This document shows positions 1 to 64,000 of a DNA stretch of 64,000 nucleotides, piece after piece; positions within the stretch are counted from its first letter, which is position 1, and each line of letters starts with the position of its first letter. Source of the stretch: a virus; IMG/VR virus record IMGVR_UViG_3300007640_000027; one strand, 5' to 3'. A program made the position numbers and the translations under genes. The notes under the pieces are model-generated. The model saw only the letters and a program-made list of their open reading frames with translations, made no database searches and was not told the origin of the DNA.

Positions 1-2
1 GT

Positions 3-3000
3 TAAAAATCCAGTTGTTGCATTATATGTTCCACCACTGGTATTATGTCCAATACCTCCACCAATGGTAACTCCCAATGAACAACATTCATTGGTCGGTG
101 ATTGAATGATGTTTCTGTGACCAGATCCAATAAATGAAAATCTTGCGTTTGTTATGTTACAATAACCACCACTAATTGTTGAATAATTACCTGATGCTGT
201 ATTACTAGTACCACCACCAACTGTTGAACTATATCCTGATGCTGTATTACTAAGACCACCACCAACTGTTGAATAATTACCTGATGCTGTATTACTAGTA
301 CCACCACCAACTGTTGAATAATATCCTGATGCTGTATTATTAAGACCACCACCAACAAATGAATAGTAACCTGATGCTGTATTACTATAACCACCACTAA
401 CTGTTGAATTACCACCTGATGCTGTATTACCACCACCACCAGCAACTGTTGAATATATATTTGATGCTGTATTATTTATACCACCACCAACTGTTGAATA
501 ACCACCAGTTGCACAGTTATTACACCCACCCGCAACAGATGAACATGTTCCACTCGCACATGATCCAGAACCCACTTCCAATCTACCTGAAACAACTTCA
601 AGTGTTGTTCCATTCCATGTTAAATTACTTTCTCCATTAAGAACTCCAGCAGTATTACTACCTGTTATTAATCTGTTATCGGCATTATTATTAATGGTCG
701 CAGCACCTGATGTACCAGATGAACCACTTGTACCACTACTACCTGAACTACCACTAGTACCATTTGTTCCACTTGTACCTGAAGACCCTGAACTACCTGA
801 GGTACCAGATGAACCTGAACTTCCGCTAGTTCCTGAAGAACCACTTGATCCTGAATTTCCTGACGTACCAGATGATCCACTTGATCCAGATGTACCTGAA
901 GAACCACTACTACCGCTAGTTCCTGATGAACCACTTGATCCTGAATTTCCTGACGTACCTGACGATCCACTTGATCCGCTAGTTCCTGAACTACCTGAAG
1001 ATCCAGATGTACCGCTAGTTCCTGATGATCCACTTGATCCTGAATTTCCTGACGTACCAGATGACCCTGAACTTCCACTAGTGCCCGATGATCCGCTTGA
1101 TCCTGAGGTTCCTGAACTACCAGATGATCCCGAATTTCCTGAAGTTCCACTACTACCTGAACTACCAGATGAACCCGATGTACCACTAGAACCCGATGAT
1201 CCTGATGTTCCAGACGAACCTGACGTTCCACTTGATCCAGATGTACCTGATGATCCACTACTACCGCTAGTACCTGACGATCCTGAAGAACCACTAGTAC
1301 CCGAACTTCCTGATGATCCAGATGTACCGCTTGATCCTGATGTACCACTACTACCACTTGAACCTGATGTTCCTGAACTACCTGAAGATCCTGAAGTACC
1401 GCTAGTACCTGAAGATCCGCTTGATCCGCTAGTTCCTGATGAACCTGATGATCCACTTGTTCCACTTGAACCAGAACTTCCTGATGTTCCGCTTGTTCCT
1501 GATGACCCAGAAGTACCGCTAGTACCTGAAGTACCACTTGAACCAGAACTTCCGCTAGTCCCTGAACTTCCACTTGATCCAGATGTACCAGACGAACCTG
1601 ATGATCCTGATGTGCCGCTTGTTCCTGATGACCCAGAAGTACCGCTAGTACCTGAAGATCCACTAGAACCTGACGTACCTGAAGAACCACTTGATCCTGA
1701 ATTTCCCGATGTACCCGAAGATCCAGAACTTCCGCTAGTTCCCGAAGTACCAGACGATCCTGAGGAACCACTAGTACCCGAACTTCCGCTAGAACCTGAG
1801 GTTCCACTACTTCCTGATGAACCACTAGATCCTGATGTTCCAGATGAACCTGAACTACCGCTAGTACCATTTGTTCCACTCGTACCTGACGACCCTGAAG
1901 TTCCTGATGTACCTGACGAACCGCTAGTACCTGAAGATCCACTTGAACCTGAAGTACCCGATGATCCTGAACTACCTGAAGTACCACTAGTACCTGATGA
2001 CCCTGATGATCCACTAGTTCCTGAAGAACCGCTTGATCCTGATGTACCTGATGATCCGCTTGAACCCGAACTTCCGCTAGTTCCTGAACTACCAGATGAT
2101 CCACTTGAACCTGAAGTACCAGATGATCCTGAACTACCACTAGAACCTGATGATCCACTCGTTCCCGAACTACCTGAAGATCCACTTGTTCCACTTGTTC
2201 CACTATCACCACTTACTCCACTAGTACCACTTGATCCAGAAGTACCTGATGATCCACTTGTACCTGAAGACCCTGAACTACCTGAAGTTCCAGAAGATCC
2301 TGACGAACCACTAGAACCTGAAGTACCAGATGATCCGCTAGATCCCGAAGAACCTGATGTTCCAGATGAACCTGAACTTCCTGATGTTCCGCTTGTACCT
2401 GACGATCCACTAGTACCGCTAGTTCCACTTGAACCAGAACTTCCGCTAGTCCCTGAAGATCCGCTTGATCCTGAAGTACCGCTAGATCCTGAACTTCCAC
2501 TTGAACCTGATGTTCCGCTACTTCCGCTTGATCCTGATGTGCCTGAAGAACCTGAAGTTCCGCTTGAACCTGAAGAACCACTCGTACCCGAACTTCCTGA
2601 TGATCCACTAGTTCCTGAACTACCACTAGAACCTGATGAACCACTAGTTCCGCTAGATCCTGAACTTCCACTTGAACCAGATGTTCCGCTAGATCCTGAA
2701 CTTCCACTTGAACCAGATGTTCCGCTACTACCGCTTGATCCTGATGTACCATTCGTACCCGAAGATCCACTACTACCGCTTGACCCAGATGTACCTGAAG
2801 ATCCTGATGATCCACTAGTACCCGAACTTCCACTTGATCCTGAAGTCCCTGATGTACCACTCAAAGTTAAATTATCACGAGTAACAACATTACCAGATCC
2901 ATCAACCAATAAAATATCAATTTCAGTTGTTCCCGATGGAACATCACCAATAGCTAACTTACCCGTTATCTCAATATCACCATATAATTGTTTCAGTTTC

Positions 3001-3026
3001 TTGGAACCACCTGTAGTTGCACTCAT
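3..3026 (-). CDS. Gly-Ser/Thr collagen-like fibre protein with YadA/Hep_Hag-like head repeats (3'-partial, runs off window)
   Basis: Absent from the ORF track because it has no stop in the window. Hand translation from ATG 3026 gives MSATTGGSKKLKQLYGDIEITGKLAIGDVPSGTTEIDILLVDGSGNVVTRD, then about 239 G-[S/T]-S triplets, then NNADNRLITG...NGESNLTWNGTTL, then 15-aa GGGxxNTASGxYSTV repeats. A TATTTAT motif lies about 19 nt upstream. Confidence 0.85.
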   Translation of the reverse strand, partial: MSATTGGSKKLKQLYGDIEITGKLAIGDVPSGTTEIDILLVDGSGNVVTRDNLTLSGTSGTSGSSGSSGTSGSSGSSGTSGSSGSSGSSGTNGTSGSSGSSGTSGSSGSSGSSGTSGSSGSSGSSGTSGSSGSSGSSGTSGSSGSSGTSGSSGSSGTSGSSGTSGSSGSSGTSGSSGSSGSSGTSGSSGSSGTSGSSGSSGTSGTSGSSGTSGTSGSSGSSGTSGSSGSSGSSGTSGSSGSSGSSGTSGSSGSSGTSGSSGTSGSSGTSGVSGDSGTSGTSGSSGSSGTSGSSGSSGSSGSSGTSGSSGSSGSSGTSGSSGSSGSSGTSGSSGSSGTSGSSGSSGTSGTSGSSGSSGTSGSSGSSGTSGSSGTSGTSGSSGTSGTNGTSGSSGSSGTSGSSGSSGSSGTSGSSGSSGTSGSSGSSGTSGTSGSSGSSGTSGNSGSSGSSGTSGSSGSSGTSGTSGSSGTSGTSGSSGSSGTSGSSGSSGTSGSSGSSGTSGTSGTSGSSGTSGTSGSSGSSGTSGSSGSSGTSGSSGSSGTSGTSGSSGSSGTSGSSGSSGTSGSSGTSGSSGSSGTSGSSGSSGTSGSSGSSGTSGSSGTSGSSGTSGSSGSSGTSGSSGSSGSSGTSGNSGSSGSSGTSGSSGSSGTSGSSGSSGTSGNSGSSGSSGTSGTSGSSGSSGTSGSSGSSGTSGNSGSSGSSGTSGSSGSSGTSGSSGSSGTSGNSGSSGSSGTSGSSGSSGTSGSSGSSGTSGTNGTSGSSGSSGTSGSSGTSGAATINNNADNRLITGSNTAGVLNGESNLTWNGTTLEVVSGRLEVGSGSCASGTCSSVAGGCNNCATGGYSTVGGGINNTASNIYSTVAGGGGNTASGGNSTVSGGYSNTASGYYSFVGGGLNNTASGYYSTVGGGTSNTASGNYSTVGGGLSNTASGYSSTVGGGTSNTASGNYSTISGGYCNITNARFSFIGSGHRNIIQSPTNECCSLGVTIGGGIGHNTSGGTYNATTGFL
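150..540 (-). repeat. About 45-nt tandem coding repeats (GGGxxNTASGxYSTV), trimeric-autotransporter head (YadA/Hep_Hag)-like
   Basis: Repeated ccaccaccaactgttgaata...cctgatgctgtattac units on the + strand, 15-aa period on the minus strand. Confidence 0.75.
705..2858 (-). repeat. 9-nt-period coding repeat, about 239 Gly-(Ser/Thr)-Ser triplets
   Basis: Gly at every third residue from 2858 to 705, with rare substitutions such as GVSGDS near 2212 and GTN. Confidence 0.95.
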
Positions 3027-3044
3027 GTTTCAAATATTTTTAAT

Positions 3045-3053
3045 TATAAATAT
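3045..3053 (-). promoter_or_regulatory. ATATTTATA upstream motif, putative phage (late) promoter
   Basis: Lies 18 nt upstream of ATG 3026. The same core recurs before many genes in the window. Confidence 0.55.
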
Positions 3054-3062
3054 ATCTTTATT

Positions 3063-4685
3063 TTAATTTCCCCTTAATTTAAACCCAATTTCTTTTCCTT
3101 GTTTCAATTTTTTTGGACGCTTGGTTACCAAATCATTTGTTAAGTTTAATTCAATAGGGTTACCTCTAAAAAAAACTGATGAATTTTTTGTTCCTCTAGC
3201 AAGAAATCTCATTTTAAACTGATTACCTACTGATTCAAAAATATAAGTATTACCAAAACCAGGATGTTTCTCCCAAGTTTCACCATTATTATTACTAACA
3301 AATAAAACACCTTTACCTGTAGGTGTTTCAAAATAATTTGAGGTATCTAAAATCTCAACTTTGGTTATGTTGCTCTGATCTGATAATTGAAAGTCTGTTG
3401 TTGTAAATTCCCATTCTTCTTGTAATACAGGTGGTGTATCATTACTCCAAACTGAAAACGCGTATCCATCATAACCATAACCCGTATTTAACCAAAATTT
3501 AATACCTGAAGGTGAAATTATACTTTTAAAAGTTTGGCCATAAGAAGACGACCATGGATTATTTTGATAAGTTCTAATACCATCATTAGGTACATACGCA
3601 ACCATACCTGTTGTTCTGTCTACAAATCCAGTAGTAACACTACCTCCCCATCCTCTGTCACCGAGTAAATAAACAACATCGTGTTCTTCAACACCACCCA
3701 ATCTAAAATATCCATTACCAATAAAATAAGGATATTCATTACTATGATATTCAGGAGTGTTTATTGGTAAAATTTTAGTAGGTACGTTAGTATAGTTGTT
3801 ATCGTTTGGATTTAAAACACATTTAGTTATATCTATATAACCTATCCTATAATAGGATCCAACAAAAATTCTATTCCTATCTCTAGGATCAATATGTACA
3901 CCTTGAACTCTTACTGCATTACTACCCATTCCTGCACTACTAAGATTAAGTGCTCTCGCTACGGCTTCTGTATCTGATGATGCATTTGTAACTACTATTA
4001 ACCCTGCACCATCGGATCTACATCCCATATATATTCTATCGGTTTGTTCGTCGTATTGAACCCAACCATACCTTAATCCTGTTATATATGAAGAAATTGT
4101 TAGGGTTTCTGATTCTTGGGTGATTACATTCCAACGAAACACACCTGAAGAAGTTCTGTCATCAGGCATAATATATAACCAGTCACCTGCAAATGCCAAA
4201 CCATTCATATATGAATCACCAACCTCATCTGAAGGCAAACCACTTGCTGATTCGGTAATAATAGTTTTTGTTGGTTGATTTGACCAATCACCATCAAAGT
4301 CATACTTTGTTAAATTATCATATACAAAATTTCCAATAATGGCAATTTTTCTTTTTTTGTTTATTGCAAGTGAACTATAATACTCATAATTATTAACAGG
4401 TCTAAATTCACTAAATTCTTCAGAAAGTACACCTTCGTCATTAATTGAGTGTACGGCAAAACCATCACCCCACCCCATGGAAATTATATATTCTTCATCA
4501 ATTTGATAACCATCAGGATATCCAATAACGCTATCACCATTACCCGATCTTCTATGTATATCATTACTCATATGTGATTTTAATTCAGGTACCACATAAA
4601 AAGCACCACCATAAAATGAGACCACACAGTTAGAAATACTTGATATCTGATTTGTATTTGATAATTTAAATGATTCTGTTTTCAT
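3063..4685 (-). CDS. Predicted beta-propeller virion/receptor-binding protein, paralogue A
   Basis: 540 aa, beta-strand and aromatic rich, Asp-box-like FVSNNNGETW. Clearly paralogous to 4687..6309 (ISMGWGDGFAVHSI, LPSDEVG.SY.NGLAFAGDWLYI). Confidence 0.6.
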   Translation of the reverse strand: MKTESFKLSNTNQISSISNCVVSFYGGAFYVVPELKSHMSNDIHRRSGNGDSVIGYPDGYQIDEEYIISMGWGDGFAVHSINDEGVLSEEFSEFRPVNNYEYYSSLAINKKRKIAIIGNFVYDNLTKYDFDGDWSNQPTKTIITESASGLPSDEVGDSYMNGLAFAGDWLYIMPDDRTSSGVFRWNVITQESETLTISSYITGLRYGWVQYDEQTDRIYMGCRSDGAGLIVVTNASSDTEAVARALNLSSAGMGSNAVRVQGVHIDPRDRNRIFVGSYYRIGYIDITKCVLNPNDNNYTNVPTKILPINTPEYHSNEYPYFIGNGYFRLGGVEEHDVVYLLGDRGWGGSVTTGFVDRTTGMVAYVPNDGIRTYQNNPWSSSYGQTFKSIISPSGIKFWLNTGYGYDGYAFSVWSNDTPPVLQEEWEFTTTDFQLSDQSNITKVEILDTSNYFETPTGKGVLFVSNNNGETWEKHPGFGNTYIFESVGNQFKMRFLARGTKNSSVFFRGNPIELNLTNDLVTKRPKKLKQGKEIGFKLRGN

Positions 4686-4686
4686 A

Positions 4687-6309
4687 TTAAAATCTACTAC
4701 TTTTCAGTTTAAAACCTTTTGTCCTATGGATTCTATTTTTTATGGTCTTATTAACTCTATCATTGTTTAAATGAAAAATAAATGATTCACCCACGATAAA
4801 TGGTGATGTATTATTTAAACCACTGGCAACAAACTTGATTTTAACTGAATTACCTTCACTTTCAAATTCGTGAACTTTATCTAAAACATTACCATAAGTT
4901 TCCCACGTTGAACCGTTGTTATTTGTTACATAAAAATTACAACTCGTGTTTGTAGGTATAGTTAAATTCAAAGTATCAGATATAATTATCTGAGTTACAT
5001 TTTCGTTATTATCTAACATATGTATTGAAGTTTCAAACTCCCAACTATTTTGTAAAACAGGTGAAATATTACTTGGCCACACAGTAAAACTATTACCATC
5101 ACCACCCCAACCAGTACCCAACCAATATTTTGTATTATTTGGCGAATAAATTGCCTTCCAAGTATAAGAATATTCAGAACCAACATTATTGTGATCTTGT
5201 TTTGAACTCGGTGAATTTGGAATAAATGCACATTTTCCTGATTCTTGATCAAAAAAACCAGTGGTCACATCTTGACCATATCCTCTGTCTCCTACTAAAT
5301 AAAGCATATCTAATTCTTCTATTCCGTATATACCCCATAAACCAGCACCTATAAACCACGGAGAATTATTATACATATAATCAGGTGTACCAGGAGGAAC
5401 CAACTTAACAGGTATATTTGTATAATTTTGATCAGAAGGATCTAAAATACAGTTAGTTATATCTATTTTACCCATACGGTAACTTGATCCTACCCAAATA
5501 TGATTTCTATTATTTGGATCGTGATAAACACCTGGAACTCTATTTGTTCTTTGTCCTAAAGATGAATGATTAATTGAACGAGCAACTGCTTCCAAATCTG
5601 ATGATGCATCGGTAACAACTAATAAACCCACATTACTACCATAATCACCCATATATATTCTATCTGTTTGCTCATCGTATTGTACCCAACCGTATTGTAG
5701 ACCCGTAGAATATGATGCAACGGTTAATGTTTCAGTCGTTTCAGTTACAACATTCCATCTAAAAACACCTGTTGTTGTTTTATCATCAGGCACAATATAT
5801 AACCAATCGCCAGCAAAAGCCAATCCATTTGCATATGAATAACCAACTTCATCAGATGGTAAATTATTTGAAGATTCAGTCATAACCGTTTTTGTTGGTT
5901 GATTTTCCCAATCTTCACTAAAATCATACTTTGTTAAATTATCATAAACATAATTTCCCACAATTGCAATTTTTCTTGTTTTATTTACCGCAATTGATGT
6001 ATAGTTTTGATAACCATTTGCCGGTCTTAAGTCGTAGTATACTTCTGAAATTGTTCCATTATCCGCAATAGAATGAACAGCAAAACCATCACCCCATCCC
6101 ACTGAAATTATATATTCATTATCAATGTGAAAACCATCAGGATAGGCCATTACATTATCACCATAACCGTTTCTTCTACTGGTGTAGTTACTTAAGTTAG
6201 TTTGTAATTCAGGTAAAGCATAAAAGTTACTACCATAAGTTGAGATAACGCAATTAGTAACATCTGAAATTTGTGAAGTTGTTGTTATTTTAAAACTTTT
6301 AGTCGCCAT
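4687..6309 (-). CDS. Predicted beta-propeller virion/receptor-binding protein, paralogue B
   Basis: 540 aa, colinear with 3063..4685, YVTNNNGSTW motif, basic C-terminus ending GFKL. Confidence 0.6.
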   Translation of the reverse strand: MATKSFKITTTSQISDVTNCVISTYGSNFYALPELQTNLSNYTSRRNGYGDNVMAYPDGFHIDNEYIISVGWGDGFAVHSIADNGTISEVYYDLRPANGYQNYTSIAVNKTRKIAIVGNYVYDNLTKYDFSEDWENQPTKTVMTESSNNLPSDEVGYSYANGLAFAGDWLYIVPDDKTTTGVFRWNVVTETTETLTVASYSTGLQYGWVQYDEQTDRIYMGDYGSNVGLLVVTDASSDLEAVARSINHSSLGQRTNRVPGVYHDPNNRNHIWVGSSYRMGKIDITNCILDPSDQNYTNIPVKLVPPGTPDYMYNNSPWFIGAGLWGIYGIEELDMLYLVGDRGYGQDVTTGFFDQESGKCAFIPNSPSSKQDHNNVGSEYSYTWKAIYSPNNTKYWLGTGWGGDGNSFTVWPSNISPVLQNSWEFETSIHMLDNNENVTQIIISDTLNLTIPTNTSCNFYVTNNNGSTWETYGNVLDKVHEFESEGNSVKIKFVASGLNNTSPFIVGESFIFHLNNDRVNKTIKNRIHRTKGFKLKSSRF

Positions 6310-6475
6310 TATTTTGAATCTCCATTATTATGGTTTCCAAATCGTGCCTTAATCTATTAAGTTCTTCTTCATGAACGTATTTTAACATATTACGATCAGG
6401 ATGATTATTTAACATATCTTCAATCTCTTGAATCATGCTCTCTATATTTTCTTTTCTTTCAAGCAATGAATCCAT
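6299..6475 (-). CDS. Small coiled-coil protein (58 aa)
   Basis: Hand translation MDSLLERKENIESMIQEIEDMLNNHPDRNMLKYVHEEELNRLRHDLETIIMEIQNNGD*. It fills the gap and overlaps the next ATG, and is below the track length cut-off. Confidence 0.65.
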   Translation of the reverse strand: MDSLLERKENIESMIQEIEDMLNNHPDRNMLKYVHEEELNRLRHDLETIIMEIQNNGD

Positions 6476-6499
6476 AATTATTTATACTTTTGTTACTCT

Positions 6500-9400
6500 T
6501 TAAGTTCTTACGTTACTATATATCCAGAATTGATGGTATTTGTCTGCATCTGCTTCAGGAACTAAATAGAAATACGATTCATCTAATCCTGTATAGATTG
6601 TAGTCGCACTACCTTCATTTAATCCTCCAAGAGTTGTTGCCGCGTCTTTTTTAATTGTAATATTTAACAATCTGTTGTCATCTGGAAGATCATAAGTTAT
6701 CCAATAACCTTCAACACTTTGATCTACATTCATATTTGTAACATCAGCAATTGTTCCACTAACAACTACGCTACTTGAAATTGGTGATCCGTAAACACCT
6801 GTCTTGATCGGATAAACTTTATAATATATAGTCGCGTTTTTATTGAATGTATCATCAACAATTGACATTGTTGTTGCGATATCATCACTCTTAACTAAAC
6901 CAACTAAATTCCAATCTGTAGTAGTTCCAACTGAAGACCATACTTCATATCTATCAATATCTGAAGTACCACTTTCATCAAATTGGACTAATACTTCATC
7001 ACCTGTTTGAGTCAATGTTAATGTTGAAGGTGCTGTTGGACCATTTGGTGTTATAAATGGTAATGTTAATACTGTACCATCATAAGTTGCGTTAGATTCA
7101 ACCGTACCACCACTAGTTGCAGCATTATATGTAATAATACCATCATTTGTTGTTCCACTAAGAAGTATTAAACCTGAAGTACCTGATGAACCCGAAGATC
7201 CACTTGTACCTGATGAACCACTACTTCCGCTAGATCCACTCGTTCCCGAACTTCCTGAAGAACCTGATGTTCCTGAAGATCCTGACGAACCACTAGAACC
7301 CGACGTACCTGAACTACCAGACGATCCTGACGTTCCACTACTACCACTTGAACCTGATGTTCCTGAACTTCCTGAAGATCCAGATGTCCCACTAGTTCCT
7401 GAAGATCCTGAAGTACCAGATGATCCGCTAGATCCTGATGAACCCGAAGAACCTGATGTTCCTGAACTACCTGAAGAACCAGATGTTCCGCTAGTACCAC
7501 TTGAACCTGATGTTCCTGAAGTACCTGATGAACCCGAAGAACCTGATGTTCCTGAAGTACCTGATGAACCACTAGATCCTGACGTACCACTACTACCACT
7601 TGATCCTGATGTTCCTGAACTACCTGAAGTACCAGATGAACCACTAGATCCTGATGTACCACTACTACCACTTGAACCTGATGTTCCGCTAGTACCCGAT
7701 GATCCGCTTGTACCTGACGATCCACTAGTTCCTGAACTACCAGAACTTCCCGATGATCCACTAGTACCTGAAGTACCACTTGAACCTGATGATCCTGAAG
7801 TACCGCTCGTTCCTGATGTTCCTGAAGATCCAGATGTTCCGCTAGTTCCTGATGATCCTGAAGTACCGCTGGTTCCCGAAGAACCTGACGACCCTGATGA
7901 ACCTGAAGTTCCGCTAGACCCACTACTACCACTAGTACCTGATGAACCACTAGATCCTGAACTACCACTAGTTCCTGAAGAACCTGATGTACCGCTTGCA
8001 CCGCTTACACCTGAACTACCTGATGATCCTGATGAACCGCTTGTTCCGCTTGACCCTGAACTACCACTAGTACCAGATGAACCTGAACTTCCGCTAGTAC
8101 CTGACGATCCACTTGAACCCGATGTACCTGAAGTTCCGCTAGACCCACTACTTCCCGATGATCCGCTAGTACCTGAACTACCACTACTACCGCTAGTACC
8201 TGACGATCCTGACGACCCACTTGATCCAGATGTACCTGACGAACCTGATGATCCACTAGTTCCTGAAGAACCTGAAGAACCGCTTGTTCCTGATGTTCCA
8301 CTTGTACCCGAAGATCCTGATGTTCCTGACGTACCACTAGAACCAGAACTTCCTGATGATCCTGAACTACCGCTAGTACCTGAAGAACCGCTTGATCCCG
8401 AAGAACCTGATGTTCCACTACTACCGCTTGATCCTGATGTACCACTAGTACCAGAAGAACCTGAAGTACCGCTTGTTCCCGAACTACCACTAGTACCTGA
8501 AGATCCACTACTACCACTAGTACCTGATGACCCACTTGAACCACTACTACCTGAAGTACCAGACGAACCTGAACTACCAGATGATCCACTTGTTCCTGAA
8601 CTACCTGAAGTACCACTACTTCCACTAGAACCAGAGGTTCCACTTGATCCTGAAGATCCACTAGTTCCTGATGTACCACTTGAACCTGAGGTACCGCTCG
8701 TTCCCGACGAACCTGATGAACCACTAGTTCCACTTGAACCTGATGATCCGCTTGTTCCACTACTACCACTTGAACCTGAGGTACCACTAGATCCTGATGA
8801 CCCCGAAGAACCTGAACTTCCTGATGACCCTGATGTTCCGCTTGAACCTGATGTTCCTGAACTACCACTACTACCGCTAGTTCCCGAAGTACCAGATGAA
8901 CCTGAAGTTCCAGAAGTTCCACTGTCACCACTCACACCACTAGTCCCTGAAGATCCACTTGATCCCGAACTACCTGATGACCCTGATGTTCCGCTTGAAC
9001 CTGATGTTCCTGAACTACCACTACTACCGCTAGATCCCGAAGAACCACTACTACCTGAACTACCAGACGTACCTGATGTTCCACTGCTTCCGCTAGTTCC
9101 TGATGAACCACTTGACCCTGAAGATCCTGAAGTACCACTAGAACCAGAACTTCCTGATGTACCACTTGAACCAGAAGAACCTGACGTTCCGCTTGTACCT
9201 GAACTTCCAGATGTACCAGATGTACCAGATGAACCTGAGGTACCGCTCGTTCCTGAACTACCTGATGATCCTGATGTTCCGCTTGAACCACTGCTTCCAC
9301 TGGTACCCGACGAACCAGATGACCCTGAAGAACCGCTAGATCCCGAACTACCCGATGATCCACTCGTTCCTGATGTGCCTGATGAACCAGATGTTCCACT

Positions 9401-12400
9401 AGTACCTGAAGAACCAGAACTTCCTGATGATCCACTAGTTCCTGAACTACCCGAACTACCGCTTGATCCTGAAGTTCCTGATGACCCGCTTGAACCTGAC
9501 GTTCCACTAGTACCTGAAGAACCAGAACTTCCTGATGATCCACTAGTTCCTGAACTACCCGAAGAACCTGAGGTTCCGCTTGTACCAGACGATCCACTAG
9601 TTCCTGAACTACCCGAAGAACCTGAGGTTCCGCTTGTACCAGACGATCCACTAGTACCTGAAGATCCACTTGAACCACTACTTCCACTGGTACCCGACGA
9701 CCCACTTGAACCTGAAGAACCAGAACTTCCTGATGATCCACTAGTTCCTGAACTACCGCTTGAACCACTTGATCCTGATGTACCACTAGTACCAGAAGAA
9801 CCTGAGGTACCGCTAGACCCTGAAGAACCACTGCTTCCACTAGTTCCCGATGAACCTGATGATCCGCTAGTACCTGAACTTCCACTAGAACCTGAAGAAC
9901 CTGAGGTACCGCTTGTACCTGAACTACCTGATGATCCCGAAGAACCACTAGTACCACTTGACCCTGAACTTCCTGATGTCCCTGAAGTACCACTACTACC
10001 GCTAGTACCCGAGGTACCGGCTGAACCTGATGACCCGCTTGAACCCGATGTTCCACTAGATCCACTACTACCGCTAGACCCTGAAGAACCTGACGTTCCA
10101 CTTGTACCAGATGAACCACTAGAACCTGAGGTTCCACTGCTTCCTGACGAACCTGATGTACCACTACTACCGCTAGATCCCGAAGAACCAGAACTTCCGC
10201 TAGTACCTGAAGATCCACTTGTTCCTGAAGTTCCACTTACACCACTAACTCCTGAAGATCCACTACTTCCTGAGGAACCTGATGACCCTGACGAACCTGA
10301 TGTACCTGAACTACCAGACGTTCCTGAAGTTCCACTACTTCCACTAGTACCTGAAGACCCACTTGATCCCGATGTACCAGACGAACCTGATGATCCACTA
10401 GATCCTGAACTACCACTAGTTCCTGAAGAACCTGAAGATCCGCTTGATCCCGAAGAACCTGATGTTCCGCTTGTACCTGACGATCCACTAGTACCAGATG
10501 ATCCTGAACTACCGCTAGTGCCTGAAGACCCTGAAGACCCGCTAGTTCCTGAAGTTCCACTACTACCACTAGTACCTGACGTACCTGCCGAACCAGATGA
10601 ACCTGAGGTACCACTACTTCCGCTTGATCCTGATGTACCTGATGATCCTGAACTACCGCTAGTACCTGAGGTACCGGCTGAACCTGATGACCCACTTGAA
10701 CCCGATGTTCCACTTGATCCACTACTACCTGAAGTACCAGACGAACCTGAACTACCAGATGACCCACTTGAACCCGAAGATCCTGAAGTACCGCTTGTAC
10801 CCGAACTTCCTGATGTACCGCTTGATCCACTCGTTCCTGATGTACCGCTTGATCCCGAAGAACCTGATGTTCCAGATGACCCTGAACTTCCTGATGTACC
10901 AGATGACCCACTACTACCTGAAGTACCCGATGAACCTGAGGTTCCGCTTGTACCAGACGATCCGCTAGTACCTGAAGATCCACTACTTCCTGACGAACCC
11001 GAACTACCGCTTGATCCTGAAGTTCCTGACGTTCCACTTGAACCAGAAGAACCTGAAGTACCCGATGAACCCGAAGATCCTGAACTTCCTGATGTTCCAC
11101 TACTACCACTAGAACCTGAACTACCCGAAGTACCTGACGTACCAGAAGAACCAGATGTTCCGCTTGTACCTGAACTACCACTAGAACCTGAAGTACCGCT
11201 TGTGCCAGATGAACCTGATGTTCCACTACTACCACTAGACCCTGAAGTACCGCTAGATCCTGAAGAACCAGAACTTCCTGAAGTTCCACTACTACCACTA
11301 GACCCTGAAGTACCGCTAGATCCCGAACTTCCACTAGAACCTGAAGAACCTGAGGTACCGCTAGATCCTGATGACCCGCTTGAACCTGACGTTCCACTTG
11401 ACCCTGAAGTACCGCTAGATCCTGAAGAACCAGAACTACCACTACTTCCTGATGTACCTGATGAACCGCTAGAACCTGAAGTACCGCTTGTGCCAGATGA
11501 ACCTGATGTACCGGACGAACCTGAAGATCCGCTTGTTCCTGAAGTACCACTAGATCCTGACGTTCCACTAGAACCTGATGATCCAGAAGTACCTGACGTA
11601 CCACTACTACCGCTAGTACCTGAGGTGCCACTTGATCCACTCGTTCCTGAAGAACCTGATGATCCACTTGAACCAGAACTTCCCGAAGATCCTGAACTAC
11701 CAGATGACCCACTCGTTCCTGACGTACCTGATGAACCACTAGTTCCAGATGATCCTGAACTACCACTGGTTCCCGAACTTCCTGAAGAACCTGATGTTCC
11801 ACTACTACCGCTAGTACCTGAGGTACCGGCTGAACCTGATGATCCAGAAGAACCGCTAGTTCCACTTGAACCCGAACTACCTGATGAACCGCTAGTTCCA
11901 CTAGTACCTGAACTTCCCGAAGAACCTGATGTTCCGCTACTACCACTTGACCCACTTGTTCCTGACGTACCTGATGAACCACTAGTTCCACTACTACCGC
12001 TAGTACCTGAAGTACCGGATGAACCACTTGATCCTGAACTACCAGACGAACCAGATGTACCGCTCGTTCCCGAACTTCCACTAGTACCTGATGATCCAGA
12101 AGAACCGCTAGTTCCACTTGAACCACTACTACCTGAAGATCCTGACGAACCTGATGTACCTGAACTACCAGACGAACCAGATGTACCGCTCGTTCCCGAA
12201 CTTCCACTAGTACCTGATGATCCAGAAGAACCTGATGTACCTGAACTACCAGATGTTCCACTAGTACCTGAAGATCCACTTGAACCCGAACTACCTGATG
12301 AACCACTCGTTCCAGATGATCCTGAACTACCACTGGTTCCCGAACTTCCTGAAGAACCTGATGTTCCACTTGATCCTGAACTACCAGACGAACCAGATGT

Positions 12401-15304
12401 ACCGCTCGTTCCCGAACTTCCACTAGTACCTGATGATCCAGAAGTACCTGATGTACCACTACTTCCCGAACTTCCACTGCTACCGCTAGTACCCGAGGTA
12501 CCGGCTGAACCTGATGACCCGCTACTTCCACTAGTACCTGAAGATCCTGATGTTCCACTTGACCCTGAACTTCCTGATGTACCACTTGAACCAGAACTTC
12601 CCGAAGATCCTGAACTACCACTAGTACCTGATGACCCGCTACTTCCACTAGTACCTGAAGATCCTGATGTACCACTTGAACCTGAACTACCTGAAGATCC
12701 TGATGTACCAGATGATCCCGAAGAACCGCTTGAACCAGATGAACCTGACGTACCACTACTACCACTAGAACCTGATGTTCCTGAAGATCCAGATGATCCC
12801 GAACTTCCTGATGATCCTGAAGTACCACTACTTCCACTAGTTCCCGATGAACCTGATGTACCAGATGATCCACTACTACCACTTGATCCTGAAGAACCAC
12901 TACTACCACTAGTTCCTGAAGATCCACTAGTACCACTAGCACCACTTACACCTGAACTACCTGATGATCCTGAAGAACCACTAGTACCCGAACTTCCGCT
13001 AGAACCTGAGGTACCGCTTGTTCCTGAAGAACCTGATGATCCACTTGAACCAGAACTTCCCGAAGATCCTGATGTTCCTGACGTACCACTAGTACCTGAT
13101 GACCCACTTGAACCACTGCTACCTGACGTACCTGAAGAACCAGATGTTCCGCTAGTTCCTGATGATCCTGAAGTACCACTAGAACCAGAACTTCCTGATG
13201 AACCGCTTGATCCCGAAGAACCTGATGTTCCACTGCTTCCACTAGTTCCTGATGAACCCGAAGAACCGCTAGTTCCTGAAGTACCTGATGAACCGGAAGA
13301 TCCACTTGATCCTGATGTACCACTTGACCCTGAGGTACCGCTTGTTCCTGATGAACCTGACGTTCCACTACTACCGCTACTTCCACTTGAACCTGATGAC
13401 CCACTAGAACCAGATGTACCGCTAGTTCCCGAACTTCCACTAGTACCAGATGATCCTGATGTACCAGACGAACCTGAACTACCACTTGACCCTGAGGAAC
13501 CAGAACTTCCTGAAGTGCCTGATGTACCACTTGATCCACTACTACCACTTGATCCCGAAGAACCGCTAGAACCAGAACTACCCGATGACCCACTTGTTCC
13601 GCTACTTCCTGATGTACCAGACGAACCTGATGATCCTGAACTACCACTTGAACCTGAGGTGCCGCTTGTTCCGCTGCTTCCACTAGAACCTGATGTACCT
13701 GAGGTTCCACTACTGCCCGAAGTACCAGACGAACCACTACTTCCGCTAGAACCAGATGAACCTGACGATCCACTTGATCCTGATGTACCACTAGAACCTG
13801 AAGTTCCTGACGTGCCACTACTACCGCTAGTACCCGAGGTACCGGCTGAACCTGATGATCCAGAAGAACCGCTAGTTCCACTTGAACCACTACTACCTGA
13901 AGTTCCTGACGAACCACTCGTTCCTGATGTACCAGATGAACCTGATGATCCGCTACTTCCACTAGAACCTGATGTTCCCGAAGATCCACTAGAACCTGAG
14001 GTGCCGCTTGTTCCTGAAGAACCTGATGATCCGCTAGATCCACTTGAACCTGACGTACCACTAGTTCCCGATGAACCTGAAGATCCTGATGTTCCTGAAG
14101 TTCCACTACTTCCCGAACTTCCACTGCTACCGCTAGTACCCGAGGTACCGGCTGAACCTGAGGATCCAGAACTTCCTGAAGTACCTGATGTTCCACTTGA
14201 ACCTGAGGTGCCGCTTGTTCCTGAAGATCCACTAGTACCTGATGATCCTGACGACCCTGATGAACCTGAACTTCCCGAAGAACCAGATGTACCACTACTT
14301 CCTGAACTTCCACTACTTCCAGAAGAACCTGACGAACCACTCGTTCCTGATGTACCAGATGAACCTGACGTACCACTAGTACCAGAAGAACCGCTAGATC
14401 CCGAACTACCTGATGTACCACTTGAACCTGAACTACCACTAGAACCACTTGATCCTGAAGATCCTGACGTACCACTACTACCGCTAGTACCTGAGGTACC
14501 GGCTGAACCTGATGATCCTGAACTACCACTAGAACCACTTGAACCTGAAGAACCCGAAGTTCCACTACTACCAGATGATCCTGATGTTCCACTACTTCCA
14601 CTAGTTCCTGAAGTACCGGATGAACCACTACTCCCGCTAGAACCTGAAGTTCCTGAAGAACCTGACGTGCCACTAGATCCTGATGTTCCTGAACTACCTG
14701 AGGATCCTGATGTACCACTTGATCCCGAACTTCCTGATGATCCTGAAGTACCGGATGAACCACTAGAACCAGATGTACCGCTAGTTCCCGAACTTCCACT
14801 AGTACCTGATGTACCGCTAGAACCTGAAGATCCCGATGTACCGCTAGTTCCTGAACTTCCACTTGAACCTGAGGTACCGCTTGTTCCTGAAGATCCACTT
14901 GTACCAGAACTACCTGAAGAACCGCTAGAACCAGAACTACCTGAAGATCCTGAAGTTCCACTAGTACCAGATGAACCACTTGTTCCCGACGAACCTGAAG
15001 ATCCTGAAGTTCCAGATGACCCACTACTTCCCGAAGAACCTGAAGTTCCGCTTGATCCCGAAGATCCACTTGTTCCTGAAGTCGCAGCCGCGGTTTTTCT
15101 CTCAACTCTTGATGTAGACTCATTCCACACCAAAACTTCATTAGAAGTACCCGTAGGTACGTCATAGATAGTTAATGTATCTTGAATATAGACATCACCA
15201 CTAAAAGTTATTGTTCCTCCTGTAGCAATTCTTACACGATTAGTGCTATTCGTGTTAAAAAGTAATCCTTCGTTCTGACTATAATATATTCCGTCGTTGG
15301 CCAT
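6500..15304 (-). CDS. Giant Gly-Ser/Thr collagen-like fibre protein with C-terminal FN3-like domains (2934 aa)
   Basis: About 75-aa N-terminal module, then about 2635 aa of G-X-S triplets, then PTAPSTLTLT...YEVWSS...YYKVYP and a second FN3-like beta-sandwich. Confidence 0.85.
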   Translation of the reverse strand: MANDGIYYSQNEGLLFNTNSTNRVRIATGGTITFSGDVYIQDTLTIYDVPTGTSNEVLVWNESTSRVERKTAAATSGTSGSSGSSGTSGSSGSSGSSGTSGSSGSSGTSGSSGTSGTSGSSGSSGSSGSSGSSGTSGSSGTSGTSGSSGSSGTSGTSGSSGSSGTSGTSGSSGTSGTSGSSGSSGTSGSSGSSGSSGTSGSSGSSGTSGSSGTSGSSGTSGSSGSSGSSGTSGTSGSSGTSGSSGSSGTSGSSGSSGSSGSSGSSGSAGTSGTSGSSGTSGSSGSSGSSGSSGSSGTSGSSGSSGSSGTSGTSGSSGTSGTSGSSGSSGSSGSSGSSGTSGSSGSSGSSGSSGSSGTSGSSGTSGTSGSSGTSGTSGSSGSSGSAGTSGTSGSSGSSGSSGTSGTSGSSGSSGTSGTSGSSGSSGSSGSSGTSGTSGSSGSSGTSGSSGSSGSSGSSGTSGTSGSSGTSGSSGSSGTSGSSGSSGSAGTSGTSGSSGTSGTSGSSGTSGSSGSSGSSGSSGSSGSSGTSGSSGTSGTSGSSGSSGTSGTSGSSGSSGSSGSSGTSGSSGTSGSSGSSGSSGSSGSSGSSGSSGTSGTSGSSGSSGSSGSSGSSGTSGSSGTSGSSGTSGTSGSSGSSGSSGSSGSSGTSGSSGTSGTSGSSGTSGSSGSSGSSGTSGTSGSSGSSGTSGSSGTSGSSGSSGSSGSSGSSGTSGSSGTSGTSGSSGTSGSSGSSGSSGTSGTSGTSGSSGSSGSSGSSGSSGTSGTSGSSGSSGTSGSSGSSGSSGVSGASGTSGSSGTSGSSGSSGSSGSSGSSGTSGSSGTSGSSGTSGSSGSSGSSGSSGTSGSSGSSGTSGSSGSSGSSGSSGTSGSSGSSGSSGTSGSSGTSGSSGSSGTSGSSGSSGSSGSSGTSGSSGSSGTSGSSGTSGSSGSSGSAGTSGTSGSSGSSGSSGTSGTSGSSGTSGSSGTSGTSGSSGSSGSSGTSGSSGSSGTSGSSGSSGTSGSSGSSGSSGSSGTSGTSGSSGTSGSSGSSGTSGSSGTSGTSGSSGSSGTSGSSGSSGSSGSSGTSGSSGSSGTSGSSGTSGTSGSSGSSGSSGSSGTSGTSGSSGTSGSSGTSGTSGSSGSSGTSGSSGSSGTSGTSGSSGSSGSSGTSGSSGSSGSAGTSGTSGSSGTSGSSGSSGTSGSSGSSGTSGSSGTSGTSGSSGSSGSSGSSGSSGSSGSSGTSGSSGTSGTSGSSGTSGTSGSSGSSGTSGSSGTSGTSGSSGSSGTSGSSGTSGTSGSSGSSGTSGSSGSSGSSGSSGTSGSSGTSGSSGSSGSSGTSGSSGSSGSSGSSGTSGSSGSSGTSGSSGSSGSSGTSGSSGSSGTSGSSGTSGTSGSSGSSGTSGTSGSSGTSGTSGSSGSSGSSGTSGSSGSSGSSGTSGSSGSSGTSGTSGSSGSSGSSGSSGSSGTSGSSGTSGTSGSSGTSGSSGSSGTSGSSGSSGTSGSSGSSGTSGTSGSSGTSGSSGTSGTSGSSGSSGSSGSSGSSGTSGSSGSSGTSGSSGSSGSAGTSGTSGSSGSSGTSGSSGSSGTSGSSGSAGTSGTSGSSGTSGTSGSSGSSGTSGSSGSSGTSGSSGTSGTSGSSGSSGSSGSSGTSGSSGSSGSSGSSGTSGSSGSSGTSGSSGTSGTSGSSGTSGSSGSSGSSGSSGSSGVSGVSGTSGTSGSSGTSGSSGSSGSSGSSGTSGSSGSSGTSGSSGSSGTSGTSGSSGSSGSSGSSGTSGSSGSSGSAGTSGTSGSSGTSGTSGSSGSSGTSGSSGSSGSSGTSGTSGSSGSSGSSGTSGSSGSSGTSGSSGSSGSSGTSGSSGTSGTSGSSGSSGSSGTSGSSGSSGSSGSSGSSGTSGSSGSSGSSGTSGSSGTSGTSGSSGSSGTSGSSGTSGTSGSSGSSGTSGSSGSSGSSGTSGTSGSSGSSGTSGSSGSSGSSGTSGSSGSSGSSGTSGTSGSSGTSGTSGSSGSSGSSGSSGSSGSSGTSGSSGSSGTSGSSGSSGTSGTSGSSGTSGTSGSSGTSGTSGSSGSSGTSGSSGSSGTSGSSGSSGSSGTSGSSGTSGTSGSSGSSGSSGSSGSSGSSGTSGSSGTSGSSGSSGSSGSSGTSGVSGDSGTSGTSGSSGTSGTSGSSGSSGTSGSSGTSGSSGSSGSSGSSGSSGTSGSSGSSGTSGSSGSSGTSGSSGSSGTSGTSGSSGTSGTSGSSGSSGTSGSSGSSGTSGSSGTSGSSGSSGSSGTSGSSGSSGSSGTSGSSGSSGTSGSSGTSGTSGSSGTSGTSGSSGSSGTSGSSGSSGSSGTSGSSGSSGSSGSSGTSGTSGSSGTSGTSGTSGSSGSSGTSGSSGSSGTSGSSGSSGSSGTSGSSGSSGTSGSSGSSGSSGTSGTSGSSGSSGTSGSSGSSGTSGSSGSSGTSGSSGSSGSSGVSGASGTSGSSGTSGSSGSSGSSGTSGSSGSSGTSGSSGSSGSSGTSGTSGSSGTSGTSGSSGTSGTSGTSGSSGSSGTSGTSGSSGSSGSSGTSGSSGTSGSSGTSGTSGSSGSSGTSGSSGSSGTSGSSGTSGSSGSSGTSGSSGSSGTSGTSGSSGSSGTSGTSGSSGTSGTSGSSGSSGTSGSSGSSGSSGSSGTSGSSGTSGTSGSSGSSGTSGSSGSSGTSGSSGSSGTSGSSGSSGSSGTSGSSGSSGTSGSSGSSGSSGTSGSSGSSGTSGLILLSGTTNDGIITYNAATSGGTVESNATYDGTVLTLPFITPNGPTAPSTLTLTQTGDEVLVQFDESGTSDIDRYEVWSSVGTTTDWNLVGLVKSDDIATTMSIVDDTFNKNATIYYKVYPIKTGVYGSPISSSVVVSGTIADVTNMNVDQSVEGYWITYDLPDDNRLLNITIKKDAATTLGGLNEGSATTIYTGLDESYFYLVPEADADKYHQFWIYSNVRT
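7172..15076 (-). repeat. About 878 uninterrupted Gly-(Ser/Thr)-Ser triplets
   Basis: First Gly at 15076 and last at 7172 give 7905 nt = 878 triplets + Gly. Synonymous codons are heavily mixed, with rare GSAG and GVSG landmarks. Confidence 0.95.
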
Positions 15305-15322
15305 CTTTAATTTTTTAGGCTA

Positions 15323-15345
15323 AAGGAGGGATTTTCTCCCTCCTT
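15323..15345 (-). promoter_or_regulatory. Perfect 9-bp hairpin in the leader of the giant fibre gene
   Basis: aaggaggga-ttttc-tccctcctt, located between the TATTTAT motif (15360-15368) and ATG 15304. The U tract is weak. Confidence 0.55.
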
Positions 15346-15359
15346 ATTTATTGGTTATT

Positions 15360-15368
15360 TATAAATAT
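15360..15368 (-). promoter_or_regulatory. ATATTTATA upstream motif
   Basis: Intergenic, 55 nt upstream of ATG 15304. Confidence 0.5.
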
Positions 15369-15408
15369 ATTGAACCTCAGTTGTAACATATTTTTTTAAC
15401 AAAAAAAA

Positions 15409-17856
15409 TTATATTACTTGTACCCATCCAAATGATTTATAAATATATACACCTTCATCACCATCTGTTTGATATACCATCAAACCAGTCGCTGGTGAAC
15501 CTATATTACCTCTCTGTGTTTCAGTCATTCTTGGGAATAAGAAACCTTTAGTAGTAGACGCAACCTCTAATACCGCAGAAGCAGCAGGAGTAGAAACTCC
15601 AACACCTACAGCGTTCGCCGAGTCATCAACATTAAATGTTGTTCCGTCTACAGAGAAATCACCACCTGTAAATGAAAGTGAATTATTATTTTGAGTAACT
15701 ACTCTATTACCTGTTAATGTACCATCAGCAGTATAGATGTTATCAATATTAGTGTCATCAACAGTAATATCTAATGTACCTGTTCCACCTGAAATAACAA
15801 CAGAATTATCTGAAGAGATAAGTGTTAATGTACCATTCAATGCAACCGCAGGATTAGATCCTGTTGTACCATCAAAAGTAATTGTGTTATTATCAATTGC
15901 AGAACCGTCAATAGTAGTATTAGTTACACCAGTAATCTGTCCTTGTGCGTTAACATCAAATACAGGTACTTCTGATGAACTACCATAATTTCCTGCCGAT
16001 ACACCTGTGTTATCAATATTGATAGTTACTGTATCAGTCGCACCAACTACTGTTGAAAGACCTACACCACCTGCGATTGTTACAGTGTCACCACCGTTAA
16101 CTGTTTCAGGTGTTCCTGAATCTGCATCTAATATAAAGATATCAATCGCACTTTCAATAACTTCAAAGTTAATAGTATCTGAAGTTGAGTTACCACTAAT
16201 TCTTACTGAACCATCATTTGATACAAATGTTAATGTATCATTATATGCATCTGCCTCAACGTTCGCACCCTCAGGTACACCAATTGTTGTAAATGCATAA
16301 TATCTGTTATCCAAATCAACTGTTCCAACTGTTGCACCTGTTACGTGACCAAACGTATCAAAATTAAATGCAACATCTTGAATTACAACACCGTTAGAAT
16401 TGTCACTTGCAATATCCGAAGGTGCCGCACCTGAATTGTAGTGAGAAATATCATCTGCACCTACAACAATACCCGCACCTTGACCAATATTTAATGTAAC
16501 TGTGTCAGTTGCTGTAACTGTTGATGTTAAACCTGAACCACCTGCAACTACTAAAGTATCTCCAAGTTGTACAGTTTGAGTGTTAGAACCATCAGATAAT
16601 GTGAATTCTAAACCTGAAACAACATCAGTTGAATTATCATTTAATGTAAGTGTTAATGATCCTGCACTATAAGAAGCACCTGTTACAAAAGTAAATGCAC
16701 CTGATAAGTTAACAGTTACATTATCATTTCTACCTAAAGCAATTGTACCACCTGCCTGAGTTAATGTTCCACCAGTAACGAATGTATCCGCACCTTCAAA
16801 ACCTGAAATAGTAATGTCACTTTCAAGACCTCCATTGATTACTAATGTTAAAGTATCTGTTCCTGCATTATATGAACCACCCGTAATAAATGGTAATTCA
16901 AAATCTGAAGTAATAGTGCCCGTTCCTGATACGTCAATTCCCCAATCGTTATCATAACTCGCACCAGTAATAGCTTGAATTGTTGAAGTAACAGTTGCAC
17001 CACCGTTTTTAGTAACAGAGATTACGTTGTTCGCTTCAGTAACACCTGTTACGAAATCAGTACCTAATGATAATGTTGCATCATAAGTGTTTGAACCCGC
17101 CCAACTAATATTACCTGTTGCCAAACTGAAAGTTGCACCTGTAATTGCATTGATTTCAAATGTGTCTGAACTAACATTTGAACCGTCAAATTGTACATCA
17201 TTTCCTGTTTGGGTAAACGCAGTAAATGCCACAACTGTACCTAATACATCATTAGATCCAACGTTCTTTTCTAATGTAATTTGGTTGTTAGCTAAAGTAC
17301 CACCTGTTACGAAATCAAACGCACCTGTTAATGTTACAGGACCGAAATCTCCATCAGTGTATTCTAAGGTTACAGTACCCGCTGCTTGTGATAAAGTACC
17401 ACCAGTAACAAATGTATCCGCATCTTCAAAACCTGAAATCGTAATTGCCGATTCAAGATTTCCGTTAATACCTAATGTTAAAGTATCTGTTCCTGCATTA
17501 TATGAACCACCTGTAATAAAAGGTAATTCAAAACTTGCTGATGTAGAACCTGCAGTATCTTCAACGGTTATTCCCCATGAACTATCATAAGAGATACCTG
17601 AAGCCGCAAGTAAATCATCACGGTATGATACAACACCATCAGTGTCTGTTACAAGAACACGTTGTTTTGCTGTTTCATCCGAAAGACCTCTAATTTTTAG
17701 AGGTGTTGAAGTTGACCCCGAAATATCAACTAAATTTGTTGGCGTTAAAACACCGAAACCGTGGTTACCTGATGAATCGATAATCTCACGTGTAACCGTG
17801 TTCGTCGTAAACCTTAGTTCGTTCGAGGAATTGTAATTTAAACCGTTTGCTGCCAT
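15409..17856 (-). CDS. Fibre protein with FVTGGT repeats and a Bacteroidota-type C-terminal 'STTKGFL.PRMT' domain
   Basis: Repeated (F/I)(V/I)TGG(T/S)(Y/L) motifs, tail-fibre-like AGNYGSSSEVPVFDVNAQGQIT, C-terminal SAVLEVASTTKGFLFPRMT...GLMVYQTD...GW. Confidence 0.7.
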   Translation of the reverse strand: MAANGLNYNSSNELRFTTNTVTREIIDSSGNHGFGVLTPTNLVDISGSTSTPLKIRGLSDETAKQRVLVTDTDGVVSYRDDLLAASGISYDSSWGITVEDTAGSTSASFELPFITGGSYNAGTDTLTLGINGNLESAITISGFEDADTFVTGGTLSQAAGTVTLEYTDGDFGPVTLTGAFDFVTGGTLANNQITLEKNVGSNDVLGTVVAFTAFTQTGNDVQFDGSNVSSDTFEINAITGATFSLATGNISWAGSNTYDATLSLGTDFVTGVTEANNVISVTKNGGATVTSTIQAITGASYDNDWGIDVSGTGTITSDFELPFITGGSYNAGTDTLTLVINGGLESDITISGFEGADTFVTGGTLTQAGGTIALGRNDNVTVNLSGAFTFVTGASYSAGSLTLTLNDNSTDVVSGLEFTLSDGSNTQTVQLGDTLVVAGGSGLTSTVTATDTVTLNIGQGAGIVVGADDISHYNSGAAPSDIASDNSNGVVIQDVAFNFDTFGHVTGATVGTVDLDNRYYAFTTIGVPEGANVEADAYNDTLTFVSNDGSVRISGNSTSDTINFEVIESAIDIFILDADSGTPETVNGGDTVTIAGGVGLSTVVGATDTVTINIDNTGVSAGNYGSSSEVPVFDVNAQGQITGVTNTTIDGSAIDNNTITFDGTTGSNPAVALNGTLTLISSDNSVVISGGTGTLDITVDDTNIDNIYTADGTLTGNRVVTQNNNSLSFTGGDFSVDGTTFNVDDSANAVGVGVSTPAASAVLEVASTTKGFLFPRMTETQRGNIGSPATGLMVYQTDGDEGVYIYKSFGWVQVI

Positions 17857-17901
17857 TTTTTTGTTTTTTTTGGTTTTAATTAATCCTTAATATAAAGGCT
17901 G

Positions 17902-19185
17902 TTATAGGATATTCACCCAACCCAAAGACTTATACATATATAAACCTTCTAAATCTTCTGCCGAGGAATCCGTACAGTAAACCAATAAACCAGGTAATGG
18001 ACTTGGTATACTTATTCTTTGTGCTTGAGTCATTCTTGGTATTAATAACCCTTGATTGGTACTTGCCAATTCTAAAATTGCACATACGGGAGATGTTGTT
18101 CCTGTACCTATGGAAACTCCCGAATCACCACTAAAAGTAAGGTGATTTCCGTCTTGGTCCACTACTCTTTCTGACTGTAGTGTACCGTCATTATTATAAA
18201 TGTTGTTTGTGTCTTGGAAATTATATATTCCTGAACCACTATATGTTAATACCTGACCAACATTCGCTGTTGATGTGTCAACATCATTAATCTCACTTAA
18301 ATTAGGTGTGAAATCAGGTCTTACAAAGATTGAGCCGTTAGATGATGCTTTTAATACTATCGCGACTTTTGTTTTGATTGCGGGCTCGGCAGGTTGAACA
18401 TTTGTTAATCCACCAGGTCTTGTTGGATCAGAATATAAAATATCACCATCTAACCACGTTTCACCATTTTGTCCTCTTGTATCAATATCTCTAACTTCAC
18501 CAAATGCCGTTACCCATCCATCTCCTCCGTTGGTGATGTCGTGAGTTGCAACACCTATAACATAATCCGCAGGAAATGACCCGTCAGTTATTGCGGAAGC
18601 AATTAATATTCTTCCTGAATTACCTGTGGTACCTGATGCCATAACTACAACACCATTGTCTATCTGTTGTCCTGATTGATTTTTAACTCTAAACCAATTC
18701 TCTTGACCTACTTGTAATGAAGTGTCTGAATAGGCGTTATAAATAACTAATGTTTCATAATCAAGATCAAAATAAACTCTACCCTCTGAAGATGTAACAC
18801 CTGTTGATTCAAAAGGTGTAAAATCAATATAATCAACATTTACACTACCACCCGTTAAGTGTAAGGTATTACCATCTAAGTTCGCAAATCTTTCAGATGT
18901 GAAACTTGCATCTGTGTTGTAAATATTGATTGTGTTTGCGGAAGTGAAAAATCCTGTAACATTGAAGGTCCCTCCCGTATTATTAGTAAATGTCGCAGTA
19001 CCATTTGTATCATTATAAGTACCACCTGTAACAAACGTATCAGGCAAGGAAGAAACTTCTCTATATTTCAACTCGCTACCATCAATTACAACAACTTGGT
19101 TTATGTTGTTATTGAGGTCAACGGTAGAAATAAAAGTCTTTCCACTTACTGATAATCCGTTTCTTGCTACTAGTTCTCTTGACAT
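17902..19185 (-). CDS. Fibre/decoration protein, FVTGGT family, C-terminal 'STNQGLLIPRMT' domain
   Basis: N-terminus MSRELVARNGL shared with 19258..21612. C-terminal domain shared with 15409..17856. Confidence 0.65.
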   Translation of the reverse strand: MSRELVARNGLSVSGKTFISTVDLNNNINQVVVIDGSELKYREVSSLPDTFVTGGTYNDTNGTATFTNNTGGTFNVTGFFTSANTINIYNTDASFTSERFANLDGNTLHLTGGSVNVDYIDFTPFESTGVTSSEGRVYFDLDYETLVIYNAYSDTSLQVGQENWFRVKNQSGQQIDNGVVVMASGTTGNSGRILIASAITDGSFPADYVIGVATHDITNGGDGWVTAFGEVRDIDTRGQNGETWLDGDILYSDPTRPGGLTNVQPAEPAIKTKVAIVLKASSNGSIFVRPDFTPNLSEINDVDTSTANVGQVLTYSGSGIYNFQDTNNIYNNDGTLQSERVVDQDGNHLTFSGDSGVSIGTGTTSPVCAILELASTNQGLLIPRMTQAQRISIPSPLPGLLVYCTDSSAEDLEGLYMYKSLGWVNIL

Positions 19186-19211
19186 TTTTCTATGTTAAAA
19201 AATTTGGCTAT

Positions 19212-19245
19212 AAATATGGTGGAAGTAAACACTCCCACCATATTT
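19212..19245 (-). terminator. Hairpin, likely intrinsic terminator, overlapping a TATTTAT motif
   Basis: Minus strand AAAUAUGGUGGGAGU-GUUU-ACUUCCACCAUAUUU. The single mismatch is G-U only on the minus strand, and it lies just downstream of stop 19258. ATATTTATA at 19209-19217 is 23 nt before ATG 19185. Confidence 0.65.
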
Positions 19246-19257
19246 TTAACTATAATA

Positions 19258-21612
19258 TTAAGCATTTATCGCAACCGCTCTTGTATTAGCAATTATGGAT
19301 AAACCAGCACCTCCACTAAAGGTAACATTACCACTCGCATCTGCCGCCAATTCAGGATTAGTTCCAAATGTTCCTAAATCCATAGTTGACCAATCTGCGT
19401 ATTCTACTCCACTATTGTGGAAAATAGCAGTAAAGAAACCTGAACGTGCAGCAGTACCATCAGTCATTGTGTATTCTACATGAACTGCCTTATAATCAGA
19501 TGGTGAAACATTAAATAATGTTCCTGAAGCACCTGACCCTGTTACACGAAGGGTTTGTTCAGATGAAATTTTAATATCACTATCATCATTTCTTGTAAGA
19601 GTTGCCGCAGAATATTCTACAGTTGCACCCGTTACAAAAGTATCCGATCCTGAGAAACCTGTAATTGTAATATCAGATTCTAATCCACCATTAATACCTA
19701 AAGTAAGTGTTCCTGTTTGACCAGGATTACCTGCATAAGTACCACCAGTAATAAATGGTAATTCAAATGGTGAAGTACTTAATGTACCTGTTCCTGAGAA
19801 TGATACCGCCCAATCTGATGAGTATGAAATACCTGTGATTGCTTGAATAGTTGAATTAACTACCGCACCACCATTTTTAGTAACCGAGATTACGTTGTTC
19901 GCTTCAGTAACTCCTGTTACGAAATCAGTACCTAATGATAATGTAGCATCATAACTGTTTGATCCCTCCCAAGTAATGTCACCTGTAGCCAAACTAAATG
20001 TTGCACCCGTAATTGCATCAATTGCGATACTTCCAGTAGCACCATTAGAACCTACAAAAGACACATCATTGTTAGTCTGAGTTAAACCTGTTAAAGCCGT
20101 AACAGTACCTAATGAATCTGTATTCCCTAAATTAGTTTCTAAAGTAATTGCGTTATCTAAAAGTGTACCACCTGTTACAAATTCAAATGCACCTGTTAAT
20201 GTTACAGGTCCGAAATCACCATCAGTATATTCCAAAGTTACAGTACCTGCCGCTTGTGATAATGTACCACCAGTTACGTAAGTATCTGCACCTTCAAATC
20301 CTGAAATTACGATATCTGATTCAACACCACCATTAATTGATAATGTTAAGTCACCTGTACCTTGATTATATGAACCACCAGTAATAAATGGTAATTCAAA
20401 TGAAGGTGCTGCAACATTAAATGAAGAACCTGAAATTCCCCAATCACTATAAGCCACTTCAGTAATCGCACTTACGTTAAGTGTTACATCAATTAAGTCA
20501 GAACCTGATAAAGTAATATCATTATCTGAAATAGTTGCACCTGTAAATGCTTGAATGTTGTAGTCGGTTGTTCCTGCACCTGCGTTACCAACAGTAATAA
20601 TGTTGTTCGCTTCAGTTACACCTGTTACAAAGTCAGTACCTAAATCAATATTTGAAATATTGTTAGAACCTTCTACTGTAATAATACCTGTTGAAGGATC
20701 AAATGTACCACCAGTAACTGCATCAATCGCAATACTTCCAGTTGCACCGTTAGAACCTGCAAAAGATACATCATTATTAGTTTGAGTTAAACCTGTTAAA
20801 GCAGTAACTGTACCTAATGAATCTGTATTACCTAAATTAGTTTCTAAAGTAATACCATTATCTGTTAATGTACCACCCGTCACAAATTCAAATGCACCTG
20901 TTAATGTTACAGGACCATATCCTTGATTGAAAGTTAATTCTACTTCACCAGTAGATTGAGTTAACGTACCGCCTGTTACGTGAGTATCGGTATTTGTTAA
21001 TCCTGTGATCTGAATTGCACTTTCTAAACCATCTTTAATACCTAAACTGATTGTACCTGCATTGTAAGAACCACCAGTAATAAATGGTAATTCTAATGGT
21101 GATGTTGAGATTGCACCTGTACCTGCATAAGAAACACCCCATACTCCACTATCTGCAGAATAATCAGTTAATCCTGTGATTGCGACTACTTGTAAGTTAG
21201 TATCTGCACCACCGTTGTCCGTCAACGTGATTTGATTAGATGAAATTGTTGCAGCAGAGAAGTAATCCCAACCGCCAACTTGAAATGTACCTCCACTGTT
21301 GTTTGTGAAAGTTATTTGTCCGGCAGCATCATCATAAGTGCCACCTGTTAAAAATACGTTACCATTGGTAACGGTAAATGTTCCTCCTGTTGTGTTTGTA
21401 AACAAGAGATCTTTGTCTCCAGTGCCCGTAACCGTTCCGCCACTTACGAACACCTGACTGTCAAGTCCGGCTGCCGCGAGAAGTTTTACTTCTCTAGTTG
21501 ACGGGTCGATTGCTAATACACTATTCAACAAATTTTGGTCTGTAGAAACTGTTTGTAGGAATGTCGATCCCGACACTCTCAAACCATTTCTTGCTACTAA
21601 TTCATTTGCCAT
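19258..21612 (-). CDS. Fibre protein, FVTGGT repeat family, with an internal module duplication
   Basis: Many VTGGT repeats and a duplicated GPVTLTGAFEFVTGGTL...TDSLGTVTALTGLTQTNNDVSF block. C-terminal DGTAARSG...WSTMDLG resembles that of 21640..23040. Confidence 0.7.
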   Translation of the reverse strand: MANELVARNGLRVSGSTFLQTVSTDQNLLNSVLAIDPSTREVKLLAAAGLDSQVFVSGGTVTGTGDKDLLFTNTTGGTFTVTNGNVFLTGGTYDDAAGQITFTNNSGGTFQVGGWDYFSAATISSNQITLTDNGGADTNLQVVAITGLTDYSADSGVWGVSYAGTGAISTSPLELPFITGGSYNAGTISLGIKDGLESAIQITGLTNTDTHVTGGTLTQSTGEVELTFNQGYGPVTLTGAFEFVTGGTLTDNGITLETNLGNTDSLGTVTALTGLTQTNNDVSFAGSNGATGSIAIDAVTGGTFDPSTGIITVEGSNNISNIDLGTDFVTGVTEANNIITVGNAGAGTTDYNIQAFTGATISDNDITLSGSDLIDVTLNVSAITEVAYSDWGISGSSFNVAAPSFELPFITGGSYNQGTGDLTLSINGGVESDIVISGFEGADTYVTGGTLSQAAGTVTLEYTDGDFGPVTLTGAFEFVTGGTLLDNAITLETNLGNTDSLGTVTALTGLTQTNNDVSFVGSNGATGSIAIDAITGATFSLATGDITWEGSNSYDATLSLGTDFVTGVTEANNVISVTKNGGAVVNSTIQAITGISYSSDWAVSFSGTGTLSTSPFELPFITGGTYAGNPGQTGTLTLGINGGLESDITITGFSGSDTFVTGATVEYSAATLTRNDDSDIKISSEQTLRVTGSGASGTLFNVSPSDYKAVHVEYTMTDGTAARSGFFTAIFHNSGVEYADWSTMDLGTFGTNPELAADASGNVTFSGGAGLSIIANTRAVAINA

Positions 21613-21639
21613 TTTTTTGTTTTTTTTAGCAGTTTATTT

Positions 21640-23040
21640 TTATAGCTGGTTCTTTCCTAATCTAACGTCCCATGAACCACTTGAGACGCTGGCTATTAAT
21701 CTTGCATTTCCACCTGAAATATCAAATGTCCACTCAAATGCCGCGGTTGATCCAATATCTATTGTTGATACATCATTAAATTGAACTTGAGTTCCATCCC
21801 ATACCGCATGAACTTCTCCTGATCTATAATTTGTACCATCATTAATAACATAATCATATGCAACCGATTGATATAAACTTAAACTCGTCACATCAACTAC
21901 CGTATTATTGGTTACACCTGATGCTTCCACATAATCAAAATGAGTTAAGATATCCAAACCAGTTACGGTTACTGAACTATCATCATCTTTATCTAATGTG
22001 ATTTCACCGTCAGCGTATGTTCCACCTGTAATTGACGCAGAAAAACCTGTAACTTGGAAAGTCGTACCATCCGACATTCCTAATGTTAATGTCGTTGGTG
22101 AATAAGTCGCTCCCGTTAAATAAGTGTCTTCACTTGTAAATCCAGTGATTACTACCGTTGAATCGTCTGATTTCGTAAGGGTTAAAGTATTTGCCGCAAA
22201 AGTACCACCCGTAACCGAAATATCTGATGAAACAAAACCCGTAACAATAAGGTCCGTTTCAAGTCCACCAGCATAACTTAATGTTAATGTGCCAGCAGAA
22301 TAACTGGAACCACTAATAAACGGTAAGGTCACCGTATCTGATGACCCATCTGTATTGGCTAAATCTAAATCATAATCACCACCATATGTGATACCCGATA
22401 TGGAAGTTGTTGTTGAACCTGTCGTGAAACCTGTAACAGTAAAAGTTCCACCTGTTGTGTTTGAGAAGGTAGCAACACCTGTTGCATTATTGTATGTACC
22501 ACCTGTTACGGTAATATCTGTTCCGTAGAATATTTTCCAACGTGCATTATCTCTTGTTACTCCACTAACACCTTCAATTGATGAATCTAACCACGCATCA
22601 ATAAATGCCGTACCACCCGCAGTAGTTGTTGATACAGTTGTACCATAAGTACCTTCAGTTGTTGATCCCGAAGCCGAATTCCATAAACTTTCAAAATTAG
22701 GTATCGTATATTGATATGTTTTTTGTGTTTCGTGAACATAAACCAACATACCAAGTCTTCTACGACCTGACGAAATATTATCGGAATTTAATGTTAAAAT
22801 ATCAGGTAAAAAAGCTAAAGTTCTTTTTGAATATTGAATGGGTATCGTATTTCCCGTAAATTCAATAACCCCCGTAGAACCACTCGGAACGGTATAAATA
22901 AGGTCTTGGAGAGTATATACCTCCATATAACCCCCAATCTGTAACACGCTAAAATTAGTACCAAAGGTCTTATCCCTTAATACCGAATCAGGTGTACTAA
23001 TATTTATAGATGATAAAGGGTTTTTATATACAAAAGACAT
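21640..23040 (-). CDS. Fibre protein, FVTGGT repeat family
   Basis: RRRLGMLVYV motif, ITVTGGTY repeats, C-terminal YDYVINDGTNYRSGEV...STIDIG domain. Confidence 0.65.
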   Translation of the reverse strand: MSFVYKNPLSSINISTPDSVLRDKTFGTNFSVLQIGGYMEVYTLQDLIYTVPSGSTGVIEFTGNTIPIQYSKRTLAFLPDILTLNSDNISSGRRRLGMLVYVHETQKTYQYTIPNFESLWNSASGSTTEGTYGTTVSTTTAGGTAFIDAWLDSSIEGVSGVTRDNARWKIFYGTDITVTGGTYNNATGVATFSNTTGGTFTVTGFTTGSTTTSISGITYGGDYDLDLANTDGSSDTVTLPFISGSSYSAGTLTLSYAGGLETDLIVTGFVSSDISVTGGTFAANTLTLTKSDDSTVVITGFTSEDTYLTGATYSPTTLTLGMSDGTTFQVTGFSASITGGTYADGEITLDKDDDSSVTVTGLDILTHFDYVEASGVTNNTVVDVTSLSLYQSVAYDYVINDGTNYRSGEVHAVWDGTQVQFNDVSTIDIGSTAAFEWTFDISGGNARLIASVSSGSWDVRLGKNQL

Positions 23041-23060
23041 TCTCTACTATTTTCTTTAAC

Positions 23061-23067
23061 ATAAATA
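23061..23067 (-). promoter_or_regulatory. TATTTAT upstream motif
   Basis: Lies 20 nt upstream of ATG 23040. Confidence 0.5.
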
Positions 23068-23107
23068 CATATCAAAAACTATATGTACGTTTTTTTTTGG
23101 TTATTTT

Positions 23108-25549
23108 TTATGACACTGTGTTTCCTTTAAAATACAATGTGTTTGTTGTGTTATCCAATCTTACTCCCTGATCAGTAAATGTAGTATATAATCTATATGT
23201 TCCAGGAGCAAATGAACCACCTGGATTATTTACACTATAAGTATATACTGATGATGCCATACTCGCAGTAACAAAAGTGTTCGGTCCGTTTCCATTAGAA
23301 AAATCTATACTAACTTGTCGGTTTCCACCGCCACCAATACCTTCATCGGGAATTACCCAAGTATACCAAGCATTACCCGGTACAGTACCACCTGATACTT
23401 CAGTTGTAACAAAATTGTACTGTACTATCGCATTACCTTCACTGTCATTACCACCAGTACTTTGAGGTATTGTTTGAGTGATAATCACAGGTACACTTCC
23501 TGTTCCTGCATTTAGACTATAATAATCTAAATAATGACCAATATCTGTGTTTGATGTTGGTGCCAATCCATTAGTAAATCCATAGAAACCAGCACCTTGT
23601 CCTGCCATATATGTACCAATATCACCCGCAATTGTATCAGGTTCAATTAATAGATAGGCAGTTGTTGGTGTTCCCGCAGAAGTACTAGTCGGAGTAGGTG
23701 TTGTTGCTGGAACTGTTTCCGTTGGAGTCGCAGTCACAGTTAAGGTCGGTGTACTCGTTGGTGTACTTGTAATTGTTGGCGTGTTAGTTGGCGTGCTAGT
23801 TACTGTTTGTGTTGGCGTATTACTTACCGTTTGTGTTGGAGTAGCTGTTACCGTAGGAGTACTAGTCACCGTCTGAGTTGGAGTCGCAGTTATTGTTGTT
23901 GTCGGCGTGCTCGTTACTGTCGGTGTATTAGTCGGAGTACTACTTACCGTTTGTGTTGGTGTCGCTGTTACCGTTGAGGTTGGTGTCGCCGTTACCGTAG
24001 GAGTACTAGTAACTGTCTGAGTTGGTGTTGATGTTACCGTTGGTGTATTAGTTACCGTTTGAGTCGGAGTTGCGGTTATCGTAGGCGTATTAGTTACTGT
24101 TTGAGTTGGCGTGCTCGTTACTGTCGGCGTATTAGTTGGAGTACTAGTCACCGTCTGTGTCGGTGTTGCTGTTACTGTAGAAGTTGGTGTCGCAGTTACC
24201 GTAGGTGTACTAGTCACTGTTTGTGTAGGTGTAGTCGTTACTGTCGGCGTATTAGTTACCGTTTGTGTTGGTGTTGCAGTTACAGTTGGTGTATTTGTAG
24301 GCGTATTACTTACCGTTTGTGTTGGTGTCGCTGTTACTGTAGAAGTTGGTGTACTTGTAATTGTTGGCGTGTTAGTTACCGTCTGAGTTGGAGTACTAGT
24401 TACAGTCGGGGTATTAGTTGGAGTATTACTTACCGTCTGTGTAGGTGTTGCGGTTATTGTTGGTGTATTAGTCACAGTTTGAGTAGGTGTACTCGTTACT
24501 GTAGGTGTACTAGTTGGAGTATTACTTACCGTTTGTGTCGGCGTTGAAGTTATTGTCGGTGTATTAGTTGGAGTACTACTTACCGTCTGTGTTGGTGTCG
24601 CAGTTACCGTAGGTGTATTAGTTACCGTTTGAGTCGGAGTCGCAGTTACAGTTGGAGTATTGGTCAAAGTTTGTGTTGGTGTCGCTGTTACTGTCGGTGT
24701 ATTTGTTACCGTCTGAGTTGGAGTATTACTTGGTGTATTAGTTACAGTTTGAGTAGGTGTGGCAGTCACCGTTGGTGTATTAGTTGGCGTACTACTCACT
24801 GTTTGTGTTGGTGTACTAGTAATTGTTTGTGTCGGAGTATTAGTCACCGCTGGTGTTTCACTTGGCGTAGGTGTGTTCGTTAGCGTTTGTGTTGGTGTAC
24901 TGGTAACTGTAGGTGTATTAGTTACTGTTTGAGTCGGAGTACTAGTTACTGTCGGTGTATTAGTTACTGTTTGAGTCGGAGTACTAGTCACTGTTGGTGT
25001 GTTAGTAACCGTTTGTGTTGGAGTTGAAGTCACCGCAGGTGTTTCACTTGGCGTAGGTGTGTTCGTTAACGTTTGTGTTGGTGTACTACTCGCTGTTGGT
25101 GTATTTGTAACTGTCTGCGTTGGAGTTAACGTTAGTGTCGGTGTCGGAGTATTAGTTACACCCGCAGTTTCAGTAGGTGTTGGAGTTGCCGTGGCAGGTG
25201 CAGTACTTGTTAATGTTAATGTTACCGTTGGAGTATTGGTTGGTGTAGGAGTTGGTGTTTGCGTAAATCCAGTTAATGTAACCGTAGGTGTAGGAGTTGG
25301 TGTGACATCTTCAACAACAACTATTTTCTTGGAAACCGTTTCATCATTACAACCAGGTTGTTTGTTAACTACAAAAATCGTATATTGAATTCCCGAGGGT
25401 GATCCAGGTAAATCTAAAACTACCCCCGCAACTATCTGATCACGGGTTATACCCGTTTCAATAGGTGTTGTGGAGGTTGAACCTGTATATATATTAAAAG
25501 GGCCTACAGCGTTTGAACTGAGAGTTAACCTAATTATTACCTGCGACAT
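23108..25549 (-). CDS. Pro/Thr-rich mucin-like stalk protein with small N- and C-terminal domains
   Basis: About 540 aa of TPT(Q/V/N)T(V)T repeats between an ~80-aa N domain and an ~190-aa C domain. Confidence 0.75.
23690..25305 (-). repeat. Degenerate TPTxT(V)T coding repeat
   Basis: 6-8-aa Thr/Pro units with diversified codons. Confidence 0.9.
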
Positions 25550-25568
25550 CTACTTCCGTGTTTATATA

Positions 25569-25575
25569 ATAAATA
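25569..25575 (-). promoter_or_regulatory. TATTTAT upstream motif
   Basis: Lies 19 nt upstream of ATG 25549. Confidence 0.5.
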
Positions 25576-25625
25576 CATCTTTTAATGAAAAATATATTTT
25601 TAATTACTATTTTATATTCATTTAT

Positions 25626-28178
25626 TTAACTTAAACAATCTATGTCATAGTCAATTGATAATGTTAATTTAAAATAGGCGTCTCTTAATGGGTCTTCATC
25701 CCCATTACAGTCAGAAAATATTTGTAAAGTATTTGTGTTCAAATTCAGTCTAAAACTTTCAATTTCAGATATGGTGTTCAATATATCTCTAATCGCATTT
25801 CTATATTGACTATCTGTTGGAACATCATTTAGAGTTGTTCCTGTATAAAAACTTTCGGTTATATTATAACTGATACCGTCACCAGTTAACACCACATTAA
25901 CAGAAAATTCAGCAGTGTTTAATGTACAACCTGTACTTCCGCTAATTAAATCCATATAAGATTCATTTAGCATTTCGGATAAACCTCGTTTTTGTTTGGA
26001 TGTGGTTACAAAACCTGATTCACAAATTTCAAATATTTCATAACATGCAACGTTATTTGGTTTGCATATAATTGAAACTGCCTTTGTTTTTGAACAACCG
26101 TTTGCATCGGTTAAGGTTACGGTGTATGTTCCACCTGATAATCCTGTAATGGTGGATCCTGTTTGTCCGTTATTCCATAAATAAGTGAAAGGTGGTTCCC
26201 CGTCATAGATTGATACCGTTGCGGATCCGTCAATACCCAACGTACAATCAACCCCCGTCAATATAAAATCAATCTCTGGCGTTCCACTTATTGAAAAACT
26301 TGTTGTTGACGTGCAACCATTATTATCTTCAACAGATAAACTATAACTTCCCTCAGATAATTCATTATTGGTAAATGCGCTTGAGAAGTTGTTTAAGCTT
26401 TGTTCAATTATGGTACCTGAGGTGGTATCTGTTAAAGAATAAATTAAAGGAAATGCAACTGCGGTAACTCCTGATGTTACCGTGGCGGTAAAGATTCCAT
26501 TTGTTCCACCACAAGTAGCACCCGTTGTTGAAATGGATACGTTAAATGGATCTTGATTGGCAATTACAATGGTCTGATTATATTCACAACCCTCATTAGA
26601 TATTACTTTTAAGTAATACGTATCACCCGATAAATTATCAAAGGTGTGTGAGGATGACTGAGTTGTAATGGTGGTCACAGATCCACTGGTTCCACCTGTA
26701 AGGGTATATGTTAATATGGTACCTGATGGTGAATTGATATTCACTTCAATAGAACCGTTATTGCCACAAGTGGAATTATTCACATTTACTGAATCTATTG
26801 TAAATGCACCATCTGAAAGAATTGCAACTGATTCTGTTATTTGGCAATATCCGTTATCAAAAACCTGAACTGTATATACAGTAGGACAAAGTCCTGTTAG
26901 TGTTATTGATGTGGAATTGGTTGTTACCGTATATCCGTTGGAAACAGAATAATAATATGGTGCAGATCCACCTGAGATATTCATTGTAAACGAACCATCA
27001 CAATCAAAGCAAGATGCGGTTATTGTGTTAAAATTCAATAACCCCAAAGAACTAACTGTTGGAATGGTGGCGGTTTTGTTGGTTTGGCAACCGTTGCTGT
27101 CTGTCACCACCACGCTCACATTACCTGCGGTTAAACCTGTTGCGGTGGAAGTGGTTTGTCCGTTTGACCATAAGTAAGTATAAGGTCCAACACCTGTTTG
27201 ACCTGTCACCGTTGCAATACCTAAATTGGGAACACATTGTGAGTCACCCGTGATTGCAAAACCGAAATCTAATGCGTCACTTTCATCAATAACAACGGTC
27301 TCAGTAAATGCGGTTCCACCGGCATAATCTTCAACATAAACGTGGTAAAAACCATAATCCAAATTGGAAAAAACGTATGATGAATTATTTGTGGTAACAA
27401 CATTTATTGCACTTCCGTTTTTATATAATGTTAAATCATAAGGTGCAGATCCTGATGCAACAAACACTTCCAATTCACCTGTTGTTGGATCACCACAAGT
27501 TGTTCCTGAAACATTATTTATGGATGCACATATGCAACCTGTAACCTCAACGTTAATATAAAAATCACTATTGATATTACCTGTGGTATCATTTAATCTA
27601 AAAACATATGTTCCACCAGTAAGACCTGAATATGTAAAAGGTCCGTTGCCCGTTTGTGCACTTAAACTACCAGGTATTGTATTTTGTAAAGTATAAGGCG
27701 GAACACCATCTGCCGGTGTTATAACAATTGTACCTCCACTTGGATTTTCACAAACACCCGTAACGGCAAAAGAATAATTTAAAGGACCCTGATAACACGT
27801 TGGAACACAATTGTTTGGTGATACCGTAATACCAAAATAAGGTTCCGTGGTATCCACACAAAACGTCTGACCACTTCCAACACCCGTTCTTTCAATACCA
27901 CAACAATCCGTGAAACTCCAAGCACCACTTAATGTCGTTGCAGAATAACAATCATCCAATAATCCTTGTGATTGCAAACAGTTTGTACAATTTGTATGTG
28001 AGGGTACCAAAAATGTTTGAACGCTCGTACCACCTGTAATTACACCTGTATATTCATAACAAATACCGCTATATATAACGGTATTTCCAACCGAGAAATT
28101 CGCATCTTCAATTGTGAAGATTTGATCCCCTGGGTTTGGAGTACTACATCCTGAAAATACATAAGTGTTTAATGCCAT
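25626..28178 (-). CDS. SprB-repeat (Ig-like) virion protein, Cys-rich N-terminus
   Basis: Repeats GVGPYTYLWSNGQTTSTATGLTAGNVSVVVTDSNGC and GEPPFTYLWNNGQTGSTITGLSGGTYTVTLTDANGC match the SprB repeat consensus. Confidence 0.75.
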   Translation of the reverse strand: MALNTYVFSGCSTPNPGDQIFTIEDANFSVGNTVIYSGICYEYTGVITGGTSVQTFLVPSHTNCTNCLQSQGLLDDCYSATTLSGAWSFTDCCGIERTGVGSGQTFCVDTTEPYFGITVSPNNCVPTCYQGPLNYSFAVTGVCENPSGGTIVITPADGVPPYTLQNTIPGSLSAQTGNGPFTYSGLTGGTYVFRLNDTTGNINSDFYINVEVTGCICASINNVSGTTCGDPTTGELEVFVASGSAPYDLTLYKNGSAINVVTTNNSSYVFSNLDYGFYHVYVEDYAGGTAFTETVVIDESDALDFGFAITGDSQCVPNLGIATVTGQTGVGPYTYLWSNGQTTSTATGLTAGNVSVVVTDSNGCQTNKTATIPTVSSLGLLNFNTITASCFDCDGSFTMNISGGSAPYYYSVSNGYTVTTNSTSITLTGLCPTVYTVQVFDNGYCQITESVAILSDGAFTIDSVNVNNSTCGNNGSIEVNINSPSGTILTYTLTGGTSGSVTTITTQSSSHTFDNLSGDTYYLKVISNEGCEYNQTIVIANQDPFNVSISTTGATCGGTNGIFTATVTSGVTAVAFPLIYSLTDTTSGTIIEQSLNNFSSAFTNNELSEGSYSLSVEDNNGCTSTTSFSISGTPEIDFILTGVDCTLGIDGSATVSIYDGEPPFTYLWNNGQTGSTITGLSGGTYTVTLTDANGCSKTKAVSIICKPNNVACYEIFEICESGFVTTSKQKRGLSEMLNESYMDLISGSTGCTLNTAEFSVNVVLTGDGISYNITESFYTGTTLNDVPTDSQYRNAIRDILNTISEIESFRLNLNTNTLQIFSDCNGDEDPLRDAYFKLTLSIDYDIDCLS

Positions 28179-28180
28179 TT

Positions 28181-31129
28181 TTAACAGGTTAAGCTAACAT
28201 TTATTCCGATATTAACGGTGAGAATACTTTCTCTAAAATTATCCAAACAAGTTGAATTTGAAACAACCAAATTATTACCACTTCTATAATAATTCAATCC
28301 TGATTGATATAAAGAGTCCAAATACGTATCCAACGCATTATACCAATCTGTTTGTGTCGGATAATCATAAATACCGTATCCTGTATAAAATTTCTGTTGA
28401 ACCAGTATTACATTATCCAATCTCACATCCACATACCACTCTGAAAAAACTGAATTTAAATCACAATTGGAAATTGTAAATCCTGAACTACCCGCACACG
28501 ATTTTAATGCTGTCGCCAATTTTGCCCCAAACTCATTAACCTCCACATCACAATTTAATGTTTGATCAATGCAATCATAACCGAACAATTGTCCGTTATA
28601 TTCGCAAGGAATACACGGAATTGGAATAATTTCACAACCACGTTGTCTTCTCCAAGCAAACTTTTGGCGATTTAATACGTTATTTTCCATTTTCTGACCA
28701 CCCAACCAAATTGTGGTGGCAGGTATCACCTGTTCAACCAATCTCATCCAATAAGGTCCCAAACCTAATGTAAAATCAATCATCTTTTGGTACGTATATT
28801 GATTGGAAGGAATATTAACCGTTTGTTGTGATTGAAGGTATTTCCAATAAATGGATTGCAATGCAGGATAACCACCGTTTTTTCCATCTGTGATCCATTG
28901 GCGGTTCCTAACATTAATCATATTGTTATAAAAGGTCTGCGCAAACTCAAAAAACGTTTTTTCTTGCGGTCTCGGATTAATAACCGTCCAATCAACCCCC
29001 TTCGGCGATGGATATGGTGCAGTTAAACCTGTTGAAGGGAACGGATAATCATATTTGTTGGACATCGTCCAAATATCATACAAAATACCCTGACCCATAT
29101 TCAAATATAAATCAATGTTCTTTCTGTTTAAAACCAACCTCTCATCTTCCACATAATAATATGCATTGTAACCCCCCGTTCTTGATCTTCTCAAACCCGT
29201 CTGATTATCAACCCAACTCTTTTTATTATCATAAATGCGAGTAAGACCGAAACCTAATGGATTAAGGAAGGGGAAATTTCTATACCTATCAAAATATTTC
29301 TCACCATAAGTGAACGGTTCAAATTCCGTTTGAACATTTGGATTCTGACCCGTAAATACTGAATTCTGATCATCAGTGATTAATGGTGAACGGTGATCAG
29401 GTGTTAACTCAAACCAACCCGCACCCTTTTGAAAGAAATAACTGTTGTTAACCACCGGTTTTTTTGGATAACCTTGCGCATCCATCGGAATATCCGCTTG
29501 AGTAATGGTAACCGATGAAAAACTGGTGGATGTGGTAAATCCTGTATATTGAACCCCCTGTAACAGATACACATTATTCGGATCCAAAATGGGGGTCTCA
29601 ATGGCTTTTGTTCCACCTGATATGGTGGACCATTCGTAATTGTATCTATTTAAGTTAATCGGACCATCCGCCATATAAATGGTCTCGTTAAACTCAATTA
29701 AGGCTTTTGGTGCACCAGCCATTCTCAATAAAAACTCAACGGATCTTCTGGTACCTTTTGATTTGAAAAGATATGCCGCATTTAAAATTAAATTTCTATA
29801 AAACTGAAAGTTAATTTCATCAGGTGTTTTTGATACCGTTTGACCAGGATAAACCGACGGTGTCCCCTGACCAAATACAGAATTTAAAAAGGCATCGTTT
29901 GTGATCGGTGAAACATTTGTATTGTAACCTAATGTTGCCGCCAAATTCTTCAATAATTGTGAAGGAATATCATTCTTCACATTATAATTAACTGAATTCA
30001 TATATGCCAACGTATCAACAAACTTTTTAAGTTCATCAAACGCTCTACCATAAATTCTTAATATTTTTGTAACCCTTTGATCTTCGGTGTCAAATTCTTT
30101 GAATGCCCCCGTGGTTAAAAATCTAACAATTAAATCGGTTTTGAAATCATCCAAATTTTCTCCGATCTCTTGCAAACTTTCAATATAAATGTTAAAACGA
30201 TTTGTTCTAATATCCAAGTTCCATAACCCATCAGTTGGCCAAGTAACACTCTTATCAATCTTATATAACTTTCCACTATCAGATTCTTCTATAATCTGAA
30301 ATTTGGAAGTATATTTTGGAACCACCATTCTATTAAGCAAGAATTTTTCCAACTCATCAAAGTTATTGGAAAATGCTTTTTCTGTATTTAATGAATTTGG
30401 TTTAACAACCAAAGGCAATGTTGTTGAGTTATTCCCTGAAAAGGGGTTACCTGCAACTGTAATGGTTACCGTCCCCGCAGATAAACGAACCGAAGGTATA
30501 AAATCAATAATCGGATATTCTGTATTAACATTTGAAACATATAAAGAATATTTTTCAAATTCTCTCGTTAAATTTCTGATCGGAGCAACCTCCATCGGTC
30601 TAACCGACAAATTCCTATCAGAATTTTGTGAATAATCAATATCAAAAGGATTTTTAAAACGAGTAACATCCAAATCAAAAGTGGTGGTGTTATCTATTGA
30701 ATCAAAACTGATATTGGTCGCAGTGTTCGCTGTTGTAAAATCATAATAAACCGAATCAATCTGAATTGCCGCAGGAAAATAATTAATAATCTTAGTAACA
30801 GATACCTCAAATCTTTTTACCAATGAACCATACATATTATAGTTCATAACTTGCGTCACATCAAAGTTTGGATAAACACCCAAATTCTTTGCCGCAATCT
30901 CACGAGATTCAAAATCAGACGTAACATCCAAATCATCCAAAGAAATTGGACCAGAAAACGCACCCAAATTAAAGGTTCTATTTACCTTCTCAACCACAGA
31001 AGTTGAAAACTCAAAGTTACCCTGAGTTAATCCCCCTCCGTCAACAACTTGGAACCCAACCAAATTATCAGAAAAAGTATCTTGTCCGTTTGCAGGTGCT
31101 GGTGGATATCTGAATTTATTACTCGCCAT
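28181..31129 (-). CDS. Baseplate wedge-like protein (tail protein I / T4 gp7-like motif)
   Basis: LKNLAATLGY...YLFKSKGTRRSVEFLLRMAG motif, located in the baseplate cluster. Confidence 0.6.
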   Translation of the reverse strand: MASNKFRYPPAPANGQDTFSDNLVGFQVVDGGGLTQGNFEFSTSVVEKVNRTFNLGAFSGPISLDDLDVTSDFESREIAAKNLGVYPNFDVTQVMNYNMYGSLVKRFEVSVTKIINYFPAAIQIDSVYYDFTTANTATNISFDSIDNTTTFDLDVTRFKNPFDIDYSQNSDRNLSVRPMEVAPIRNLTREFEKYSLYVSNVNTEYPIIDFIPSVRLSAGTVTITVAGNPFSGNNSTTLPLVVKPNSLNTEKAFSNNFDELEKFLLNRMVVPKYTSKFQIIEESDSGKLYKIDKSVTWPTDGLWNLDIRTNRFNIYIESLQEIGENLDDFKTDLIVRFLTTGAFKEFDTEDQRVTKILRIYGRAFDELKKFVDTLAYMNSVNYNVKNDIPSQLLKNLAATLGYNTNVSPITNDAFLNSVFGQGTPSVYPGQTVSKTPDEINFQFYRNLILNAAYLFKSKGTRRSVEFLLRMAGAPKALIEFNETIYMADGPINLNRYNYEWSTISGGTKAIETPILDPNNVYLLQGVQYTGFTTSTSFSSVTITQADIPMDAQGYPKKPVVNNSYFFQKGAGWFELTPDHRSPLITDDQNSVFTGQNPNVQTEFEPFTYGEKYFDRYRNFPFLNPLGFGLTRIYDNKKSWVDNQTGLRRSRTGGYNAYYYVEDERLVLNRKNIDLYLNMGQGILYDIWTMSNKYDYPFPSTGLTAPYPSPKGVDWTVINPRPQEKTFFEFAQTFYNNMINVRNRQWITDGKNGGYPALQSIYWKYLQSQQTVNIPSNQYTYQKMIDFTLGLGPYWMRLVEQVIPATTIWLGGQKMENNVLNRQKFAWRRQRGCEIIPIPCIPCEYNGQLFGYDCIDQTLNCDVEVNEFGAKLATALKSCAGSSGFTISNCDLNSVFSEWYVDVRLDNVILVQQKFYTGYGIYDYPTQTDWYNALDTYLDSLYQSGLNYYRSGNNLVVSNSTCLDNFRESILTVNIGINVSLTC

Positions 31130-31133
31130 ATTC

Positions 31134-32042
31134 TTAATCTATAATGTTTGTAAAATTCTTACTGAAATCTATATTACTTCCACGATCCTGTCTGACCTCA
31201 TATAATAAGTTGTTAAACTGATCCCTAATCTCAAATAAATTATATTGTTTATAAATATTGGCATCAGAATCATAAAGTGTATAAATTCCATCTTCAATAC
31301 TTTTGGTCTGATCACCATATAATGCAATCGCCAACGTATCAATATCGTGTTCCGCCATCTCAATCTCCACCGTGATCGGATTGAAATACGTGTTGGTGAT
31401 AATGATATTTTGATTCGGCTGACCAATATAAGGGGTCGCGTTTGGATTATTGGAAGGAGCACTTGCCGGTGACACCGTACAAAAAATTAAATCTGTTGCA
31501 CCTTGAACATACCTATAACGAATCGCTTTTTGTTGTGAATTGGTTAAATTTGTAACCACTGGTTCACAGAAAAATGATGAGGTGATAATTCTATAAAAAT
31601 TTGGTATCTTTGTTCCGTTGTTATTCAAATATTCAACTCTATAACCTACCAAACCCTGAGATATAAAACGGTTACGGAACTTCGCAGGAACATTATTCAA
31701 ATCAATAACAATACCTTTTACGTTTGGTAATGCAGATAAAACCCCACAATCTGTAATCGTGGTACGAATCTCCGCAGGACGAATATACAAAGTATATATC
31801 CCCAACTGATTGAATTCATCTGCTGGTAATTTCAAATTATATAATCCACCCAAAATTTCCACATTCGCATTTCCACCCGTATTGGCATTATGAAAATATG
31901 GCGTCAATATATTTGAAGCATTTAATTTTTTTAATACAAACTGATTTGTAACGTCCCTTGAAGGTGTATAATTCAAAATTATATCCACATCTTCTGGTGA
32001 CATATCTGCCGGTCTAACCGTTCCGTAAGTTCCTAAACTCAT
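31134..32042 (-). CDS. Hypothetical virion/baseplate-cluster protein (302 aa)
   Basis: Clean ORF, tightly packed in the operon. Confidence 0.6.
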   Translation of the reverse strand: MSLGTYGTVRPADMSPEDVDIILNYTPSRDVTNQFVLKKLNASNILTPYFHNANTGGNANVEILGGLYNLKLPADEFNQLGIYTLYIRPAEIRTTITDCGVLSALPNVKGIVIDLNNVPAKFRNRFISQGLVGYRVEYLNNNGTKIPNFYRIITSSFFCEPVVTNLTNSQQKAIRYRYVQGATDLIFCTVSPASAPSNNPNATPYIGQPNQNIIITNTYFNPITVEIEMAEHDIDTLAIALYGDQTKSIEDGIYTLYDSDANIYKQYNLFEIRDQFNNLLYEVRQDRGSNIDFSKNFTNIID

Positions 32043-32044
32043 AA

Positions 32045-33124
32045 TTATTGTTCATTTATCTTAAAGAAACCATATCCATAACGAACAAGATCTCCTAGGT
32101 TATCAACTTCACCAATTCTTTGCAAAGCTTCAAAGGCTGAATTCTTCCCCCTTTGTATAAATATTTCCGATTGTATTTCTGGTGAGTCAACTACGTTCAT
32201 TAATACTTCTTCTTTTGTAATTCCCGTGGCAACCAACATATTTGAGGTTAAACCCGATGAATTTAATACAAAAACCGTCTTACCATTCGCATAATCAAAA
32301 TAGGTAACATTATCTATCGTATAAGACGTATAACTCGGATTTATGCTCAATACCTGACCATAATCCTGACCAAATTTCTTAACAATAACCGAAGGATTAT
32401 ACTTAACCGTACCATATAATTTTAATTCATCCAATTTGGAAGAAGTATAACCCGTAACCACAAATGGAACACTTGTGAAATTGTTGGACGTTTGCTGCGA
32501 AACCACATTTTCACTGTCACCCGTGAAAATAAAATCATAATTCAACGGAATACCCGACCAATTACCACCCTGAGGAGTAAATGTAATGTTACCCTGAGGA
32601 TTGGAAATCGTTACACCAGAAAAAGGGGATTGAACCGTTTGCAATACCTGAGTCACACCCCAAGGATTGGTCTGCGTTAATGTAACCGTATACCCCGATG
32701 GTGTTGGAGGATAAGTGTGTGACACCGCATTTGGTGAAGTTGTTGTTATAATGTCAGTCGTCCCATCACCCCAATCTACCTCATAAGAAGAAAGTTGCAA
32801 AAACTTTTTAAATTGACTTGAGGTGTTATATAATAATAATTGGTATACGCTTGAGGGGTTGCCCGAATAAACAAAATTATTAACCACATCTTTTTGTAAT
32901 ATAAAACCATCAAAAGGTGAATAAAAACCAATATCATTAAACTTTTGTGTAAATAATATTGGAATGGTTAATCCCGTTAACAAACTATCCCCATTTGTTC
33001 CACCAGATAAAAGGGCGGTCATTGCAGAATAAACACCAAAAGTCACCCCACTTAAAGTTTGTTGTGAAATATTGGTTAACAAACTCTCAGGCGAAACCTT
33101 AATATAATATTGTTCTTGTTCCAT
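32045..33124 (-). CDS. PKD-domain-containing virion protein
   Basis: YEVDWGDG...SHTY...YTVTLT PKD signature. Confidence 0.6.
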   Translation of the reverse strand: MEQEQYYIKVSPESLLTNISQQTLSGVTFGVYSAMTALLSGGTNGDSLLTGLTIPILFTQKFNDIGFYSPFDGFILQKDVVNNFVYSGNPSSVYQLLLYNTSSQFKKFLQLSSYEVDWGDGTTDIITTTSPNAVSHTYPPTPSGYTVTLTQTNPWGVTQVLQTVQSPFSGVTISNPQGNITFTPQGGNWSGIPLNYDFIFTGDSENVVSQQTSNNFTSVPFVVTGYTSSKLDELKLYGTVKYNPSVIVKKFGQDYGQVLSINPSYTSYTIDNVTYFDYANGKTVFVLNSSGLTSNMLVATGITKEEVLMNVVDSPEIQSEIFIQRGKNSAFEALQRIGEVDNLGDLVRYGYGFFKINEQ

Positions 33125-33978
33125 TATGGATTAACATATTCATACCAGTTTATGGATTCATATTTTGTTCCCACTCTTCCCAAATTACCATAAGTTTTAT
33201 AAACCCCATATTCGTGAGAGTTATAATTTAAATCCAACTTATAATAAAAATAATCTTGTGGTGGAAAATTGGTCGGATCAATAATCTGACTTTGTGGTCT
33301 ATTCAAAAAGCGAACAAACTCACCAATTTTGGCGTTAAAGAATTTTGCCGACATATAAAACTCCGTAATGTTATAATAAGATATGTCTTTTAACCAATAA
33401 ACAAAAAACCCTTCCTTATCCCCAACAAAATCCAAATTGAAATTTGGGATGTTAACATCCACAATCTTTTGCAATTGAATTCGTTGTGATCCAATATTGG
33501 TTGAGGTTTTTAAACCTTGCTGGGTCGGAATAATAATGGTGAAATAAATTTTTTGATTTGCGGGATCAGGATTATCATAAAAGTCCAATTTGAAAAAACT
33601 ATTTTTAAATGAATTCACATAAAAATAAATTTCCTTGTTGGTGAAACTCCTTCCGCTAAATGAAGTACCCGTTGATGCGGTATATGATGTTAACCAATTT
33701 GATGCAGATGAGGTCGCCACCGATTGACCATAATCATAAAACTTGAAATTATAATCAATTACAGTTTTATATACATCATTTTGAATGTCCAACCATCTCA
33801 AATGTGAAAAACGATTGACCTCAAAATCTTCAATCGGATTAATCACCTTTTCCACCACATCTTGCTCATATTCTTGGATCAAATCCTCACGTCCCACCGC
33901 ATCCCAATCTATTTCAATCGGAATGTTGATGTATTGCTCATTCGGCTTTAATGATATTCTAAATTTATTCACAGTCAT
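33124..33978 (-). CDS. Hypothetical baseplate-cluster protein (284 aa)
   Basis: Overlaps both neighbours, aromatic-rich. Confidence 0.6.
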   Translation of the reverse strand: MTVNKFRISLKPNEQYINIPIEIDWDAVGREDLIQEYEQDVVEKVINPIEDFEVNRFSHLRWLDIQNDVYKTVIDYNFKFYDYGQSVATSSASNWLTSYTASTGTSFSGRSFTNKEIYFYVNSFKNSFFKLDFYDNPDPANQKIYFTIIIPTQQGLKTSTNIGSQRIQLQKIVDVNIPNFNLDFVGDKEGFFVYWLKDISYYNITEFYMSAKFFNAKIGEFVRFLNRPQSQIIDPTNFPPQDYFYYKLDLNYNSHEYGVYKTYGNLGRVGTKYESINWYEYVNP

Positions 33979-35671
33979 CTATTACTGGTGGATATGACAC
34001 CACATTATAGTTTATTGCACTTTGTTTTTTCATCGGACGTTGCAAGAAAATAATCTGAGAAAAAGGATAATGCGCCCCATTTAAAAATGGATAATCCACA
34101 CCAATACCATCCGCATCCACATACCCATATTCAAACAAATCTCTCCACCTCCATTTATTTTCATACTCCGAGAAAAATGCATAATCAGGAATGTTATCAA
34201 CATCCTCCCGATTACCCTTTTCAACATAACTTGAATATTCTTTGATCTTCACCATATGGTGAGGCACATATGAATATCCATTCGGCGAATTGGAACTTGA
34301 ATTATTGGAAAAATGATTCGGATTAAATGAAAACTTATGCGACATCTTTGATACCACATACTCTTTTTGAAGATATTGATTGAACTCACAAAAATCACCC
34401 TTCAAAATATCATTTACACCCAACGTTCCGTTATATGTAAATACCCTCGCACCAACATTATAAAACTGCTTCGGGACATTTGACCTGTTATTTACCCAAT
34501 TTGAAAGATTCCACCACGCATCTGTATTATCCGGATTGAAATTAAAATCCCAACCAATCTGCAAATTCGTGTTATTGTTGTTACTGTTACCAAACCAACC
34601 ATAAAAACCCTTATGCACAATCGTAACAAATAACTCAGATATCGGACGATCCAAATTGTCCCTTAATAATGAAATATCCACATCCTTATCAAAACTAAAA
34701 GTATAACTCTGATTACCATTTAATGTGGATATCCTCGTCTTATGATCAGGAGTTATCGCAGAATATTCCAATTTTCTCCTTTTTGGAAATGCATTATTCT
34801 CAAAACCAGCACGAGTTAAATCCAAATCAGTCGGCGTTAACAATACCTGATGCCTTTTTACATAATACTCAGAAAGCGTCTCACCACTATTATTGATATC
34901 AACAATCCTCCTAAATGTCCCCAAAGCACCCTCCAAAGATACACCTTGCGAAAAACCAAAATTAAAAATGGAAAAAACCGTTTTTTCATTTCCATAACTT
35001 TTATCACCCAAAGAATATACCTCAAACTTATCACGACCATTTATCGTGAAATTTAAATATACATAATCACCCACACTCAAATTGTGATTACCACCACAAT
35101 AAAAAGTAATTAATTTTTTACCCGAAACAACCCTGTTTTTGATCACAAAAGGTATTCCGTCAGAAACATTAAATGTTAACGTGTTACCCGAAAACGGATC
35201 CTTAAATTGCATCGTCTGACCCGTGAAATTATCATAAGGTCTGGTCAAATAAATGTCCCAATTATACGTGGACGCACTCTTTGATAGAAATTTTGGATGA
35301 CCCGTAATTCCACTCGTTCTGAAAAAATCAAACTCAGGAAAGGGGGGATAACCTTTCCATACATTATTAACAATTGAAACTTCAGGTTCCAAATAATATA
35401 AAGAATTTAAATATGGTGGATATGTTGTTGTACCTGAAATTGTATTTTCAAAAATATTTGTTATTTTTCCCGAAATTCTAATAATACTACTTTCTTGTCT
35501 TTCCTTATTGAATCTCTGTTCCAAATCAACAATAACTGTTCTATCACCCTCAATCTTATTCAACTGAGAACTTTGAAAAGGTACTTGAACAAATAGATTC
35601 GTATTAGATGAAGACGCGAATCTATCCGACCCTCTAACAATTCTAATATCTGTTGTTTTTTTGTTACCCAT
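33965..35671 (-). CDS. Hypothetical baseplate-cluster protein (568 aa)
   Basis: TAATG-type coupling to the upstream gene. HNLSVGDYVYL motif is common in virion proteins. Confidence 0.6.
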   Translation of the reverse strand: MGNKKTTDIRIVRGSDRFASSSNTNLFVQVPFQSSQLNKIEGDRTVIVDLEQRFNKERQESSIIRISGKITNIFENTISGTTTYPPYLNSLYYLEPEVSIVNNVWKGYPPFPEFDFFRTSGITGHPKFLSKSASTYNWDIYLTRPYDNFTGQTMQFKDPFSGNTLTFNVSDGIPFVIKNRVVSGKKLITFYCGGNHNLSVGDYVYLNFTINGRDKFEVYSLGDKSYGNEKTVFSIFNFGFSQGVSLEGALGTFRRIVDINNSGETLSEYYVKRHQVLLTPTDLDLTRAGFENNAFPKRRKLEYSAITPDHKTRISTLNGNQSYTFSFDKDVDISLLRDNLDRPISELFVTIVHKGFYGWFGNSNNNNTNLQIGWDFNFNPDNTDAWWNLSNWVNNRSNVPKQFYNVGARVFTYNGTLGVNDILKGDFCEFNQYLQKEYVVSKMSHKFSFNPNHFSNNSSSNSPNGYSYVPHHMVKIKEYSSYVEKGNREDVDNIPDYAFFSEYENKWRWRDLFEYGYVDADGIGVDYPFLNGAHYPFSQIIFLQRPMKKQSAINYNVVSYPPVIDDCE

Positions 35672-38600
35672 TATTGAACTGTTAAATAATCTTTTATGAA
35701 ACGATCCATTGCGGTTTTACCTTTTTTCAATCCGAAATAAAAATGGAACGGAGCACCTACTTTAAATCCATAGTCTAAATAACCCTCACTATCATATCCA
35801 ATTATATTATTTGTTTGACCTGCAGTATTAAATATAGGTGCAGGTACACCATTTATACGGTTGTATATGTATCCAGTACCAAAACCACCAGCAGGATTAA
35901 CATAAGGACTCGGTGAAGTATTAAAATTATCACCTTGATATTCCCTTTTTGGGAATGTTCCAGTATTTGAATTCGCAACAGTATACCAGTTATTGGTTGT
36001 CCTACCCCACAAGCTGGCAGTAAATGCATCATACTTAATAATCCACGGATAACCACTTACTTCTTGTGTGTTACTATAACCAAATTTATTTTGAATACCA
36101 TTGGTTATTGGTCCAATTGTTATCTCGCCATCGGTCAATAATCTTCTATTTACTGTATTAGCACCATAAAAAATACCAATTGTTGTTCTAGCAGGAATAG
36201 GTATCGTAAAACCAAGGAAATTAATGTTTATTAGTTCAGGTATTAATTGTTGAGCACTGCTCGGATAATTACCATCAAAAAATGGTACTATTCCATATTC
36301 TGAATTTATACTGTAAGCCTGTGCAACATCTCCCGTTATTCTACCGTCAAATAATCTTTGGAAAGTCCCTGTTGTATTACTAACTACTCTGTTATTAAAA
36401 AACATATTAATACTCTGAGAATCAAACAAACTCAAACCAGTAGTTCCTTGTTGTTTATTCGCAGAATTAGTTAATATACCAATAGCAGATAAGGCACTAA
36501 TATCATCATTATTGTTATATGTTGTGGGTTTAAGAGTATTAACATAGTAACCCAAATAATTTGGATCCAAGTTAGCGTTAACCAAATATGGCGCCTTTGG
36601 TCCAAGTTCCATCACTGTAGTTGGAAACCATAAGTTTGTATCGTTTTGACCAAAATAACCCGTTCTTGAAGGTACCTGTCCTATAAAATCAAAATCATCA
36701 TTCGCAACATTGTATTTTGATGGTGTACTTCTATGATAAAAATTATTAGTACTATTATCAAAATATACCGGCCCCTGATGATTTAAACCTGAGAAAAAGT
36801 TATTATCATCACCACAATATTCATATCTTTGGACTTCATTGCTTGAATTATAAATTGTGTTTTTTTGAAAAGGTATCATATATAATGAACCGTTTACCCA
36901 ATTATTTTGGAACATTTCACCAATTACATTATCACATAACCCTTGAATAAACTTAATCCGTGAAACCCACTCAAAAAGCATTTTATAATCAACAGGAATA
37001 CTAAGAATAAATGGATCTCTAACTAATACATAACATCCATTTTTCATCCTGTTATATCTATTAATACTCAAACCATAATCACAATTCTTATCTGACGCAG
37101 GTTTTAAACCAAAACTATTACCAAATCCGTCATAACATTGCAAAAGATCCATATTACCACAAGAATAAAATTGATCCAATAATGATTGATCCAAAACTGT
37201 AGTATCTTCTTGTGAGTCCTGACCTGTACCTGATACATCAAAATTGGTGGTTGTCAGTTCTCCACCAATAATATCAGAAACAGACCCTTGATCATCAAAC
37301 AGATACGCCGTAAAATCTCGGTTTAAATGAAGGGCAAAATTTTGAAACTTTAATATAGTATTAATTGTATTATCAAACCCATATTTTTCAAAATCCGATG
37401 TTGGTAATCTGTCTGATCTAAAAACTATATTATTGGAATTTGACATTGTAGTTTTTGGATTACTCGTAGTACCTGAAAAATGATAACTAGATGATATTGT
37501 CCATACCTTTGCCGAAGGATTATTCACAATAATTCCATTGCCATTCGGATTGTTAAAATTAGAAAACTGATATGTTGACCCTTCAACTCTTTCAATTAAA
37601 GTTGTACTTAATTCATTATTAACTGTCTCATAACCGTTAGATCCAAAACTATATGCCGGATCACTCAAAATACTACTAACCGATTTATCTATTGAAGAAT
37701 AAAACGTAAACCCGCTCGTATCATAAGAAACATAATCATTACTATCAGGTACAAATGTAAATGAAGGGTGATATAAACTACTGTTATTATTAACAGAATC
37801 ATTATATAAGTTAGTTGAGGTTAAATAATCATAATGAGATTCTGGTGTTTTATAATCGTGGAACCACGTACCCACACCTGTATTCGGTTGAATTGGAACA
37901 TTTAAGAAATAATTACCTGATACCTCAACCGTCCCATTAAAACTTGTTTCACCAAATAATTTGGATAAATCATATTTTATTTTTTGTTTTGGTGTATATA
38001 CATCCACACCTCTAGTTAAGAAATAAATAACCGCATTTGAGTTACCAGGAATATTAGTTGGACTACTTGCACTTATATCCGTAGTAGCAACATCTCTGAA
38101 CAAATCAATATCCGTAAAATCAATTATACTTCCTGATGAAGTACAAAAAAACTGACTTGTTTTTTCAAAAATATATTTCTTTAATAAACTAACACCAGAA
38201 CCCAATTTACTTTCAGCCTCAGAAAGAGTCATTCCTGTTATAACCTGAAAATACTCAATACCTGAAGTGAAATTATATGAATTTGAAGTTTGCGTATTAT
38301 AAATATCAATATTAACTACCCCAACAGTTCCGTCTGGTTTTATATATGTGACCGAAGACCCCACATAATTTGTAGAACTATTTAAACTACTTCCCGTTAA
38401 ATTAAAATTGTTAAATTGATTTAAACCCGTACCACTATATAGACCAAAGTTATTGTCCGTAATACCAGAAGGGTTAACAAAACTCATAATTGTTGACGCA
38501 GATATGGTCGTACCTGAATCCATCACTAATATTAGTGGTAAATCAGTAAAGGCTTGTGAGTTGTTTGGAACACCCTGCAATTGATCATTAATTATTTCCG

Positions 38601-40674
38601 TTTCTATTATGTTTGGTGTTACAGAATCAAAATAAGTCGCTCTCTGATTCATAGAATTTAAAGACTGAGCCAAAGTTACATTACTACCTACCGTATAGTC
38701 AGTTGGACTCTGAGGTTGTGTATTATAATCTAAGTAATATACTGGTGATAAATAAAATTGATTAAAAATATTTTCATAACCTGTAACCGTATTCAAATTA
38801 GGGTCTACATTGTAACCTGACAATAATTGTGCAGCACGATAAAAAGATCCCACCGTACCCGTATTACATGCCAACGGAGGAAAATGATTTACTGATGTCA
38901 CATTCGCCAATATACCACTACCTGAAACACCTTCAACAACCTCAGGTGGCGGAATATAACCCGGTCTATAATCTGTAGTTGAAGCCGGCTCAGAATTACA
39001 TTCACATAATTCACAGTCAGGAAAAGATAACATTGGAAGTGTGATGTTTTTAAGTGGATTTGTTTTTGGTAGAATAAATCCAGTTAAAACTCTCAGAGGA
39101 AAATACAGTAAACCCAAAATATGTACGACAGGAATAAGAGCAATTAAAGTAGTTTGAATTAATGTAATGAATATATTAAAAATTATATAAGTCATTTTAA
39201 ATTCCTTTTGTGCATCATTTACAGGGAAAGGATTATTTTCATTTCTACAACTGTCATCATTAATTTGTTTTATTCCTAAATGACGATTACGATTTAAACC
39301 CCATTTAAATCTATCAATAAAAGATGCAACAGTATAAACTTTACTATAATCAAATTCATAAAACCTATCTTTACAAGTTACCGCTTCTCTAATCATTGCA
39401 CGACCTTCTGCAGTATTTGGATCTCCATAATCAAACCAATCTAAAGAAAAAGCATACGAATAATTCCTTTGGGTATCACTCGGCGAAGTTTGATTATCTA
39501 CCCAACCTACTTCTTTAATGTTTGGTAATAGATAATGCGGTCTTTGTACCGTTGAATCAGTAGTGTTATTAAACCATTTAAATTTAAATCTATATCTACC
39601 TTTTGTTGGAATACCTCTACTATCATCATTTGATACCACTCTCTCACCAAATTCATTTGTGTAGACATAGTCCAAATTCATCGGTAGATCAATTAAAAAT
39701 GTTCCATTTTCATCAATCGCATTTTCTGAATTCTCAACCCTATATTCCTCCAAAACAGGTAACCCATCAGAATCTAACTCACTAGTTTGACGTATCGCAA
39801 TAATTTCACCAGGCCCCGTCTCCATTCCACATAACCGACCTGTTTTTAATTTTGGCTTACAATTTCGCTTCAAATATTCGTCCCCATTTGAAGATAATAT
39901 AGATCCCATAAACACCGCAGTTGGCTCAATTTCAATACCCAACTCAGATAAATCAAAATCGTGTCTTACTATTCCAATATTACAGATATCATCCTCACCC
40001 CAAAATGGTGTTACATCAATATTAACCGTTTGATTTACAATTTGTGGAAGTGAACCCAAACTTTCTGATGTTTTAAAATTGGACCCTTCAAATTGTTCAA
40101 CGGTTCCTCTACCCATTCTTCTTAAATCTGAAGGTGTCAAAGAAAATTCACCAATATTAGATAAATCCAAATCCAATACTAATTGTTGATTACCTAATGG
40201 AACCCCAACAATCATAAAGTCACCCGACTCATTTGTTCTTACCGTATACTTATAATATTTTTCATAGACATATAATACTTCTTTTCTTGTTAAAACATCT
40301 TCTCGTGACGGAAAAGTACCTGTTGCTCTATGTCCTTGATATTCATCTACATATGGTAGTAGATTATACCTATAACCATCTTCATTTAATTCTGTAACTC
40401 TTTTATATGGGTACAAAGTGGAAATGATTGGATCCGCTTCATCAATTTCATCTAAAGGAATGAATATTGAAACGTGAGCATTAGGTATACCATAACCACC
40501 ATTAGCTATTACTCTACCTGCAACTACACCGTAATCGGCGCAGAAACGACTATATAAATCTTCTTGTCTTAATTTTAAAGATAAAATCTCCAAGTAATCA
40601 AAATCTTGATCTATTTTTACCTGTAAAGTTTTATCGGTATTTAACTCAGTTCTTAATCTATATGACTTAGGCAT
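35671..40674 (-). CDS. Large baseplate-associated protein (about 1667 aa) with an internal hydrophobic segment
   Basis: Probable start is ATG 40674 (MPKSYR), 17 nt below a TATTTAT motif, whereas the track start at 40707 is TTG. N-terminal GVVAGRVIANGGYGIPNAHVSIF beta-sandwich. Lies downstream of the gp6-like gene. Confidence 0.6.
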   Translation of the reverse strand: MPKSYRLRTELNTDKTLQVKIDQDFDYLEILSLKLRQEDLYSRFCADYGVVAGRVIANGGYGIPNAHVSIFIPLDEIDEADPIISTLYPYKRVTELNEDGYRYNLLPYVDEYQGHRATGTFPSREDVLTRKEVLYVYEKYYKYTVRTNESGDFMIVGVPLGNQQLVLDLDLSNIGEFSLTPSDLRRMGRGTVEQFEGSNFKTSESLGSLPQIVNQTVNIDVTPFWGEDDICNIGIVRHDFDLSELGIEIEPTAVFMGSILSSNGDEYLKRNCKPKLKTGRLCGMETGPGEIIAIRQTSELDSDGLPVLEEYRVENSENAIDENGTFLIDLPMNLDYVYTNEFGERVVSNDDSRGIPTKGRYRFKFKWFNNTTDSTVQRPHYLLPNIKEVGWVDNQTSPSDTQRNYSYAFSLDWFDYGDPNTAEGRAMIREAVTCKDRFYEFDYSKVYTVASFIDRFKWGLNRNRHLGIKQINDDSCRNENNPFPVNDAQKEFKMTYIIFNIFITLIQTTLIALIPVVHILGLLYFPLRVLTGFILPKTNPLKNITLPMLSFPDCELCECNSEPASTTDYRPGYIPPPEVVEGVSGSGILANVTSVNHFPPLACNTGTVGSFYRAAQLLSGYNVDPNLNTVTGYENIFNQFYLSPVYYLDYNTQPQSPTDYTVGSNVTLAQSLNSMNQRATYFDSVTPNIIETEIINDQLQGVPNNSQAFTDLPLILVMDSGTTISASTIMSFVNPSGITDNNFGLYSGTGLNQFNNFNLTGSSLNSSTNYVGSSVTYIKPDGTVGVVNIDIYNTQTSNSYNFTSGIEYFQVITGMTLSEAESKLGSGVSLLKKYIFEKTSQFFCTSSGSIIDFTDIDLFRDVATTDISASSPTNIPGNSNAVIYFLTRGVDVYTPKQKIKYDLSKLFGETSFNGTVEVSGNYFLNVPIQPNTGVGTWFHDYKTPESHYDYLTSTNLYNDSVNNNSSLYHPSFTFVPDSNDYVSYDTSGFTFYSSIDKSVSSILSDPAYSFGSNGYETVNNELSTTLIERVEGSTYQFSNFNNPNGNGIIVNNPSAKVWTISSSYHFSGTTSNPKTTMSNSNNIVFRSDRLPTSDFEKYGFDNTINTILKFQNFALHLNRDFTAYLFDDQGSVSDIIGGELTTTNFDVSGTGQDSQEDTTVLDQSLLDQFYSCGNMDLLQCYDGFGNSFGLKPASDKNCDYGLSINRYNRMKNGCYVLVRDPFILSIPVDYKMLFEWVSRIKFIQGLCDNVIGEMFQNNWVNGSLYMIPFQKNTIYNSSNEVQRYEYCGDDNNFFSGLNHQGPVYFDNSTNNFYHRSTPSKYNVANDDFDFIGQVPSRTGYFGQNDTNLWFPTTVMELGPKAPYLVNANLDPNYLGYYVNTLKPTTYNNNDDISALSAIGILTNSANKQQGTTGLSLFDSQSINMFFNNRVVSNTTGTFQRLFDGRITGDVAQAYSINSEYGIVPFFDGNYPSSAQQLIPELININFLGFTIPIPARTTIGIFYGANTVNRRLLTDGEITIGPITNGIQNKFGYSNTQEVSGYPWIIKYDAFTASLWGRTTNNWYTVANSNTGTFPKREYQGDNFNTSPSPYVNPAGGFGTGYIYNRINGVPAPIFNTAGQTNNIIGYDSEGYLDYGFKVGAPFHFYFGLKKGKTAMDRFIKDYLTVQ

Positions 40675-40691
40675 TAATACTTGGTTTTTTG

Positions 40692-40698
40692 ATAAATA
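40692..40698 (-). promoter_or_regulatory. TATTTAT upstream motif
   Basis: Lies 17 nt upstream of ATG 40674. Confidence 0.5.
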
Positions 40699-40750
40699 TT
40701 TATACAAGTAATTTTAAATAAAATAAAAAGAAAGTATATTGTTACAAGAA

Positions 40751-42589
40751 TCAACTGAAATCTACGTTAGTTAGATTTTTAATTCTTACTTTGATATCTT
40801 TTTGTGGGAATCTAATCTGATAAATCTGACTTGGTTCGGCAAAAATAGTATCATCAATCAATTGAATTTGTTTTGTGGTAGAATCTGAATATCTTTGTGA
40901 TGTCTCAGATGATGAATACTGACCCCCAACTTTATTGAATATTTTTAGATCTGATAATGTAACAACACCAGGAATATCTTGTACTATTCTTCTGATATCA
41001 GAAACATTCACATTTTTACCTAAATTATTATTAACAGGTGTCATATATGAATCAATAGAATTAACTATATTTGTAATCACATTACCCTGACTTTGTGTTG
41101 ATTCAACAACAACAGATACTTCAAACTCCAAATCAATAACTTGTGCTGTGGTTACTTCAATATAATCATTTATCATTCTGTAATTAGATAAATAATTTGC
41201 AATATTTTGTTTTAATGTGTTTGAAACCAAACTTGTTAATTTACCTGTGCTATCATAAGATAATGTCTCAATTTTTATCTTATTATCATCTTCAATTATT
41301 GAAACTTTTGCTGGTGATCCAAACTTTCCTGGCATAGTTCTTAATAAAGAATTATAATCATTAATGGTTACCGCTCTTTTTTGTGCCGCAAAGTTAAAAC
41401 TGACCATATTTCTGATCTCCTCAATTGTTGGTATATCTGCCCCACCAATAGCTGCGGTCACATTGTTACATCTCAAACTATTAATTACGTTTTGATTAAC
41501 TATATTTGAAGGACCGTTTACCGAAAAATATGTATTACCAAATGAAGTTAATGTGTTAACACCAATATTTGTTGCAACACCACCACCAATTCTATATTGA
41601 ACAAATAATGTGGTATTTGGTCTTACTGTTAATCCTAATCCAATATTATTTTGATATTGTTCCAATCTTAAAGGAACTCCCGTTCTTGCAAATTGAGCCA
41701 ATTGTTCGTCAGGTGTTGTTGTTCCACCACCAAAAGTTAACTTGCAAAAACCTTGTGGTGTAAATTCTGAAACAAAACGATTTTCTGTTTCCAAATATCT
41801 CCCAACTTTAATCCCTGGTTGGTCTGAAGCCTTTGTTGGATCTTCAATAAAAACTCTGTCTTCTGCTAAAGCATCAACCTCATACCATTTGTTTGGTGAA
41901 TTTATAAATTCATCATACGTTGGAGGTGTTTGATAATTCGTTCCACTTTTTTCAATAACCGAAGTAATACTTAACACATTCGGCTCAGGCAAAAAGAACT
42001 CAAAAAATGGTTTTACATTTGAAGGATTAATAACCCTTTTAAACGTTTTTGTAATACCGTTAACCACCACTTCTCTTTTTGTAATGGTGTAACTAACCAA
42101 AATGTTATTATTGTCAAATACAGGAACTTTGGTACGGTTTGGAAAACCATCGTTATTGTATTGTGATGAAAAATCAATATCATATATATTCTCAAATACT
42201 TGACCGGCACCGATGAATTGTGATCCCGCTCTCAATATTCCAAGATATCTAGTATCTTCTGAATCTCCGTTAGCAGGAACGGTAATACTCACATCCACAA
42301 TCGCAATTGAGGGTCTGTTACCAGGTATTTTTAAACCATAAGTTCTCGCAATGTTAAAAATAGAGGTTTTTTGTTGGGCATATTGTAGGACTGTTTCTTG
42401 AATACTACGGTCCATATGGTAATGTAAATTATCACCAATCGCAGCGTTTAAGTCCAAAAACACAGAATAAACAGACGCATCATTAAAATTATCAATAAGT
42501 TCTGGATAATACTGTCTTGTGTAGTTTATTAACTCTGTTCTTAATGATTCAAAATCTCTGTTTACGTATGATATTTTTCTATTTGCCAT
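40751..42589 (-). CDS. Baseplate wedge subunit (T4 gp6 / baseplate J-like)
   Basis: YVNRDFESLRTELINY...NFNDAS, YRIGGG..TNIG and AAIGGAD...QKRAVTINDY motifs. Follows the gp25-like gene. Confidence 0.85.
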   Translation of the reverse strand: MANRKISYVNRDFESLRTELINYTRQYYPELIDNFNDASVYSVFLDLNAAIGDNLHYHMDRSIQETVLQYAQQKTSIFNIARTYGLKIPGNRPSIAIVDVSITVPANGDSEDTRYLGILRAGSQFIGAGQVFENIYDIDFSSQYNNDGFPNRTKVPVFDNNNILVSYTITKREVVVNGITKTFKRVINPSNVKPFFEFFLPEPNVLSITSVIEKSGTNYQTPPTYDEFINSPNKWYEVDALAEDRVFIEDPTKASDQPGIKVGRYLETENRFVSEFTPQGFCKLTFGGGTTTPDEQLAQFARTGVPLRLEQYQNNIGLGLTVRPNTTLFVQYRIGGGVATNIGVNTLTSFGNTYFSVNGPSNIVNQNVINSLRCNNVTAAIGGADIPTIEEIRNMVSFNFAAQKRAVTINDYNSLLRTMPGKFGSPAKVSIIEDDNKIKIETLSYDSTGKLTSLVSNTLKQNIANYLSNYRMINDYIEVTTAQVIDLEFEVSVVVESTQSQGNVITNIVNSIDSYMTPVNNNLGKNVNVSDIRRIVQDIPGVVTLSDLKIFNKVGGQYSSSETSQRYSDSTTKQIQLIDDTIFAEPSQIYQIRFPQKDIKVRIKNLTNVDFS

Positions 42590-42594
42590 TACTG

Positions 42595-43056
42595 TTAAAT
42601 ATTAATTATAATGAAATCTTTTGATTCAAAAGCGGTATCTTTAAAACTATAATCTATTCTTAGTTTTGCTGTGTATTCTTCTGTACCTCTTCCTGCAACA
42701 CGAAAAACCTGACCCCCCAACTTTTCATAGTTTAATTCACCTTTGGCTTCATCATCTTCCAAATAAGGTTTTATAGATATTTCATTTATTTGAAGATTTG
42801 GTATGTATTTATCAACCGCATCTCTGATATCTGCCTTTATAGATTCAAAAGTTATTGTGTCTAACTGTTCAAAAATGAATTCATAAATTCTAGTACCAAA
42901 ATCAGGAAGATAATATCTTGATCCTTTTCTTGTTAAAATTAAATGCAATAGATCAGTCCTTATTTCTTCATCCGTTGTTTGAGATAAAGAAAGGTACTTA
43001 CCTTGATCACTTTCACGAAAAGGAAAGTTTATTCCATATGTTTTTCCTAGTGCCAT
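42595..43056 (-). CDS. Baseplate protein gp25/GPW family
   Basis: GINFPF...LILTRKGSRYYLPDFGTRIYEFIFE...YIPNLQI. An alternative start exists at 43080. Confidence 0.85.
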   Translation of the reverse strand: MALGKTYGINFPFRESDQGKYLSLSQTTDEEIRTDLLHLILTRKGSRYYLPDFGTRIYEFIFEQLDTITFESIKADIRDAVDKYIPNLQINEISIKPYLEDDEAKGELNYEKLGGQVFRVAGRGTEEYTAKLRIDYSFKDTAFESKDFIIINI

Positions 43057-43062
43057 TTTAAC

Positions 43063-43095
43063 ATAAATATAATCGGACATAATTTTATATAAATA
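43063..43095 (-). promoter_or_regulatory. Two TATTTAT motifs at the head of the baseplate/fibre operon
   Basis: Copies at 43063-43069 and 43089-43095, immediately downstream of the terminator at 43102. Confidence 0.5.
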
Positions 43096-43101
43096 ACAAA
43101 T

Positions 43102-43133
43102 AAAAAAGGTCAGACAATGTCCGACCTTTTTTT
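43102..43133 (-). terminator. Intrinsic terminator ending the replication/RNR operon
   Basis: Minus strand GGUCGGAC-AUU-GUCUGACC-UUUUUU, with a G-U pair only on the minus strand. Confidence 0.8.
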
Positions 43134-43210
43134 CTTCCTTAACCTTAATTTTAGTATTTAGTCGTACAATATACCATTTTTTGGTACATTGCGTGATTAT
43201 TTACTAAAAA

Positions 43211-44917
43211 TTAACCTTCACATGCAACACACTGCAAATCATTCAAATTCAATTTTCTACGAGAGAACGCCTGTGCTGAATTCATAGAGTGTTGATAATA
43301 AAGGGTTTTTACTCCCAACTGCCAAGCTTCAATAAGAAGTTTGTTCACATCCTTTGTTGGCATGTCAGGTGATATCATCAAATTAAGTGATTGTGACTGA
43401 TCAATATAATCTTGTCTTACCGCCGCTTGATTGATGATTGATGACTGATTGATCTCAGCAAAAGTCCTAAATACATCCTTTTGTTCATCAGTCAGAAAGT
43501 CCAGATGTTGTACCGAACCATCTTTTTTCTTAATACTATCCCATACCTCTTTGGTATCCTTACCCATTTCAATGAGAAGTTCTTTAAGTACCGGATTTTT
43601 AATCGTAATTTTAAGTTTTGCAACATCTTTTACAAAACAGTTTGAGAATAAAGGTTCTATTGATTGAGAAACTTGACCCAAAATAAATGCTGATGAAGTT
43701 GTTGGTGCAATCGCATTCAATGTAACATTTCTACGACCATAACCTTCCAAATATTCAGGTTCACCAAATATATCAGCAAGTTCTTGAGATGCTTTATATG
43801 ATTTTTGTTGAATTAATTTAAATACTTCAACATTCAATCTCGCAGTCTCTCTAGTATCAAAAGGTAATCCTTTTGATTGTAGTAATGAATGCCAACCTAA
43901 CACGCCCAATCCTAATGCTCTTTGACGTTTTGCGAAATTATATGCCTTTTCTAAGTAAAAGAATGCTCTTTGACCCTCAATCGTACCATTGTCTCTTAAA
44001 TCTTCAATTTTTGTTAAGAACTCAGTAACAACTGCGTCCAAGAAATAAACCATCGTTTCTACCGCATCAGTATCTTTCCATTCATCATAATGTAAAAGGT
44101 TCATTGATGATAAAACACAAACGAACGACTCTTCTTCAGAATTATGTAATGCAATTTCAGAACATAAATTTGAATTATAAATCTTCGCACCTTTATCTTT
44201 ATAAACTTCAGGAGCCTTATTGTTCATTGTGTCGTGGAACATAATATAAGGATATCCAATTTCTCCACGTCTTTGAATTACTTTTGCCCAAATCGCTCTT
44301 TTTTCTTCATCACCTTCAATCATTTGTTTCATAAAATCATCAGTTACTGTAACTGCGTGAGTTAAATCCTGAATAGGAAAACCTTCAGTACCAATTTCCA
44401 AAAATTCCATAATATCGGGATGTTCCAGTGGTAAATATGGTGAAAAACGACCACGACGAGTTGATCCTTGTGAAATGTTATCAACCACACTTTCAAATAA
44501 ATTCATAAAATGAACCGCACCAGGTGCATGACCATTATCTGTTACTTTTGCACCTCGTCCACGAATGTTACCAAAGTATCCTGATGTTCCACCACCCATC
44601 TTACTCATCTCACCAACTTCTGCTTGAGTATATAAAATAGACTCAATATTATCACCTATATTAGAACCGAAACAACTAACAGGTAACCCTCTTCTTTTAC
44701 CAAAGTTTGCCCATACGGGTGATGATAATGAATACCACCCACGACCCATATAGTCATAAAATTTATCAGCGAACCCTTCAATATTTAATAACTTTTCTGC
44801 GTGCTCAGCAATAACTCTAATCCTATCCAAAGGTTCTTCACCTTCACTCAAATATCCTCTACGAAGAAATGTGATTGACTCTTCATTAATCCATTCAAAA
44901 GGTTTTCTTTCTTTCAT
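43211..44917 (-). CDS. nrdA: Class I ribonucleotide reductase alpha subunit lacking an ATP cone
   Basis: PVSCF, SNLCSEI, APTTSS, KTLYY and C-terminal CVAC. Only 568 aa. Confidence 0.95.
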   Translation of the reverse strand: MKERKPFEWINEESITFLRRGYLSEGEEPLDRIRVIAEHAEKLLNIEGFADKFYDYMGRGWYSLSSPVWANFGKRRGLPVSCFGSNIGDNIESILYTQAEVGEMSKMGGGTSGYFGNIRGRGAKVTDNGHAPGAVHFMNLFESVVDNISQGSTRRGRFSPYLPLEHPDIMEFLEIGTEGFPIQDLTHAVTVTDDFMKQMIEGDEEKRAIWAKVIQRRGEIGYPYIMFHDTMNNKAPEVYKDKGAKIYNSNLCSEIALHNSEEESFVCVLSSMNLLHYDEWKDTDAVETMVYFLDAVVTEFLTKIEDLRDNGTIEGQRAFFYLEKAYNFAKRQRALGLGVLGWHSLLQSKGLPFDTRETARLNVEVFKLIQQKSYKASQELADIFGEPEYLEGYGRRNVTLNAIAPTTSSAFILGQVSQSIEPLFSNCFVKDVAKLKITIKNPVLKELLIEMGKDTKEVWDSIKKKDGSVQHLDFLTDEQKDVFRTFAEINQSSIINQAAVRQDYIDQSQSLNLMISPDMPTKDVNKLLIEAWQLGVKTLYYQHSMNSAQAFSRRKLNLNDLQCVACEG

Positions 44918-44938
44918 TTTTACTTTTTTTAATTGTTT

Positions 44939-46219
44939 TTAAAATAAATCGTTTGACGTAATAGACTTTGTCTTCTTACTATAATTAATACTTCTTTTAT
45001 TGAAGAAGTCTGTATGTTTTGTGGTTAAAATTTCATCATCAAACCACTCGGTAGTTTCTAATATTGTTTCATTAACATCAAAAATACTATCAATACCTAT
45101 TGAATTTAATGATATATTAAATCTATGTTTAATAAATTCCATAGTTTGTGATTTAGTTAAAAAATCCAAATCCCCTTTCTCAAAAATCCAATCCACAATT
45201 TCTTTTTCTGCTTCATATGCCTCCATAGTGGCAGAAACTAAATCTTCAACTAATTGATCAGTCCACCAGTTTGGATTTTCAGATTTAATCGTGTTAACCA
45301 AATCAAAACCAAATTCCGCATGAATGTTCTCTTCTTTTGATGTCGCTTCAACAGCATTTGAAATACCTTTTAACATATTTTTATGCTTATTAAAAGACAT
45401 TATAACCAAGAATTGAGAGAATAACGATACATTCTCAACAAACATTGAAAATAATACTACAGACTCAAAGTAATCACGGTTCTCAACCGCTTTTGAATTG
45501 GTAATTGATTTTTCCAAATACTTGATTCTTCTTCTAATTGACGGAACTTCCAATAAGTTTTCAAATTCTTTGTTTAACCCTAACAATTGAATCAGGTGAG
45601 AATATGCATCTGCATGTCTAACTTCAGATTCCGCAAATGTTGCACCAACATTACCAATTTCAGGTTTTGGCATTCTCTTATAAATGTCACCCCAAAATGT
45701 TTTAACTGCAACTTCAATCTGAGAAATAGCCAACATCGCTCTTTCAACCGCAGATCTTTCTTTTTCGTTCAAATGAACTTTAAAATCTTGAATGTCTGAA
45801 GTGAAATTAAATTCAGTATGAACCCAGTATGAGTGACGAATAGCATCCACATATTCGTTCAAATTTGGATATTCAAAAGGTTTTAAGTTTACTCTTTTTG
45901 AAAAGATATTTGGTCGGTTTTTTGCCCGATAAATGATATATTCTTTTGCAACATCATTTAATCCATTATCCATCAATTTGTTTTCCACCATATCGTGAAT
46001 TTCATCCACGTGTGGTACGTGATCTTTATTGTTTCTGAAAATTGCTTTGGTTGAAATTCTTGCAATTTTTTCGGCCATTTCGTCGTCAACTGTTCCGACG
46101 CTATTCATCGCTTTTAAAACCGCCATTTCAATTTTTTCACTTTCAAATAATACTTTGTCTCCGTTTCTTTTTATTACGTAACGAAGATCCTTATTTACAT
46201 TGTCTACTAAACTTTCCAT
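44939..46219 (-). CDS. nrdB: Class I ribonucleotide reductase beta subunit with N-terminal ATP cone
   Basis: VIKRNG...FESEKI ATP cone, followed by ferritin-like SQIE, ESEVRHADAY, VENVSLFSQF and EENIH. Confidence 0.93.
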   Translation of the reverse strand: MESLVDNVNKDLRYVIKRNGDKVLFESEKIEMAVLKAMNSVGTVDDEMAEKIARISTKAIFRNNKDHVPHVDEIHDMVENKLMDNGLNDVAKEYIIYRAKNRPNIFSKRVNLKPFEYPNLNEYVDAIRHSYWVHTEFNFTSDIQDFKVHLNEKERSAVERAMLAISQIEVAVKTFWGDIYKRMPKPEIGNVGATFAESEVRHADAYSHLIQLLGLNKEFENLLEVPSIRRRIKYLEKSITNSKAVENRDYFESVVLFSMFVENVSLFSQFLVIMSFNKHKNMLKGISNAVEATSKEENIHAEFGFDLVNTIKSENPNWWTDQLVEDLVSATMEAYEAEKEIVDWIFEKGDLDFLTKSQTMEFIKHRFNISLNSIGIDSIFDVNETILETTEWFDDEILTTKHTDFFNKRSINYSKKTKSITSNDLF

Positions 46220-46245
46220 AATCTTTGTTTTTTTTTGTCGGTTAA

Positions 46246-47619
46246 TTAGGCTTCTTTTTGTTTGCGTTTTGCCATTAACTCTTTGATTCGTTCTTTATTC
46301 CTTTCTTCTTTTTGTTCTTCAATACCTAAGAACGTACTTGATTGTTCAGTATCAATAACCAACATTTCATTATCATACTTACAGTTTTCAAATACAATAC
46401 CATCTTTACCAATACGAGATTTGGTAATTGCGATTGTCGCCAGGTTCATCTCTTTTTGTACAAGTGATTTTGCCACTGAAATAATAACGTGACCCACTTG
46501 TGCTTTTTTAATTGAACCCCCCATCTGATCGGTAGTTACAACTTCAGATGAAATAGAAGATCGGTTACCTTGAGTTGCGGTCCATCCTGCGATGTCCAAC
46601 TCGTGACACATTGATTCAAAACCTCTCATTACAGCCCCCTCACTTTTCCATTCATCACCTAAGTTACGATCAGGTAAAACACAGTCAATATAATCCAAAG
46701 TCACCAAATCAATCTTAGTACCTTCAGCAATCATCTTGCGGATTTGATTTTTAATTTGTGACATTGTCATCTGATCTGAAGGTAATTTTTTTAAGATTAA
46801 ACGATTTGGTGCACTTTCCTTAATTTCTTTAACTTTTTCCATAACGTGTTCACGGTATTCTGACAGATTGTCAGGAGCGATACCTGTCCACATCGTAAAA
46901 TGTTTTCTTTGAATGATCTTTGGGTTATCCTCAAAGAATATCTGAAGAACATTGTAACCCAATCCAAAAGCGTGATTTGAGATCTTACTTAAGAATGTTG
47001 TTTTTCCCACACCGGTGGGTGCCAAAATAACACCGATTTCACCCTTTGCTAAACCACCTTTCATAAGGTTATCTATACCTGGAACACCTACCGGAATTGG
47101 GTGTCTGTAATCATCATTTAATACATCGTCCAGATCACTAAAAACATCGTTTGTACCTGTTTCAATTTCACCAACCTGTAGTGCGCCTCTAACCATTTCT
47201 TCTAAGTGATCATAACTTTCAAAATCACCTTTATCAATGATGTTCTGTGCTTTTGACATCACCTTTTGTAATTCTTGTTGTTTGCAGAATTTCAAAGACT
47301 TTTCTTGTACAAATGTGTGACCTGTTTCAGGTGCATCTTTTATGTCTGAGATAGTGTCAATAACCATTTTTCTCGCCATATGTGATGTTACTTCTGACTT
47401 GGCAATCTGTTCTAAAGTATCATAAGAAGGTGTATGTTCGTACTTCTTATAGTACTCTTTGATCATCTGTACGATCAACTTGAAATATTGATTGTCAAAA
47501 TATTTTGGTTCTATGACATCAATAATTGAATTTGAAAAATCTTTGTATAAAATGATGTTGTTTATTAGTTGTAATTGAAATGTATTTCCGAGGTATCCGA
47601 AGTTCTTTTCTGTTGACAT
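46246..47619 (-). CDS. dnaB: Replicative DNA helicase (DnaB / T4 gp41-like)
   Basis: Walker A APTGVGKT, LDYID, TATQGNR and KSRIGKDG. Confidence 0.9.
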   Translation of the reverse strand: MSTEKNFGYLGNTFQLQLINNIILYKDFSNSIIDVIEPKYFDNQYFKLIVQMIKEYYKKYEHTPSYDTLEQIAKSEVTSHMARKMVIDTISDIKDAPETGHTFVQEKSLKFCKQQELQKVMSKAQNIIDKGDFESYDHLEEMVRGALQVGEIETGTNDVFSDLDDVLNDDYRHPIPVGVPGIDNLMKGGLAKGEIGVILAPTGVGKTTFLSKISNHAFGLGYNVLQIFFEDNPKIIQRKHFTMWTGIAPDNLSEYREHVMEKVKEIKESAPNRLILKKLPSDQMTMSQIKNQIRKMIAEGTKIDLVTLDYIDCVLPDRNLGDEWKSEGAVMRGFESMCHELDIAGWTATQGNRSSISSEVVTTDQMGGSIKKAQVGHVIISVAKSLVQKEMNLATIAITKSRIGKDGIVFENCKYDNEMLVIDTEQSSTFLGIEEQKEERNKERIKELMAKRKQKEA

Positions 47620-47649
47620 ATATTCTGAGTTTTATTCGTTTGTGTGAAA

Positions 47650-47658
47650 TATAAATAT
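47650..47658 (-). promoter_or_regulatory. ATATTTATA upstream motif
   Basis: Intergenic, about 30 nt upstream of the helicase ATG. Confidence 0.4.
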
Positions 47659-47660
47659 GC

Positions 47661-48113
47661 CTAAACTAATCTATGTTCAAGATATTTCGTTGTAAAATTT
47701 TCACCTGAAAAAATGTCAGTCAGGTCTTTAAGTAGCTTTTTTAACTGTGGGCGGACATCTACGGTATATCTTACCTTCGGAGGGTATACTTTTGCATCTA
47801 GTCCTCTCTGACAAATTGTCTCATCTCCAATCTTAATTGTTAAGTAAAAATACTCAGGACCATCCGTATTTGCCGTATCCAAAACTGTTGGATCTTCAAT
47901 AATTTGATGATAATTGTCCATCATATAAACTAATGTTTTTTCCCTCAAATAATCTTCAAATACTGTAGTAAATTCTTTGATGGTTTCTTGTAATTCTAAG
48001 CTTCTACGAGCAACAGAATTATACCCCTTAACATTGAAGAATCTCTGTACTACAATGTTGTCATTCAAAGTTAAAATAAACTCCAATTTGGTTAGATTTT
48101 TTTTGTCTTTCAT
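47661..48113 (-). CDS. Hypothetical protein (150 aa) in the replication cluster
   Basis: ATGA overlap with the exonuclease gene. Confidence 0.7.
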   Translation of the reverse strand: MKDKKNLTKLEFILTLNDNIVVQRFFNVKGYNSVARRSLELQETIKEFTTVFEDYLREKTLVYMMDNYHQIIEDPTVLDTANTDGPEYFYLTIKIGDETICQRGLDAKVYPPKVRYTVDVRPQLKKLLKDLTDIFSGENFTTKYLEHRLV

Positions 48114-49126
48114 AATTTACGTTTTTTTGTTTTAAATCTACGTTTTTCACTTCTTGTTAATTTCATAAATGGTGTTAGAAAATTTACCCAAGCGTTATCA
48201 TATTTACCCAAGTATTTAAAAATACCATCTTCTCTCATAAGTCTCATTAAGTTCTTATATCCCCTGTTTTCAGGGTCAATATCTTCTTCGTAATAAGACT
48301 TTATTGTTTGTTTGGACTCATCATCCAAAAGAGGGTTAGAAAGGTCCACAAGTCTTTTATTTACCTCAAAGAACTCATCACCAAAAACACCTTTTCTTGT
48401 TTTTCCTGATAATAAGTTCATCAATGCCCTATTACCTTTGTCTTCACTTAATAACCTCTCAGCCTTTTCTAAAATATCCTCAATTTTTATGACATCATCA
48501 ACTAATTCAGGAAATAATTTTACAAAAGTTTTTTCACCCAAATATTGTATACCGTCAATATTATCTGATTTATCTCCCGATATTGTTTTAAAAACCGCAA
48601 TGTTTTGGTGAGGAATAGAAATGTGGTATAAATCTATTTTATCACCGTACTTATAATACTTTTTCTTACTTGGAGAATATATCTGAACATTTTCAGATAT
48701 TAATTGGGTGAGATCTTTATCTGAAGAAAAAATTGTAATTTTCTCATCTTCAGCAATCTGACAATAGTATGCAATTGCATCGTCACTCTCAGCCCCATCT
48801 ATTTCAACCTGACGAATAAACATCTCTTCCAAATATTTTCTAATTCGGAGATTTTGCCATTCATAAGATTCTTTCTTTTGTGGATTAAGAGTTTCTTTTC
48901 TATTGGATTTATATTCAGGATAAAATAATCTTCTTTGGGAAGAGTTATCCACTCCGTCCCAAAAGACAATAACTTTATTAAAGTTATGTTCCTCAATAAA
49001 TCTTCTTATGGTGTTTACGAAGTGATAGATTGCACCAATGTGCTTTCCTTCGTGATAGTATTCTCTAACACCGTGAAAACCAATTTGAAACAAATTATTT
49101 CCGTCAACCAATAGGGTTTTTGTCAC
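48110..49126 (-). CDS. 5'-3' exonuclease / flap endonuclease (T4 RNase H, PolI N-terminal-like)
   Basis: LLVDGNNL, YPEYKSNR, ESDDAIA, SSDKDLTQL and GDKSDNIDGI..LGEKT. Confidence 0.92.
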   Translation of the reverse strand: MTKTLLVDGNNLFQIGFHGVREYYHEGKHIGAIYHFVNTIRRFIEEHNFNKVIVFWDGVDNSSQRRLFYPEYKSNRKETLNPQKKESYEWQNLRIRKYLEEMFIRQVEIDGAESDDAIAYYCQIAEDEKITIFSSDKDLTQLISENVQIYSPSKKKYYKYGDKIDLYHISIPHQNIAVFKTISGDKSDNIDGIQYLGEKTFVKLFPELVDDVIKIEDILEKAERLLSEDKGNRALMNLLSGKTRKGVFGDEFFEVNKRLVDLSNPLLDDESKQTIKSYYEEDIDPENRGYKNLMRLMREDGIFKYLGKYDNAWVNFLTPFMKLTRSEKRRFKTKKRKL

Positions 49127-50154
49127 GACTGACTTGATTCAGATTCAACTTCTTTTCCTTCTTCCGATACTACCAAATTAAAGTCACCTTCAATTCCAAT
49201 GATTTCTTTCCAATAATCAGAATTTTCCGTTTTGTAACCTTCAATTGATTTCTTTTCTTCTGCACTGTCTTTACCAGAAAGAAATCCGTGTGCCGTCACA
49301 ATAATCTTTCCGTCCTCATAACCAAGTCCGTTGATATGGTTTTTTAAAACAGAAACTTTTGTTCGGGTTGCAAATTTAACCTTTCTTTTGTTTTTAACAG
49401 CAGAAATTTTTGTGGTTCCCGCATTTTTTTGATTTCCAAATAAGAAAACCAAAGATGAATTCAACCAAATTGATTCACCACCTTTCGCCTTAATTTTTGG
49501 TTGACCAAAAGGATTATCAGGTATTTCAACCCAAGGTTGATTAACAATAACCAAAGTATTTTCATATTTTGATGTGGATTTGCGAGAACCCGAAATTCTT
49601 TGATTAATACCCATACCTATTTTATCCGCCAAAACTGCGGCGTTATGTTGTTTACCACCTTTTCCATCATATGTCATTTTACAAGGAACTGATCCAACAG
49701 AATCCCATAAAAATAAAAGATCATATGGTAAATCACCTTTTTCTTGTGCATCCAAAAGTTCATTTATGTAATCGGTGATTTGCTCAATATAACTGAAGTC
49801 ATTATTAAAAATAAAAAATCCATCCCATTCAATCTCACCCGTTTCTTGATCAACCATCTCCTCACATTCAAAACCCATAAGTTTAGCATGTTCAAAAGAC
49901 CACTTTTGTTCCGTGATAATAAAAACAGGTAATACATCATTCTGTTGTGCCCAAACAGCACTCTTAACTAATGCGGTTGTCTTTCCCGTATCTGAATGAC
50001 CCAAAAACATATTTAAATGACCAATTGCCGGACCAGGTAAACCCACCGCATCCAAAAACACCTCTCCCAAATCAATAAATCTCTGATTTTTGTATTTGGC
50101 ACTCGCAGAAAACTTTTTCTTAATTGAGTTAAATTCTTTTTTCTTAATTGACAT
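49123..50154 (-). CDS. RecA/UvsX-like recombinase
   Basis: Walker A GHSDTGKT, LWDSVGS, IVNQ, KAKGG and KNH. Start moved to 50154 because the track start (50196) lies inside a terminator hairpin. Confidence 0.85.
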   Translation of the reverse strand: MSIKKKEFNSIKKKFSASAKYKNQRFIDLGEVFLDAVGLPGPAIGHLNMFLGHSDTGKTTALVKSAVWAQQNDVLPVFIITEQKWSFEHAKLMGFECEEMVDQETGEIEWDGFFIFNNDFSYIEQITDYINELLDAQEKGDLPYDLLFLWDSVGSVPCKMTYDGKGGKQHNAAVLADKIGMGINQRISGSRKSTSKYENTLVIVNQPWVEIPDNPFGQPKIKAKGGESIWLNSSLVFLFGNQKNAGTTKISAVKNKRKVKFATRTKVSVLKNHINGLGYEDGKIIVTAHGFLSGKDSAEEKKSIEGYKTENSDYWKEIIGIEGDFNLVVSEEGKEVESESSQS

Positions 50155-50167
50155 ATCTTCAAACAAT

Positions 50168-50196
50168 AAAAATGGTGCAGACATCGCCTGCACCAT
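50168..50196 (-). terminator. Intrinsic terminator after ssb
   Basis: Minus strand AUGGUGCAGGC-GAU-GUCUGCACCAU-UUUU, with a G-U pair only on the minus strand. Confidence 0.75.
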
Positions 50197-50209
50197 AAGT
50201 TAATTTTAA

Positions 50210-51059
50210 TTAGAAAGGTAATTCATCATCCACATCTTGATAACTTTGTGGATCCTCATCCTCAGACTCTGAAGAAGAAGAACCTCCAATTACCGATTGC
50301 GATTCTTCACCATATACGAATTTTTTCAATTCACTATCCCATACAGGAACCTCTCCTTGTGCTACCGCCTCCAAATACTCAACAGGTTTTTTAGCATATA
50401 CATCATTCCATGTTAACTCATCTGCTAACCACTCATCCATCAGTTCTTTTTCTTCGTGAACAGGACAAGGATCATCATACATAACAGTTTGAACTACAGT
50501 ATACTCAATACCTTTTGGTGTTTTTGCTTTAGCAAGTTCAATAATAAGATCACGACCTTCTTGAGGATCAGTGATATCACCTTTTGCCCTCCAAATTGGA
50601 ATAATCTTATCCAAAATACCTTCTTGCTTAATTGTCTTTAAATCTCCAAAACTTAGGTCCGTGATCTTCGTTTTCACGATCAATTAGTTTTACAATATAA
50701 AACTTACGAGGACGGTATTGCATCGCCAATTTCTTGTCCGATTCTTTACCTGTTGACATCAGTTCTTCATAAACTTCAGACAAAGGAGAACGTTCTCCAT
50801 CATTTTTACCGGGATCGTACAGCTTAGTCCATTTTCCGTCAATCTGAACCTCGTGATACCATACCTCTTTGAAAGGTGATGTACCATCTGAAGTTGGAAG
50901 AATACGGACGCGTTTTTGTCCTGATTTACTACCTTTTGGTAAATAAGTTGTGAAATACCGCTTTAAACGGTCTTCTTGTGACATTGCACCATTTGATGAT
51001 GCACGTTGGGTGTTTTTCTCGTACTGAGATAAAACAGAATCCAGTGTTGTTTTAGACAT
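50210..51059 (-). CDS. ssb: Single-stranded DNA-binding protein (T4 gp32-like), split by a frameshift at about 50630
   Basis: VRILPT...PFKEVWYH...GPKFWRFKDN* continues in another frame as KQEGILDKI...GDITDP..GRDL, with acidic tail DVDDELPF. Joined length is about 282 aa. Confidence 0.75.
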
Positions 51060-51101
51060 AATTTCTCATTTTTACTCGTTAATATTTGTTCTTATACACA
51101 A

Positions 51102-51134
51102 CAAAAATATAAACAAATAAAAGATTATGTCAAA
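51102..51134 (-). promoter_or_regulatory. Bacteroidota housekeeping-sigma promoter (-33 TTTG / -7 TAnnTTTG) for the replication operon
   Basis: Minus strand TTTG-acataatcttttatttgttta(21 nt)-TATTTTTG, 42 nt upstream of the ssb ATG. Confidence 0.7.
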
Positions 51135-51140
51135 TGTAAA

Positions 51141-51776
51141 TTATAATTCTTCAAAGGGTTTGTCAAAACTTTTTGCAATGTCTGATTCAGAATAATTTTC
51201 AACATCATCTGAAGTTAACACATACTCATTTTTACCCGATGCCTCTAATTCATTTTCTTTATCCTGAAAAAAATCCGTAAGTTTCTGATTATAAGGATAA
51301 CTATCCAAACTTCTCAACTGAAGTCTCTCCGTTGGTGTTTTTGGTTTCATTTTCTCAACCTTCTGTTCCAAATCATTAATCTTCATTAATATTTTATCCA
51401 TATCCTCTAACTTGTTTGTTAAAGAATCCAATTTTTGGAACATAGTGTCCATATATTCATCCTGTTTGTCTGAAATATTTTTTTGAGTTGTAACTAATTC
51501 AGTAACGTCTAATTCTTCTGTTGATGCTGACTCACCACCCATATCAGGTGTTTCTTCAGTAGATTCTTCATCATCTACAATTTCTACATCAGGATCTGAT
51601 TCTACATCAATAGGTTCAGGAATTTCTTCCGCACCTTCATCAGACGCAACATCCATTTCACCACCTTCTTCAGGTGTATCCTCATCAGGTACTTCACCTA
51701 ATCCCTGTTCATTTAAATAACTAGAGATATTTTGATATCTACTAATTTCATCTAATATTTTTTTCTCTATTGACAT
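51141..51776 (-). CDS. Acidic coiled-coil protein, possible internal virion/scaffold protein
   Basis: KILDEISRYQNISSYLNEQ, then a D/E/P-rich linker and a coiled coil. Alternative start at 51794. Confidence 0.6.
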   Translation of the reverse strand: MSIEKKILDEISRYQNISSYLNEQGLGEVPDEDTPEEGGEMDVASDEGAEEIPEPIDVESDPDVEIVDDEESTEETPDMGGESASTEELDVTELVTTQKNISDKQDEYMDTMFQKLDSLTNKLEDMDKILMKINDLEQKVEKMKPKTPTERLQLRSLDSYPYNQKLTDFFQDKENELEASGKNEYVLTSDDVENYSESDIAKSFDKPFEEL

Positions 51777-51786
51777 TGTAATATTT

Positions 51787-52011
51787 TTAACCATTTAAAA
51801 GGGACTTTACTCCCTGTGGCGTTTCAACTTTAAGAGTTCTGTTAATTTGTTTTGAATTATCATATCTCTCAATTAATCCGTCTCTCATTCTAACGGTATA
51901 ACAATCACCAGTATCTAAGTCACAAACTTCTTTGTAACCTTCACCCATATCTCTCTCGGTGATTCTGGTATCTTTTTTTAAAAAATTATCAAGTAACGTT
52001 TTAGTATCCAT
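51787..52011 (-). CDS. Hypothetical protein (74 aa)
   Basis: CDLDTGDC motif. TATTTAT at 52024-52030 is 12 nt upstream. Confidence 0.65.
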   Translation of the reverse strand: MDTKTLLDNFLKKDTRITERDMGEGYKEVCDLDTGDCYTVRMRDGLIERYDNSKQINRTLKVETPQGVKSLLNG

Positions 52012-52061
52012 GCTTTTTTATATATAAATATATCCAAATTCAATAAATTTTCAATTTTTTA

Positions 52062-55000
52062 TTAAATTAGTTCTCGTATTGTATTTTTAAAGTAACGTTT
52101 TGCACGAGTAATTTGATTATTAGTAGTGGTAATTGACTGATTATAAGGATTACCTTCAACCCATACCTGATACCATAATTGTGCCAAATCCTCAGATACA
52201 TCATCTTCTGCATTTTGAATATTCGGATTATTGTCTCTTATTAGATTTAAATATGTACTGAATTTTGAATTCATATATCTAATTGAATCTGTAAAATCAT
52301 CAAAAGAAACATAAAAGTCATTTGACCCATTCACACTGTAATTTGTATATTCACTGATATATGAAGATAAATTACCACCAGGTTTTTGATAATTACCCTC
52401 ATACGGTTTAATGTTGTAAATGTTATTATTGTAAACATTTGATAATTCATTACAATCCTCACGAGAACATTTCATTAATTTTGCAGTACCCAATAAGAAT
52501 ATTCTTGTTATTAGACTATAACCACCAATAGATGAAGTTATTCCTGATATAGGAACCGTAGTTAATACTGTATTAACCTTTTCAACACCTTGATCGGGAT
52601 CTGTAAACCAAGCATCTTCAGGTGCCGCAATCTCTTGTGCTTGTATTGCGGTATTTTCATCAACAGAGTTTTCATTCGTACCACGAGTATTTGATTTGAT
52701 ATCTAAGTTTCTTAATCTTTCCTGATACCTTTTAACCAAATCCAAATTTACACTAGCAGCTTGCTTATCAATATTCTTTAATACAAATTTAGGAACCCTA
52801 ATTCCATCAAATTGAGTTTCAAAACTACCAGGCCCAATAGTATGATTAACATTTAAAATATAATAAGGTCCCCTAAACATCGGAACATATCTCAAATTAA
52901 AATACATTGTTGGTTGAATCTGAGCATTACCGATAGTTCTTATACTTGCAGTATATGTTAGACTTTGATAATATTGATACAATGATTGTGATTGTTGACT
53001 CACTTTCTTTCCACCCGCTTCACTACCCATACGGGCAAGTACATCATATACAGGTGCCGCATTTTTGTGTGTATTCATATCAATATCCAAATCTTTAAAT
53101 ACCCCTTGATTTGGAACTCCAAAATCCACAGTAAAACCAACACATCTGTTGGAAGCCGCAGGATCACCCGTATTTTCCGAAACAACACCATTACCATTCG
53201 GTACCGATAAATCAAATGCATCATTTGCAAATACATAATTTGGATTATCGGGTTGATCCAAATATTCTGAAGGTTTTCCGACATAAATTAAAAGAATTTT
53301 AGGTCGGGTATCAACAGTTTCAACTTCCATATGTGTTCCGAATAAATCATTGGCGAGATTTTCAATTCTATTTGGTTCTGAACCTGAAACTCTTCCTGGT
53401 AAACCATAAAAGTTGGTATATGTTGGAAGGGGCATATAGGTCATATTGGTATTTTCAATTAACGAACCCACCAAACTATACAATGAAGTTGAATCTCTTT
53501 TTACTTTTAAGTAATTTCTGAGATCATTTATATTGATGACTACTTTATCTCCAATATCACGATTGGCTCTATCTAAGAACAAAAAGTCTTCAAATAATGT
53601 TCTTCTTTTAAAATCTTGACCTGCAACCCACTTATCATTTAATAACTTAAGATTATAATAAATTTCAGTTTTTATCTCATCGCTATCAACAGAAGATTTT
53701 TGTATGTTTTCTGATTCTTCAATTATTACACTCGGTAATGTATTTGATTTTGTTAAAATATTATTTAATAAACTTCTTTGAAGGTTGGTTTTGTTTCCAA
53801 CATAATTATTAAATAAATCTCTAAAGTCATCTGAAGTTAAGTTTGAGTTTAACTTTCTTTGTGTAATATATATTTTTATAATTTTTTCAAAGTTTCTAAC
53901 ATTTGCCGCAGTAAAATCAATATTGAAATTAATGAAGAAGTCCGTAATATATGAACCCGAATCTTTGTAAAATAAATCACCATCTTCAAAATTACCAACT
54001 CTTAAATATAATTCATCCCAAGCATCAGGATATTGATTTTGACTATTAATTAATGTTGTTTGTGGCGGTAAACTGTTGTTTATATAACCCGAATATTGAG
54101 TTTGAATAATTTCTGGCGATATAAGATCAGAATTGTTCGTTACAAAATCATTAAAATATTTTCTGTTATAATTTGAAGGATTACCCAATTTTAATACCAC
54201 ATCTTTTTTCAATAAATCTTCAGATAACTTATTGGACATTGAATTGATCTGTTCAACCGCAATTTGTTTTGCAATCGTGGTCGGATCATTTGAAAGATTA
54301 TCAGGTTTTTGAACAATAAATGTTGATTTCATCATATCAAATAATGAAAAAGTGGCAATATTTCTGTTTTGTTCAAAAAAGTTTGACTTAACCTCAACTT
54401 CATTAAAAAATGAAGGTGCCGAAAATTTATCACTTTTCTGGCAAAAATTTAAAAATAACTTTTCAAACTCATCCAACAAATCTTTATTAAAAACCGAGAA
54501 TATTTCTTCAATATTCGCATAACCATATTGATTTGTTGTATTTGTTAAACTGAATGGTTCTTGAACCTGTTGATCGTTTTTTACTATTTTTAAGTACTCA
54601 TCGGGTGTCGGCTGACCAATAATATTATTATCAAAATAACCGAAGTTAGATACATTCCATAATGATCTCACACCACCATTAAAAATGGAAGGATAGTTAT
54701 TAGAAAAATCATTATTCAATTCATTTTCCACTTGATCTGATCTTAAGTGTCCAACAGAAGGAAACACCAATACGTTATCTTGATCTGAAGATGCAAAGTC
54801 AGAATTACCTAATATTTCACCATACACAAAGTAATTACTAATAACATTTTGGACATCAGTACTCTGATTTTCTATTTCTCCAATCTTAATATTTTTGTTT
54901 AATATACCTGTACCTACATCAGAAGAAGAGTAACTATTAAATAAATCATTACTTGTAAAATAATAATAAAAATCATTTAATACTTGCGGATAAAATCCAC

Positions 55001-58000
55001 GATTAATATATTGTGTATTATTTATTGTTTGATTATGTGAATAATTTAAAGAATTACCATTTAAATCATTAAAGACATATTGTTTTTGCAAATTTCCGGC
55101 AACGGGGTCATAACCATTTTGATAATCAAAATCACCCCAAACATTAGATAAAATATCGGTATTTGACGTATAATATTGTTTATATCTGTGCCATATTGAG
55201 CCATATTTTAAAATCCAAAGATAAGGTATTTTATGTATTGCTGAATATTTGTTAAACACGCTTGAAATGTAATTTAAATATTCCACCGAACCTTGTCCTG
55301 AATTTTCATTTTGGGTAATATAGTTGGTAAATTTTTCTTTCAGTGTTGAAAGTGGTAATGAATTTAAGAATAGATAACCCAACGCAACATATGGATTAAC
55401 ATTATTATTTTTTTCTTTTGCAACACCATCTATTATCGCATTGATAAAGTACGGTGTGTTTAATATTGATGTGGTCTGTTTGGACGTTAGTCTGTTTGTT
55501 GTTGGATATAATGAGGAATAATCAATATAAGATTCAGTTAAATACAAATTATTTTCTGTGCGAGTTTCATAATAAGTTTTTAATTGTTCCGTTGTATTAA
55601 TATTGTCTGAGGGTTGTGGAGATTGATCATCTGATGTGGATTGATTTGGACCACCCGATCTGTTATTCAACCAACCAAAATTCGTTAATAATTTCTTTTC
55701 GTAATTGGCATCCACATTATCAAAAGATGCGATTGTTTTTTTCGGTTCATAAACAGTCAATACCTTTGTGGTATCATTTGATTGTTTGGCGTCCTGAAAT
55801 ACAGAACCGTTTGCCATATTTTCTTGAATCCACTGTAAATCACCAAAAGGATATGTATCCAAAAATGATGAAGTATTAGTTAAACTATTCGCTAAAAGAT
55901 TTCTTAACTTTGCAATCGCATCTCCATCTGACGACGAATTCGTTGATTTACCATTATTTAACGTCTCAATTGAGTATACCCTATTTGGGTTTTCTAACAT
56001 TACTTTTATTCTATCAGTAACATATTCGTTTCTCTTAAATAGATTCCAATTCGTTCCTTGACCATTTTGTGATGTGGATTTTAAAAATGATAATAAGTTG
56101 GTAAGATTAAATTTACTCTCTTTTAAGATCTTCAATAATTCGGGGTTATTTTCAACGCTATTTAAAATGTTATTGAACTCAATTTGAGTGAAAATTTCGT
56201 TTGATTGTTTTTCTAAATCATCTGTAATGATTTTACTGTAGTTAGATAAAACATAACTTCTTTCAAATATCTCAAATAAATAATTTGTGATAATGGTATT
56301 TTGATAAGGCAACCTATTAAAAGGGAATTCGGTCGCAATAATTGGCGATAATTTTGTTTGTTGAAGGTCGTTTTCAAAGTTAATAAACGCAGTAGGAGTT
56401 TCTTTCTGAACTGCAGCCGTTAAATATTGTTCAACAAATTCAACCTCAGGCCAAGTGATTGGGTTTGTGTTGTCTGAAGCAATTCCTGTAATACCAGGAT
56501 ATTTTAATTCAAATTGTGAATTTCCATCTTCATCTTCTTCCAAAACAAAATATTGTGGCCAAGGATAAATAACTTTGTTTGTATCTGTTATGTTTTTGGA
56601 TTCTGAAGATAATGCTTTTTTGTTTTCACTTAATACACTATTAATTCTATTTGTATTACTTCTTTGATTCCACGCGTCTTCGTGTGTGTCATCCATAAGT
56701 TGTAAAAATGTGTCTGCATTTGCACAGACCACAGCAAAAACATTTCTTATTGTTGGTTTAAACCCTAAACCTATATTTGGATCTACAATTTTTTTGGATA
56801 ATGCGTCAGTTAATTTTTTCTGTATTTCTTGTACTTTTGTATCGTAATCTTTTTCTAGTTTGTTTAACTTATTTAAAAAACTATTTGATTCTGTACTATT
56901 ACCATTTTGACCAGTTACACCAACAATATTACCAAATTTAAAAAATGAATTTGAATTTCCTTTCTCAACTTCAAAAGTTTTTGCATTTATTCTATAACCA
57001 TCCAAAAACAATTCTCTAATAAATTCACCCTTAAATAATTCAACTTCATTATCTGTTAAACCAGCACCCAATCTTAACCTTGCAGTTTCACTGAAATTAA
57101 CCTGATCTGTTGGATTTGTTATATTAACCAAAAAGTCATCCAATTTAATATCAAATGATAAATTTGAATCTGTATAAACTTTATTATCTATTTTATATCT
57201 TCCGTTTTCACCAAAAGAAGGGTTTTCTTTTAATAAACGATTATAATTCTCTATCTTTGATTTTAAATCCGTTATCGCATCTTTATAAAATTGTAAATTA
57301 TTATCATTTTTCTTTAATTGATATAAGATACTTTTACCTATACCTTCGGCTGAACTAGGAACAACATAACTTTTTGGATCAATAAATTTAGTAAAGAAAT
57401 TTTCAACTGTAGTACTTAAACCATATACCGCATTTCTATATTCATCCAAATTTTTTTTATATTGATTTGCATCAATTAAAACGGAAAAATCTTGTTTGGA
57501 ATATGTATCCATCACAAACTTATCAAACCTTTCCAATCGGTTAACCATTTCACCCATGCTGATTTGTGAGGTCACAGGGAAGTCGTTACCAATTAAACCT
57601 TTGTCCCTATATACTTGATATACTTGTTGTAATTTTTGATATCCTCTTGTTGTATCCACAACATTAATTCGTGTGGTTGTATTATCATTACCTGTTTGTG
57701 CAACACTTTGTGATTCACTATTAGATGAACTATTGGAATTAGTTTGAATTGTTGTCGGATACATCTTTGATACCGTAAACAACTGATTAAGATTAATATC
57801 ATTTAATAATGCGTGTGTTCGTGCAATGAATTTTGTTGATATTATATAGTTACCCGTATTCGCATCAAACCTCGCATTAAAAGTTTGTAACATCAATTCA
57901 TATCTCAACGCCTTTCCAAAATACCCTTTTAATGTTAATTCAAATAAAGGATATGGCATTTGCATAAAAGCAGAATAAGGTGAATCTTCTCCCTGTTCAA

Positions 58001-58544
58001 ATAAAGCCCTTCCTTGTACATCCACAAAATCAATATCCACAACTGGAGTATATGAAGAATTAATTTTTATATTTATATTGGTAATACCTAAGAATTGACT
58101 ATCTGTTTTGTTGATAATTTTTTGATCCGTGAATTTTTGTGTTTTACCATCAGATAAGGTTTCGGTATTGGTATATTGTTGTATTTGATTTAAACCCTTA
58201 CCTTCCAAACTACCTTTACCTGTGATCTGATCAGACCAATCAGTAGTATAATTACCCGCATTAGGAAACGTGAAATTGGTTTTTAAATTTCTATCTTGAT
58301 TTAATTGACCGACTCTTAAATTAGTATAAATCGGCTCTTCCAAACCCTCACCTACAGCTAGTTTTGTTCTAGGTAATATCTTTGCAGTCAATTCTGCATA
58401 CATCACCATATCCTCGTGATTTACCAATCTTTCTTTTACCTGCCCTTGACTATCAACAACTTTGTTTGGGTCAACCACGTAAATATTTTGGAAATCACTC
58501 TCTACATATATGTTTTGAGAATTTGAATAATCCTTATTTGCCAT
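52062..58544 (-). CDS. Large baseplate hub-like protein (2160 aa) with a possible degenerate C-terminal muralytic domain
   Basis: N-terminal LGITNINIK...VDIDFVDVQG and late IGNAQIQPTMYFNL...GPYYILNVNHTI...FETQF resemble the gp27/gpD hub fold. Follows the LysM/gp53-like gene. Confidence 0.55.
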   Translation of the reverse strand: MANKDYSNSQNIYVESDFQNIYVVDPNKVVDSQGQVKERLVNHEDMVMYAELTAKILPRTKLAVGEGLEEPIYTNLRVGQLNQDRNLKTNFTFPNAGNYTTDWSDQITGKGSLEGKGLNQIQQYTNTETLSDGKTQKFTDQKIINKTDSQFLGITNINIKINSSYTPVVDIDFVDVQGRALFEQGEDSPYSAFMQMPYPLFELTLKGYFGKALRYELMLQTFNARFDANTGNYIISTKFIARTHALLNDINLNQLFTVSKMYPTTIQTNSNSSSNSESQSVAQTGNDNTTTRINVVDTTRGYQKLQQVYQVYRDKGLIGNDFPVTSQISMGEMVNRLERFDKFVMDTYSKQDFSVLIDANQYKKNLDEYRNAVYGLSTTVENFFTKFIDPKSYVVPSSAEGIGKSILYQLKKNDNNLQFYKDAITDLKSKIENYNRLLKENPSFGENGRYKIDNKVYTDSNLSFDIKLDDFLVNITNPTDQVNFSETARLRLGAGLTDNEVELFKGEFIRELFLDGYRINAKTFEVEKGNSNSFFKFGNIVGVTGQNGNSTESNSFLNKLNKLEKDYDTKVQEIQKKLTDALSKKIVDPNIGLGFKPTIRNVFAVVCANADTFLQLMDDTHEDAWNQRSNTNRINSVLSENKKALSSESKNITDTNKVIYPWPQYFVLEEDEDGNSQFELKYPGITGIASDNTNPITWPEVEFVEQYLTAAVQKETPTAFINFENDLQQTKLSPIIATEFPFNRLPYQNTIITNYLFEIFERSYVLSNYSKIITDDLEKQSNEIFTQIEFNNILNSVENNPELLKILKESKFNLTNLLSFLKSTSQNGQGTNWNLFKRNEYVTDRIKVMLENPNRVYSIETLNNGKSTNSSSDGDAIAKLRNLLANSLTNTSSFLDTYPFGDLQWIQENMANGSVFQDAKQSNDTTKVLTVYEPKKTIASFDNVDANYEKKLLTNFGWLNNRSGGPNQSTSDDQSPQPSDNINTTEQLKTYYETRTENNLYLTESYIDYSSLYPTTNRLTSKQTTSILNTPYFINAIIDGVAKEKNNNVNPYVALGYLFLNSLPLSTLKEKFTNYITQNENSGQGSVEYLNYISSVFNKYSAIHKIPYLWILKYGSIWHRYKQYYTSNTDILSNVWGDFDYQNGYDPVAGNLQKQYVFNDLNGNSLNYSHNQTINNTQYINRGFYPQVLNDFYYYFTSNDLFNSYSSSDVGTGILNKNIKIGEIENQSTDVQNVISNYFVYGEILGNSDFASSDQDNVLVFPSVGHLRSDQVENELNNDFSNNYPSIFNGGVRSLWNVSNFGYFDNNIIGQPTPDEYLKIVKNDQQVQEPFSLTNTTNQYGYANIEEIFSVFNKDLLDEFEKLFLNFCQKSDKFSAPSFFNEVEVKSNFFEQNRNIATFSLFDMMKSTFIVQKPDNLSNDPTTIAKQIAVEQINSMSNKLSEDLLKKDVVLKLGNPSNYNRKYFNDFVTNNSDLISPEIIQTQYSGYINNSLPPQTTLINSQNQYPDAWDELYLRVGNFEDGDLFYKDSGSYITDFFINFNIDFTAANVRNFEKIIKIYITQRKLNSNLTSDDFRDLFNNYVGNKTNLQRSLLNNILTKSNTLPSVIIEESENIQKSSVDSDEIKTEIYYNLKLLNDKWVAGQDFKRRTLFEDFLFLDRANRDIGDKVVININDLRNYLKVKRDSTSLYSLVGSLIENTNMTYMPLPTYTNFYGLPGRVSGSEPNRIENLANDLFGTHMEVETVDTRPKILLIYVGKPSEYLDQPDNPNYVFANDAFDLSVPNGNGVVSENTGDPAASNRCVGFTVDFGVPNQGVFKDLDIDMNTHKNAAPVYDVLARMGSEAGGKKVSQQSQSLYQYYQSLTYTASIRTIGNAQIQPTMYFNLRYVPMFRGPYYILNVNHTIGPGSFETQFDGIRVPKFVLKNIDKQAASVNLDLVKRYQERLRNLDIKSNTRGTNENSVDENTAIQAQEIAAPEDAWFTDPDQGVEKVNTVLTTVPISGITSSIGGYSLITRIFLLGTAKLMKCSREDCNELSNVYNNNIYNIKPYEGNYQKPGGNLSSYISEYTNYSVNGSNDFYVSFDDFTDSIRYMNSKFSTYLNLIRDNNPNIQNAEDDVSEDLAQLWYQVWVEGNPYNQSITTTNNQITRAKRYFKNTIRELI

Positions 58545-58851
58545 AATAGAAGAAATAATTATCTAACGCATCTTTATAATCTTGAAGGGAAGCAACCAAC
58601 GGAAAAGGTACGGTCAATACACTACCATCAGTTATATTATTTTCCAATCCACCATATTCAGGATTGCCCATCAAAATTAGCCAACCAAAATAAGGGGTAC
58701 CATATATTTCATAACTCAATTTGTCCAAACGACTACTTTCCTGTCTATAAACATAACGCTTATCTGTAGGTTTTGAAGGTATTTTTACAAAAGGAACAAT
58801 AGTTTGTTCTCCATTGACTATAAAATTCTGATATCTGTTATAATATCTCAT
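58534..58851 (-). CDS. LysM-like baseplate protein (T4 gp53 / P2 tail X-like)
   Basis: RLDKLSYEIYGTPYFGWLILMGNP...GSVLTVP. Confidence 0.8.
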   Translation of the reverse strand: MRYYNRYQNFIVNGEQTIVPFVKIPSKPTDKRYVYRQESSRLDKLSYEIYGTPYFGWLILMGNPEYGGLENNITDGSVLTVPFPLVASLQDYKDALDNYFFYYGK

Positions 58852-58853
58852 AG

Positions 58854-61800
58854 TTAATTAAAACTTTTTTTACCGTTAAATGTCTGACTATTTCCACTAT
58901 TTTTGGTAGAATAAATCTGATCAAAAAACCCTTTCTTCGTTTGATCGGTAAGAGATGAAGGTGTTTTAATATAATTAAATTTCCTTTCTTTATCCCGATC
59001 ATATGGTTTATATTCGTCTTCAAATTTTTCAACAATTGACTCCAAATTAAAACGAGCAACTTTACTTTCACCCCAATTCTTTAATGTATTATAATATCTA
59101 TATAATGAATTTGAATTGGTTTTAACCAATTTTGTTACATAACTATTCCATTCAGGTATTGCTTGTAAACCACCAGCCAATAGATCTTCAATAACTTTAT
59201 TTGTGTTATTTATTACATTATAGTATAAAATATTTGCAAGTCTAATATCCACGGCCCCCAATCCTAATAATGTATTTAAACCTGAAAAATCATAAGAGGT
59301 ATCATTATATGGTTTGGTCGGATCCATTAATACATTACTTGCAAAAATTAAATCATAAAAACTTTGTAAATCGGTACCCACTTTTGAAATATCATTTTCT
59401 AATTCTTGATATGTGTTAGTTGGTGTCGGATTATTTGAAGTATCACTCACTTCAGTTGTTGCAGTTAATTCATATATAAATGCCGTGTTTTTTCTATTGG
59501 CATAACCATCAGAATTTGTTAAGATAAAATTAAGTTTATCAACGGTTTGAATTAAATTGAGTTGGTTATTTACCAAATCAGTATTCAACTTATCATATTC
59601 CGCCAAATATTCTTGTTTGGTGTTTTGAATAAGATTTATAATGTTATTTACATATTTTTTCTTATCTCTGTTTCTGAAGTTTTGGTTTCCGATATTTTTA
59701 AACAACGGTCCCGTTTCATTATTCACATCATTAATTGTCTGAGAATATAAAGTTTCAATACGGTCTTGTAATCCTTTTGATTTACCAAAAATATCTAAAC
59801 CTTGTGTGGTACCCGTATAATAAGATCCTGAACCAAAATACCCTAAAATAAGACCTGTAGTGTAGTTTCTCTCTGCAGTATAATATTTTAAACCATCAAC
59901 TGAATATCTATCACTAATTGTCTGTATTGTTGAAACAATATTATTAACATAATTTTTAGAATCATCAATTAACTGATTGGATATTTCTTTATATGATGTT
60001 TCACCTGATAATGTTTCGTTTGAACCAACCGTAATTAAATTCTCATTTTGGATAACACCAATGGTCGTTTGATTTTCTTGACCCTGATTTGTTACGTTAT
60101 TCTGCAACCCAAACTCAGTTTCATTCTGTATCGCCTCTTGAACCTGTTTGTTAATATCATCCCTATTTTCTGTTGACTCCGCCCTTTCATCATACATTTC
60201 TGTATTCGCATAATAATTAAAGGATAATGCATTTTGTAATTGTTGGATCGGCTCTTTTAAACCACTACCACCAATAAAATAAAATGAAAGTGTTACACTC
60301 GCAATCATTGGCTGTACTCCAATACCTTCGGGGTTAATATCCAATAAAGGTTCATACTGAATGCTCAATTGATTAATTGCTATTTTGGTATGATAAAAAT
60401 CACCAATTCTTAAAACACAAATTGGAGGTGCTCCGAAAGCCGTGTTTTTTGCCACTTCTCTTTTGATTTCACCATCTTCACTAATAATTGGAATTGTTTC
60501 TCCAGGTCTTAAACATTGTTGTAAAAATGTTAACCTACCGTTAAGACCTTCAGGTGTTGTTGAATGAAATGCTGGATGGAAATATTTTAACTTTTCACGC
60601 ATAGAATCAAACACCAACGGTGTTTCGGCTTGGACTTGTTGGAAGTAATCACATTCAGTTAAAAGTTTTCTAACAACAATTTTAGACACATCTTGTCTAA
60701 ACTCTAACGAACTAGTTTGTTGTGGTATTTTAGTTTTACCATTTATTGATTTTTCACTTGTTTCTTCATTTTGAACCTCAGGTACTTTCAATTCGGAATT
60801 TTCATCTTCAACGATTTGAGTATCTAGTAAGGGTTGACTAACGGTAATTGCCCTTATAAATGCACTACGACAAGCCATTGCTCTTACTGTGTATATTTCG
60901 TTACCCGTTTGACTACAATCATACCCATCAATTTGTCCTTCAGCATTCACTTGCTCATCAAAAGTTAAAAGATCATTCAAATACTCACCAATTTGTTTAT
61001 CCTCTACTTGAAAACTTGTTATATAATTTTTAATGGTATTTATTCTTCGTTTTGCCAACGAATCGTTATATGTCTGACTACCCAATGCTGATGTATTACC
61101 TTGTATTGTTATCTTAACTTCACTACCCTGAACTAACGCATCACCAATTTTTTGTGTTAATGAACTTAAATTACTACTTATTGTTTCAATATTTTGATCA
61201 AAAAAGGTATTAACTGATTGTTGTTCAGACGCATCTGCATTTGATATATAAGTACTTTTTTGTGAAATGTATGCCAATAATAAATCCTGATAATTTTCAG
61301 TACTTGTAGTAACATTCGCGTCATTTGGACCCGGTTCATCATTATCAAAATAAAAATTGAAACTATAATCTTCAGTAGTAATTTGTGGAACATTTGTATT
61401 GTCGGCAACAACAGGTGAATTATCTGCCGGCTCTTGTGGATTAACCTCTTTCTCTGCCCCTTGATACACACTAATATCTTGAGTCTTCGTTACAATATTA
61501 TAAATGTCCGAATATGTGAACTGAGGGAAACGTGTTGCCAATTCATAAATATCATATGTTCTAGCCCCCGCCAAGAAACTTTCAATAACACCATTTACCC
61601 TTTCAATTGTATTAATATTTTTTAATTCCTTATCGGCAATAGCATTTAAAATAGAAGGGTGATCCACCACAATTTTAAATCTTAAACTACCGTTTCTATC
61701 GGTATTTTGATATGTATAAACAGGTTCAGGTCTACCCAAAAACGAATTTGAGTTCCATTGGACACTTGAATTTTCATCAAAACTTAAATCATATGGTGCG

Positions 61801-63518
61801 AACCACATCACACGACCTCCATTTGGTCCTTTCTCACATGCTGGCAAATCGTCATACGTATAACCAGGTGTTGATGAAGTTCTCCAAGCCAAATTTTCCA
61901 AAGATAACATATATTTCTTGGCATGTTTTCCGATTTCATCACCTTCAATAATATTAGTACTATCTGTGCCTCTATTTGGTGCAATATTAAGATTATATGT
62001 GTTATCTAAAACAGAATAACTAAACTTTCTAATGTTACCTTCCGTTTTTTGTAAATTAAGCATTTTTGAATATGGTATGTCTTTGGTGAAAACTCGGGCA
62101 TATTCTTCCCCCACAATAATACCATCAGACTGATTTACATAACGAACAACTTGAGATCCCTTTGTGATCTTTCTAATACCATCGTGAAATATTTTGGACA
62201 CCTGATCAATTGCGTTACCAACGTGTTGCAATTTTTTATCACCTTGCAATCCCGCAGCTGAATTAACCAACCTCTGAGTATTATCCAATATGGTTCCACT
62301 TGCAAATGATTGATCAGTTGATCTTGTTGAATCAAAATTTGTGTCCAAATTGCTTGATGATGATTGATAACCACTCGGACCTTCCACAATACCAATAGGG
62401 GACTCACTGTTAACCCAACTTAATCCTGATTGTAAGTTACCACCATCGGCATAATTCAGAGCGTTTAAACCGAATTTAAATTGATTTGCGGTCGTTCCGT
62501 TGTTACCCGATTCCAATGTGGTTGCCATTATACCATAACCTCTAACCGCAGTGTTATAAGGTTGATTGAACTTATCCAACGGCAATTCATTTTGAGGTGC
62601 AACCAAATCACCAATATCTACATTTCTATCACCCAAATAATATAACCCCTGAGGTGCATTTAAATTGGGGTTACTTAAGAAATTAAATCTATAATCAGGG
62701 GTATACTGGTTTTGTTTTAAATTTCTAAATAACTGATCACGAGTAGCCTTACCTGTGTTTGCAATCCAAACATCCATCGGTGTTTTTTCAGTTTGCAATT
62801 TACCTCTACTATTTAAACCAATTTCCGTTAATACCTGATTAAAAATTGATTTTTTATTATCATTTGAAAAATAATCACCAGGTATCCAAGAAAAAGGTGA
62901 ATATACATCAGTAATACGACTGATAAAATCTAATCCCTTACCAACCAAACTATCAGGAACAGAAATATTCCAATTTGGTTCAATAACTTCATTATTACCT
63001 GATACAATATTTAATAAATCATAAGGATCACTTAATGCACCAATAATGTTTGCACGACCTAATGTCTCTTGAAAAATTTCCTGAGCAATTCTCGCTTCAA
63101 ATTCACTCTTTAATCTTTCAGCACCAATCTTCGCCAATTCTGAATCTTCAGATAAAGGACCATTTGTTCCCGTTGGATTATTACTTAATAAAATCTGCCC
63201 AGGTGAATAAAATGAAGAAACAAAAGTGAAATATTCACTTCTGGGATCAATAATATTATCTATAATGGTCTGAATATACCTTTCAGTATATCCCTCAGGA
63301 GGTCCGTATCTGTTCTTTAAAAACATATTAACAGATGCATTCTCCGTCTGATTGAATAACGGTTCTGAATCAACAACTGAATAATTATCCTGAACATATC
63401 CACCATCCGCTGGTGAAGTAGTTGAATTGAACGCCTCAGCAGTATATGGAGGTAAATTTCTTACCAATAAATTATTTCTAAGTTGTTGTGTTGCACTAAA
63501 ACTTAAAGGACTGTTCAT
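58854..63518 (-). CDS. Tail-tube initiator-like protein (1554 aa) with an inserted OmpA-like domain
   Basis: FDENSSVQWNSNSFLGRPEPVYTYQNTDRNGSLRF and PPICVLRIGDFY...IASVTLSF (tube-initiator-like) flank FYFDND...IQGNTSALGSQTYNDSLAKRR (OmpA C-terminal-like). Confidence 0.55.
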   Translation of the reverse strand: MNSPLSFSATQQLRNNLLVRNLPPYTAEAFNSTTSPADGGYVQDNYSVVDSEPLFNQTENASVNMFLKNRYGPPEGYTERYIQTIIDNIIDPRSEYFTFVSSFYSPGQILLSNNPTGTNGPLSEDSELAKIGAERLKSEFEARIAQEIFQETLGRANIIGALSDPYDLLNIVSGNNEVIEPNWNISVPDSLVGKGLDFISRITDVYSPFSWIPGDYFSNDNKKSIFNQVLTEIGLNSRGKLQTEKTPMDVWIANTGKATRDQLFRNLKQNQYTPDYRFNFLSNPNLNAPQGLYYLGDRNVDIGDLVAPQNELPLDKFNQPYNTAVRGYGIMATTLESGNNGTTANQFKFGLNALNYADGGNLQSGLSWVNSESPIGIVEGPSGYQSSSSNLDTNFDSTRSTDQSFASGTILDNTQRLVNSAAGLQGDKKLQHVGNAIDQVSKIFHDGIRKITKGSQVVRYVNQSDGIIVGEEYARVFTKDIPYSKMLNLQKTEGNIRKFSYSVLDNTYNLNIAPNRGTDSTNIIEGDEIGKHAKKYMLSLENLAWRTSSTPGYTYDDLPACEKGPNGGRVMWFAPYDLSFDENSSVQWNSNSFLGRPEPVYTYQNTDRNGSLRFKIVVDHPSILNAIADKELKNINTIERVNGVIESFLAGARTYDIYELATRFPQFTYSDIYNIVTKTQDISVYQGAEKEVNPQEPADNSPVVADNTNVPQITTEDYSFNFYFDNDEPGPNDANVTTSTENYQDLLLAYISQKSTYISNADASEQQSVNTFFDQNIETISSNLSSLTQKIGDALVQGSEVKITIQGNTSALGSQTYNDSLAKRRINTIKNYITSFQVEDKQIGEYLNDLLTFDEQVNAEGQIDGYDCSQTGNEIYTVRAMACRSAFIRAITVSQPLLDTQIVEDENSELKVPEVQNEETSEKSINGKTKIPQQTSSLEFRQDVSKIVVRKLLTECDYFQQVQAETPLVFDSMREKLKYFHPAFHSTTPEGLNGRLTFLQQCLRPGETIPIISEDGEIKREVAKNTAFGAPPICVLRIGDFYHTKIAINQLSIQYEPLLDINPEGIGVQPMIASVTLSFYFIGGSGLKEPIQQLQNALSFNYYANTEMYDERAESTENRDDINKQVQEAIQNETEFGLQNNVTNQGQENQTTIGVIQNENLITVGSNETLSGETSYKEISNQLIDDSKNYVNNIVSTIQTISDRYSVDGLKYYTAERNYTTGLILGYFGSGSYYTGTTQGLDIFGKSKGLQDRIETLYSQTINDVNNETGPLFKNIGNQNFRNRDKKKYVNNIINLIQNTKQEYLAEYDKLNTDLVNNQLNLIQTVDKLNFILTNSDGYANRKNTAFIYELTATTEVSDTSNNPTPTNTYQELENDISKVGTDLQSFYDLIFASNVLMDPTKPYNDTSYDFSGLNTLLGLGAVDIRLANILYYNVINNTNKVIEDLLAGGLQAIPEWNSYVTKLVKTNSNSLYRYYNTLKNWGESKVARFNLESIVEKFEDEYKPYDRDKERKFNYIKTPSSLTDQTKKGFFDQIYSTKNSGNSQTFNGKKSFN

Positions 63519-63537
63519 AATGAATAATTATTTATTC

Positions 63538-63544
63538 ATAAATA
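63538..63544 (-). promoter_or_regulatory. TATTTAT upstream motif
   Basis: Lies 19 nt upstream of ATG 63518. Confidence 0.5.
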
Positions 63545-63569
63545 GATGTTTGAATCGTTTTTATATTAG

Positions 63570-64000
63570 TTAACCGTAAGCTGTACTAGAATCATTAATG
63601 GCATCTTTAATTAATGTTTTTAAATTACCTTGTATTTCTGTATCCGTTCTAATAATATTTGCGATTTCATTTGCAGCCATTTGATTACCTCTCACATTCA
63701 CATCTAATGATATCTGCATAGGTTGATTAAATTTAACCTCAGCAACTGTATTATTTGAATTAGGATTAAGTGCTTTAAAATCAATAAATTGTGGGGGTGC
63801 TGAAGTAGTATCTGATAGTTCAGATTTAACTTGTGATGGTCTCACTTCTCCATTATTATTATTTTGTGGTGTTTCCGTTACTACCTCTTCACCAGTAATT
63901 ACTCTACCTTCTTTACCATAAACATTAGTTTTTTCTGAATTAACTTTTAATTCCTCAGTTTTGAATGCATCTAACATTTGATTAAATACTTTATCAGCAT
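63570..64000 (-). CDS. C-terminal end of a longer protein, probably the tape measure (5'-partial)
   Basis: The frame stays open to the window edge (...ADKVFNQMLDAFK). It sits upstream of the tube initiator, LysM and hub genes. Confidence 0.45.
   Translation of the reverse strand, partial: ADKVFNQMLDAFKTEELKVNSEKTNVYGKEGRVITGEEVVTETPQNNNNGEVRPSQVKSELSDTTSAPPQFIDFKALNPNSNNTVAEVKFNQPMQISLDVNVRGNQMAANEIANIIRTDTEIQGNLKTLIKDAINDSSTAYG

Follow-up and report, generated by a model that had tools for sequence, protein, structure and literature searches.

Mosaic fibres with putatively trimeric starts in a probable host-recognition module of an uncultured jumbo myovirus

A 64,000-nucleotide stretch of DNA from an uncultured jumbo myovirus (the window) carries 10 ORFs on the minus strand between positions 3 and 28178, and the question is what they encode and how their products would be held on the virion. 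An earlier note had described a combinatorial system of long appendages that plug through one shared N-terminal anchor into a common virion socket. We consider it probable that the region is a variable host-recognition module with mosaic trimeric fibres, and assign a probability of about 0.62 jointly to the whole of this explanation. According to it, at least six homotrimeric fibres, two with collagen shafts and four with beta-repeat shafts, would most likely be mounted by their N-termini on or near the baseplate, with the C-terminal tips toward the host surface. The set would have diversified by duplication and recombination among starts, shafts and tips.

Six of the 10 genes encode fibres made of reassorted modules, and we refer to each protein by the upper coordinate of its gene. 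These are the 3026 protein (3-3026; 1008 residues seen, as the gene runs out of the window at its 3' end), the giant 15304 protein (6500-15304; 2934 residues), and the 17856 (15409-17856; 815 residues), 19185 (17902-19185; 427 residues), 21612 (19258-21612; 784 residues) and 23040 (21640-23040; 466 residues) proteins. Upstream of the cluster and on the same strand lie a gp6-like baseplate wedge gene (40751-42589; PHROG 219, 4.4e-21) and a gp25-like one (42595-43080; PHROG 261, 8.2e-18). Mounting at the baseplate is proposed because these wedge genes lie just upstream. The order of gp25 and gp6 is identical in Flavobacterium phage immuto, in which an annotated tail fibre and a tailspike are encoded a few genes downstream. 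By gene position, with baseplate neighbours and inside the structural block of a tailed phage, the fibres fall among the tail fibres. The host of the phage is probably a member of the Flavobacteriia or of another group of Bacteroidota.

The single anchor had been deduced from N-terminal peptides of five proteins (3026, 15304, 17856, 19185 and 21612), all of which were found at the starts of these proteins. A profile of this start, here called module A, was extended with database proteins to 367 instances of the unit. It scored the 17856 protein (full module, residues 1-82, nt 17611-17856; E 6e-27), the 15304 protein (residues 1-70, nt 15095-15304; E 3e-21) and the 3026 protein (partial, residues 6-52, nt 2871-3011; E 4.6e-7), but not the 19185 and 21612 proteins (E>1). 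These two have a different N-terminus in common, start B (BLAST 4.6e-13; nt 19042-19185 and 21475-21612). By sequence comparison, the 23040 protein opens with a third type, start C, of about 170 residues (nt 22531-23040). When start B was compared with module A profile to profile, the register proposed in the earlier note gave P values of 0.004-0.01; the value for the 3026 start was 7e-5. Leave-one-out models built from the window sequences alone were weak across subgroups. Judged from these scores, P values and models, the motif is common firmly to three of the proteins and only weakly to the other two. One anchor common to all five is not supported, since the starts fall into three or more types and the relation of two of the proteins to the remaining three does not reach significance.

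Module A is one copy of a unit of about 75 residues that is present in at least 1379 proteins (E<=1e-3 in a profile search of 1.84 billion). The unit occurs mostly as internal tandem repeats, and most of the best 150 matches contain 4-19 internal copies. It was found in tail fibres of isolated phages, in secreted proteins of Bacteroidota and in the solved MAT (mosaic adhesive trimer) fibres of Bdellovibrio. In the annotated tail fibres of Roseobacter phage CRP-823 and Pelagibacter phage HTVC168P (Autographiviridae; gp39), as well as in both the tail fibre and the tailspike of immuto, the unit is internal. The secreted protein P0162, which has a Por_Secre_tail sorting domain, contains four full units. 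The motif is thus the core of a generic fibre unit, usually internal and repeated and also used by non-viral proteins, rather than a dedicated socket plug.

A direct search of the PDB with the window proteins and the A3 profile yielded nothing significant, which counts against our explanation. The module A profile, however, matches P0162 (E 4.5e-12) and P0153 (E 5.9e-13). P0162 in turn matches the MAT structure 8ojn (E 1.1e-6), with the whole unit aligned, including the GGVVID...YRKTN stretch, and P0153 matches 8ond (E 1.8e-13). By way of these intermediate repeat proteins, the unit can be regarded as homologous in sequence to MAT segments. The MAT structures are intertwined trimeric beta-helices with capping loops, for which the printed consensus is V-G-G/N-pi-x-x-P-x-x-x-L (PMC10769870). 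By eye, capping-loop-like stretches are seen in the 17856 start (G-F-G-V-L-T-P-T-N-L) and before the STTKG tips (V-G-V-G-V-S-T-P-A-A-S-A-V-L or S-I-G-T-G-T-T-S-P-V-C-A-I-L), in each case with a spacing that is off the printed consensus by one residue.

When residues 1-110 of the 17856 protein were modelled in three copies, an intertwined trimer was predicted with a score of 0.81, whereas the best of three controls reached 0.00. The runs agreed in at least 93% of contacts, with a partner pLDDT of at least 81. In the calibration, 20 of 30 proteins solved as one-chain pairs came up to this mark, as did 1 of 23 single-chain ones, counts that are only rough here because the alignment was our own and three copies were modelled. 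The score may also reflect similarity to fibres already solved (MAT, T5 and K1F). This start is accordingly predicted, at the level of the model, as a homotrimer with intertwined chains. In the model, residues 67-69 (V-L-V) lie on the threefold axis with the three chains in mutual contact, which points to trimer packing, and not necessarily to a common socket, as the reason for the conservation of the motif. In our explanation, the N-terminal motif would form the hydrophobic core of a single trimeric beta-helix unit with intertwined chains, and this unit would bear the capping-loop signature (G-x-G...P...L) known from S74-type and MAT fibres. It would most likely set the register of the three chains and form the proximal stub.

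It could be argued that the common N-terminal module plugs into one repeated virion socket, on the capsid, neck, sheath or baseplate, giving a hairy particle, like phAPEC6, CBB and Atu_ph07, that would seek hosts or stick to particles. Three A-type and two B-type paralogs in one genome would suit this reading, as would the confinement of module A, within this phage clade, to N-termini at one copy per protein, where it is retained while shaft and tip vary. We nevertheless hold it to be unlikely: there are at least three start types rather than one, the unit is internal in other phages and present in secreted cellular proteins, which belong to no virion, the model puts the conserved residues in a buried trimer core instead of on an exposed surface, and no socket protein was identified.

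The great length of the collagen shafts is a further point in favour of a hairy particle. Pfam Collagen matched the 3026 protein with E 9e-102 and the 15304 protein with E 0. The former has 240 unbroken, proline-free Gly-x-y triplets (residues 57-776, nt 699-2858), and the latter 879 unbroken Gly-Ser/Thr-Ser triplets (residues 77-2713, nt 7166-15076). Their uninterrupted Gly-x-y repeats place both among collagen-like phage fibres, with a triple helix that is putative for proline-free G-S/T-S. If formed, the helix of the 15304 shaft, with its 879 triplets, would extend over about 750 nm (calculated at 0.286 nm per residue), which is odd for a baseplate fibre and counts against our explanation. 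FVTGGT-type beta repeats make up the other shafts, with 8 copies in the 17856, 1 in the 19185, 11 in the 21612 and 3 in the 23040 protein. The Pro/Thr and SprB shafts listed in the earlier note are likewise present, in the 25549 protein (62-66% P+T across about residues 100-600) and the 28178 protein (Pfam SprB, 2.2e-11). Both proteins lack modules A and B, so that of the four shaft kinds only collagen and FVTGGT are joined to the N-terminal motif.

Most of the proposed tips were recovered. The YadA-like tip of the 3026 protein (residues 777-1008, nt 3-698) matched UspA1_rep (PF18792) above the cut-off (34.9 bits against 27; E 1.2e-8). By sequence comparison, the STTKG tip is common to the 17856 and 19185 proteins (nt 15412-15714 and 17905-18207; E 3e-28), and the DGT.RSG tip to the 21612 and 23040 proteins (nt 19261-19605 and 21643-21993; E 2e-9). 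For the FN3 tip, the C-terminal 221 residues of the 15304 protein (residues 2714-2934, nt 6503-7165) show an FN3-like pattern by eye alone, and no fn3 family was found there in Pfam at E<=1. All these tips would bind receptors in our explanation. As a separate observation, the STTKG domain is C-terminal in phage-like proteins and directly follows the signal peptide in secreted fibre-like proteins of Bacteroidota.

The 19185 protein additionally contains a predicted beta-tulip knob (residues 160-295, nt 18301-18708; pLDDT 84-92). Structure comparison gave Z scores of 10.6 with 8qsy, 10.5 with Pam3, 9.3 with T1, 7.0 with the base of phi29 gp8.5 and 6.2 with lambda gpD; the predicted fold is shared with capsid cement proteins and the base of the phi29 head fibre. 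Pfam Phage_cement_2 scored just below its cut-off (22.9 bits against 24; E 1.2e-4). With a knob of the cement type, this fibre could sit on the capsid, as a hairy particle would allow. Such knobs are, however, also known from the phi29 gp12 appendage and from annotated tail fibres. In BFVD, the structural neighbours of the 19185 protein are labelled as Mtd_N, S74-chaperone, collagen, Stf-repeat or tail-fibre proteins (E 1e-21 to 1e-12). We do not count it as a capsid cement protein, which would be small and stand-alone, or an N-terminal base, and bind at capsid threefold sites, as the knob lies in the middle of a 427-residue fibre whose closest predicted-structure relatives are long and fibre-type.

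Pairwise homologies in the window and in related contigs supported a modular set of long fibres with reassorted starts, shafts and tips. In the window, the STTKG tip occurs on A and B starts, and the DGT.RSG tip on B and C starts. Three related viral contigs (L001, L002 and L006) showed a hybrid of C start and STTKG tip, which is the commonest form among database homologs, and a shaft other than collagen behind a start of the 15304 type. The relatives have exactly two A-type starts, in adjacent genes. These two conserved genes and the 78% identity between orthologous A starts would fit a different view, in which module A serves specifically to dock at the baseplate and start B is a distant version of it; the paralogs would compete for or share a few sites, in analogy to the conserved N-termini of P22-like tailspikes and T7 gp17. 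The N-terminal placement of module A in the clade would also be predicted by such a role and in this respect counts against our explanation. A weak resemblance of the motif to residues 526-552 of T4 gp10 points the same way but is not significant (E 0.28). Considering that the unit is internal in the fibre of the T7-like phage HTVC168P and that relatives match the 15304-type start at only 30-32% identity, we regard a dedicated docking domain as quite unlikely.

The fibre set is a rich but ordinary example of phage variation in host-binding fibres. Several phages are known to use multi-fibre or multi-spike adsorption complexes, among them CBA120 (TSP1-4), phi92 and T4 with its long and short fibres. 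In the complexes of large myoviruses such as RaK2 and phiK64-1 (PMC10253068), several receptor-binding proteins are likewise encoded beside baseplate genes and have conserved N-terminal mounting parts, variable C-termini and a modular evolution. In the window, by contrast, no gp10-like branching domain and no depolymerase spike of the beta-helix type was detected, the shafts are collagen or FVTGGT repeats, and the attachment scheme is putative. The hairy phages phAPEC6, CBB and Atu_ph07 are also jumbo myoviruses with many extra fibres, encoded in arrays of related fibre genes and thought to aid host interaction by entanglement (PMC7247149, PMC5259590, PMC6102473). These documented arrays lend some plausibility to a hairy particle, but the three phages belong to unrelated lineages with proteobacterial hosts, their hairs were seen by EM while the window phage is known only from its genes, and our searches of phage collections found no sequence relationship to them.

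The Bdellovibrio bacteriovorus MAT fibres, such as Bd3182, Bd2133 and Bd1334 (Caulton et al. 2024, PMC10769870; 8ojn, 8ond, 8oml, 8ol4), have the same unit, linked in sequence through the intermediates and predicted in the window too as an intertwined trimeric beta-helix with a putative capping-loop signature, and both sets comprise numerous paralogs in which a conserved start is combined with chimeric tips. MAT fibres, however, are secreted cellular proteins that carry a signal peptide and, at the N-terminus, a conserved domain of some 130 residues, whereas the window fibres are phage-encoded and have three start types and collagen and FVTGGT shafts. Their N-termini begin with M-A-N or M-S without a hydrophobic leader, and no signal peptides are visible. 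We therefore do not count these phage proteins, which also lack the base domain, as members of the MAT superfamily, but only as users of the same unit. PMC10769870 compares Bd3182 with two S74-type fibres, T5 pb1 (4UW8) and the endosialidase stalk of K1F (3GW6), which contain a trimeric beta-helix domain, framed by capping loops, of the kind predicted here. There it stands just before a C-terminal S74 chaperone and forms a ligand cleft, while in the window one copy opens the protein and Pfam found no S74 chaperone in any of the six fibres. Since mosaic sets of receptor-binding fibres, hairy jumbo phages (PMC7247149, PMC5259590) and the MAT superfamily (PMC10769870) are all published, the system is not an undescribed one.

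The remaining four genes would encode accessory adhesin-like proteins. Two are adjacent paralogs of 540 residues with 55% identity (3063-4685 and 4687-6309). They are probably beta-propellers, which we offer as a lead only: the feature and structure neighbours of the 3063-4685 protein in the atlas are propeller families, its own clusters are viral, and it has no Pfam, PHROG or NCBIfam match and no fibre module. The 25549 protein (23108-25549; 813 residues) consists of an 80-residue N-terminal domain, a Pro/Thr-rich linker of about 540 residues and a 190-residue C-terminal domain (PHROG 15511), and has orthologs in L001, L002 and L006. The Cys-rich 28178 protein (25626-28178; 850 residues) combines its SprB repeats with an Ig-like stretch and has a Hoc-like PHROG match (7e-5).

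Some of the proteins of the region might not belong to the virion at all, but be adhesins made late in infection and released or associated with the cell. The close relatives of the modules in cellular secreted proteins would agree with this. It is nonetheless highly improbable, given starts without visible signal peptides and genes that lie inside the structural block, on the strand of the baseplate genes, and in many cases share an upstream motif with other late-looking genes. This motif, TATTTAT, had been ascribed to most genes of the cluster; it precedes five of the 10 (3026, 15304, 19185, 23040 and 25549), at 19-56 nt from the ATG. Across the window, 70-nt upstream segments contain it 8 times against 1.1 expected, a number that none of 2000 shuffles reached. 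TATTTAT may be a late-promoter-like element, of which many genes would each have their own copy.

The ten minus-strand genes at 3-28178 encode six fibre proteins and four others, named here by gene start. The earlier note had proposed that five of them (3026, 15304, 17856, 19185 and 21612) share a short N-terminal motif by which they plug into one virion socket, as an undescribed system. Leave-one-out models built from the window sequences alone were weak, with the five proteins falling into barely connected subgroups, and therefore we widened the data beyond the window. A profile (alignment A3) of three window proteins and four orthologous starts from the related viral contigs L001 and L002, covering a unit of about 75 residues (module A), gave at least 1379 matches at E ≤ 1e-3 among 1.84 billion representative proteins. 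A second profile, made from 367 unit instances out of the best 150 matches of the first, scored the 17856, 15304 and 3026 proteins at 6e-27, 3e-21 and 4.6e-7, respectively, and gave no score for 19185 or 21612. The starts of these last two (B starts) are clear homologs of one another, and matched the A starts in the register of the proposed motif at a profile-profile P of 0.004-0.01. The motif is thus common to three proteins firmly and to two weakly. Against residues 526-552 of T4 gp10, the A3 profile reached a non-significant E of 0.28, and an Atlas look-up of a 568-aa baseplate-side protein, tried as a possible gp10-like socket, returned no informative family, and no socket candidate emerged. 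The central idea of one anchor and one socket was not borne out, and the cluster reveals no new kind of system.

What module A is can be read from its matches. Most of the best 150 carry 4-19 internal copies per protein, not N-terminal ones. The database protein P0162, which is secreted and has a Por_Secre_tail sorting domain, contains four complete units, each terminating in the proposed motif (e.g., VVVADASGNLAVRD), and two others, P0129 and P0153, consist of runs of the ERMRIDSSGNVGIGT type. The unit is also internal in the annotated tail fibres of Roseobacter phage CRP-823 (about residues 171-234 of 588) and of the Autographiviridae Pelagibacter phage HTVC168P (gp39, about 743-795 of 1061), and in both the fibre and the spike of Flavobacterium phage immuto. 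The repeat proteins found in this search match structures of the Bdellovibrio mosaic adhesive trimer (MAT) fibres (8ond, 1.8e-13; 8ojn, 1.1e-6), and the 8ojn alignment covers one entire unit, GGVVID...YRKTN included. MAT structures are intertwined trimeric beta-helices between capping loops, related to T5 pb1 and the K1F stalk (Caulton et al., PMC10769870).

Modelled in three copies, residues 1-110 of the 17856 protein scored 0.81, while the best of three controls scored 0.00. In calibration, 20 of 30 proteins solved as one-chain pairs and 1 of 23 solved as single chains reached this mark. These counts hold only roughly for the 17856 trimer because it was run with our own alignment and three copies. 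Contact agreement between runs was at least 93% and the partner pLDDT at least 81. The contacts with the lowest error were those of residues 67-69 (V-L-V) across the three chains, and the interface also includes residues 53-55 and 74-78. The model supports trimer formation by this segment; the score may partly be due to its likeness to solved fibres. In our reading, the motif represents core strands that lie buried in a single generic fibre unit and would be conserved because three chains must pack and not because of a fit to a socket. For annotation, this means that a short conserved N-terminal fibre motif may belong to the core of a trimer and not to a docking surface. One structural unit links phage fibres, secreted fibres of Bacteroidota and the MAT fibres of Bdellovibrio.

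Members of this phage clade carry module A once per protein and at N-termini only. Three related contigs have exactly two A-type starts each, in adjacent genes, and about ten of the best 150 database matches are proteins of 249-1299 aa with a single N-terminal module A and differing continuations. The proximal end of phage fibres is usually conserved and the distal end variable. The module A unit is probably the proximal stub of these fibres, in which it is preceded by the residues M-A-N-x-G-x-x-Y; the unit or these residues may contact a baseplate protein.

The best-supported part of the earlier proposal is the mosaic of starts, shafts and tips. The 3026 protein (gene 3-3026) combines a partial A start with 240 unbroken, proline-free Gly-x-y triplets and UspA1/YadA-like head repeats (PF18792, E 1.2e-8 in Pfam), which supports a YadA-like tip in the cluster; the 3' end of its gene lies beyond the window edge. 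In the 15304 protein (gene 6500-15304), an A start is followed by 879 unbroken, proline-free Gly-Ser/Thr-Ser triplets and a 221-aa tip that is FN3-like by eye only. If this shaft folded as a triple helix, its length would come to about 750 nm; to our knowledge, known tail fibres are far shorter. A full A start, eight FVTGGT-type units, further beta repeats and an STTKG tip make up the 17856 protein, and 19185 has a B start, one FVTGGT unit, a beta-tulip knob and an STTKG tip. The B start of 21612 leads into 11 FVTGGT units and a DGT.RSG tip, and 23040 joins a third start type (C, about 170 aa) to three such units and the same tip. The STTKG tips of 17856 and 19185 (about 65 residues; 15412-15714 and 17905-18207, minus strand) match each other at E 3e-28; the DGT.RSG tips of 21612 and 23040 do so at E 2e-9. 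For the 23040 protein, AF2 gave a model of low confidence (mean pLDDT 46.8).

Four further cluster proteins lack A, B and C starts: two 540-aa paralogs (3063-6309, minus strand; 55% identical) whose genes separate those of the two collagen fibres, an 813-aa protein that includes some 540 aa of Pro/Thr linker, and the 850-aa SprB-repeat protein 28178. With Atlas neighbours as a lead, the paralogs are probably beta-propellers of a type found in other viral proteins, and may serve as lectins, enzymes or assembly factors. All four proposed kinds of shaft therefore exist, but only two are joined to the N-terminal motif. By eye, a Cys-flanked F-Y-T-G-x...D-x-P segment is common to the C-termini of 28178 and of the 31129 protein (25626-31129, minus strand), and it also opens a protein of the related contig L006 (2073-3596); BLAST at E 1e-3 found no link among the three segments.

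Hybrids occur both in the window and in its relatives. Within the window, the STTKG tip is found on A and B starts and the DGT.RSG tip on B and C starts. L001, L002 and L006 encode a 555-557-aa protein in which a C start carries an STTKG tip, the commonest form among database homologs, and in the same contigs a 15304-type start is joined to a shaft that is not collagen and ends differently. The central knob of 19185 recurs after quite different starts, and one protein of L003 has it at the extreme N-terminus. Altogether, the cluster draws on three kinds of start, two of shaft and at least three of tip, and its relatives hold hybrids. This makes it a clear example of fibres evolving combinatorially in a marine lineage of jumbo phages that is little known.

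The AF2 monomer of 19185 was confident only in residues 160-295, the knob, whose beta-tulip fold is shared with capsid cement proteins, the phi29 head-fibre base and the C-terminal fragment of phi29 gp12 (Z 7-10.6; Foldseek E 8e-4 to 1e-2). The Pfam family Phage_cement_2 fell just under threshold. These matches raise the reading of 19185 as a head fibre or decoration protein. We rejected it as the main reading, since the closest predicted-structure relatives of the knob are long proteins named Mtd_N, S74-chaperone, collagen, Stf-repeat or tail-fibre, and we treat the knob as a trimeric knob within a fibre. Attachment of this fibre to the capsid is a minority possibility.

The STTKG domain has opposite placements in phage-like and in bacterial proteins. 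When one genome per species was scanned for the pattern, 532 related stretches turned up, most of them in Bacteroidota. Among the best 78 of these 532 loci (L010-L087), the domain lay within 80 residues of the start in 62 of 74 bacterial ORFs and at the C-terminus in none of the 74, while phage-like metagenomic homologs had it at the extreme C-terminus in 61 of 61 cases, both samples being biased by the way they were collected. By a rough pattern test, 58 of 70 complete-looking bacterial ORFs from these loci begin like a signal peptide, and the domain stands right behind such a leader. The domain is followed there by Peptidase_S74, YadA_head, Lcl_C (lectin-like) or a weak T9SS sorting domain, an arrangement that, judged by domain order, is MAT-like. 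A PDB profile search with the STTKG tip gave no match. Caulton et al. infer that the N-terminal domain of MAT proteins, which follows the signal peptide, is a cell-proximal mount (PMC10769870). If the bacterial STTKG domain is such a mount, the tip of the phage fibre would copy the base of the host's fibre. That the phage made this mounting domain into a receptor-binding tip, so that its fibres would dock onto the surface element that bears those of the host, is an unlikely scenario. The reverse direction, bacterial fibres being phage fibres mounted the other way round, is possible, and a plain alternative is that STTKG is a terminal trimer cap able to close a beta-helix at either end. The opposite placement offers a lead both on the receptor that these phages use and on fibre mounting in Bacteroidota.

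As an observation, the cluster holds up well. It operates in the manner of the mosaic receptor-binding sets known from large phages and is built with the structural unit that MAT and S74-type fibres have; lacking a signal peptide and the MAT base domain, it is not a member of the MAT family. Hairy jumbo phages are already known (PMC7247149, PMC5259590). No result of the analysis marks this phage as one of them.

Every gene in the window is encoded on the minus strand. In transcription order, genes for a gp25-like (42595-43080; PHROG 261, 8.2e-18) and a gp6-like baseplate wedge protein (40751-42589; PHROG 219, 4.4e-21) are followed by seven large genes without a family (28181-40707) and lastly by the fibre cluster. 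The nearest isolated phage by wedge protein is immuto (28% identity), which has the same wedge genes and, a few genes later, genes annotated as tail fibre and tailspike; a 484-kb uncultured phage record without annotation scored about the same. Megablast of the cluster against isolated phages gave no DNA match. Related IMG/VR contigs were found, one of 183.7 kb at an estimated completeness of 60%, which indicates a jumbo-sized clade. Relatives in this clade include IMGVR_UViG_3300028388_004019, 3300020207_000025 and 3300017914_003070. Most fibre parts had no match in PHROGs, Pfam or NCBIfam. Database homologs carry the family tag PF26696, of which we found no mention in the literature. In immuto (L005, 31093-38457), an adjacent fibre/spike pair has a common start of its own, MAIT(L/F)RT...AL(T)...MD.NFSS, and a third fibre/spike protein starts MANEHIINNDVQVSGSLNV, resembling the B start MANELVARNGLRVSGSTF of the window. 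Genes for NrdA, NrdB, a DnaB-like helicase, an exonuclease, a UvsX-like recombinase and SSB (43211-51059, minus strand) are flanked by two baseplate-related groups (40751-43080 and 58534-63518).

The sequence TATTTAT, which the earlier note had assigned to most of the fibre genes, stands 19-56 nt before the ATG in five of the ten; the other half lack it. Across the window, it occurred eight times in the 70-nt upstream segments, with 1.1 expected, and is plausible as a late-promoter element on this count. A sigma-70 promoter scan showed no excess over shuffled sequences (44 sites versus 50.5). A terminator scan gave 15 versus 8.8, none convincing on the minus strand. Upstream of 15304 (15305-15375, minus strand), TATTTAT is followed after about 18 nt by a 9-bp GC-rich hairpin (AAGGAGGGA...TCCCTCCTT) and then by AGCCTAAAAAATT and the ATG. 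Upstream of 19185 (19186-19245, minus strand), a hairpin precedes TATTTAT, which is followed by AGCCAAATTTTTT.

Follow-up and report, generated by a model that had tools for sequence, protein, structure and literature searches.

Phage proteins with collagen-like sequences were reportedly described by Smith et al. in 1998 under the name 'Bacteriophage collagen'. The stability of the triple helix is attributed to imino acids, charge pairs and hydration. Collagen-like fibres of phages and prophages include orf028 of P-SSM2 (PMC1079782) and EPclA-D of the E. coli O157:H7 prophages (PMC3368898), and collagen-like Gly-X-Y runs rich in Pro, Ser and Thr have been proposed to be tail fibres in marine myophages (PMC1079782). 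Known phage collagens are presumed to be trimeric; their triplets number from tens to a few hundred, and interruptions and some Pro or charge are usual.

The gene reported here, P0001, lies in a window of 64,000 nucleotides (the whole stretch of viral DNA that was analysed). It encodes a phage collagen-like fibre of an unusual kind, with a proline-free and nearly charge-free shaft of 879 triplets. In contrast to the known phage collagens, the run is uninterrupted, holds no Pro and a single charged residue, and is built from two main triplet types. The longest unbroken run in the 58 long PF01391 proteins that we retrieved is 93 triplets, and nothing specific was found in the literature on GSS/GTS or proline-free phage collagens.

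The gene and its triplet array

P0001 is a single open reading frame, in which an N-terminal anchor of 76 aa is followed by 879 Gly-X-Y triplets, a junction of 45 aa and a tandem FnIII tip. Its parts are as follows.

15305..15408, minus strand: upstream intergenic leader with an AT-rich TATTTAT-type motif and a 9-bp stem-loop, from reading of the sequence
6500..15304, minus strand: giant fibre gene P0001, a single ORF of 2,934 aa (~8.8 kb), from the ORF list and translation
15077..15304, minus strand: N-terminal anchor (aa 1-76), presumed virion-attachment domain by its similarity to neighbouring fibres
7166..15076, minus strand: collagen-like array of uninterrupted Gly-(Ser/Thr)-Ser triplets (aa 77-2713, 2,637 residues)
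9537..9679, minus strand: recent 54-bp tandem unit in the array (TRF, 54-bp period, 98% matches)
7031..7165, minus strand: post-array junction (aa 2714-2758, ...LILLSGTTNDGIITYN...ESNATYDG...), candidate registration or trimerisation element
6503..7030, minus strand: C-terminal tandem FnIII tip, ending ...KYHQFWIYSNVRT, from AF2 and Foldseek

Translation confirmed the preliminary description of an array with Gly at every third residue (879 of 879 triplets), without proline and made almost entirely of Gly, Ser and Thr. Its count of 878 triplets and 2635 residues was correct save for the terminal GLI triplet, our own figures being 879 and 2,637. The array is composed of 534 GSS, 328 GTS, 8 GSA, 5 GVS, 2 GAS, 1 GDS and 1 GLI triplets, and the 17 that are neither GSS nor GTS are scattered. 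Ser and Thr together make up 1,740 residues, Pro is absent and one Asp is the only charged residue. Thr was found 328 times at X and never at Y (Fisher p = 8e-116), Y being Ser in 870 of the 879 triplets (99%). The longest runs were of 3 GTS and 7 GSS, both below the smallest longest run across 1,000 shuffles (4 and 8, respectively), and autocorrelation of the Ser/Thr pattern showed no periodicity past lag 3. The gene is real, and the original observation holds.

At the DNA level, positions 1 and 2 of the 879 Gly codons are invariant and position 3 is T in 471, A in 351, G in 45 and C in 12, while Ser codons are drawn from both the TCN and the AGY families. In-register self-similarity of the array is ~66-67% at every offset, its 101-mers are all unique, and its longest exact repeat is 79 bp. 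A simple DNA repeat born of slippage was considered; the unique 101-mers, the ~67% self-identity and the diversity at Gly position 3 argue against it. The register of the shaft is maintained by purifying selection, so that the strict triplet register noted earlier is both real and selected, as seen in the unbroken run, the Gly codons and the X/Y asymmetry. Besides the 54-bp unit, no other recent large duplication was found in the array; the copy number of this unit varies between assemblies, and contig L012 is without six triplets, with a deletion at 9626..9679.

A foreign origin of the gene was rejected because its GC3 (0.144) and its codon preferences are native, the latter agreeing with those of neighbouring genes. 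A long plus-strand ORF at 9375..15167 was likewise rejected as a true gene, as it merely shadows the repeat; homologues exist for the two ends of P0001 outside the repeat, in the minus-strand frame. Directly ahead of the start codon, the 9-bp stem-loop (15323..15345) has a putative function.

An array without Pro or charge might also be a disordered, possibly mucin-like tether in which no triple helix forms; this is the main rival reading, and we consider it unlikely but well worth weighing. Hydrated random-coil or PPII-rich chains, perhaps densely O-glycosylated on the 1,740 Ser/Thr, would then serve as an entropic spacer or brush that displays the FnIII/propeller tip; the computed rms reach is only about 30-55 nm as a coil, and more if glycosylation stiffens the chain. 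GS-type sequences are the classic flexible linkers, and (GSS)n is in routine use as one. A linker, however, requires neither an exact Gly period over 2,637 residues nor an absolute X/Y asymmetry. Expansion of a 9-bp unit could keep the register, but ~67% identity means a long divergence, during which no Gly was lost. A structured Gly-X-Y helix is favoured because it predicts that X and Y are not equivalent, which a featureless linker does not, although the sequon of a modifying enzyme could also account for the asymmetry.

The preliminary description also proposed a PPII bundle. That the array folds back into a PPII/PGII helical bundle, possibly ice- or surface-binding, is most improbable. Gly at every third residue and small side chains fit PPII packing, a bundle of this type exists in a phage adhesin, and the beta-roll region of the sister fibre P0002 matches PF21300 (grass antifreeze beta roll), though outside its Gly-X-Y array. 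Known bundles, however, are made of short helices with defined turns or loops, and a defined bundle is unlikely here because the 879 triplets run without interruption, hence without periodic turn-forming breaks, and without periodicity past lag 3; the modular fibre context favours an extended shaft. As for the ice- or mineral-binding polymer also put forward, nothing in the evidence points there.

Length of the array

As a triple helix, the shaft would measure 754 nm (2,637 residues x 0.286 nm), in agreement with the earlier estimate of ~750 nm. Its length was checked on independent contigs, which were reached via the genes neighbouring P0001; the contigs come from estuarine or brackish water samples. 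An independent assembly recovered 7,922 of the 8,805 nt of the gene (90%), with 13 mismatches and one 54-bp copy difference. The two contigs concerned, L008 and L012, both belong to one other sample and have no mutual overlap; they align to gene nt 1-3170 and aa 1334-2934, which supports at least 780 triplets. The full array is spanned solely by the window's own contig, and its central aa 1057-1333 have piecemeal coverage only in other contigs.

It is very unlikely that the array was inflated or mis-joined by assembly and that the true one is much shorter. Ten contigs from six other samples (seven assemblies) do end inside the array from either side, L009 and L016 fuse parts of the array that the window places 1.4-2.3 kb from each other, and coverage of the centre is piecemeal, all of which would fit such an artefact. 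Yet the longest exact repeat of 79 bp is shorter than the k = 141 of those assemblers and the 101-mers are all unique, L008 and L012 agree over at least 780 triplets with 13 mismatches in total, and the frame is open across 8.8 kb with a native GC3. Inflation had been named at the outset as what could refute the description: the independent assembly speaks against it for at least 780 triplets, the full span being seen on one contig only. L009 and L016 suggest strain variants, with alleles 160-250 triplets shorter, or else chimeric joins.

Such proteins are largely absent from protein databases because gene callers choose the shadow ORF on the opposite strand and assemblies break off within the array. 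This means that GSS/GTS fibres are an under-counted class there.

Ends of the fibre and genomic neighbourhood

The anchor, for which no Pfam match was found, shares 29% identity with P0004, a neighbouring fibre, at the N-terminus, and 33% with the second half of the N-terminus of P0002. Its MA-x-x-G-x-x-Y...TN...GG-x-I-x-F start is also present on a non-collagen fibre of 980 aa at the orthologous position in L006. The junction is related to that of P0002 and shares 45-52% identity with its counterparts behind the GTS/GSS arrays of unrelated viral contigs (L002, L004, L005); its pLDDT was only 57-76 in a monomer model, and Pfam recognised no trimerisation domain in P0001. At the C-terminus, the FN3 domains of the preliminary description proved to be a tandem FnIII pair (AF2 pLDDT 90.9), the best PDB matches by Foldseek being FnIII tandems of titin and fibronectin. 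This tip module was found in 335 representative clusters, a few residues from the C-terminal end in 150 of the 150 listed, and it is common to fibres of 163-3,511 aa with other shafts. In P0188, the same tip follows a conventional charged collagen shaft of the GQKGEVGAK type. Sequence comparison thus points to a modular tail-fibre build, with a conserved N-terminal attachment module and an exchangeable shaft and tip.

Beside the tip are found:

6299..6475, minus strand: P0143, a conserved acidic helical ORF of 58 aa between the tip-bearing fibre and the propeller gene
4687..6309, minus strand: P0015, a beta-propeller plus beta-sandwich of 540 aa (AF2), candidate distal partner or adhesin
3063..4685, minus strand: second 540-aa propeller, a paralogue with 55% identity to P0015
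3..3026, minus strand: sister collagen-like fibre P0002, truncated where the window ends; its GSS/GTS array at 699..2858 has 240 triplets

P0015, which has 63 homologues, was modelled as all-beta (AF2 pLDDT 88.6) and gave generic propeller matches, phage tail proteins included. Neither of the two 540-aa propeller genes had a Pfam, NCBIfam or PDB-sequence match; that they are glycosyltransferases (TibC/BAHT-like) was ruled out by their beta-propeller folds and the lack of a family match. Counterparts of P0143, of 48-58 aa, occupy the same position in L012, L019, L020/L021 and L022, and the succession of tip, ~55-aa helical ORF and ~540-aa beta-propeller is kept in synteny in five lineages. This cassette is a separate lead on the mounting of distal adhesins. 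Like the phage fibre context and the sister fibre with its trimerising chaperone, it goes beyond the preliminary description.

The array of the sister fibre matches PF01391 at E = 9e-102. In its full-length form (1,595 aa, L012:8227-13014), the protein carries PF13884 Peptidase_S74 (E = 1.8e-15) and UspA1-like repeats.

Upstream of P0001 and on the same strand are gp25 (E = 3.4e-11), Baseplate_J and RNR genes; P0001 adjoins gp25, Baseplate_J and a series of fibre genes that make up a tail/baseplate structural module. SprB repeats are present, and among cultured phages the nearest relatives are Flavobacterium myophages (28% identity). The source is a jumbo phage of at least ~237 kb, uncultured and with a contractile tail, whose hosts are Flavobacteriia-like Bacteroidota. 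No relatives in cultured phages were found for the FnIII tip or the propeller, and P0004 had only short matches (6-8% of the query).

A position on the capsid or neck, as a head fibre or whisker serving environmental adhesion or sensing and not receptor binding at the baseplate, is quite unlikely. The T4 whisker gene (wac) likewise follows baseplate genes, and neighbour genes of P0001 match a Hoc-like head decoration weakly (phrog_3945, E = 7e-5) and, below the Pfam cut-off, a phage cement protein. Head-fibre-like appendages are moreover documented in PTm1, a Tenacibaculum jumbo phage with a flavobacterial host (hair-like appendages; Kawato et al. 2020, as cited in a passage of PMC13282480). 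The cluster is nevertheless continuous from gp25 and Baseplate_J, the neighbouring fibres resemble tail fibres, and no similarity to the head fibre of any cultured phage was found.

The shaft may be O-glycosylated, as the preliminary description suggested. A scan of 33 window ORFs (30 of at least 135 aa and three smaller ones) gave no glycosyltransferase domain. In L002 and L005, shorter GTS/GSS fibres have GT1, GT2 and epimerase genes as neighbours, and other low-complexity Ser/Thr spacers are encoded by the same phage (a TPT-repeat protein at 23108..25549 and an 833-aa protein in L012); both observations would suit a disordered tether.

The tether reading and known systems

We give a probability of about one half to the reading that P0001 is a homotrimeric collagen-type tether, possibly glycosylated, with a distal adhesin. 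Three chains would be held together at the N-terminal anchor, be registered by the junction and zip up, into a triple helix of the collagen type or, at the least, a PPII thread of three chains, forming a thin flexible tether of up to ~0.75 micrometres. The FnIII pairs at its end may dock the propeller protein and so create the distal adhesin, in which the small helical protein may be an assembly factor or adaptor. Such a tether would catch host cells or polysaccharide-rich particles well past the length of the tail, ahead of the shorter fibres and the baseplate. As there is no proline and there are no charge pairs, the helix would be stabilised by hydration of the Ser/Thr hydroxyls, sheer length and end-clamping, with O-glycosylation by the phage's own sugar transferases as a further possible stabiliser.

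A trimer is suggested by the sister fibre, which has the same GSS/GTS chemistry, a related anchor and, at its end, the intramolecular trimerisation chaperone PF13884. It is also suggested by the presence of PF13884 in 18 of the 58 long GTS/GSS-rich PF01391 proteins, and by P0188, where the tip sits on a charged collagen shaft. This recurrence of GSS/GTS chemistry in proteins with trimerising chaperones counts against a disordered tether.

The known stabilisers of a triple helix (Pro/Hyp, charge pairs, Thr or Gln at Y; see PMC8968730) are absent from the array, which lacks Pro, has a single charged residue and carries Thr at X, not at Y. Register slippage (the gelation problem, PMC13138384) is possible in P0001 with its 879 near-identical triplets. 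A 200-aa slice of the array matched PDB collagens (E = 1e-125), with only the Gly positions contributing; it was rejected as a precedent for the repeat, as it reflects Gly periodicity only, 8zxl being a designed GAPGSQ collagen. FnIII domains are as a rule monomeric, and we know of no demonstrated triple helix that is free of both imino acids and charge.

It is doubtful that Gly-(Ser/Thr)-Ser alone makes a genuine collagen triple helix, with hydroxyl hydration or O-glycans as possible stabilisers, and a filament of 0.75 micrometres that jumbo phages would use as a long-range 'fishing line' with an FnIII-docked beta-propeller adhesin. If true, this would be the longest uninterrupted collagen-type domain known, and both its collagen chemistry and the scale of host capture by a phage would be new. 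A fibre several virion lengths long would call for revised encounter radii and adsorption estimates in dilute aquatic settings. For collagen science, such an array, lacking imino acids and charge pairs yet strongly selected, would test the minimal sequence requirement of the triple helix and is a possible, very simple recombinant scaffold.

Compared with known systems, the array resembles snow-flea antifreeze protein and gp38 of phage S16 in having Gly at every third position and small residues, but these are compact bundles of short helices with turns, and no turn signals are present in P0001. The T4 long tail fibres (gp34-gp37, gp38, gp57A) are alike in working logic, not by homology: the gene for a long trimeric shaft has as neighbours those for a small helical protein that aids assembly and for a separate distal protein, much like the P0001 cassette, and no sequence or fold relationship between the two was found. 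At ~145 nm, the T4 fibre is a rod of beta-structure and not a Gly-X-Y array. Streptococcal Scl1/Scl2 and other recombinant bacterial collagens form hydroxyproline-free triple helices nucleated by an adjacent trimerisation domain; they depend on charged/polar pairs and ~10% or more Pro (PMC8968730), whereas the P0001 array has neither. BclA, of the Bacillus anthracis/cereus exosporium, is Thr-rich and hydroxyproline-free like P0001 and forms surface filaments, its glycosylation being thought to aid stability (PMC8968730). BclA, however, has GPT-type triplets (Pro at X, Thr at Y as the site of glycosylation), and its C-terminal domain is trimeric and C1q/TNF-like, whereas P0001 has Thr only at X, Ser at Y, no Pro and a tandem FnIII C-terminus. 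With the collagen-like fibres of phages and prophages, P0001 shares Gly-X-Y runs within a modular fibre encoded with tail genes, and with those of the marine myophages it also shares X and Y positions rich in Ser and Thr.

A single ORF with an unbroken Gly-X-Y array

The ORF listing and translation give the giant collagen-like fibre protein P0001 as one ORF of 2,934 aa (window 6500..15304, minus strand), with a predicted mass of 240 kDa and a pI of 4.1. Features in and around this gene are:

15355-15372, minus strand: ATATATTTATAAATA motif, resembling TATTTAT, which precedes the stem-loop
15323-15345, minus strand: GC-rich 9-bp stem-loop in the 5′ leader, just ahead of the P0001 start codon
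7166..15076, minus strand: Gly-X-Y array, aa 77-2713, Gly at each third residue over 879 consecutive triplets
near 9537..9679, minus strand: 54-bp duplicated unit, the sole recent duplication inside the array
6299..6475, minus strand: 58-aa acidic helical ORF, directly after the P0001 gene

The preliminary description, which had about 878 triplets (2,635 residues), was off by one. Triplets were GSS (534), GTS (328), GSA (8), GVS (5), GAS (2), GDS (1) and GLI (1), with no proline and a single charged residue. Positions X and Y differed: all 328 Thr residues lay at X and none at Y (Fisher p = 8e-116), and Y was Ser in 870 of 879 triplets. GTS triplets were evenly spread, with a longest run of 3, as against 4 or more in 1,000 of 1,000 shuffles; the longest GSS run was 7, as against 8 or more, again in all 1,000 shuffles. 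We conclude that the triplet register and the X/Y asymmetry are under selection.

The array DNA is not a simple tandem repeat. Its 101-mers are all unique, its longest exact repeat is 79 bp, and all in-register self-alignments gave about 66-67% DNA identity. Despite this divergence, each of the 879 Gly codons has G at positions 1 and 2, position 3 being T (471), A (351), G (45) or C (12), and Ser codons are drawn from the TCN and AGY families alike. GC3 (0.144) and synonymous preferences are like those of neighbouring genes, so that it is amino-acid composition, not foreign DNA, that raises the GC of the array region.

A plus-strand ORF of 1,930 aa (9375..15167) was rejected as a true gene, being a shadow frame across the array; the minus-strand ORF, by contrast, has homologues to its non-repeat sequence at either end. 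On every partial contig (L008:12690-15722, L009, L010, L011, L016, L017) the public gene calls follow the antisense frame, and the exact 2,934-aa product was absent from a collection of 15 billion proteins. Protein databases therefore systematically undercount giant Gly-X-Y fibres.

Array length was compared in ten contigs from six other samples (seven assemblies), reached through neighbouring genes. In sample ERZ27275006, contig L008 matched nt 1-3170 of the gene with 2 mismatches, and contig L012 matched aa 1334-2934, with 11 mismatches and the loss of one block of 6 triplets within the 54-bp duplicate. The two matches do not overlap, so that 90% of the gene was independently reproduced. The central 277 aa were matched only as exact 60-mers, in contigs L009 and L016. 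Early in the array these strain variants are about 80-86% identical in DNA to the window; they then switch abruptly to near-identity with window positions that lie 1.4-2.3 kb further in (L009:11599-11954 and L016:14320-14507, compared with window 11545-12106), which suggests alleles 160-250 triplets shorter, inter-strain recombination, or chimeric assembly. The concern, already voiced in the preliminary description, that assembly had inflated the array was thus largely, though not fully, answered: at least 780 triplets were recovered in a second assembly, while all ten retrieved contigs end within the array, entering it from one side or the other. Gross inflation is very improbable.

Ends of the fibre and the propeller cassette

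The anchor of P0001 (first 76 aa) is 29% identical to the N-terminus of the neighbouring fibre P0004 and 33% to that of the sister fibre P0002. In L006, the closest viral contig, the orthologous position is taken by a non-collagen fibre of 980 aa that begins with a similar sequence, so the anchor is conserved and the shaft exchanged. Past the array, a junction of 45 residues (…LILLSGTTNDGIITYN…ESNATYDG…) is related to that of P0002, and is 45-52% identical to segments following GTS/GSS arrays in unrelated viral contigs (L002, L004, L005). The last 221 aa, in which FN3 domains had been noticed at the outset, were indeed predicted to fold as two FnIII domains (pLDDT 90.9, model from a 32-sequence alignment), with FnIII tandems as best PDB structural matches. 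This tip was found in 335 representative clusters, no more than a few residues from the C-terminal end in 150 of 150 among the matches listed. Its carriers are 163 to 3,511 aa long, and only 4 of the 152 examined have any Gly-X-Y run; one carrier, P0188, is a conventional charged collagen of GQKGEVGAK type.

After the 58-aa ORF come two paralogues of 540 aa, 55% identical, the cassette genes spanning window 3063-6475 (minus strand). Their family has 63 homologues and gave no Pfam, NCBIfam or PDB-sequence match. The model of the 540-aa protein (pLDDT 88.6) is a beta-propeller plus a beta-sandwich, with only generic propellers, phage tail proteins among them, as structural matches; a glycosyltransferase role was rejected on account of this predicted fold. 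Five independent lineages have a fibre that ends in the FnIII x2 '...KYHQFW...' tip with a propeller gene directly behind it, and in four of them an acidic helical ORF of 48-58 aa lies between the two genes:

Lineage 1, window and L012
Lineage 2, L019: 2,440-aa non-collagen fibre
Lineage 3, L020/L021: 911-aa fibre
Lineage 4, L022: Chengkuizengella axinellae (Bacillota) genome contig, Laminin_G_3 genes next
Lineage 5, L018: 1,447-aa fibre

The FnIII tip may dock the propeller protein, and the small helical protein could be an assembly factor or an adaptor.

A fibre module rich in Ser/Thr spacers

All window genes lie on the minus strand. Genes for a DnaB-like helicase, a flap endonuclease, ribonucleotide reductase, gp25 and Baseplate_J are found upstream of the fibre genes, and gp25/Baseplate_J are followed by a 28-kb run of large fibre-like genes. 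Flavobacterium myophages are the closest cultured relatives, at 28% identity in Baseplate_J, and a 484-kb uncultured phage stands alongside them; one neighbouring gene carries SprB repeats, a Bacteroidota signature. No tRNA gene was found within the window. Together, the two long ERZ27275006 contigs (138.7 kb and 98.4 kb) put the genome size at ~237 kb or more. Anchoring of P0001 on the capsid or neck, instead of the baseplate, is a less likely possibility; weak Hoc and cement matches in genes nearby would favour it, as would the head hairs described on one flavobacterial jumbo phage (Kawato et al. 2020, cited in PMC13282480). Other fibre-module genes are:

23108-25549, minus strand: Thr-Pro repeat protein, 813 aa, TPT/TQT-type repeats
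15409-23040, minus strand: four paralogous fibre genes (815, 427, 784 and 466 aa)
3..3026, minus strand: sister fibre P0002, cut by the window end, 240 triplets (141 GSS, 88 GTS)

The four fibres have shuffled internal repeat modules in common (28-57% identity), and two of them have a precomputed PF26696 PTL_trimer match at the C-terminus; judged by sequence, they are a family of recombining paralogues. In the 813-aa protein, about 500 central residues form a mucin-like linker flanked by small folded ends. A second TPT/TQT-type spacer protein, of 833 aa, follows the sister fibre (L012:13016-15517). The phage's fibre module therefore holds several kinds of Ser/Thr-rich low-complexity spacer.

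The full-length sister fibre (L012:8227-13014, 1,595 aa) continues past its triplets with UspA1-like/beta-roll repeats and a C-terminal PF13884 Peptidase_S74 domain (57.4 bits; cut-off 22), the intramolecular chaperone of trimeric phage fibres. Its Cys-rich GGxxNTASG 15-aa repeats match UspA1_rep and PF21300 'grass antifreeze beta roll' (E = 1.4e-11). The latter, the sole ice-binding-like signal observed, probably reflects no more than a general likeness among beta-rolls.

In a set of 58 long PF01391 proteins obtained with the array as query, GTS and GSS were the commonest triplets, Pro was rare, Thr favoured X (1,465 at X versus 509 at Y), and 18 carried PF13884. Trimeric phage fibres thus commonly contain Pro-poor G-T/S-S segments. 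The longest unbroken run in this set was 93 triplets, about one tenth of that in P0001.

Conformation of the array

The best-supported reading, to which we give a probability of about one half, is that P0001 is a homotrimeric collagen-type thread tethering a distal FnIII/propeller adhesin to the virion. It rests on the selected register and X/Y asymmetry, on the trimer chaperone of the sister fibre, and on the presence of the same FnIII tip on a classical collagen shaft. The computed triple-helix length, 754 nm, agrees with the earlier estimate of about 750 nm. Against a trimer, the array is devoid of all known triple-helix stabilisers, no recognised trimerisation domain was found in P0001, and a repeat without register signals risks mis-staggered chains (PMC13138384).

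The main rival, a tentative one, is a disordered tether, perhaps glycosylated; the computed rms reach of the array as a random coil is 31-55 nm. Glycosylation of P0001 is plausible. None of the window ORFs scanned has a glycosyltransferase domain; short GTS/GSS fibres (636-693 aa) with a P0001-type junction, in L002:5153-12075 and L005:6355-13807, are flanked by GT1, GT2 and UDP-GlcNAc 2-epimerase genes. The absence of turn signals from the array makes the PPII bundle put forward in the preliminary description unlikely, and no supporting evidence was found for the ice- or mineral-binding polymer suggested there.

Concerning known systems, bacterial collagens have Thr at Y (PMC8968730), whereas P0001 has it at X, a difference that also counts against the trimeric thread. 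No paper on giant GSS/GTS fibres was found in the literature searched. Phage collagen-like fibres are already known (Smith et al. 1998; PMC1079782; PMC3368898), and among them the P0001 gene is real, and extreme in both length and chemistry.

Follow-up and report, generated by a model that had tools for sequence, protein, structure and literature searches.

Near-complete loss of the word CTA/TAG from one strand of a baseplate module in a patchwork genome of a giant flavobacterial phage

The baseplate module and its flanks

The window analysed here, a 64,000-nt stretch of viral DNA, belongs to a giant, uncultured phage of flavobacteria from marine or estuarine waters, whose ribonucleotide reductase is 65–67% identical to Flavobacteriaceae. 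At the centre of this study is a baseplate block of six genes, all on the minus strand. Its first gene encodes a 568-aa module protein (33965..35671), and beside it lie the genes for a 284-aa module protein (33124..33978), a 359-aa protein with a weak PKD-domain match (32045..33124), a 302-aa protein that is the most conserved of the module (31134..32042; ~81% identity to relatives), a 982-aa conserved baseplate-module protein without a family match (28181..31129), and an 850-aa SprB-repeat/Ig-like tail-appendage protein (25626..28178). To judge from overlapping stop and start codons, the block and the upstream gene in the right flank appear to share one transcription unit, and no promoter or terminator was resolved at the block borders. 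This upstream gene encodes a 1678-aa protein without a close relative (42% identity) and carries GATC.

Most of the block forms a compositional island (28200..35500, minus strand) with G-rich third codon positions: G3 is 0.17–0.28, compared to 0.10–0.13 in the flanks and 0.07–0.17 in 60 relatives. Within the island TTG is at least as frequent as TTA, while TAC, GAC and ACT are low.

A deficit of CTA beyond codon and dinucleotide usage

From 26899 to 35593 the plus strand is nearly free of TAG, with six sites where ~50–58 are expected; because all genes are on the minus strand, it is coding-strand CTA that is missing. An earlier sequence-only reading had counted no TAG between 26901 and 30792 and about six in 26901–35580, and both counts are confirmed. 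The plus-strand sites in and around the zone are at 26882, 26898, 30793, 30840, 32096, 32301, 34008, 35285, 35594 and 35605, the word being dense again from the last two rightward. At the neighbouring rate of 6.7 per kb, taken from 35.7–64 kb, 58 sites would be expected in 26901–35580 (P(≤6) = 3e-18), and the longest gap, 3895 nt from 26899 to 30792, has a probability of 5e-12; a first-order Markov (dinucleotide) model expects 49.1. Synonymous-codon shuffles of the genes in 28181–35671 gave 54.2±5.5 coding-strand CTA, with 8 observed, and 78.6±6.9 with 18 observed when the gene at 25626–28178 was added; none of 1000 shuffles reached the observed count. Dinucleotide-preserving shuffles of two strain contigs lying entirely within the purged block gave 84.5±7.2 and 71.3±7.0 CTA on both strands, compared to 40 and 28 found, just 3 and 4 of which are on the coding strand. 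The deficit thus exceeds codon and dinucleotide expectation, and the earlier view that leucine codon bias alone does not account for it holds; general CT-poor usage, which that reading had named as a possible refutation, does not account for it either.

The opposite orientation is affected less. Plus-strand CTA (coding-strand TAG), which had been described as reduced a few-fold, is indeed reduced, but only about halved (56 against 96 in the Markov model, 67 against 122 in shuffles). Strand depletion in the block is therefore unequal, with 8 coding-strand CTA against 54 expected and 51 TAG against 92. By gene, CTA stands at 2 against 21 expected for the 982-aa protein (TAG 22 against 36), 0 against 6 for the 302-aa, 2 against 8.4 for the 359-aa, 0 against 5.8 for the 284-aa, and 4 against 12.7 for the 568-aa protein, where two of the four fall in the first 26 codons. 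The tail-appendage gene has no CTA in its N-terminal half and 10 in its C-terminal half. The two borders had been placed inside open reading frames. This holds for the left one, at ~26900 in the tail-appendage gene; the right one is no more than ~80 nt away from a start codon, at 35671.

The loss extends over all three codon frames, as had been claimed, at ratios of 0.23, 0.04 and 0.17 to 60 relatives, each below the relatives' minimum, and in-frame CTA codons are also low. Most of it is at NCT|A codon junctions (2 observed, 48 expected), which are largely swapped for NCC|A: NCT|A falls from ~20 to 0.8 per 1000 codons as NCC|A rises from 6 to 19.6. The turn to the otherwise rare NCC|A also fits a directed T-to-C process, and counts against the reading we prefer below. 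In a near one-for-one exchange, NTA|G drops from 20.9 to 6.0 per 1000 codons and NTG|G climbs from 10.9 to 32.9; TTG and GTG are mainly used before G. Among four-fold codons before A, NCN ends in T in 2 of 220 cases, compared to 84 of 151 in other families (p = 2e-38), and two-fold Y-ending codons before TA end in C twice and in T 69 times (p = 2e-4), so that C|TA is lost via a first-base change. Coding-strand TAG is kept at T|AG, with no specific reduction, while TA|G is down to 0.34–0.36. A general avoidance of U|A junctions (UAA/UAG on either strand) was not found: the observed/expected ratios are 0.89 for NTT|A, 0.87 for NAT|A, 0.63 for NGT|A and 1.36 for NTA|A, and only the C context is extreme (NCT|A, 0.04). 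In all, the purge took ~70 synonymous changes.

Lineage restriction and patchwork

The purge is restricted to one lineage, and no sampled related phage shares it in this block. In 60 loci of the syntenic module from relatives (46 non-identical blocks), with 54–65% protein identity, CTA occurs at 10–19 per kb; CT|A observed/expected is 0.56–1.27 in the relatives' module and flank, which share one composition, and 0.05 in the studied phage. Among 5.8 billion proteins, the nearest non-self homologue of the 982-aa protein is 65% identical. The relatives have a purge of their own: GATC is absent from 55 of 67 module loci and 51 of 56 polymerase loci, and most relatives have zero GATC over 12–23 kb, while the studied phage has ~3 per kb.

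The purge is maintained in the population, being kept in all eight co-circulating strains (97.5–99.5% identical; 3–10 CTA per 8.7 kb). CTA-creating synonymous SNPs among the strains number 7, with 13.3 expected (p = 0.046); such SNPs do occur, and three are central C-to-T changes. Strain-level recombination is visible on both sides. At the right edge (35671..36000), strain L081, which is 1–2% divergent through the block, has 70 differences in the 250-nt bin 35750–36000; on the left, L080, L084 and L085 diverge sharply at 24500..25500, with 30–100 differences per 250 nt. The left strain breakpoints (~25.3–25.5 kb) do not coincide with the left edge of the purge (26.9 kb) but lie ~1.4 kb outside it, which again counts against the preferred reading. 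Identity ranks to relatives are correlated within the block (0.64–0.85) and not with the flanks (-0.2 to -0.5).

Elsewhere in the phage, depletion is not genome-wide; the purged genes are scattered. The DNA polymerase has 10 CTA and 3 TAG, compared to 25–47 and 26–47 in relatives of 80–86% identity. None of its 31 ancestral-like TAG sites is kept, the replacements being mostly TGG, but also TCG, TTG, GAG and others; 3 of 21 CTA sites are kept, with CAA as the main replacement besides CCA and CGA. Control words are kept at 32–54%. The use of several replacement routes suggests that the word itself was removed, rather than one mutation type having acted. Also purged of TAG and/or CTA are the terminase large subunit, a 684-aa gene and a UvsX-like recombinase gene (49123..50196, minus strand; CTA 1 against 5.2 expected, TAG 3 against 8.5). 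The purged polymerase and 684-aa genes have a codon usage unlike that of the block. The direction of the asymmetry varies: the polymerase and terminase genes, which share the strand of the block, and the 684-aa gene lost coding-strand TAG more than CTA, though for the 684-aa gene the depletion is roughly equal across strands, and two genes on the opposite physical strand, the SNF2 helicase and L227:9842-11383, lost coding-strand CTA more than TAG. Pooled core genes are depleted about equally (CTA 0.66, TAG 0.67 observed/expected). Of the first proposal, selection against an asymmetric motif, it is supported that the deficit behaves like removal of a word, but the asymmetry is a property of the block and not of the phage as a whole. 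Five further TAG-poor patches had been listed; only one is borne out, a 1210-nt stretch on the plus strand inside a 2160-aa gene (53437..54647; 0 against 10 expected, reached in 0 of 500 shuffles), and the other four are attributable to chance, with 5 TAG-free gaps of at least 600 nt in place of an expected 3.4.

Ratios are near 1 in the fibre genes, in a glycan island and for the major capsid gene (CTA 1.18, TAG 0.83), and the sheath gene has 0.64 and 0.63; capsid and sheath genes are thus hardly affected. Expression level is excluded as the cause, and so is a host signature; flavobacterial genomes and the rest of the phage show a mild form (0.5–1.0). The genome thus has a patchwork structure, in which the block is partly delimited by recombination borders. 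TAG-rich segments had been taken as imported or exempt, and the non-depleted fibre genes and right flank do sit where strains visibly exchange DNA; however, the right flank carries GATC, and was therefore not imported recently from the GATC-free relatives that make up most of those sampled.

Possible causes and known parallels

We suggest, at a probability of about 0.35, that lineage-specific selection on the nucleic acid removes CTA/TAG from this mosaic genome, perhaps via a nuclease. Selection, which we infer in preference to mutation bias, would act on the nucleic acid and not on protein or codon choice; CTA/TAG is the sole trinucleotide made of the two disfavoured steps, CT/AG and TA. The word would be removed by synonymous changes (NCT|A to NCC|A, NNC|TAY to NNT|TAY, NTA|G to NTG|G), with the purge nearly complete in a few modules, namely the six-gene baseplate block, DNA polymerase, terminase large subunit, 684-aa and UvsX-like genes, and weak or absent in exchanged or newly acquired ones such as the fibre genes, the glycan island and the 35.7 kb flank. 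The most likely agent would be a nuclease, of the host or of a competitor, that recognises a very short target, for which the GATC purge in relatives may be a parallel. To our knowledge, no nuclease has CTA/TAG as its target. The sequence-only reading had offered a defence or modifying enzyme or a priming or nicking signal; the word could not be linked to the specificity of any nuclease, methyltransferase or primase, the ~130 kb of phage DNA (an incomplete genome) contain no methyltransferase or nuclease gene, and the fine-scale pattern predicted by a nicking model was not found. A double-stranded target is disfavoured by the unequal loss of CTA and TAG in the block, since both orientations should drop equally, and a restriction-type purge by the near-unaffected capsid and sheath genes, since genome-wide loss would be expected. 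The 1678-aa flank gene, at 42% identity and with GATC, is not demonstrably a recent import, which also counts against selection with exchange.

In a further and improbable reading, we speculate that the host or a competitor has a three-base, strand-specific nuclease, which would be a DNA nickase if it reads TAG and an RNase if it reads CUA. If potent, it would force whole gene modules to be synonymously rewritten until free of the target on one strand, and the local one-strand purges in the baseplate genes of this phage family would be footprints of such enzymes.

Selection on the word might also be unnecessary in this phage if the block was imported by recombination from an unsampled sister lineage that is G3-rich and CTA-free genome-wide. 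This is the best placed of the rivals, though unlikely: the block is a compositional island unlike both flanks and all relatives, the flanking genes have other phylogenetic affinities, and the module borders are recombination-active. But no donor is visible, the nearest homologue of the 982-aa protein being 65% identical; on the left, the CTA-free zone begins at 26.9 kb and the G3-rich zone at 28.2 kb, so that their borders differ; and the codon usage of the purged polymerase and 684-aa genes differs from that of the block. The purge has moreover been kept across 2.5% strain divergence with CTA gains below expectation, and import only shifts the question to the donor.

We consider it less probable that the avoidance is at the RNA level, with a CUA-cutting endoribonuclease (a MazF/ToxN-like host toxin or a phage shut-off RNase) selecting CUA-free messages. 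The coding-strand-only purge of six genes, in all frames and with T|AG not specifically reduced, would be accounted for, as would the right border at a start codon and the excess CTA loss in the two opposite-strand genes. RNases with 3–7-base targets exist, and recoding a gene to drop the sites protects it (PMC8634880, PMC10893535, PMC5414051). A second enzyme would nevertheless be needed for the polymerase, terminase and 684-aa genes, which lose TAG more than CTA; the block shares an apparent transcription unit with the unpurged 1678-aa gene, the left border is inside an open reading frame, and the most abundant late messages, for capsid and sheath, are unpurged. Our literature search found no CUA-specific RNase, and we know of no CUA-specific enzyme.

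Lower again we place translational codon-pair selection, in which the universal nnUAnn avoidance (antisense UAG) would have become locally extreme. The bulk of the signal does lie at the junctions NCU|A and NUA|G, and the rest of the phage, like flavobacterial genomes, shows the mild form. Pairs of the type nnUAnn are the most avoided in all domains of life (Tats et al. 2008, PMC2585594), with 83% of them carrying antisense UAA or UAG and no known mechanism. However, only the C context is extreme here, the highest-expressed genes are without the effect, relatives with the same proteins are not purged, and in-frame CTA codons are low too.

Below this ranks a context-specific mutation or biased mismatch repair, either VSP-like T:G-to-C:G correction or a deaminase-like process, turning CTA/TAG into CCA/TGG, with a strand-asymmetric A-to-G and C-to-T drift in the block; selection on the word would not be needed. 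The almost one-for-one swaps are what it would produce, together with TTG and GTG mainly before G and the survival of T|AG, where a central change would alter the protein; the drift would hit two bases of CTA (C and A) and one of TAG, and could thus yield the asymmetry. Yet polymerase CT|A mostly became CA|A and its TAG also TCG, TTG and GAG, C|TA was removed via its first base, and an enzyme acting genome-wide should not spare capsid, fibre and glycan genes. The ~130 kb of phage DNA (incomplete genome) contain nothing resembling vsr or dcm, and CTA-creating SNPs, three of them central C-to-T, still arise.

An artefact is very improbable: in many genomes no trinucleotide is more under-represented than TAG/CTA, and the baseline in this phage is 0.66, but no shuffle reproduces the deficit, and assembly error is excluded by independent contigs (ENA, JGI and Logan samples) with the same junctions.

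There are few ways to infer a phage's enemies from sequence alone, and motif avoidance is among them; here a three-base asymmetric word is nearly gone from one strand of a 9-kb module, in one lineage and population-wide. If a nuclease is responsible, its specificity would be of a kind undescribed in bacterial defence, and could be sought in Flavobacteriaceae carrying such phages; if mutation, repair or extreme nnUAnn avoidance is, the block would be a strong natural contrast, because orthologues 54–65% identical are without the purge. The patchwork itself can be used to trace how giant phages exchange modules.

Known restriction-site avoidance concerns 4–6-bp, mostly palindromic sites and is genome-wide on both strands. 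The loss of a short DNA word by synonymous changes in one lineage is shared with it, but here the word is of three bases and asymmetric, and the purge is patchy and one-stranded in the block. The EcoP15I sites of phage T7, 6-bp Type III sites with an orientation bias over the whole genome, are a parallel in that an asymmetric site is tolerated one way and eliminated the other, leaving a one-strand deficit; in the present case, by contrast, the word has 3 bases, the region is 9 kb long, and genes elsewhere in the phage have the opposite or no orientation bias. VSP repair is a strand-symmetric, genome-wide process at CTWGG-like sites that adjoin Dcm sites; with it and the CTAG/TAG under-representation of enterobacteria the block shares the loss of T in C-T-A and the gain of CCA/TGG-type products, but the phage DNA seen has neither vsr nor dcm, and polymerase sites were replaced by several routes. 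With nnUAnn avoidance (PMC2585594) it has in common that the main loss is at a U|A junction with antisense UAG; the universal effect, however, is mild and covers UUA, UAA and UAG contexts, while the block is extreme in the CUA context only, and its purge is local, lineage-specific, missing from top-expressed genes and extends to in-frame CTA. As in MazF-type site-free genes (PMC5414051, PMC8634880), a 3-base sense-strand word is missing in every frame; unlike in those, the left border is inside an open reading frame, and elsewhere in the phage it is UAG that genes avoid.

Loss of CTA in a baseplate module

All long ORFs of the window lie on the minus strand, so TAG on the plus strand is CTA on the coding strand. 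No TAG occurs on the plus strand between 26898 and 30793, and only six occur in 26901-35580, within a six-gene baseplate module (the block), where 58 are expected at the neighbouring rate (P = 3e-18) and 49 from dinucleotide content in a Markov model. The loss noticed in the sequence-only reading is thus real, and the codon- and dinucleotide-preserving shuffles that it proposed as a refutation do not reproduce the deficit. When synonymous codons were shuffled within each gene, 54.2±5.5 sites were expected in the genes at 28181-35671 against 8 observed, which rules out codon usage alone as the cause. For two strain contigs inside the block, dinucleotide-preserving shuffles gave 84.5±7.2 and 71.3±7.0 on both strands together, while 40 and 28 were found, just 3 and 4 of them on the coding strand; together with the Markov expectation, this rules out dinucleotide content. 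The same reading listed further TAG-poor patches, among which 53437-54647 is beyond chance and the others are not. Assembly chimera or error is also ruled out, since the same junctions recur in independent ENA, JGI and Logan contigs.

The near-complete loss of the word, here called a purge, is present in all eight co-circulating strains (97.5-99.5% identical, independently assembled), at 3-10 CTA per 8.7 kb. Of the 167 synonymous SNP alleles, 13.3 would be expected to create CTA and 7 do so (p = 0.046), which is weak evidence that removal is still under way. The module is conserved and syntenic in 67 IMG/VR loci (46 non-identical blocks). The 302-aa protein is ~81% identical to its counterparts there and the 982-aa protein 54-65%; in a set of 5.8 billion proteins, the closest non-self homologue reaches 65% identity. 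Relatives carry 10-19 CTA per kb in the module, with an observed/expected ratio of 0.56-1.27 for CT|A (the bar marks a codon junction), and their module and flank are alike in composition. A family-wide property is ruled out by 60 unpurged block loci and ~40 unpurged polymerase loci of relatives, and a host genome signature by 79 Flavobacteriaceae-type loci, where CT|A ranges from 0.46 to 1.31 and is nowhere near 0.05. The deficit is highly significant and confined to one lineage.

The phage itself is a T4-like giant phage. Its window encodes, on the minus strand, a baseplate J / gp6-like wedge protein (40751-42589), a gp25-like protein, both subunits of ribonucleotide reductase, a DnaB-like helicase, a 5'-3' exonuclease, a UvsX-like recombinase and SSB. 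Extending the genome outwards through public contigs with identical encoded proteins reached ~130 kb and added the tail sheath, family-B DNA polymerase, SNF2 helicase, a glycan-synthesis island, terminase, portal, prohead protease and a gp23-like major capsid protein. The ribonucleotide reductase is 65-67% identical to Flavobacteriaceae enzymes and one block protein contains SprB repeats, which together point to a host that is probably a marine or estuarine flavobacterium. No name could be given to the block proteins from searches of protein families and the PDB, and neither the GenBank phage collection nor an exact-word search of IMG/VR gave a match. The 30 listed window genes end in TAA (26), TGA (3) or TAG (1); they contain no in-frame TAG and show no sign of stop-codon recoding. 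Contigs of the same phage also encode a 63-aa protein with a ribosomal protein S21 Pfam match, amid head genes (L232:5866-6057), and a 526-aa protein with Fe-superoxide-dismutase domains (L072:6016-7596). Ribonucleotide reductases 65-67% identical to those of the phage and of Flavobacteriaceae occur on contigs L095, L137, L141 and L164, binned as Paceibacterota, Parcubacteria, Acholeplasma and Piscirickettsiaceae MAGs; these contigs may be mis-binned.

Codon junctions, composition and borders of the block

The main site of loss is NCT|A, with 2 observed against 48 expected in 26901-35671. NCT codons persist in the block (141) yet almost never precede A, and NCC|A is up 1.8-fold. Before A, four-fold codons of the NCN type have a final T in 2 of 220 cases vs 84 of 151 in the other families (p = 2e-38); a general avoidance of T|A (U|A) junctions is ruled out, as the effect is tied to a preceding C. 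All three frames are affected, with CTA ratios to 60 relatives of 0.23, 0.04 and 0.17, each under the lowest relative, and two-fold pyrimidine-ending codons before TA end in C twice and in T 69 times (p = 2e-4). Coding-strand TAG is about halved in the block; the loss is confined to NTA|G (0.34-0.36), with NTG|G taking its place, and T|AG shows no specific reduction. The longer motif that had been anticipated did not emerge around the residual sites, and CTAG, at 0.46 like other TAG-containing 4-mers, is not specially avoided. The opposing sites predicted for a nickase are not avoided either (81 opposite-strand TAG pairs within 10 nt vs 74±6).

Third-position G in the block is 0.20, above every relative and twice that of its own flanks; TTG is at least as frequent as TTA, and TAC, GAC and ACT are low. 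The window at 28200-35500 forms a compositional island, with third-position G doubled, A reduced and C reduced in two-fold codons, and its coding-strand G+T excess is stronger than elsewhere in the ~130 kb of genome.

Strain L081 diverges by 1-2% across the block and, beyond it, by 70 differences within the 250-nt bin 35750-36000, while the breaks of other strains fall at 24.5-25.5 kb; 35750-36000 and 24500-25500 are allele-swapping junctions flanking the module. Strains ~99% identical in the block become 28-40% divergent in the C-terminal part of the 1678-aa gene, the unpurged right flank, and in the Pro/Thr-repeat gene. The order in which relatives rank by identity is consistent across the five inner block genes (rho = 0.64-0.85) and negatively related to the order for both flanking genes. 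From the strain breaks and these ranks it follows that recombination-active junctions bound the module, one of which falls at the purge's right edge. On the left, the purge begins 1.4 kb within the module, at 26.9 kb, and the G-rich zone not until 28.2 kb, so the fit of purge to module is imperfect.

Word loss in the rest of the genome

Outside the block, the core genes taken together show a mild, symmetric depletion (CTA 0.66, TAG 0.67), which is the ordinary level of under-representation in many genomes. Strong purges occur in the DNA polymerase (CTA 10 vs 20.5, TAG 3 vs 23.7), the adjoining 684-aa gene, the UvsX-like gene, the SNF2 helicase, the large subunit of terminase (TAG 0.24) and a 513-aa gene encoded on the opposite strand (CTA 0.21). 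No depletion is seen in fibre genes, the major capsid gene or the glycan island (0.8-1.2). Expression level is ruled out by the unpurged capsid and sheath genes. A physical-strand (replication) rule is ruled out as well, since same-strand genes lean oppositely and the per-strand pools are 0.69/0.64 and 0.72/0.72. In a comparison of 50 genes, the depletion of CTA correlates with that of TAG (rho = 0.42), and both correlate with third-position G (rho = -0.55 and -0.38).

Polymerase relatives at 80-86% identity carry 25-47 CTA and 26-47 TAG. Where most of them have TAG, none of 31 sites is kept here (16 became TGG, others TCG, TTG or GAG), and 3 of 21 CTA sites are kept (replaced by CAA at 6, CCA at 2 and CGA at 2), while other trinucleotides at polymerase sites are kept at 32-54%. 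Replacement by several routes points to removal of the word itself, not to one mutation type.

In core genes other than those of the block (window 35671-63977, L072 and L078), AGC on the coding strand is depleted to the same degree as TAG and CTA (0.56, z = -12.9 by synonymous shuffle); G-ending codons rarely precede C there, and TAGC is the rarest TAG-containing 4-mer (0.23). The glycan-synthesis island (L225:11667-16723; DegT aminotransferase, acetyltransferase, glycosyltransferases, cytidylyltransferase) combines low third-position G with zero CTA/TAG depletion and looks recently acquired.

Proposed selection against a short word and its alternatives

Short-word purges occur within this phage family and vary by lineage. 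Among relatives, 55 of the 67 module loci and 51 of the 56 loci with DNA polymerase lack GATC entirely over 5-23 kb; the word is present at ~2-3.5 per kb in this phage (L068-L088, ~3 per kb) and a minority of relatives (L005, L031, L037, L041-L043, L046, L047, L055-L057, L208, L209, L222, L223), a clean lineage-specific loss. On this precedent, the explanation that we favour, at a probability of about 0.35, is selection against the CTA/TAG word, specific to this lineage and set in a mosaic genome, with a short-motif nuclease as the most likely agent. Against it, the purge is one-stranded in the block and patchy, polymerase and terminase lean oppositely on the same strand as the block, and no candidate enzyme was found in the ~130 kb of reachable phage DNA.

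An agent acting on RNA, namely an RNase cutting at CUA, agrees with the block but disagrees with polymerase and terminase, and a literature search found no CUA-specific MazF; we regard it as unlikely. Somewhat less probable is an extreme form of the nnUAnn codon-pair avoidance, a universal and unexplained rule (PMC2585594), which matches the junction character of the loss but neither its C-specificity nor the unaffected highly expressed genes. A VSP-like conversion of the central base would explain why NCC|A and NTG|G are the products and why T|AG is retained, but leaves the multi-route replacements and the sparing of whole genes unexplained, and we place it lower still. Somewhat more probable than these three, though still unlikely, is that the block was imported from an unsampled purged lineage, which would only shift the question to the donor.
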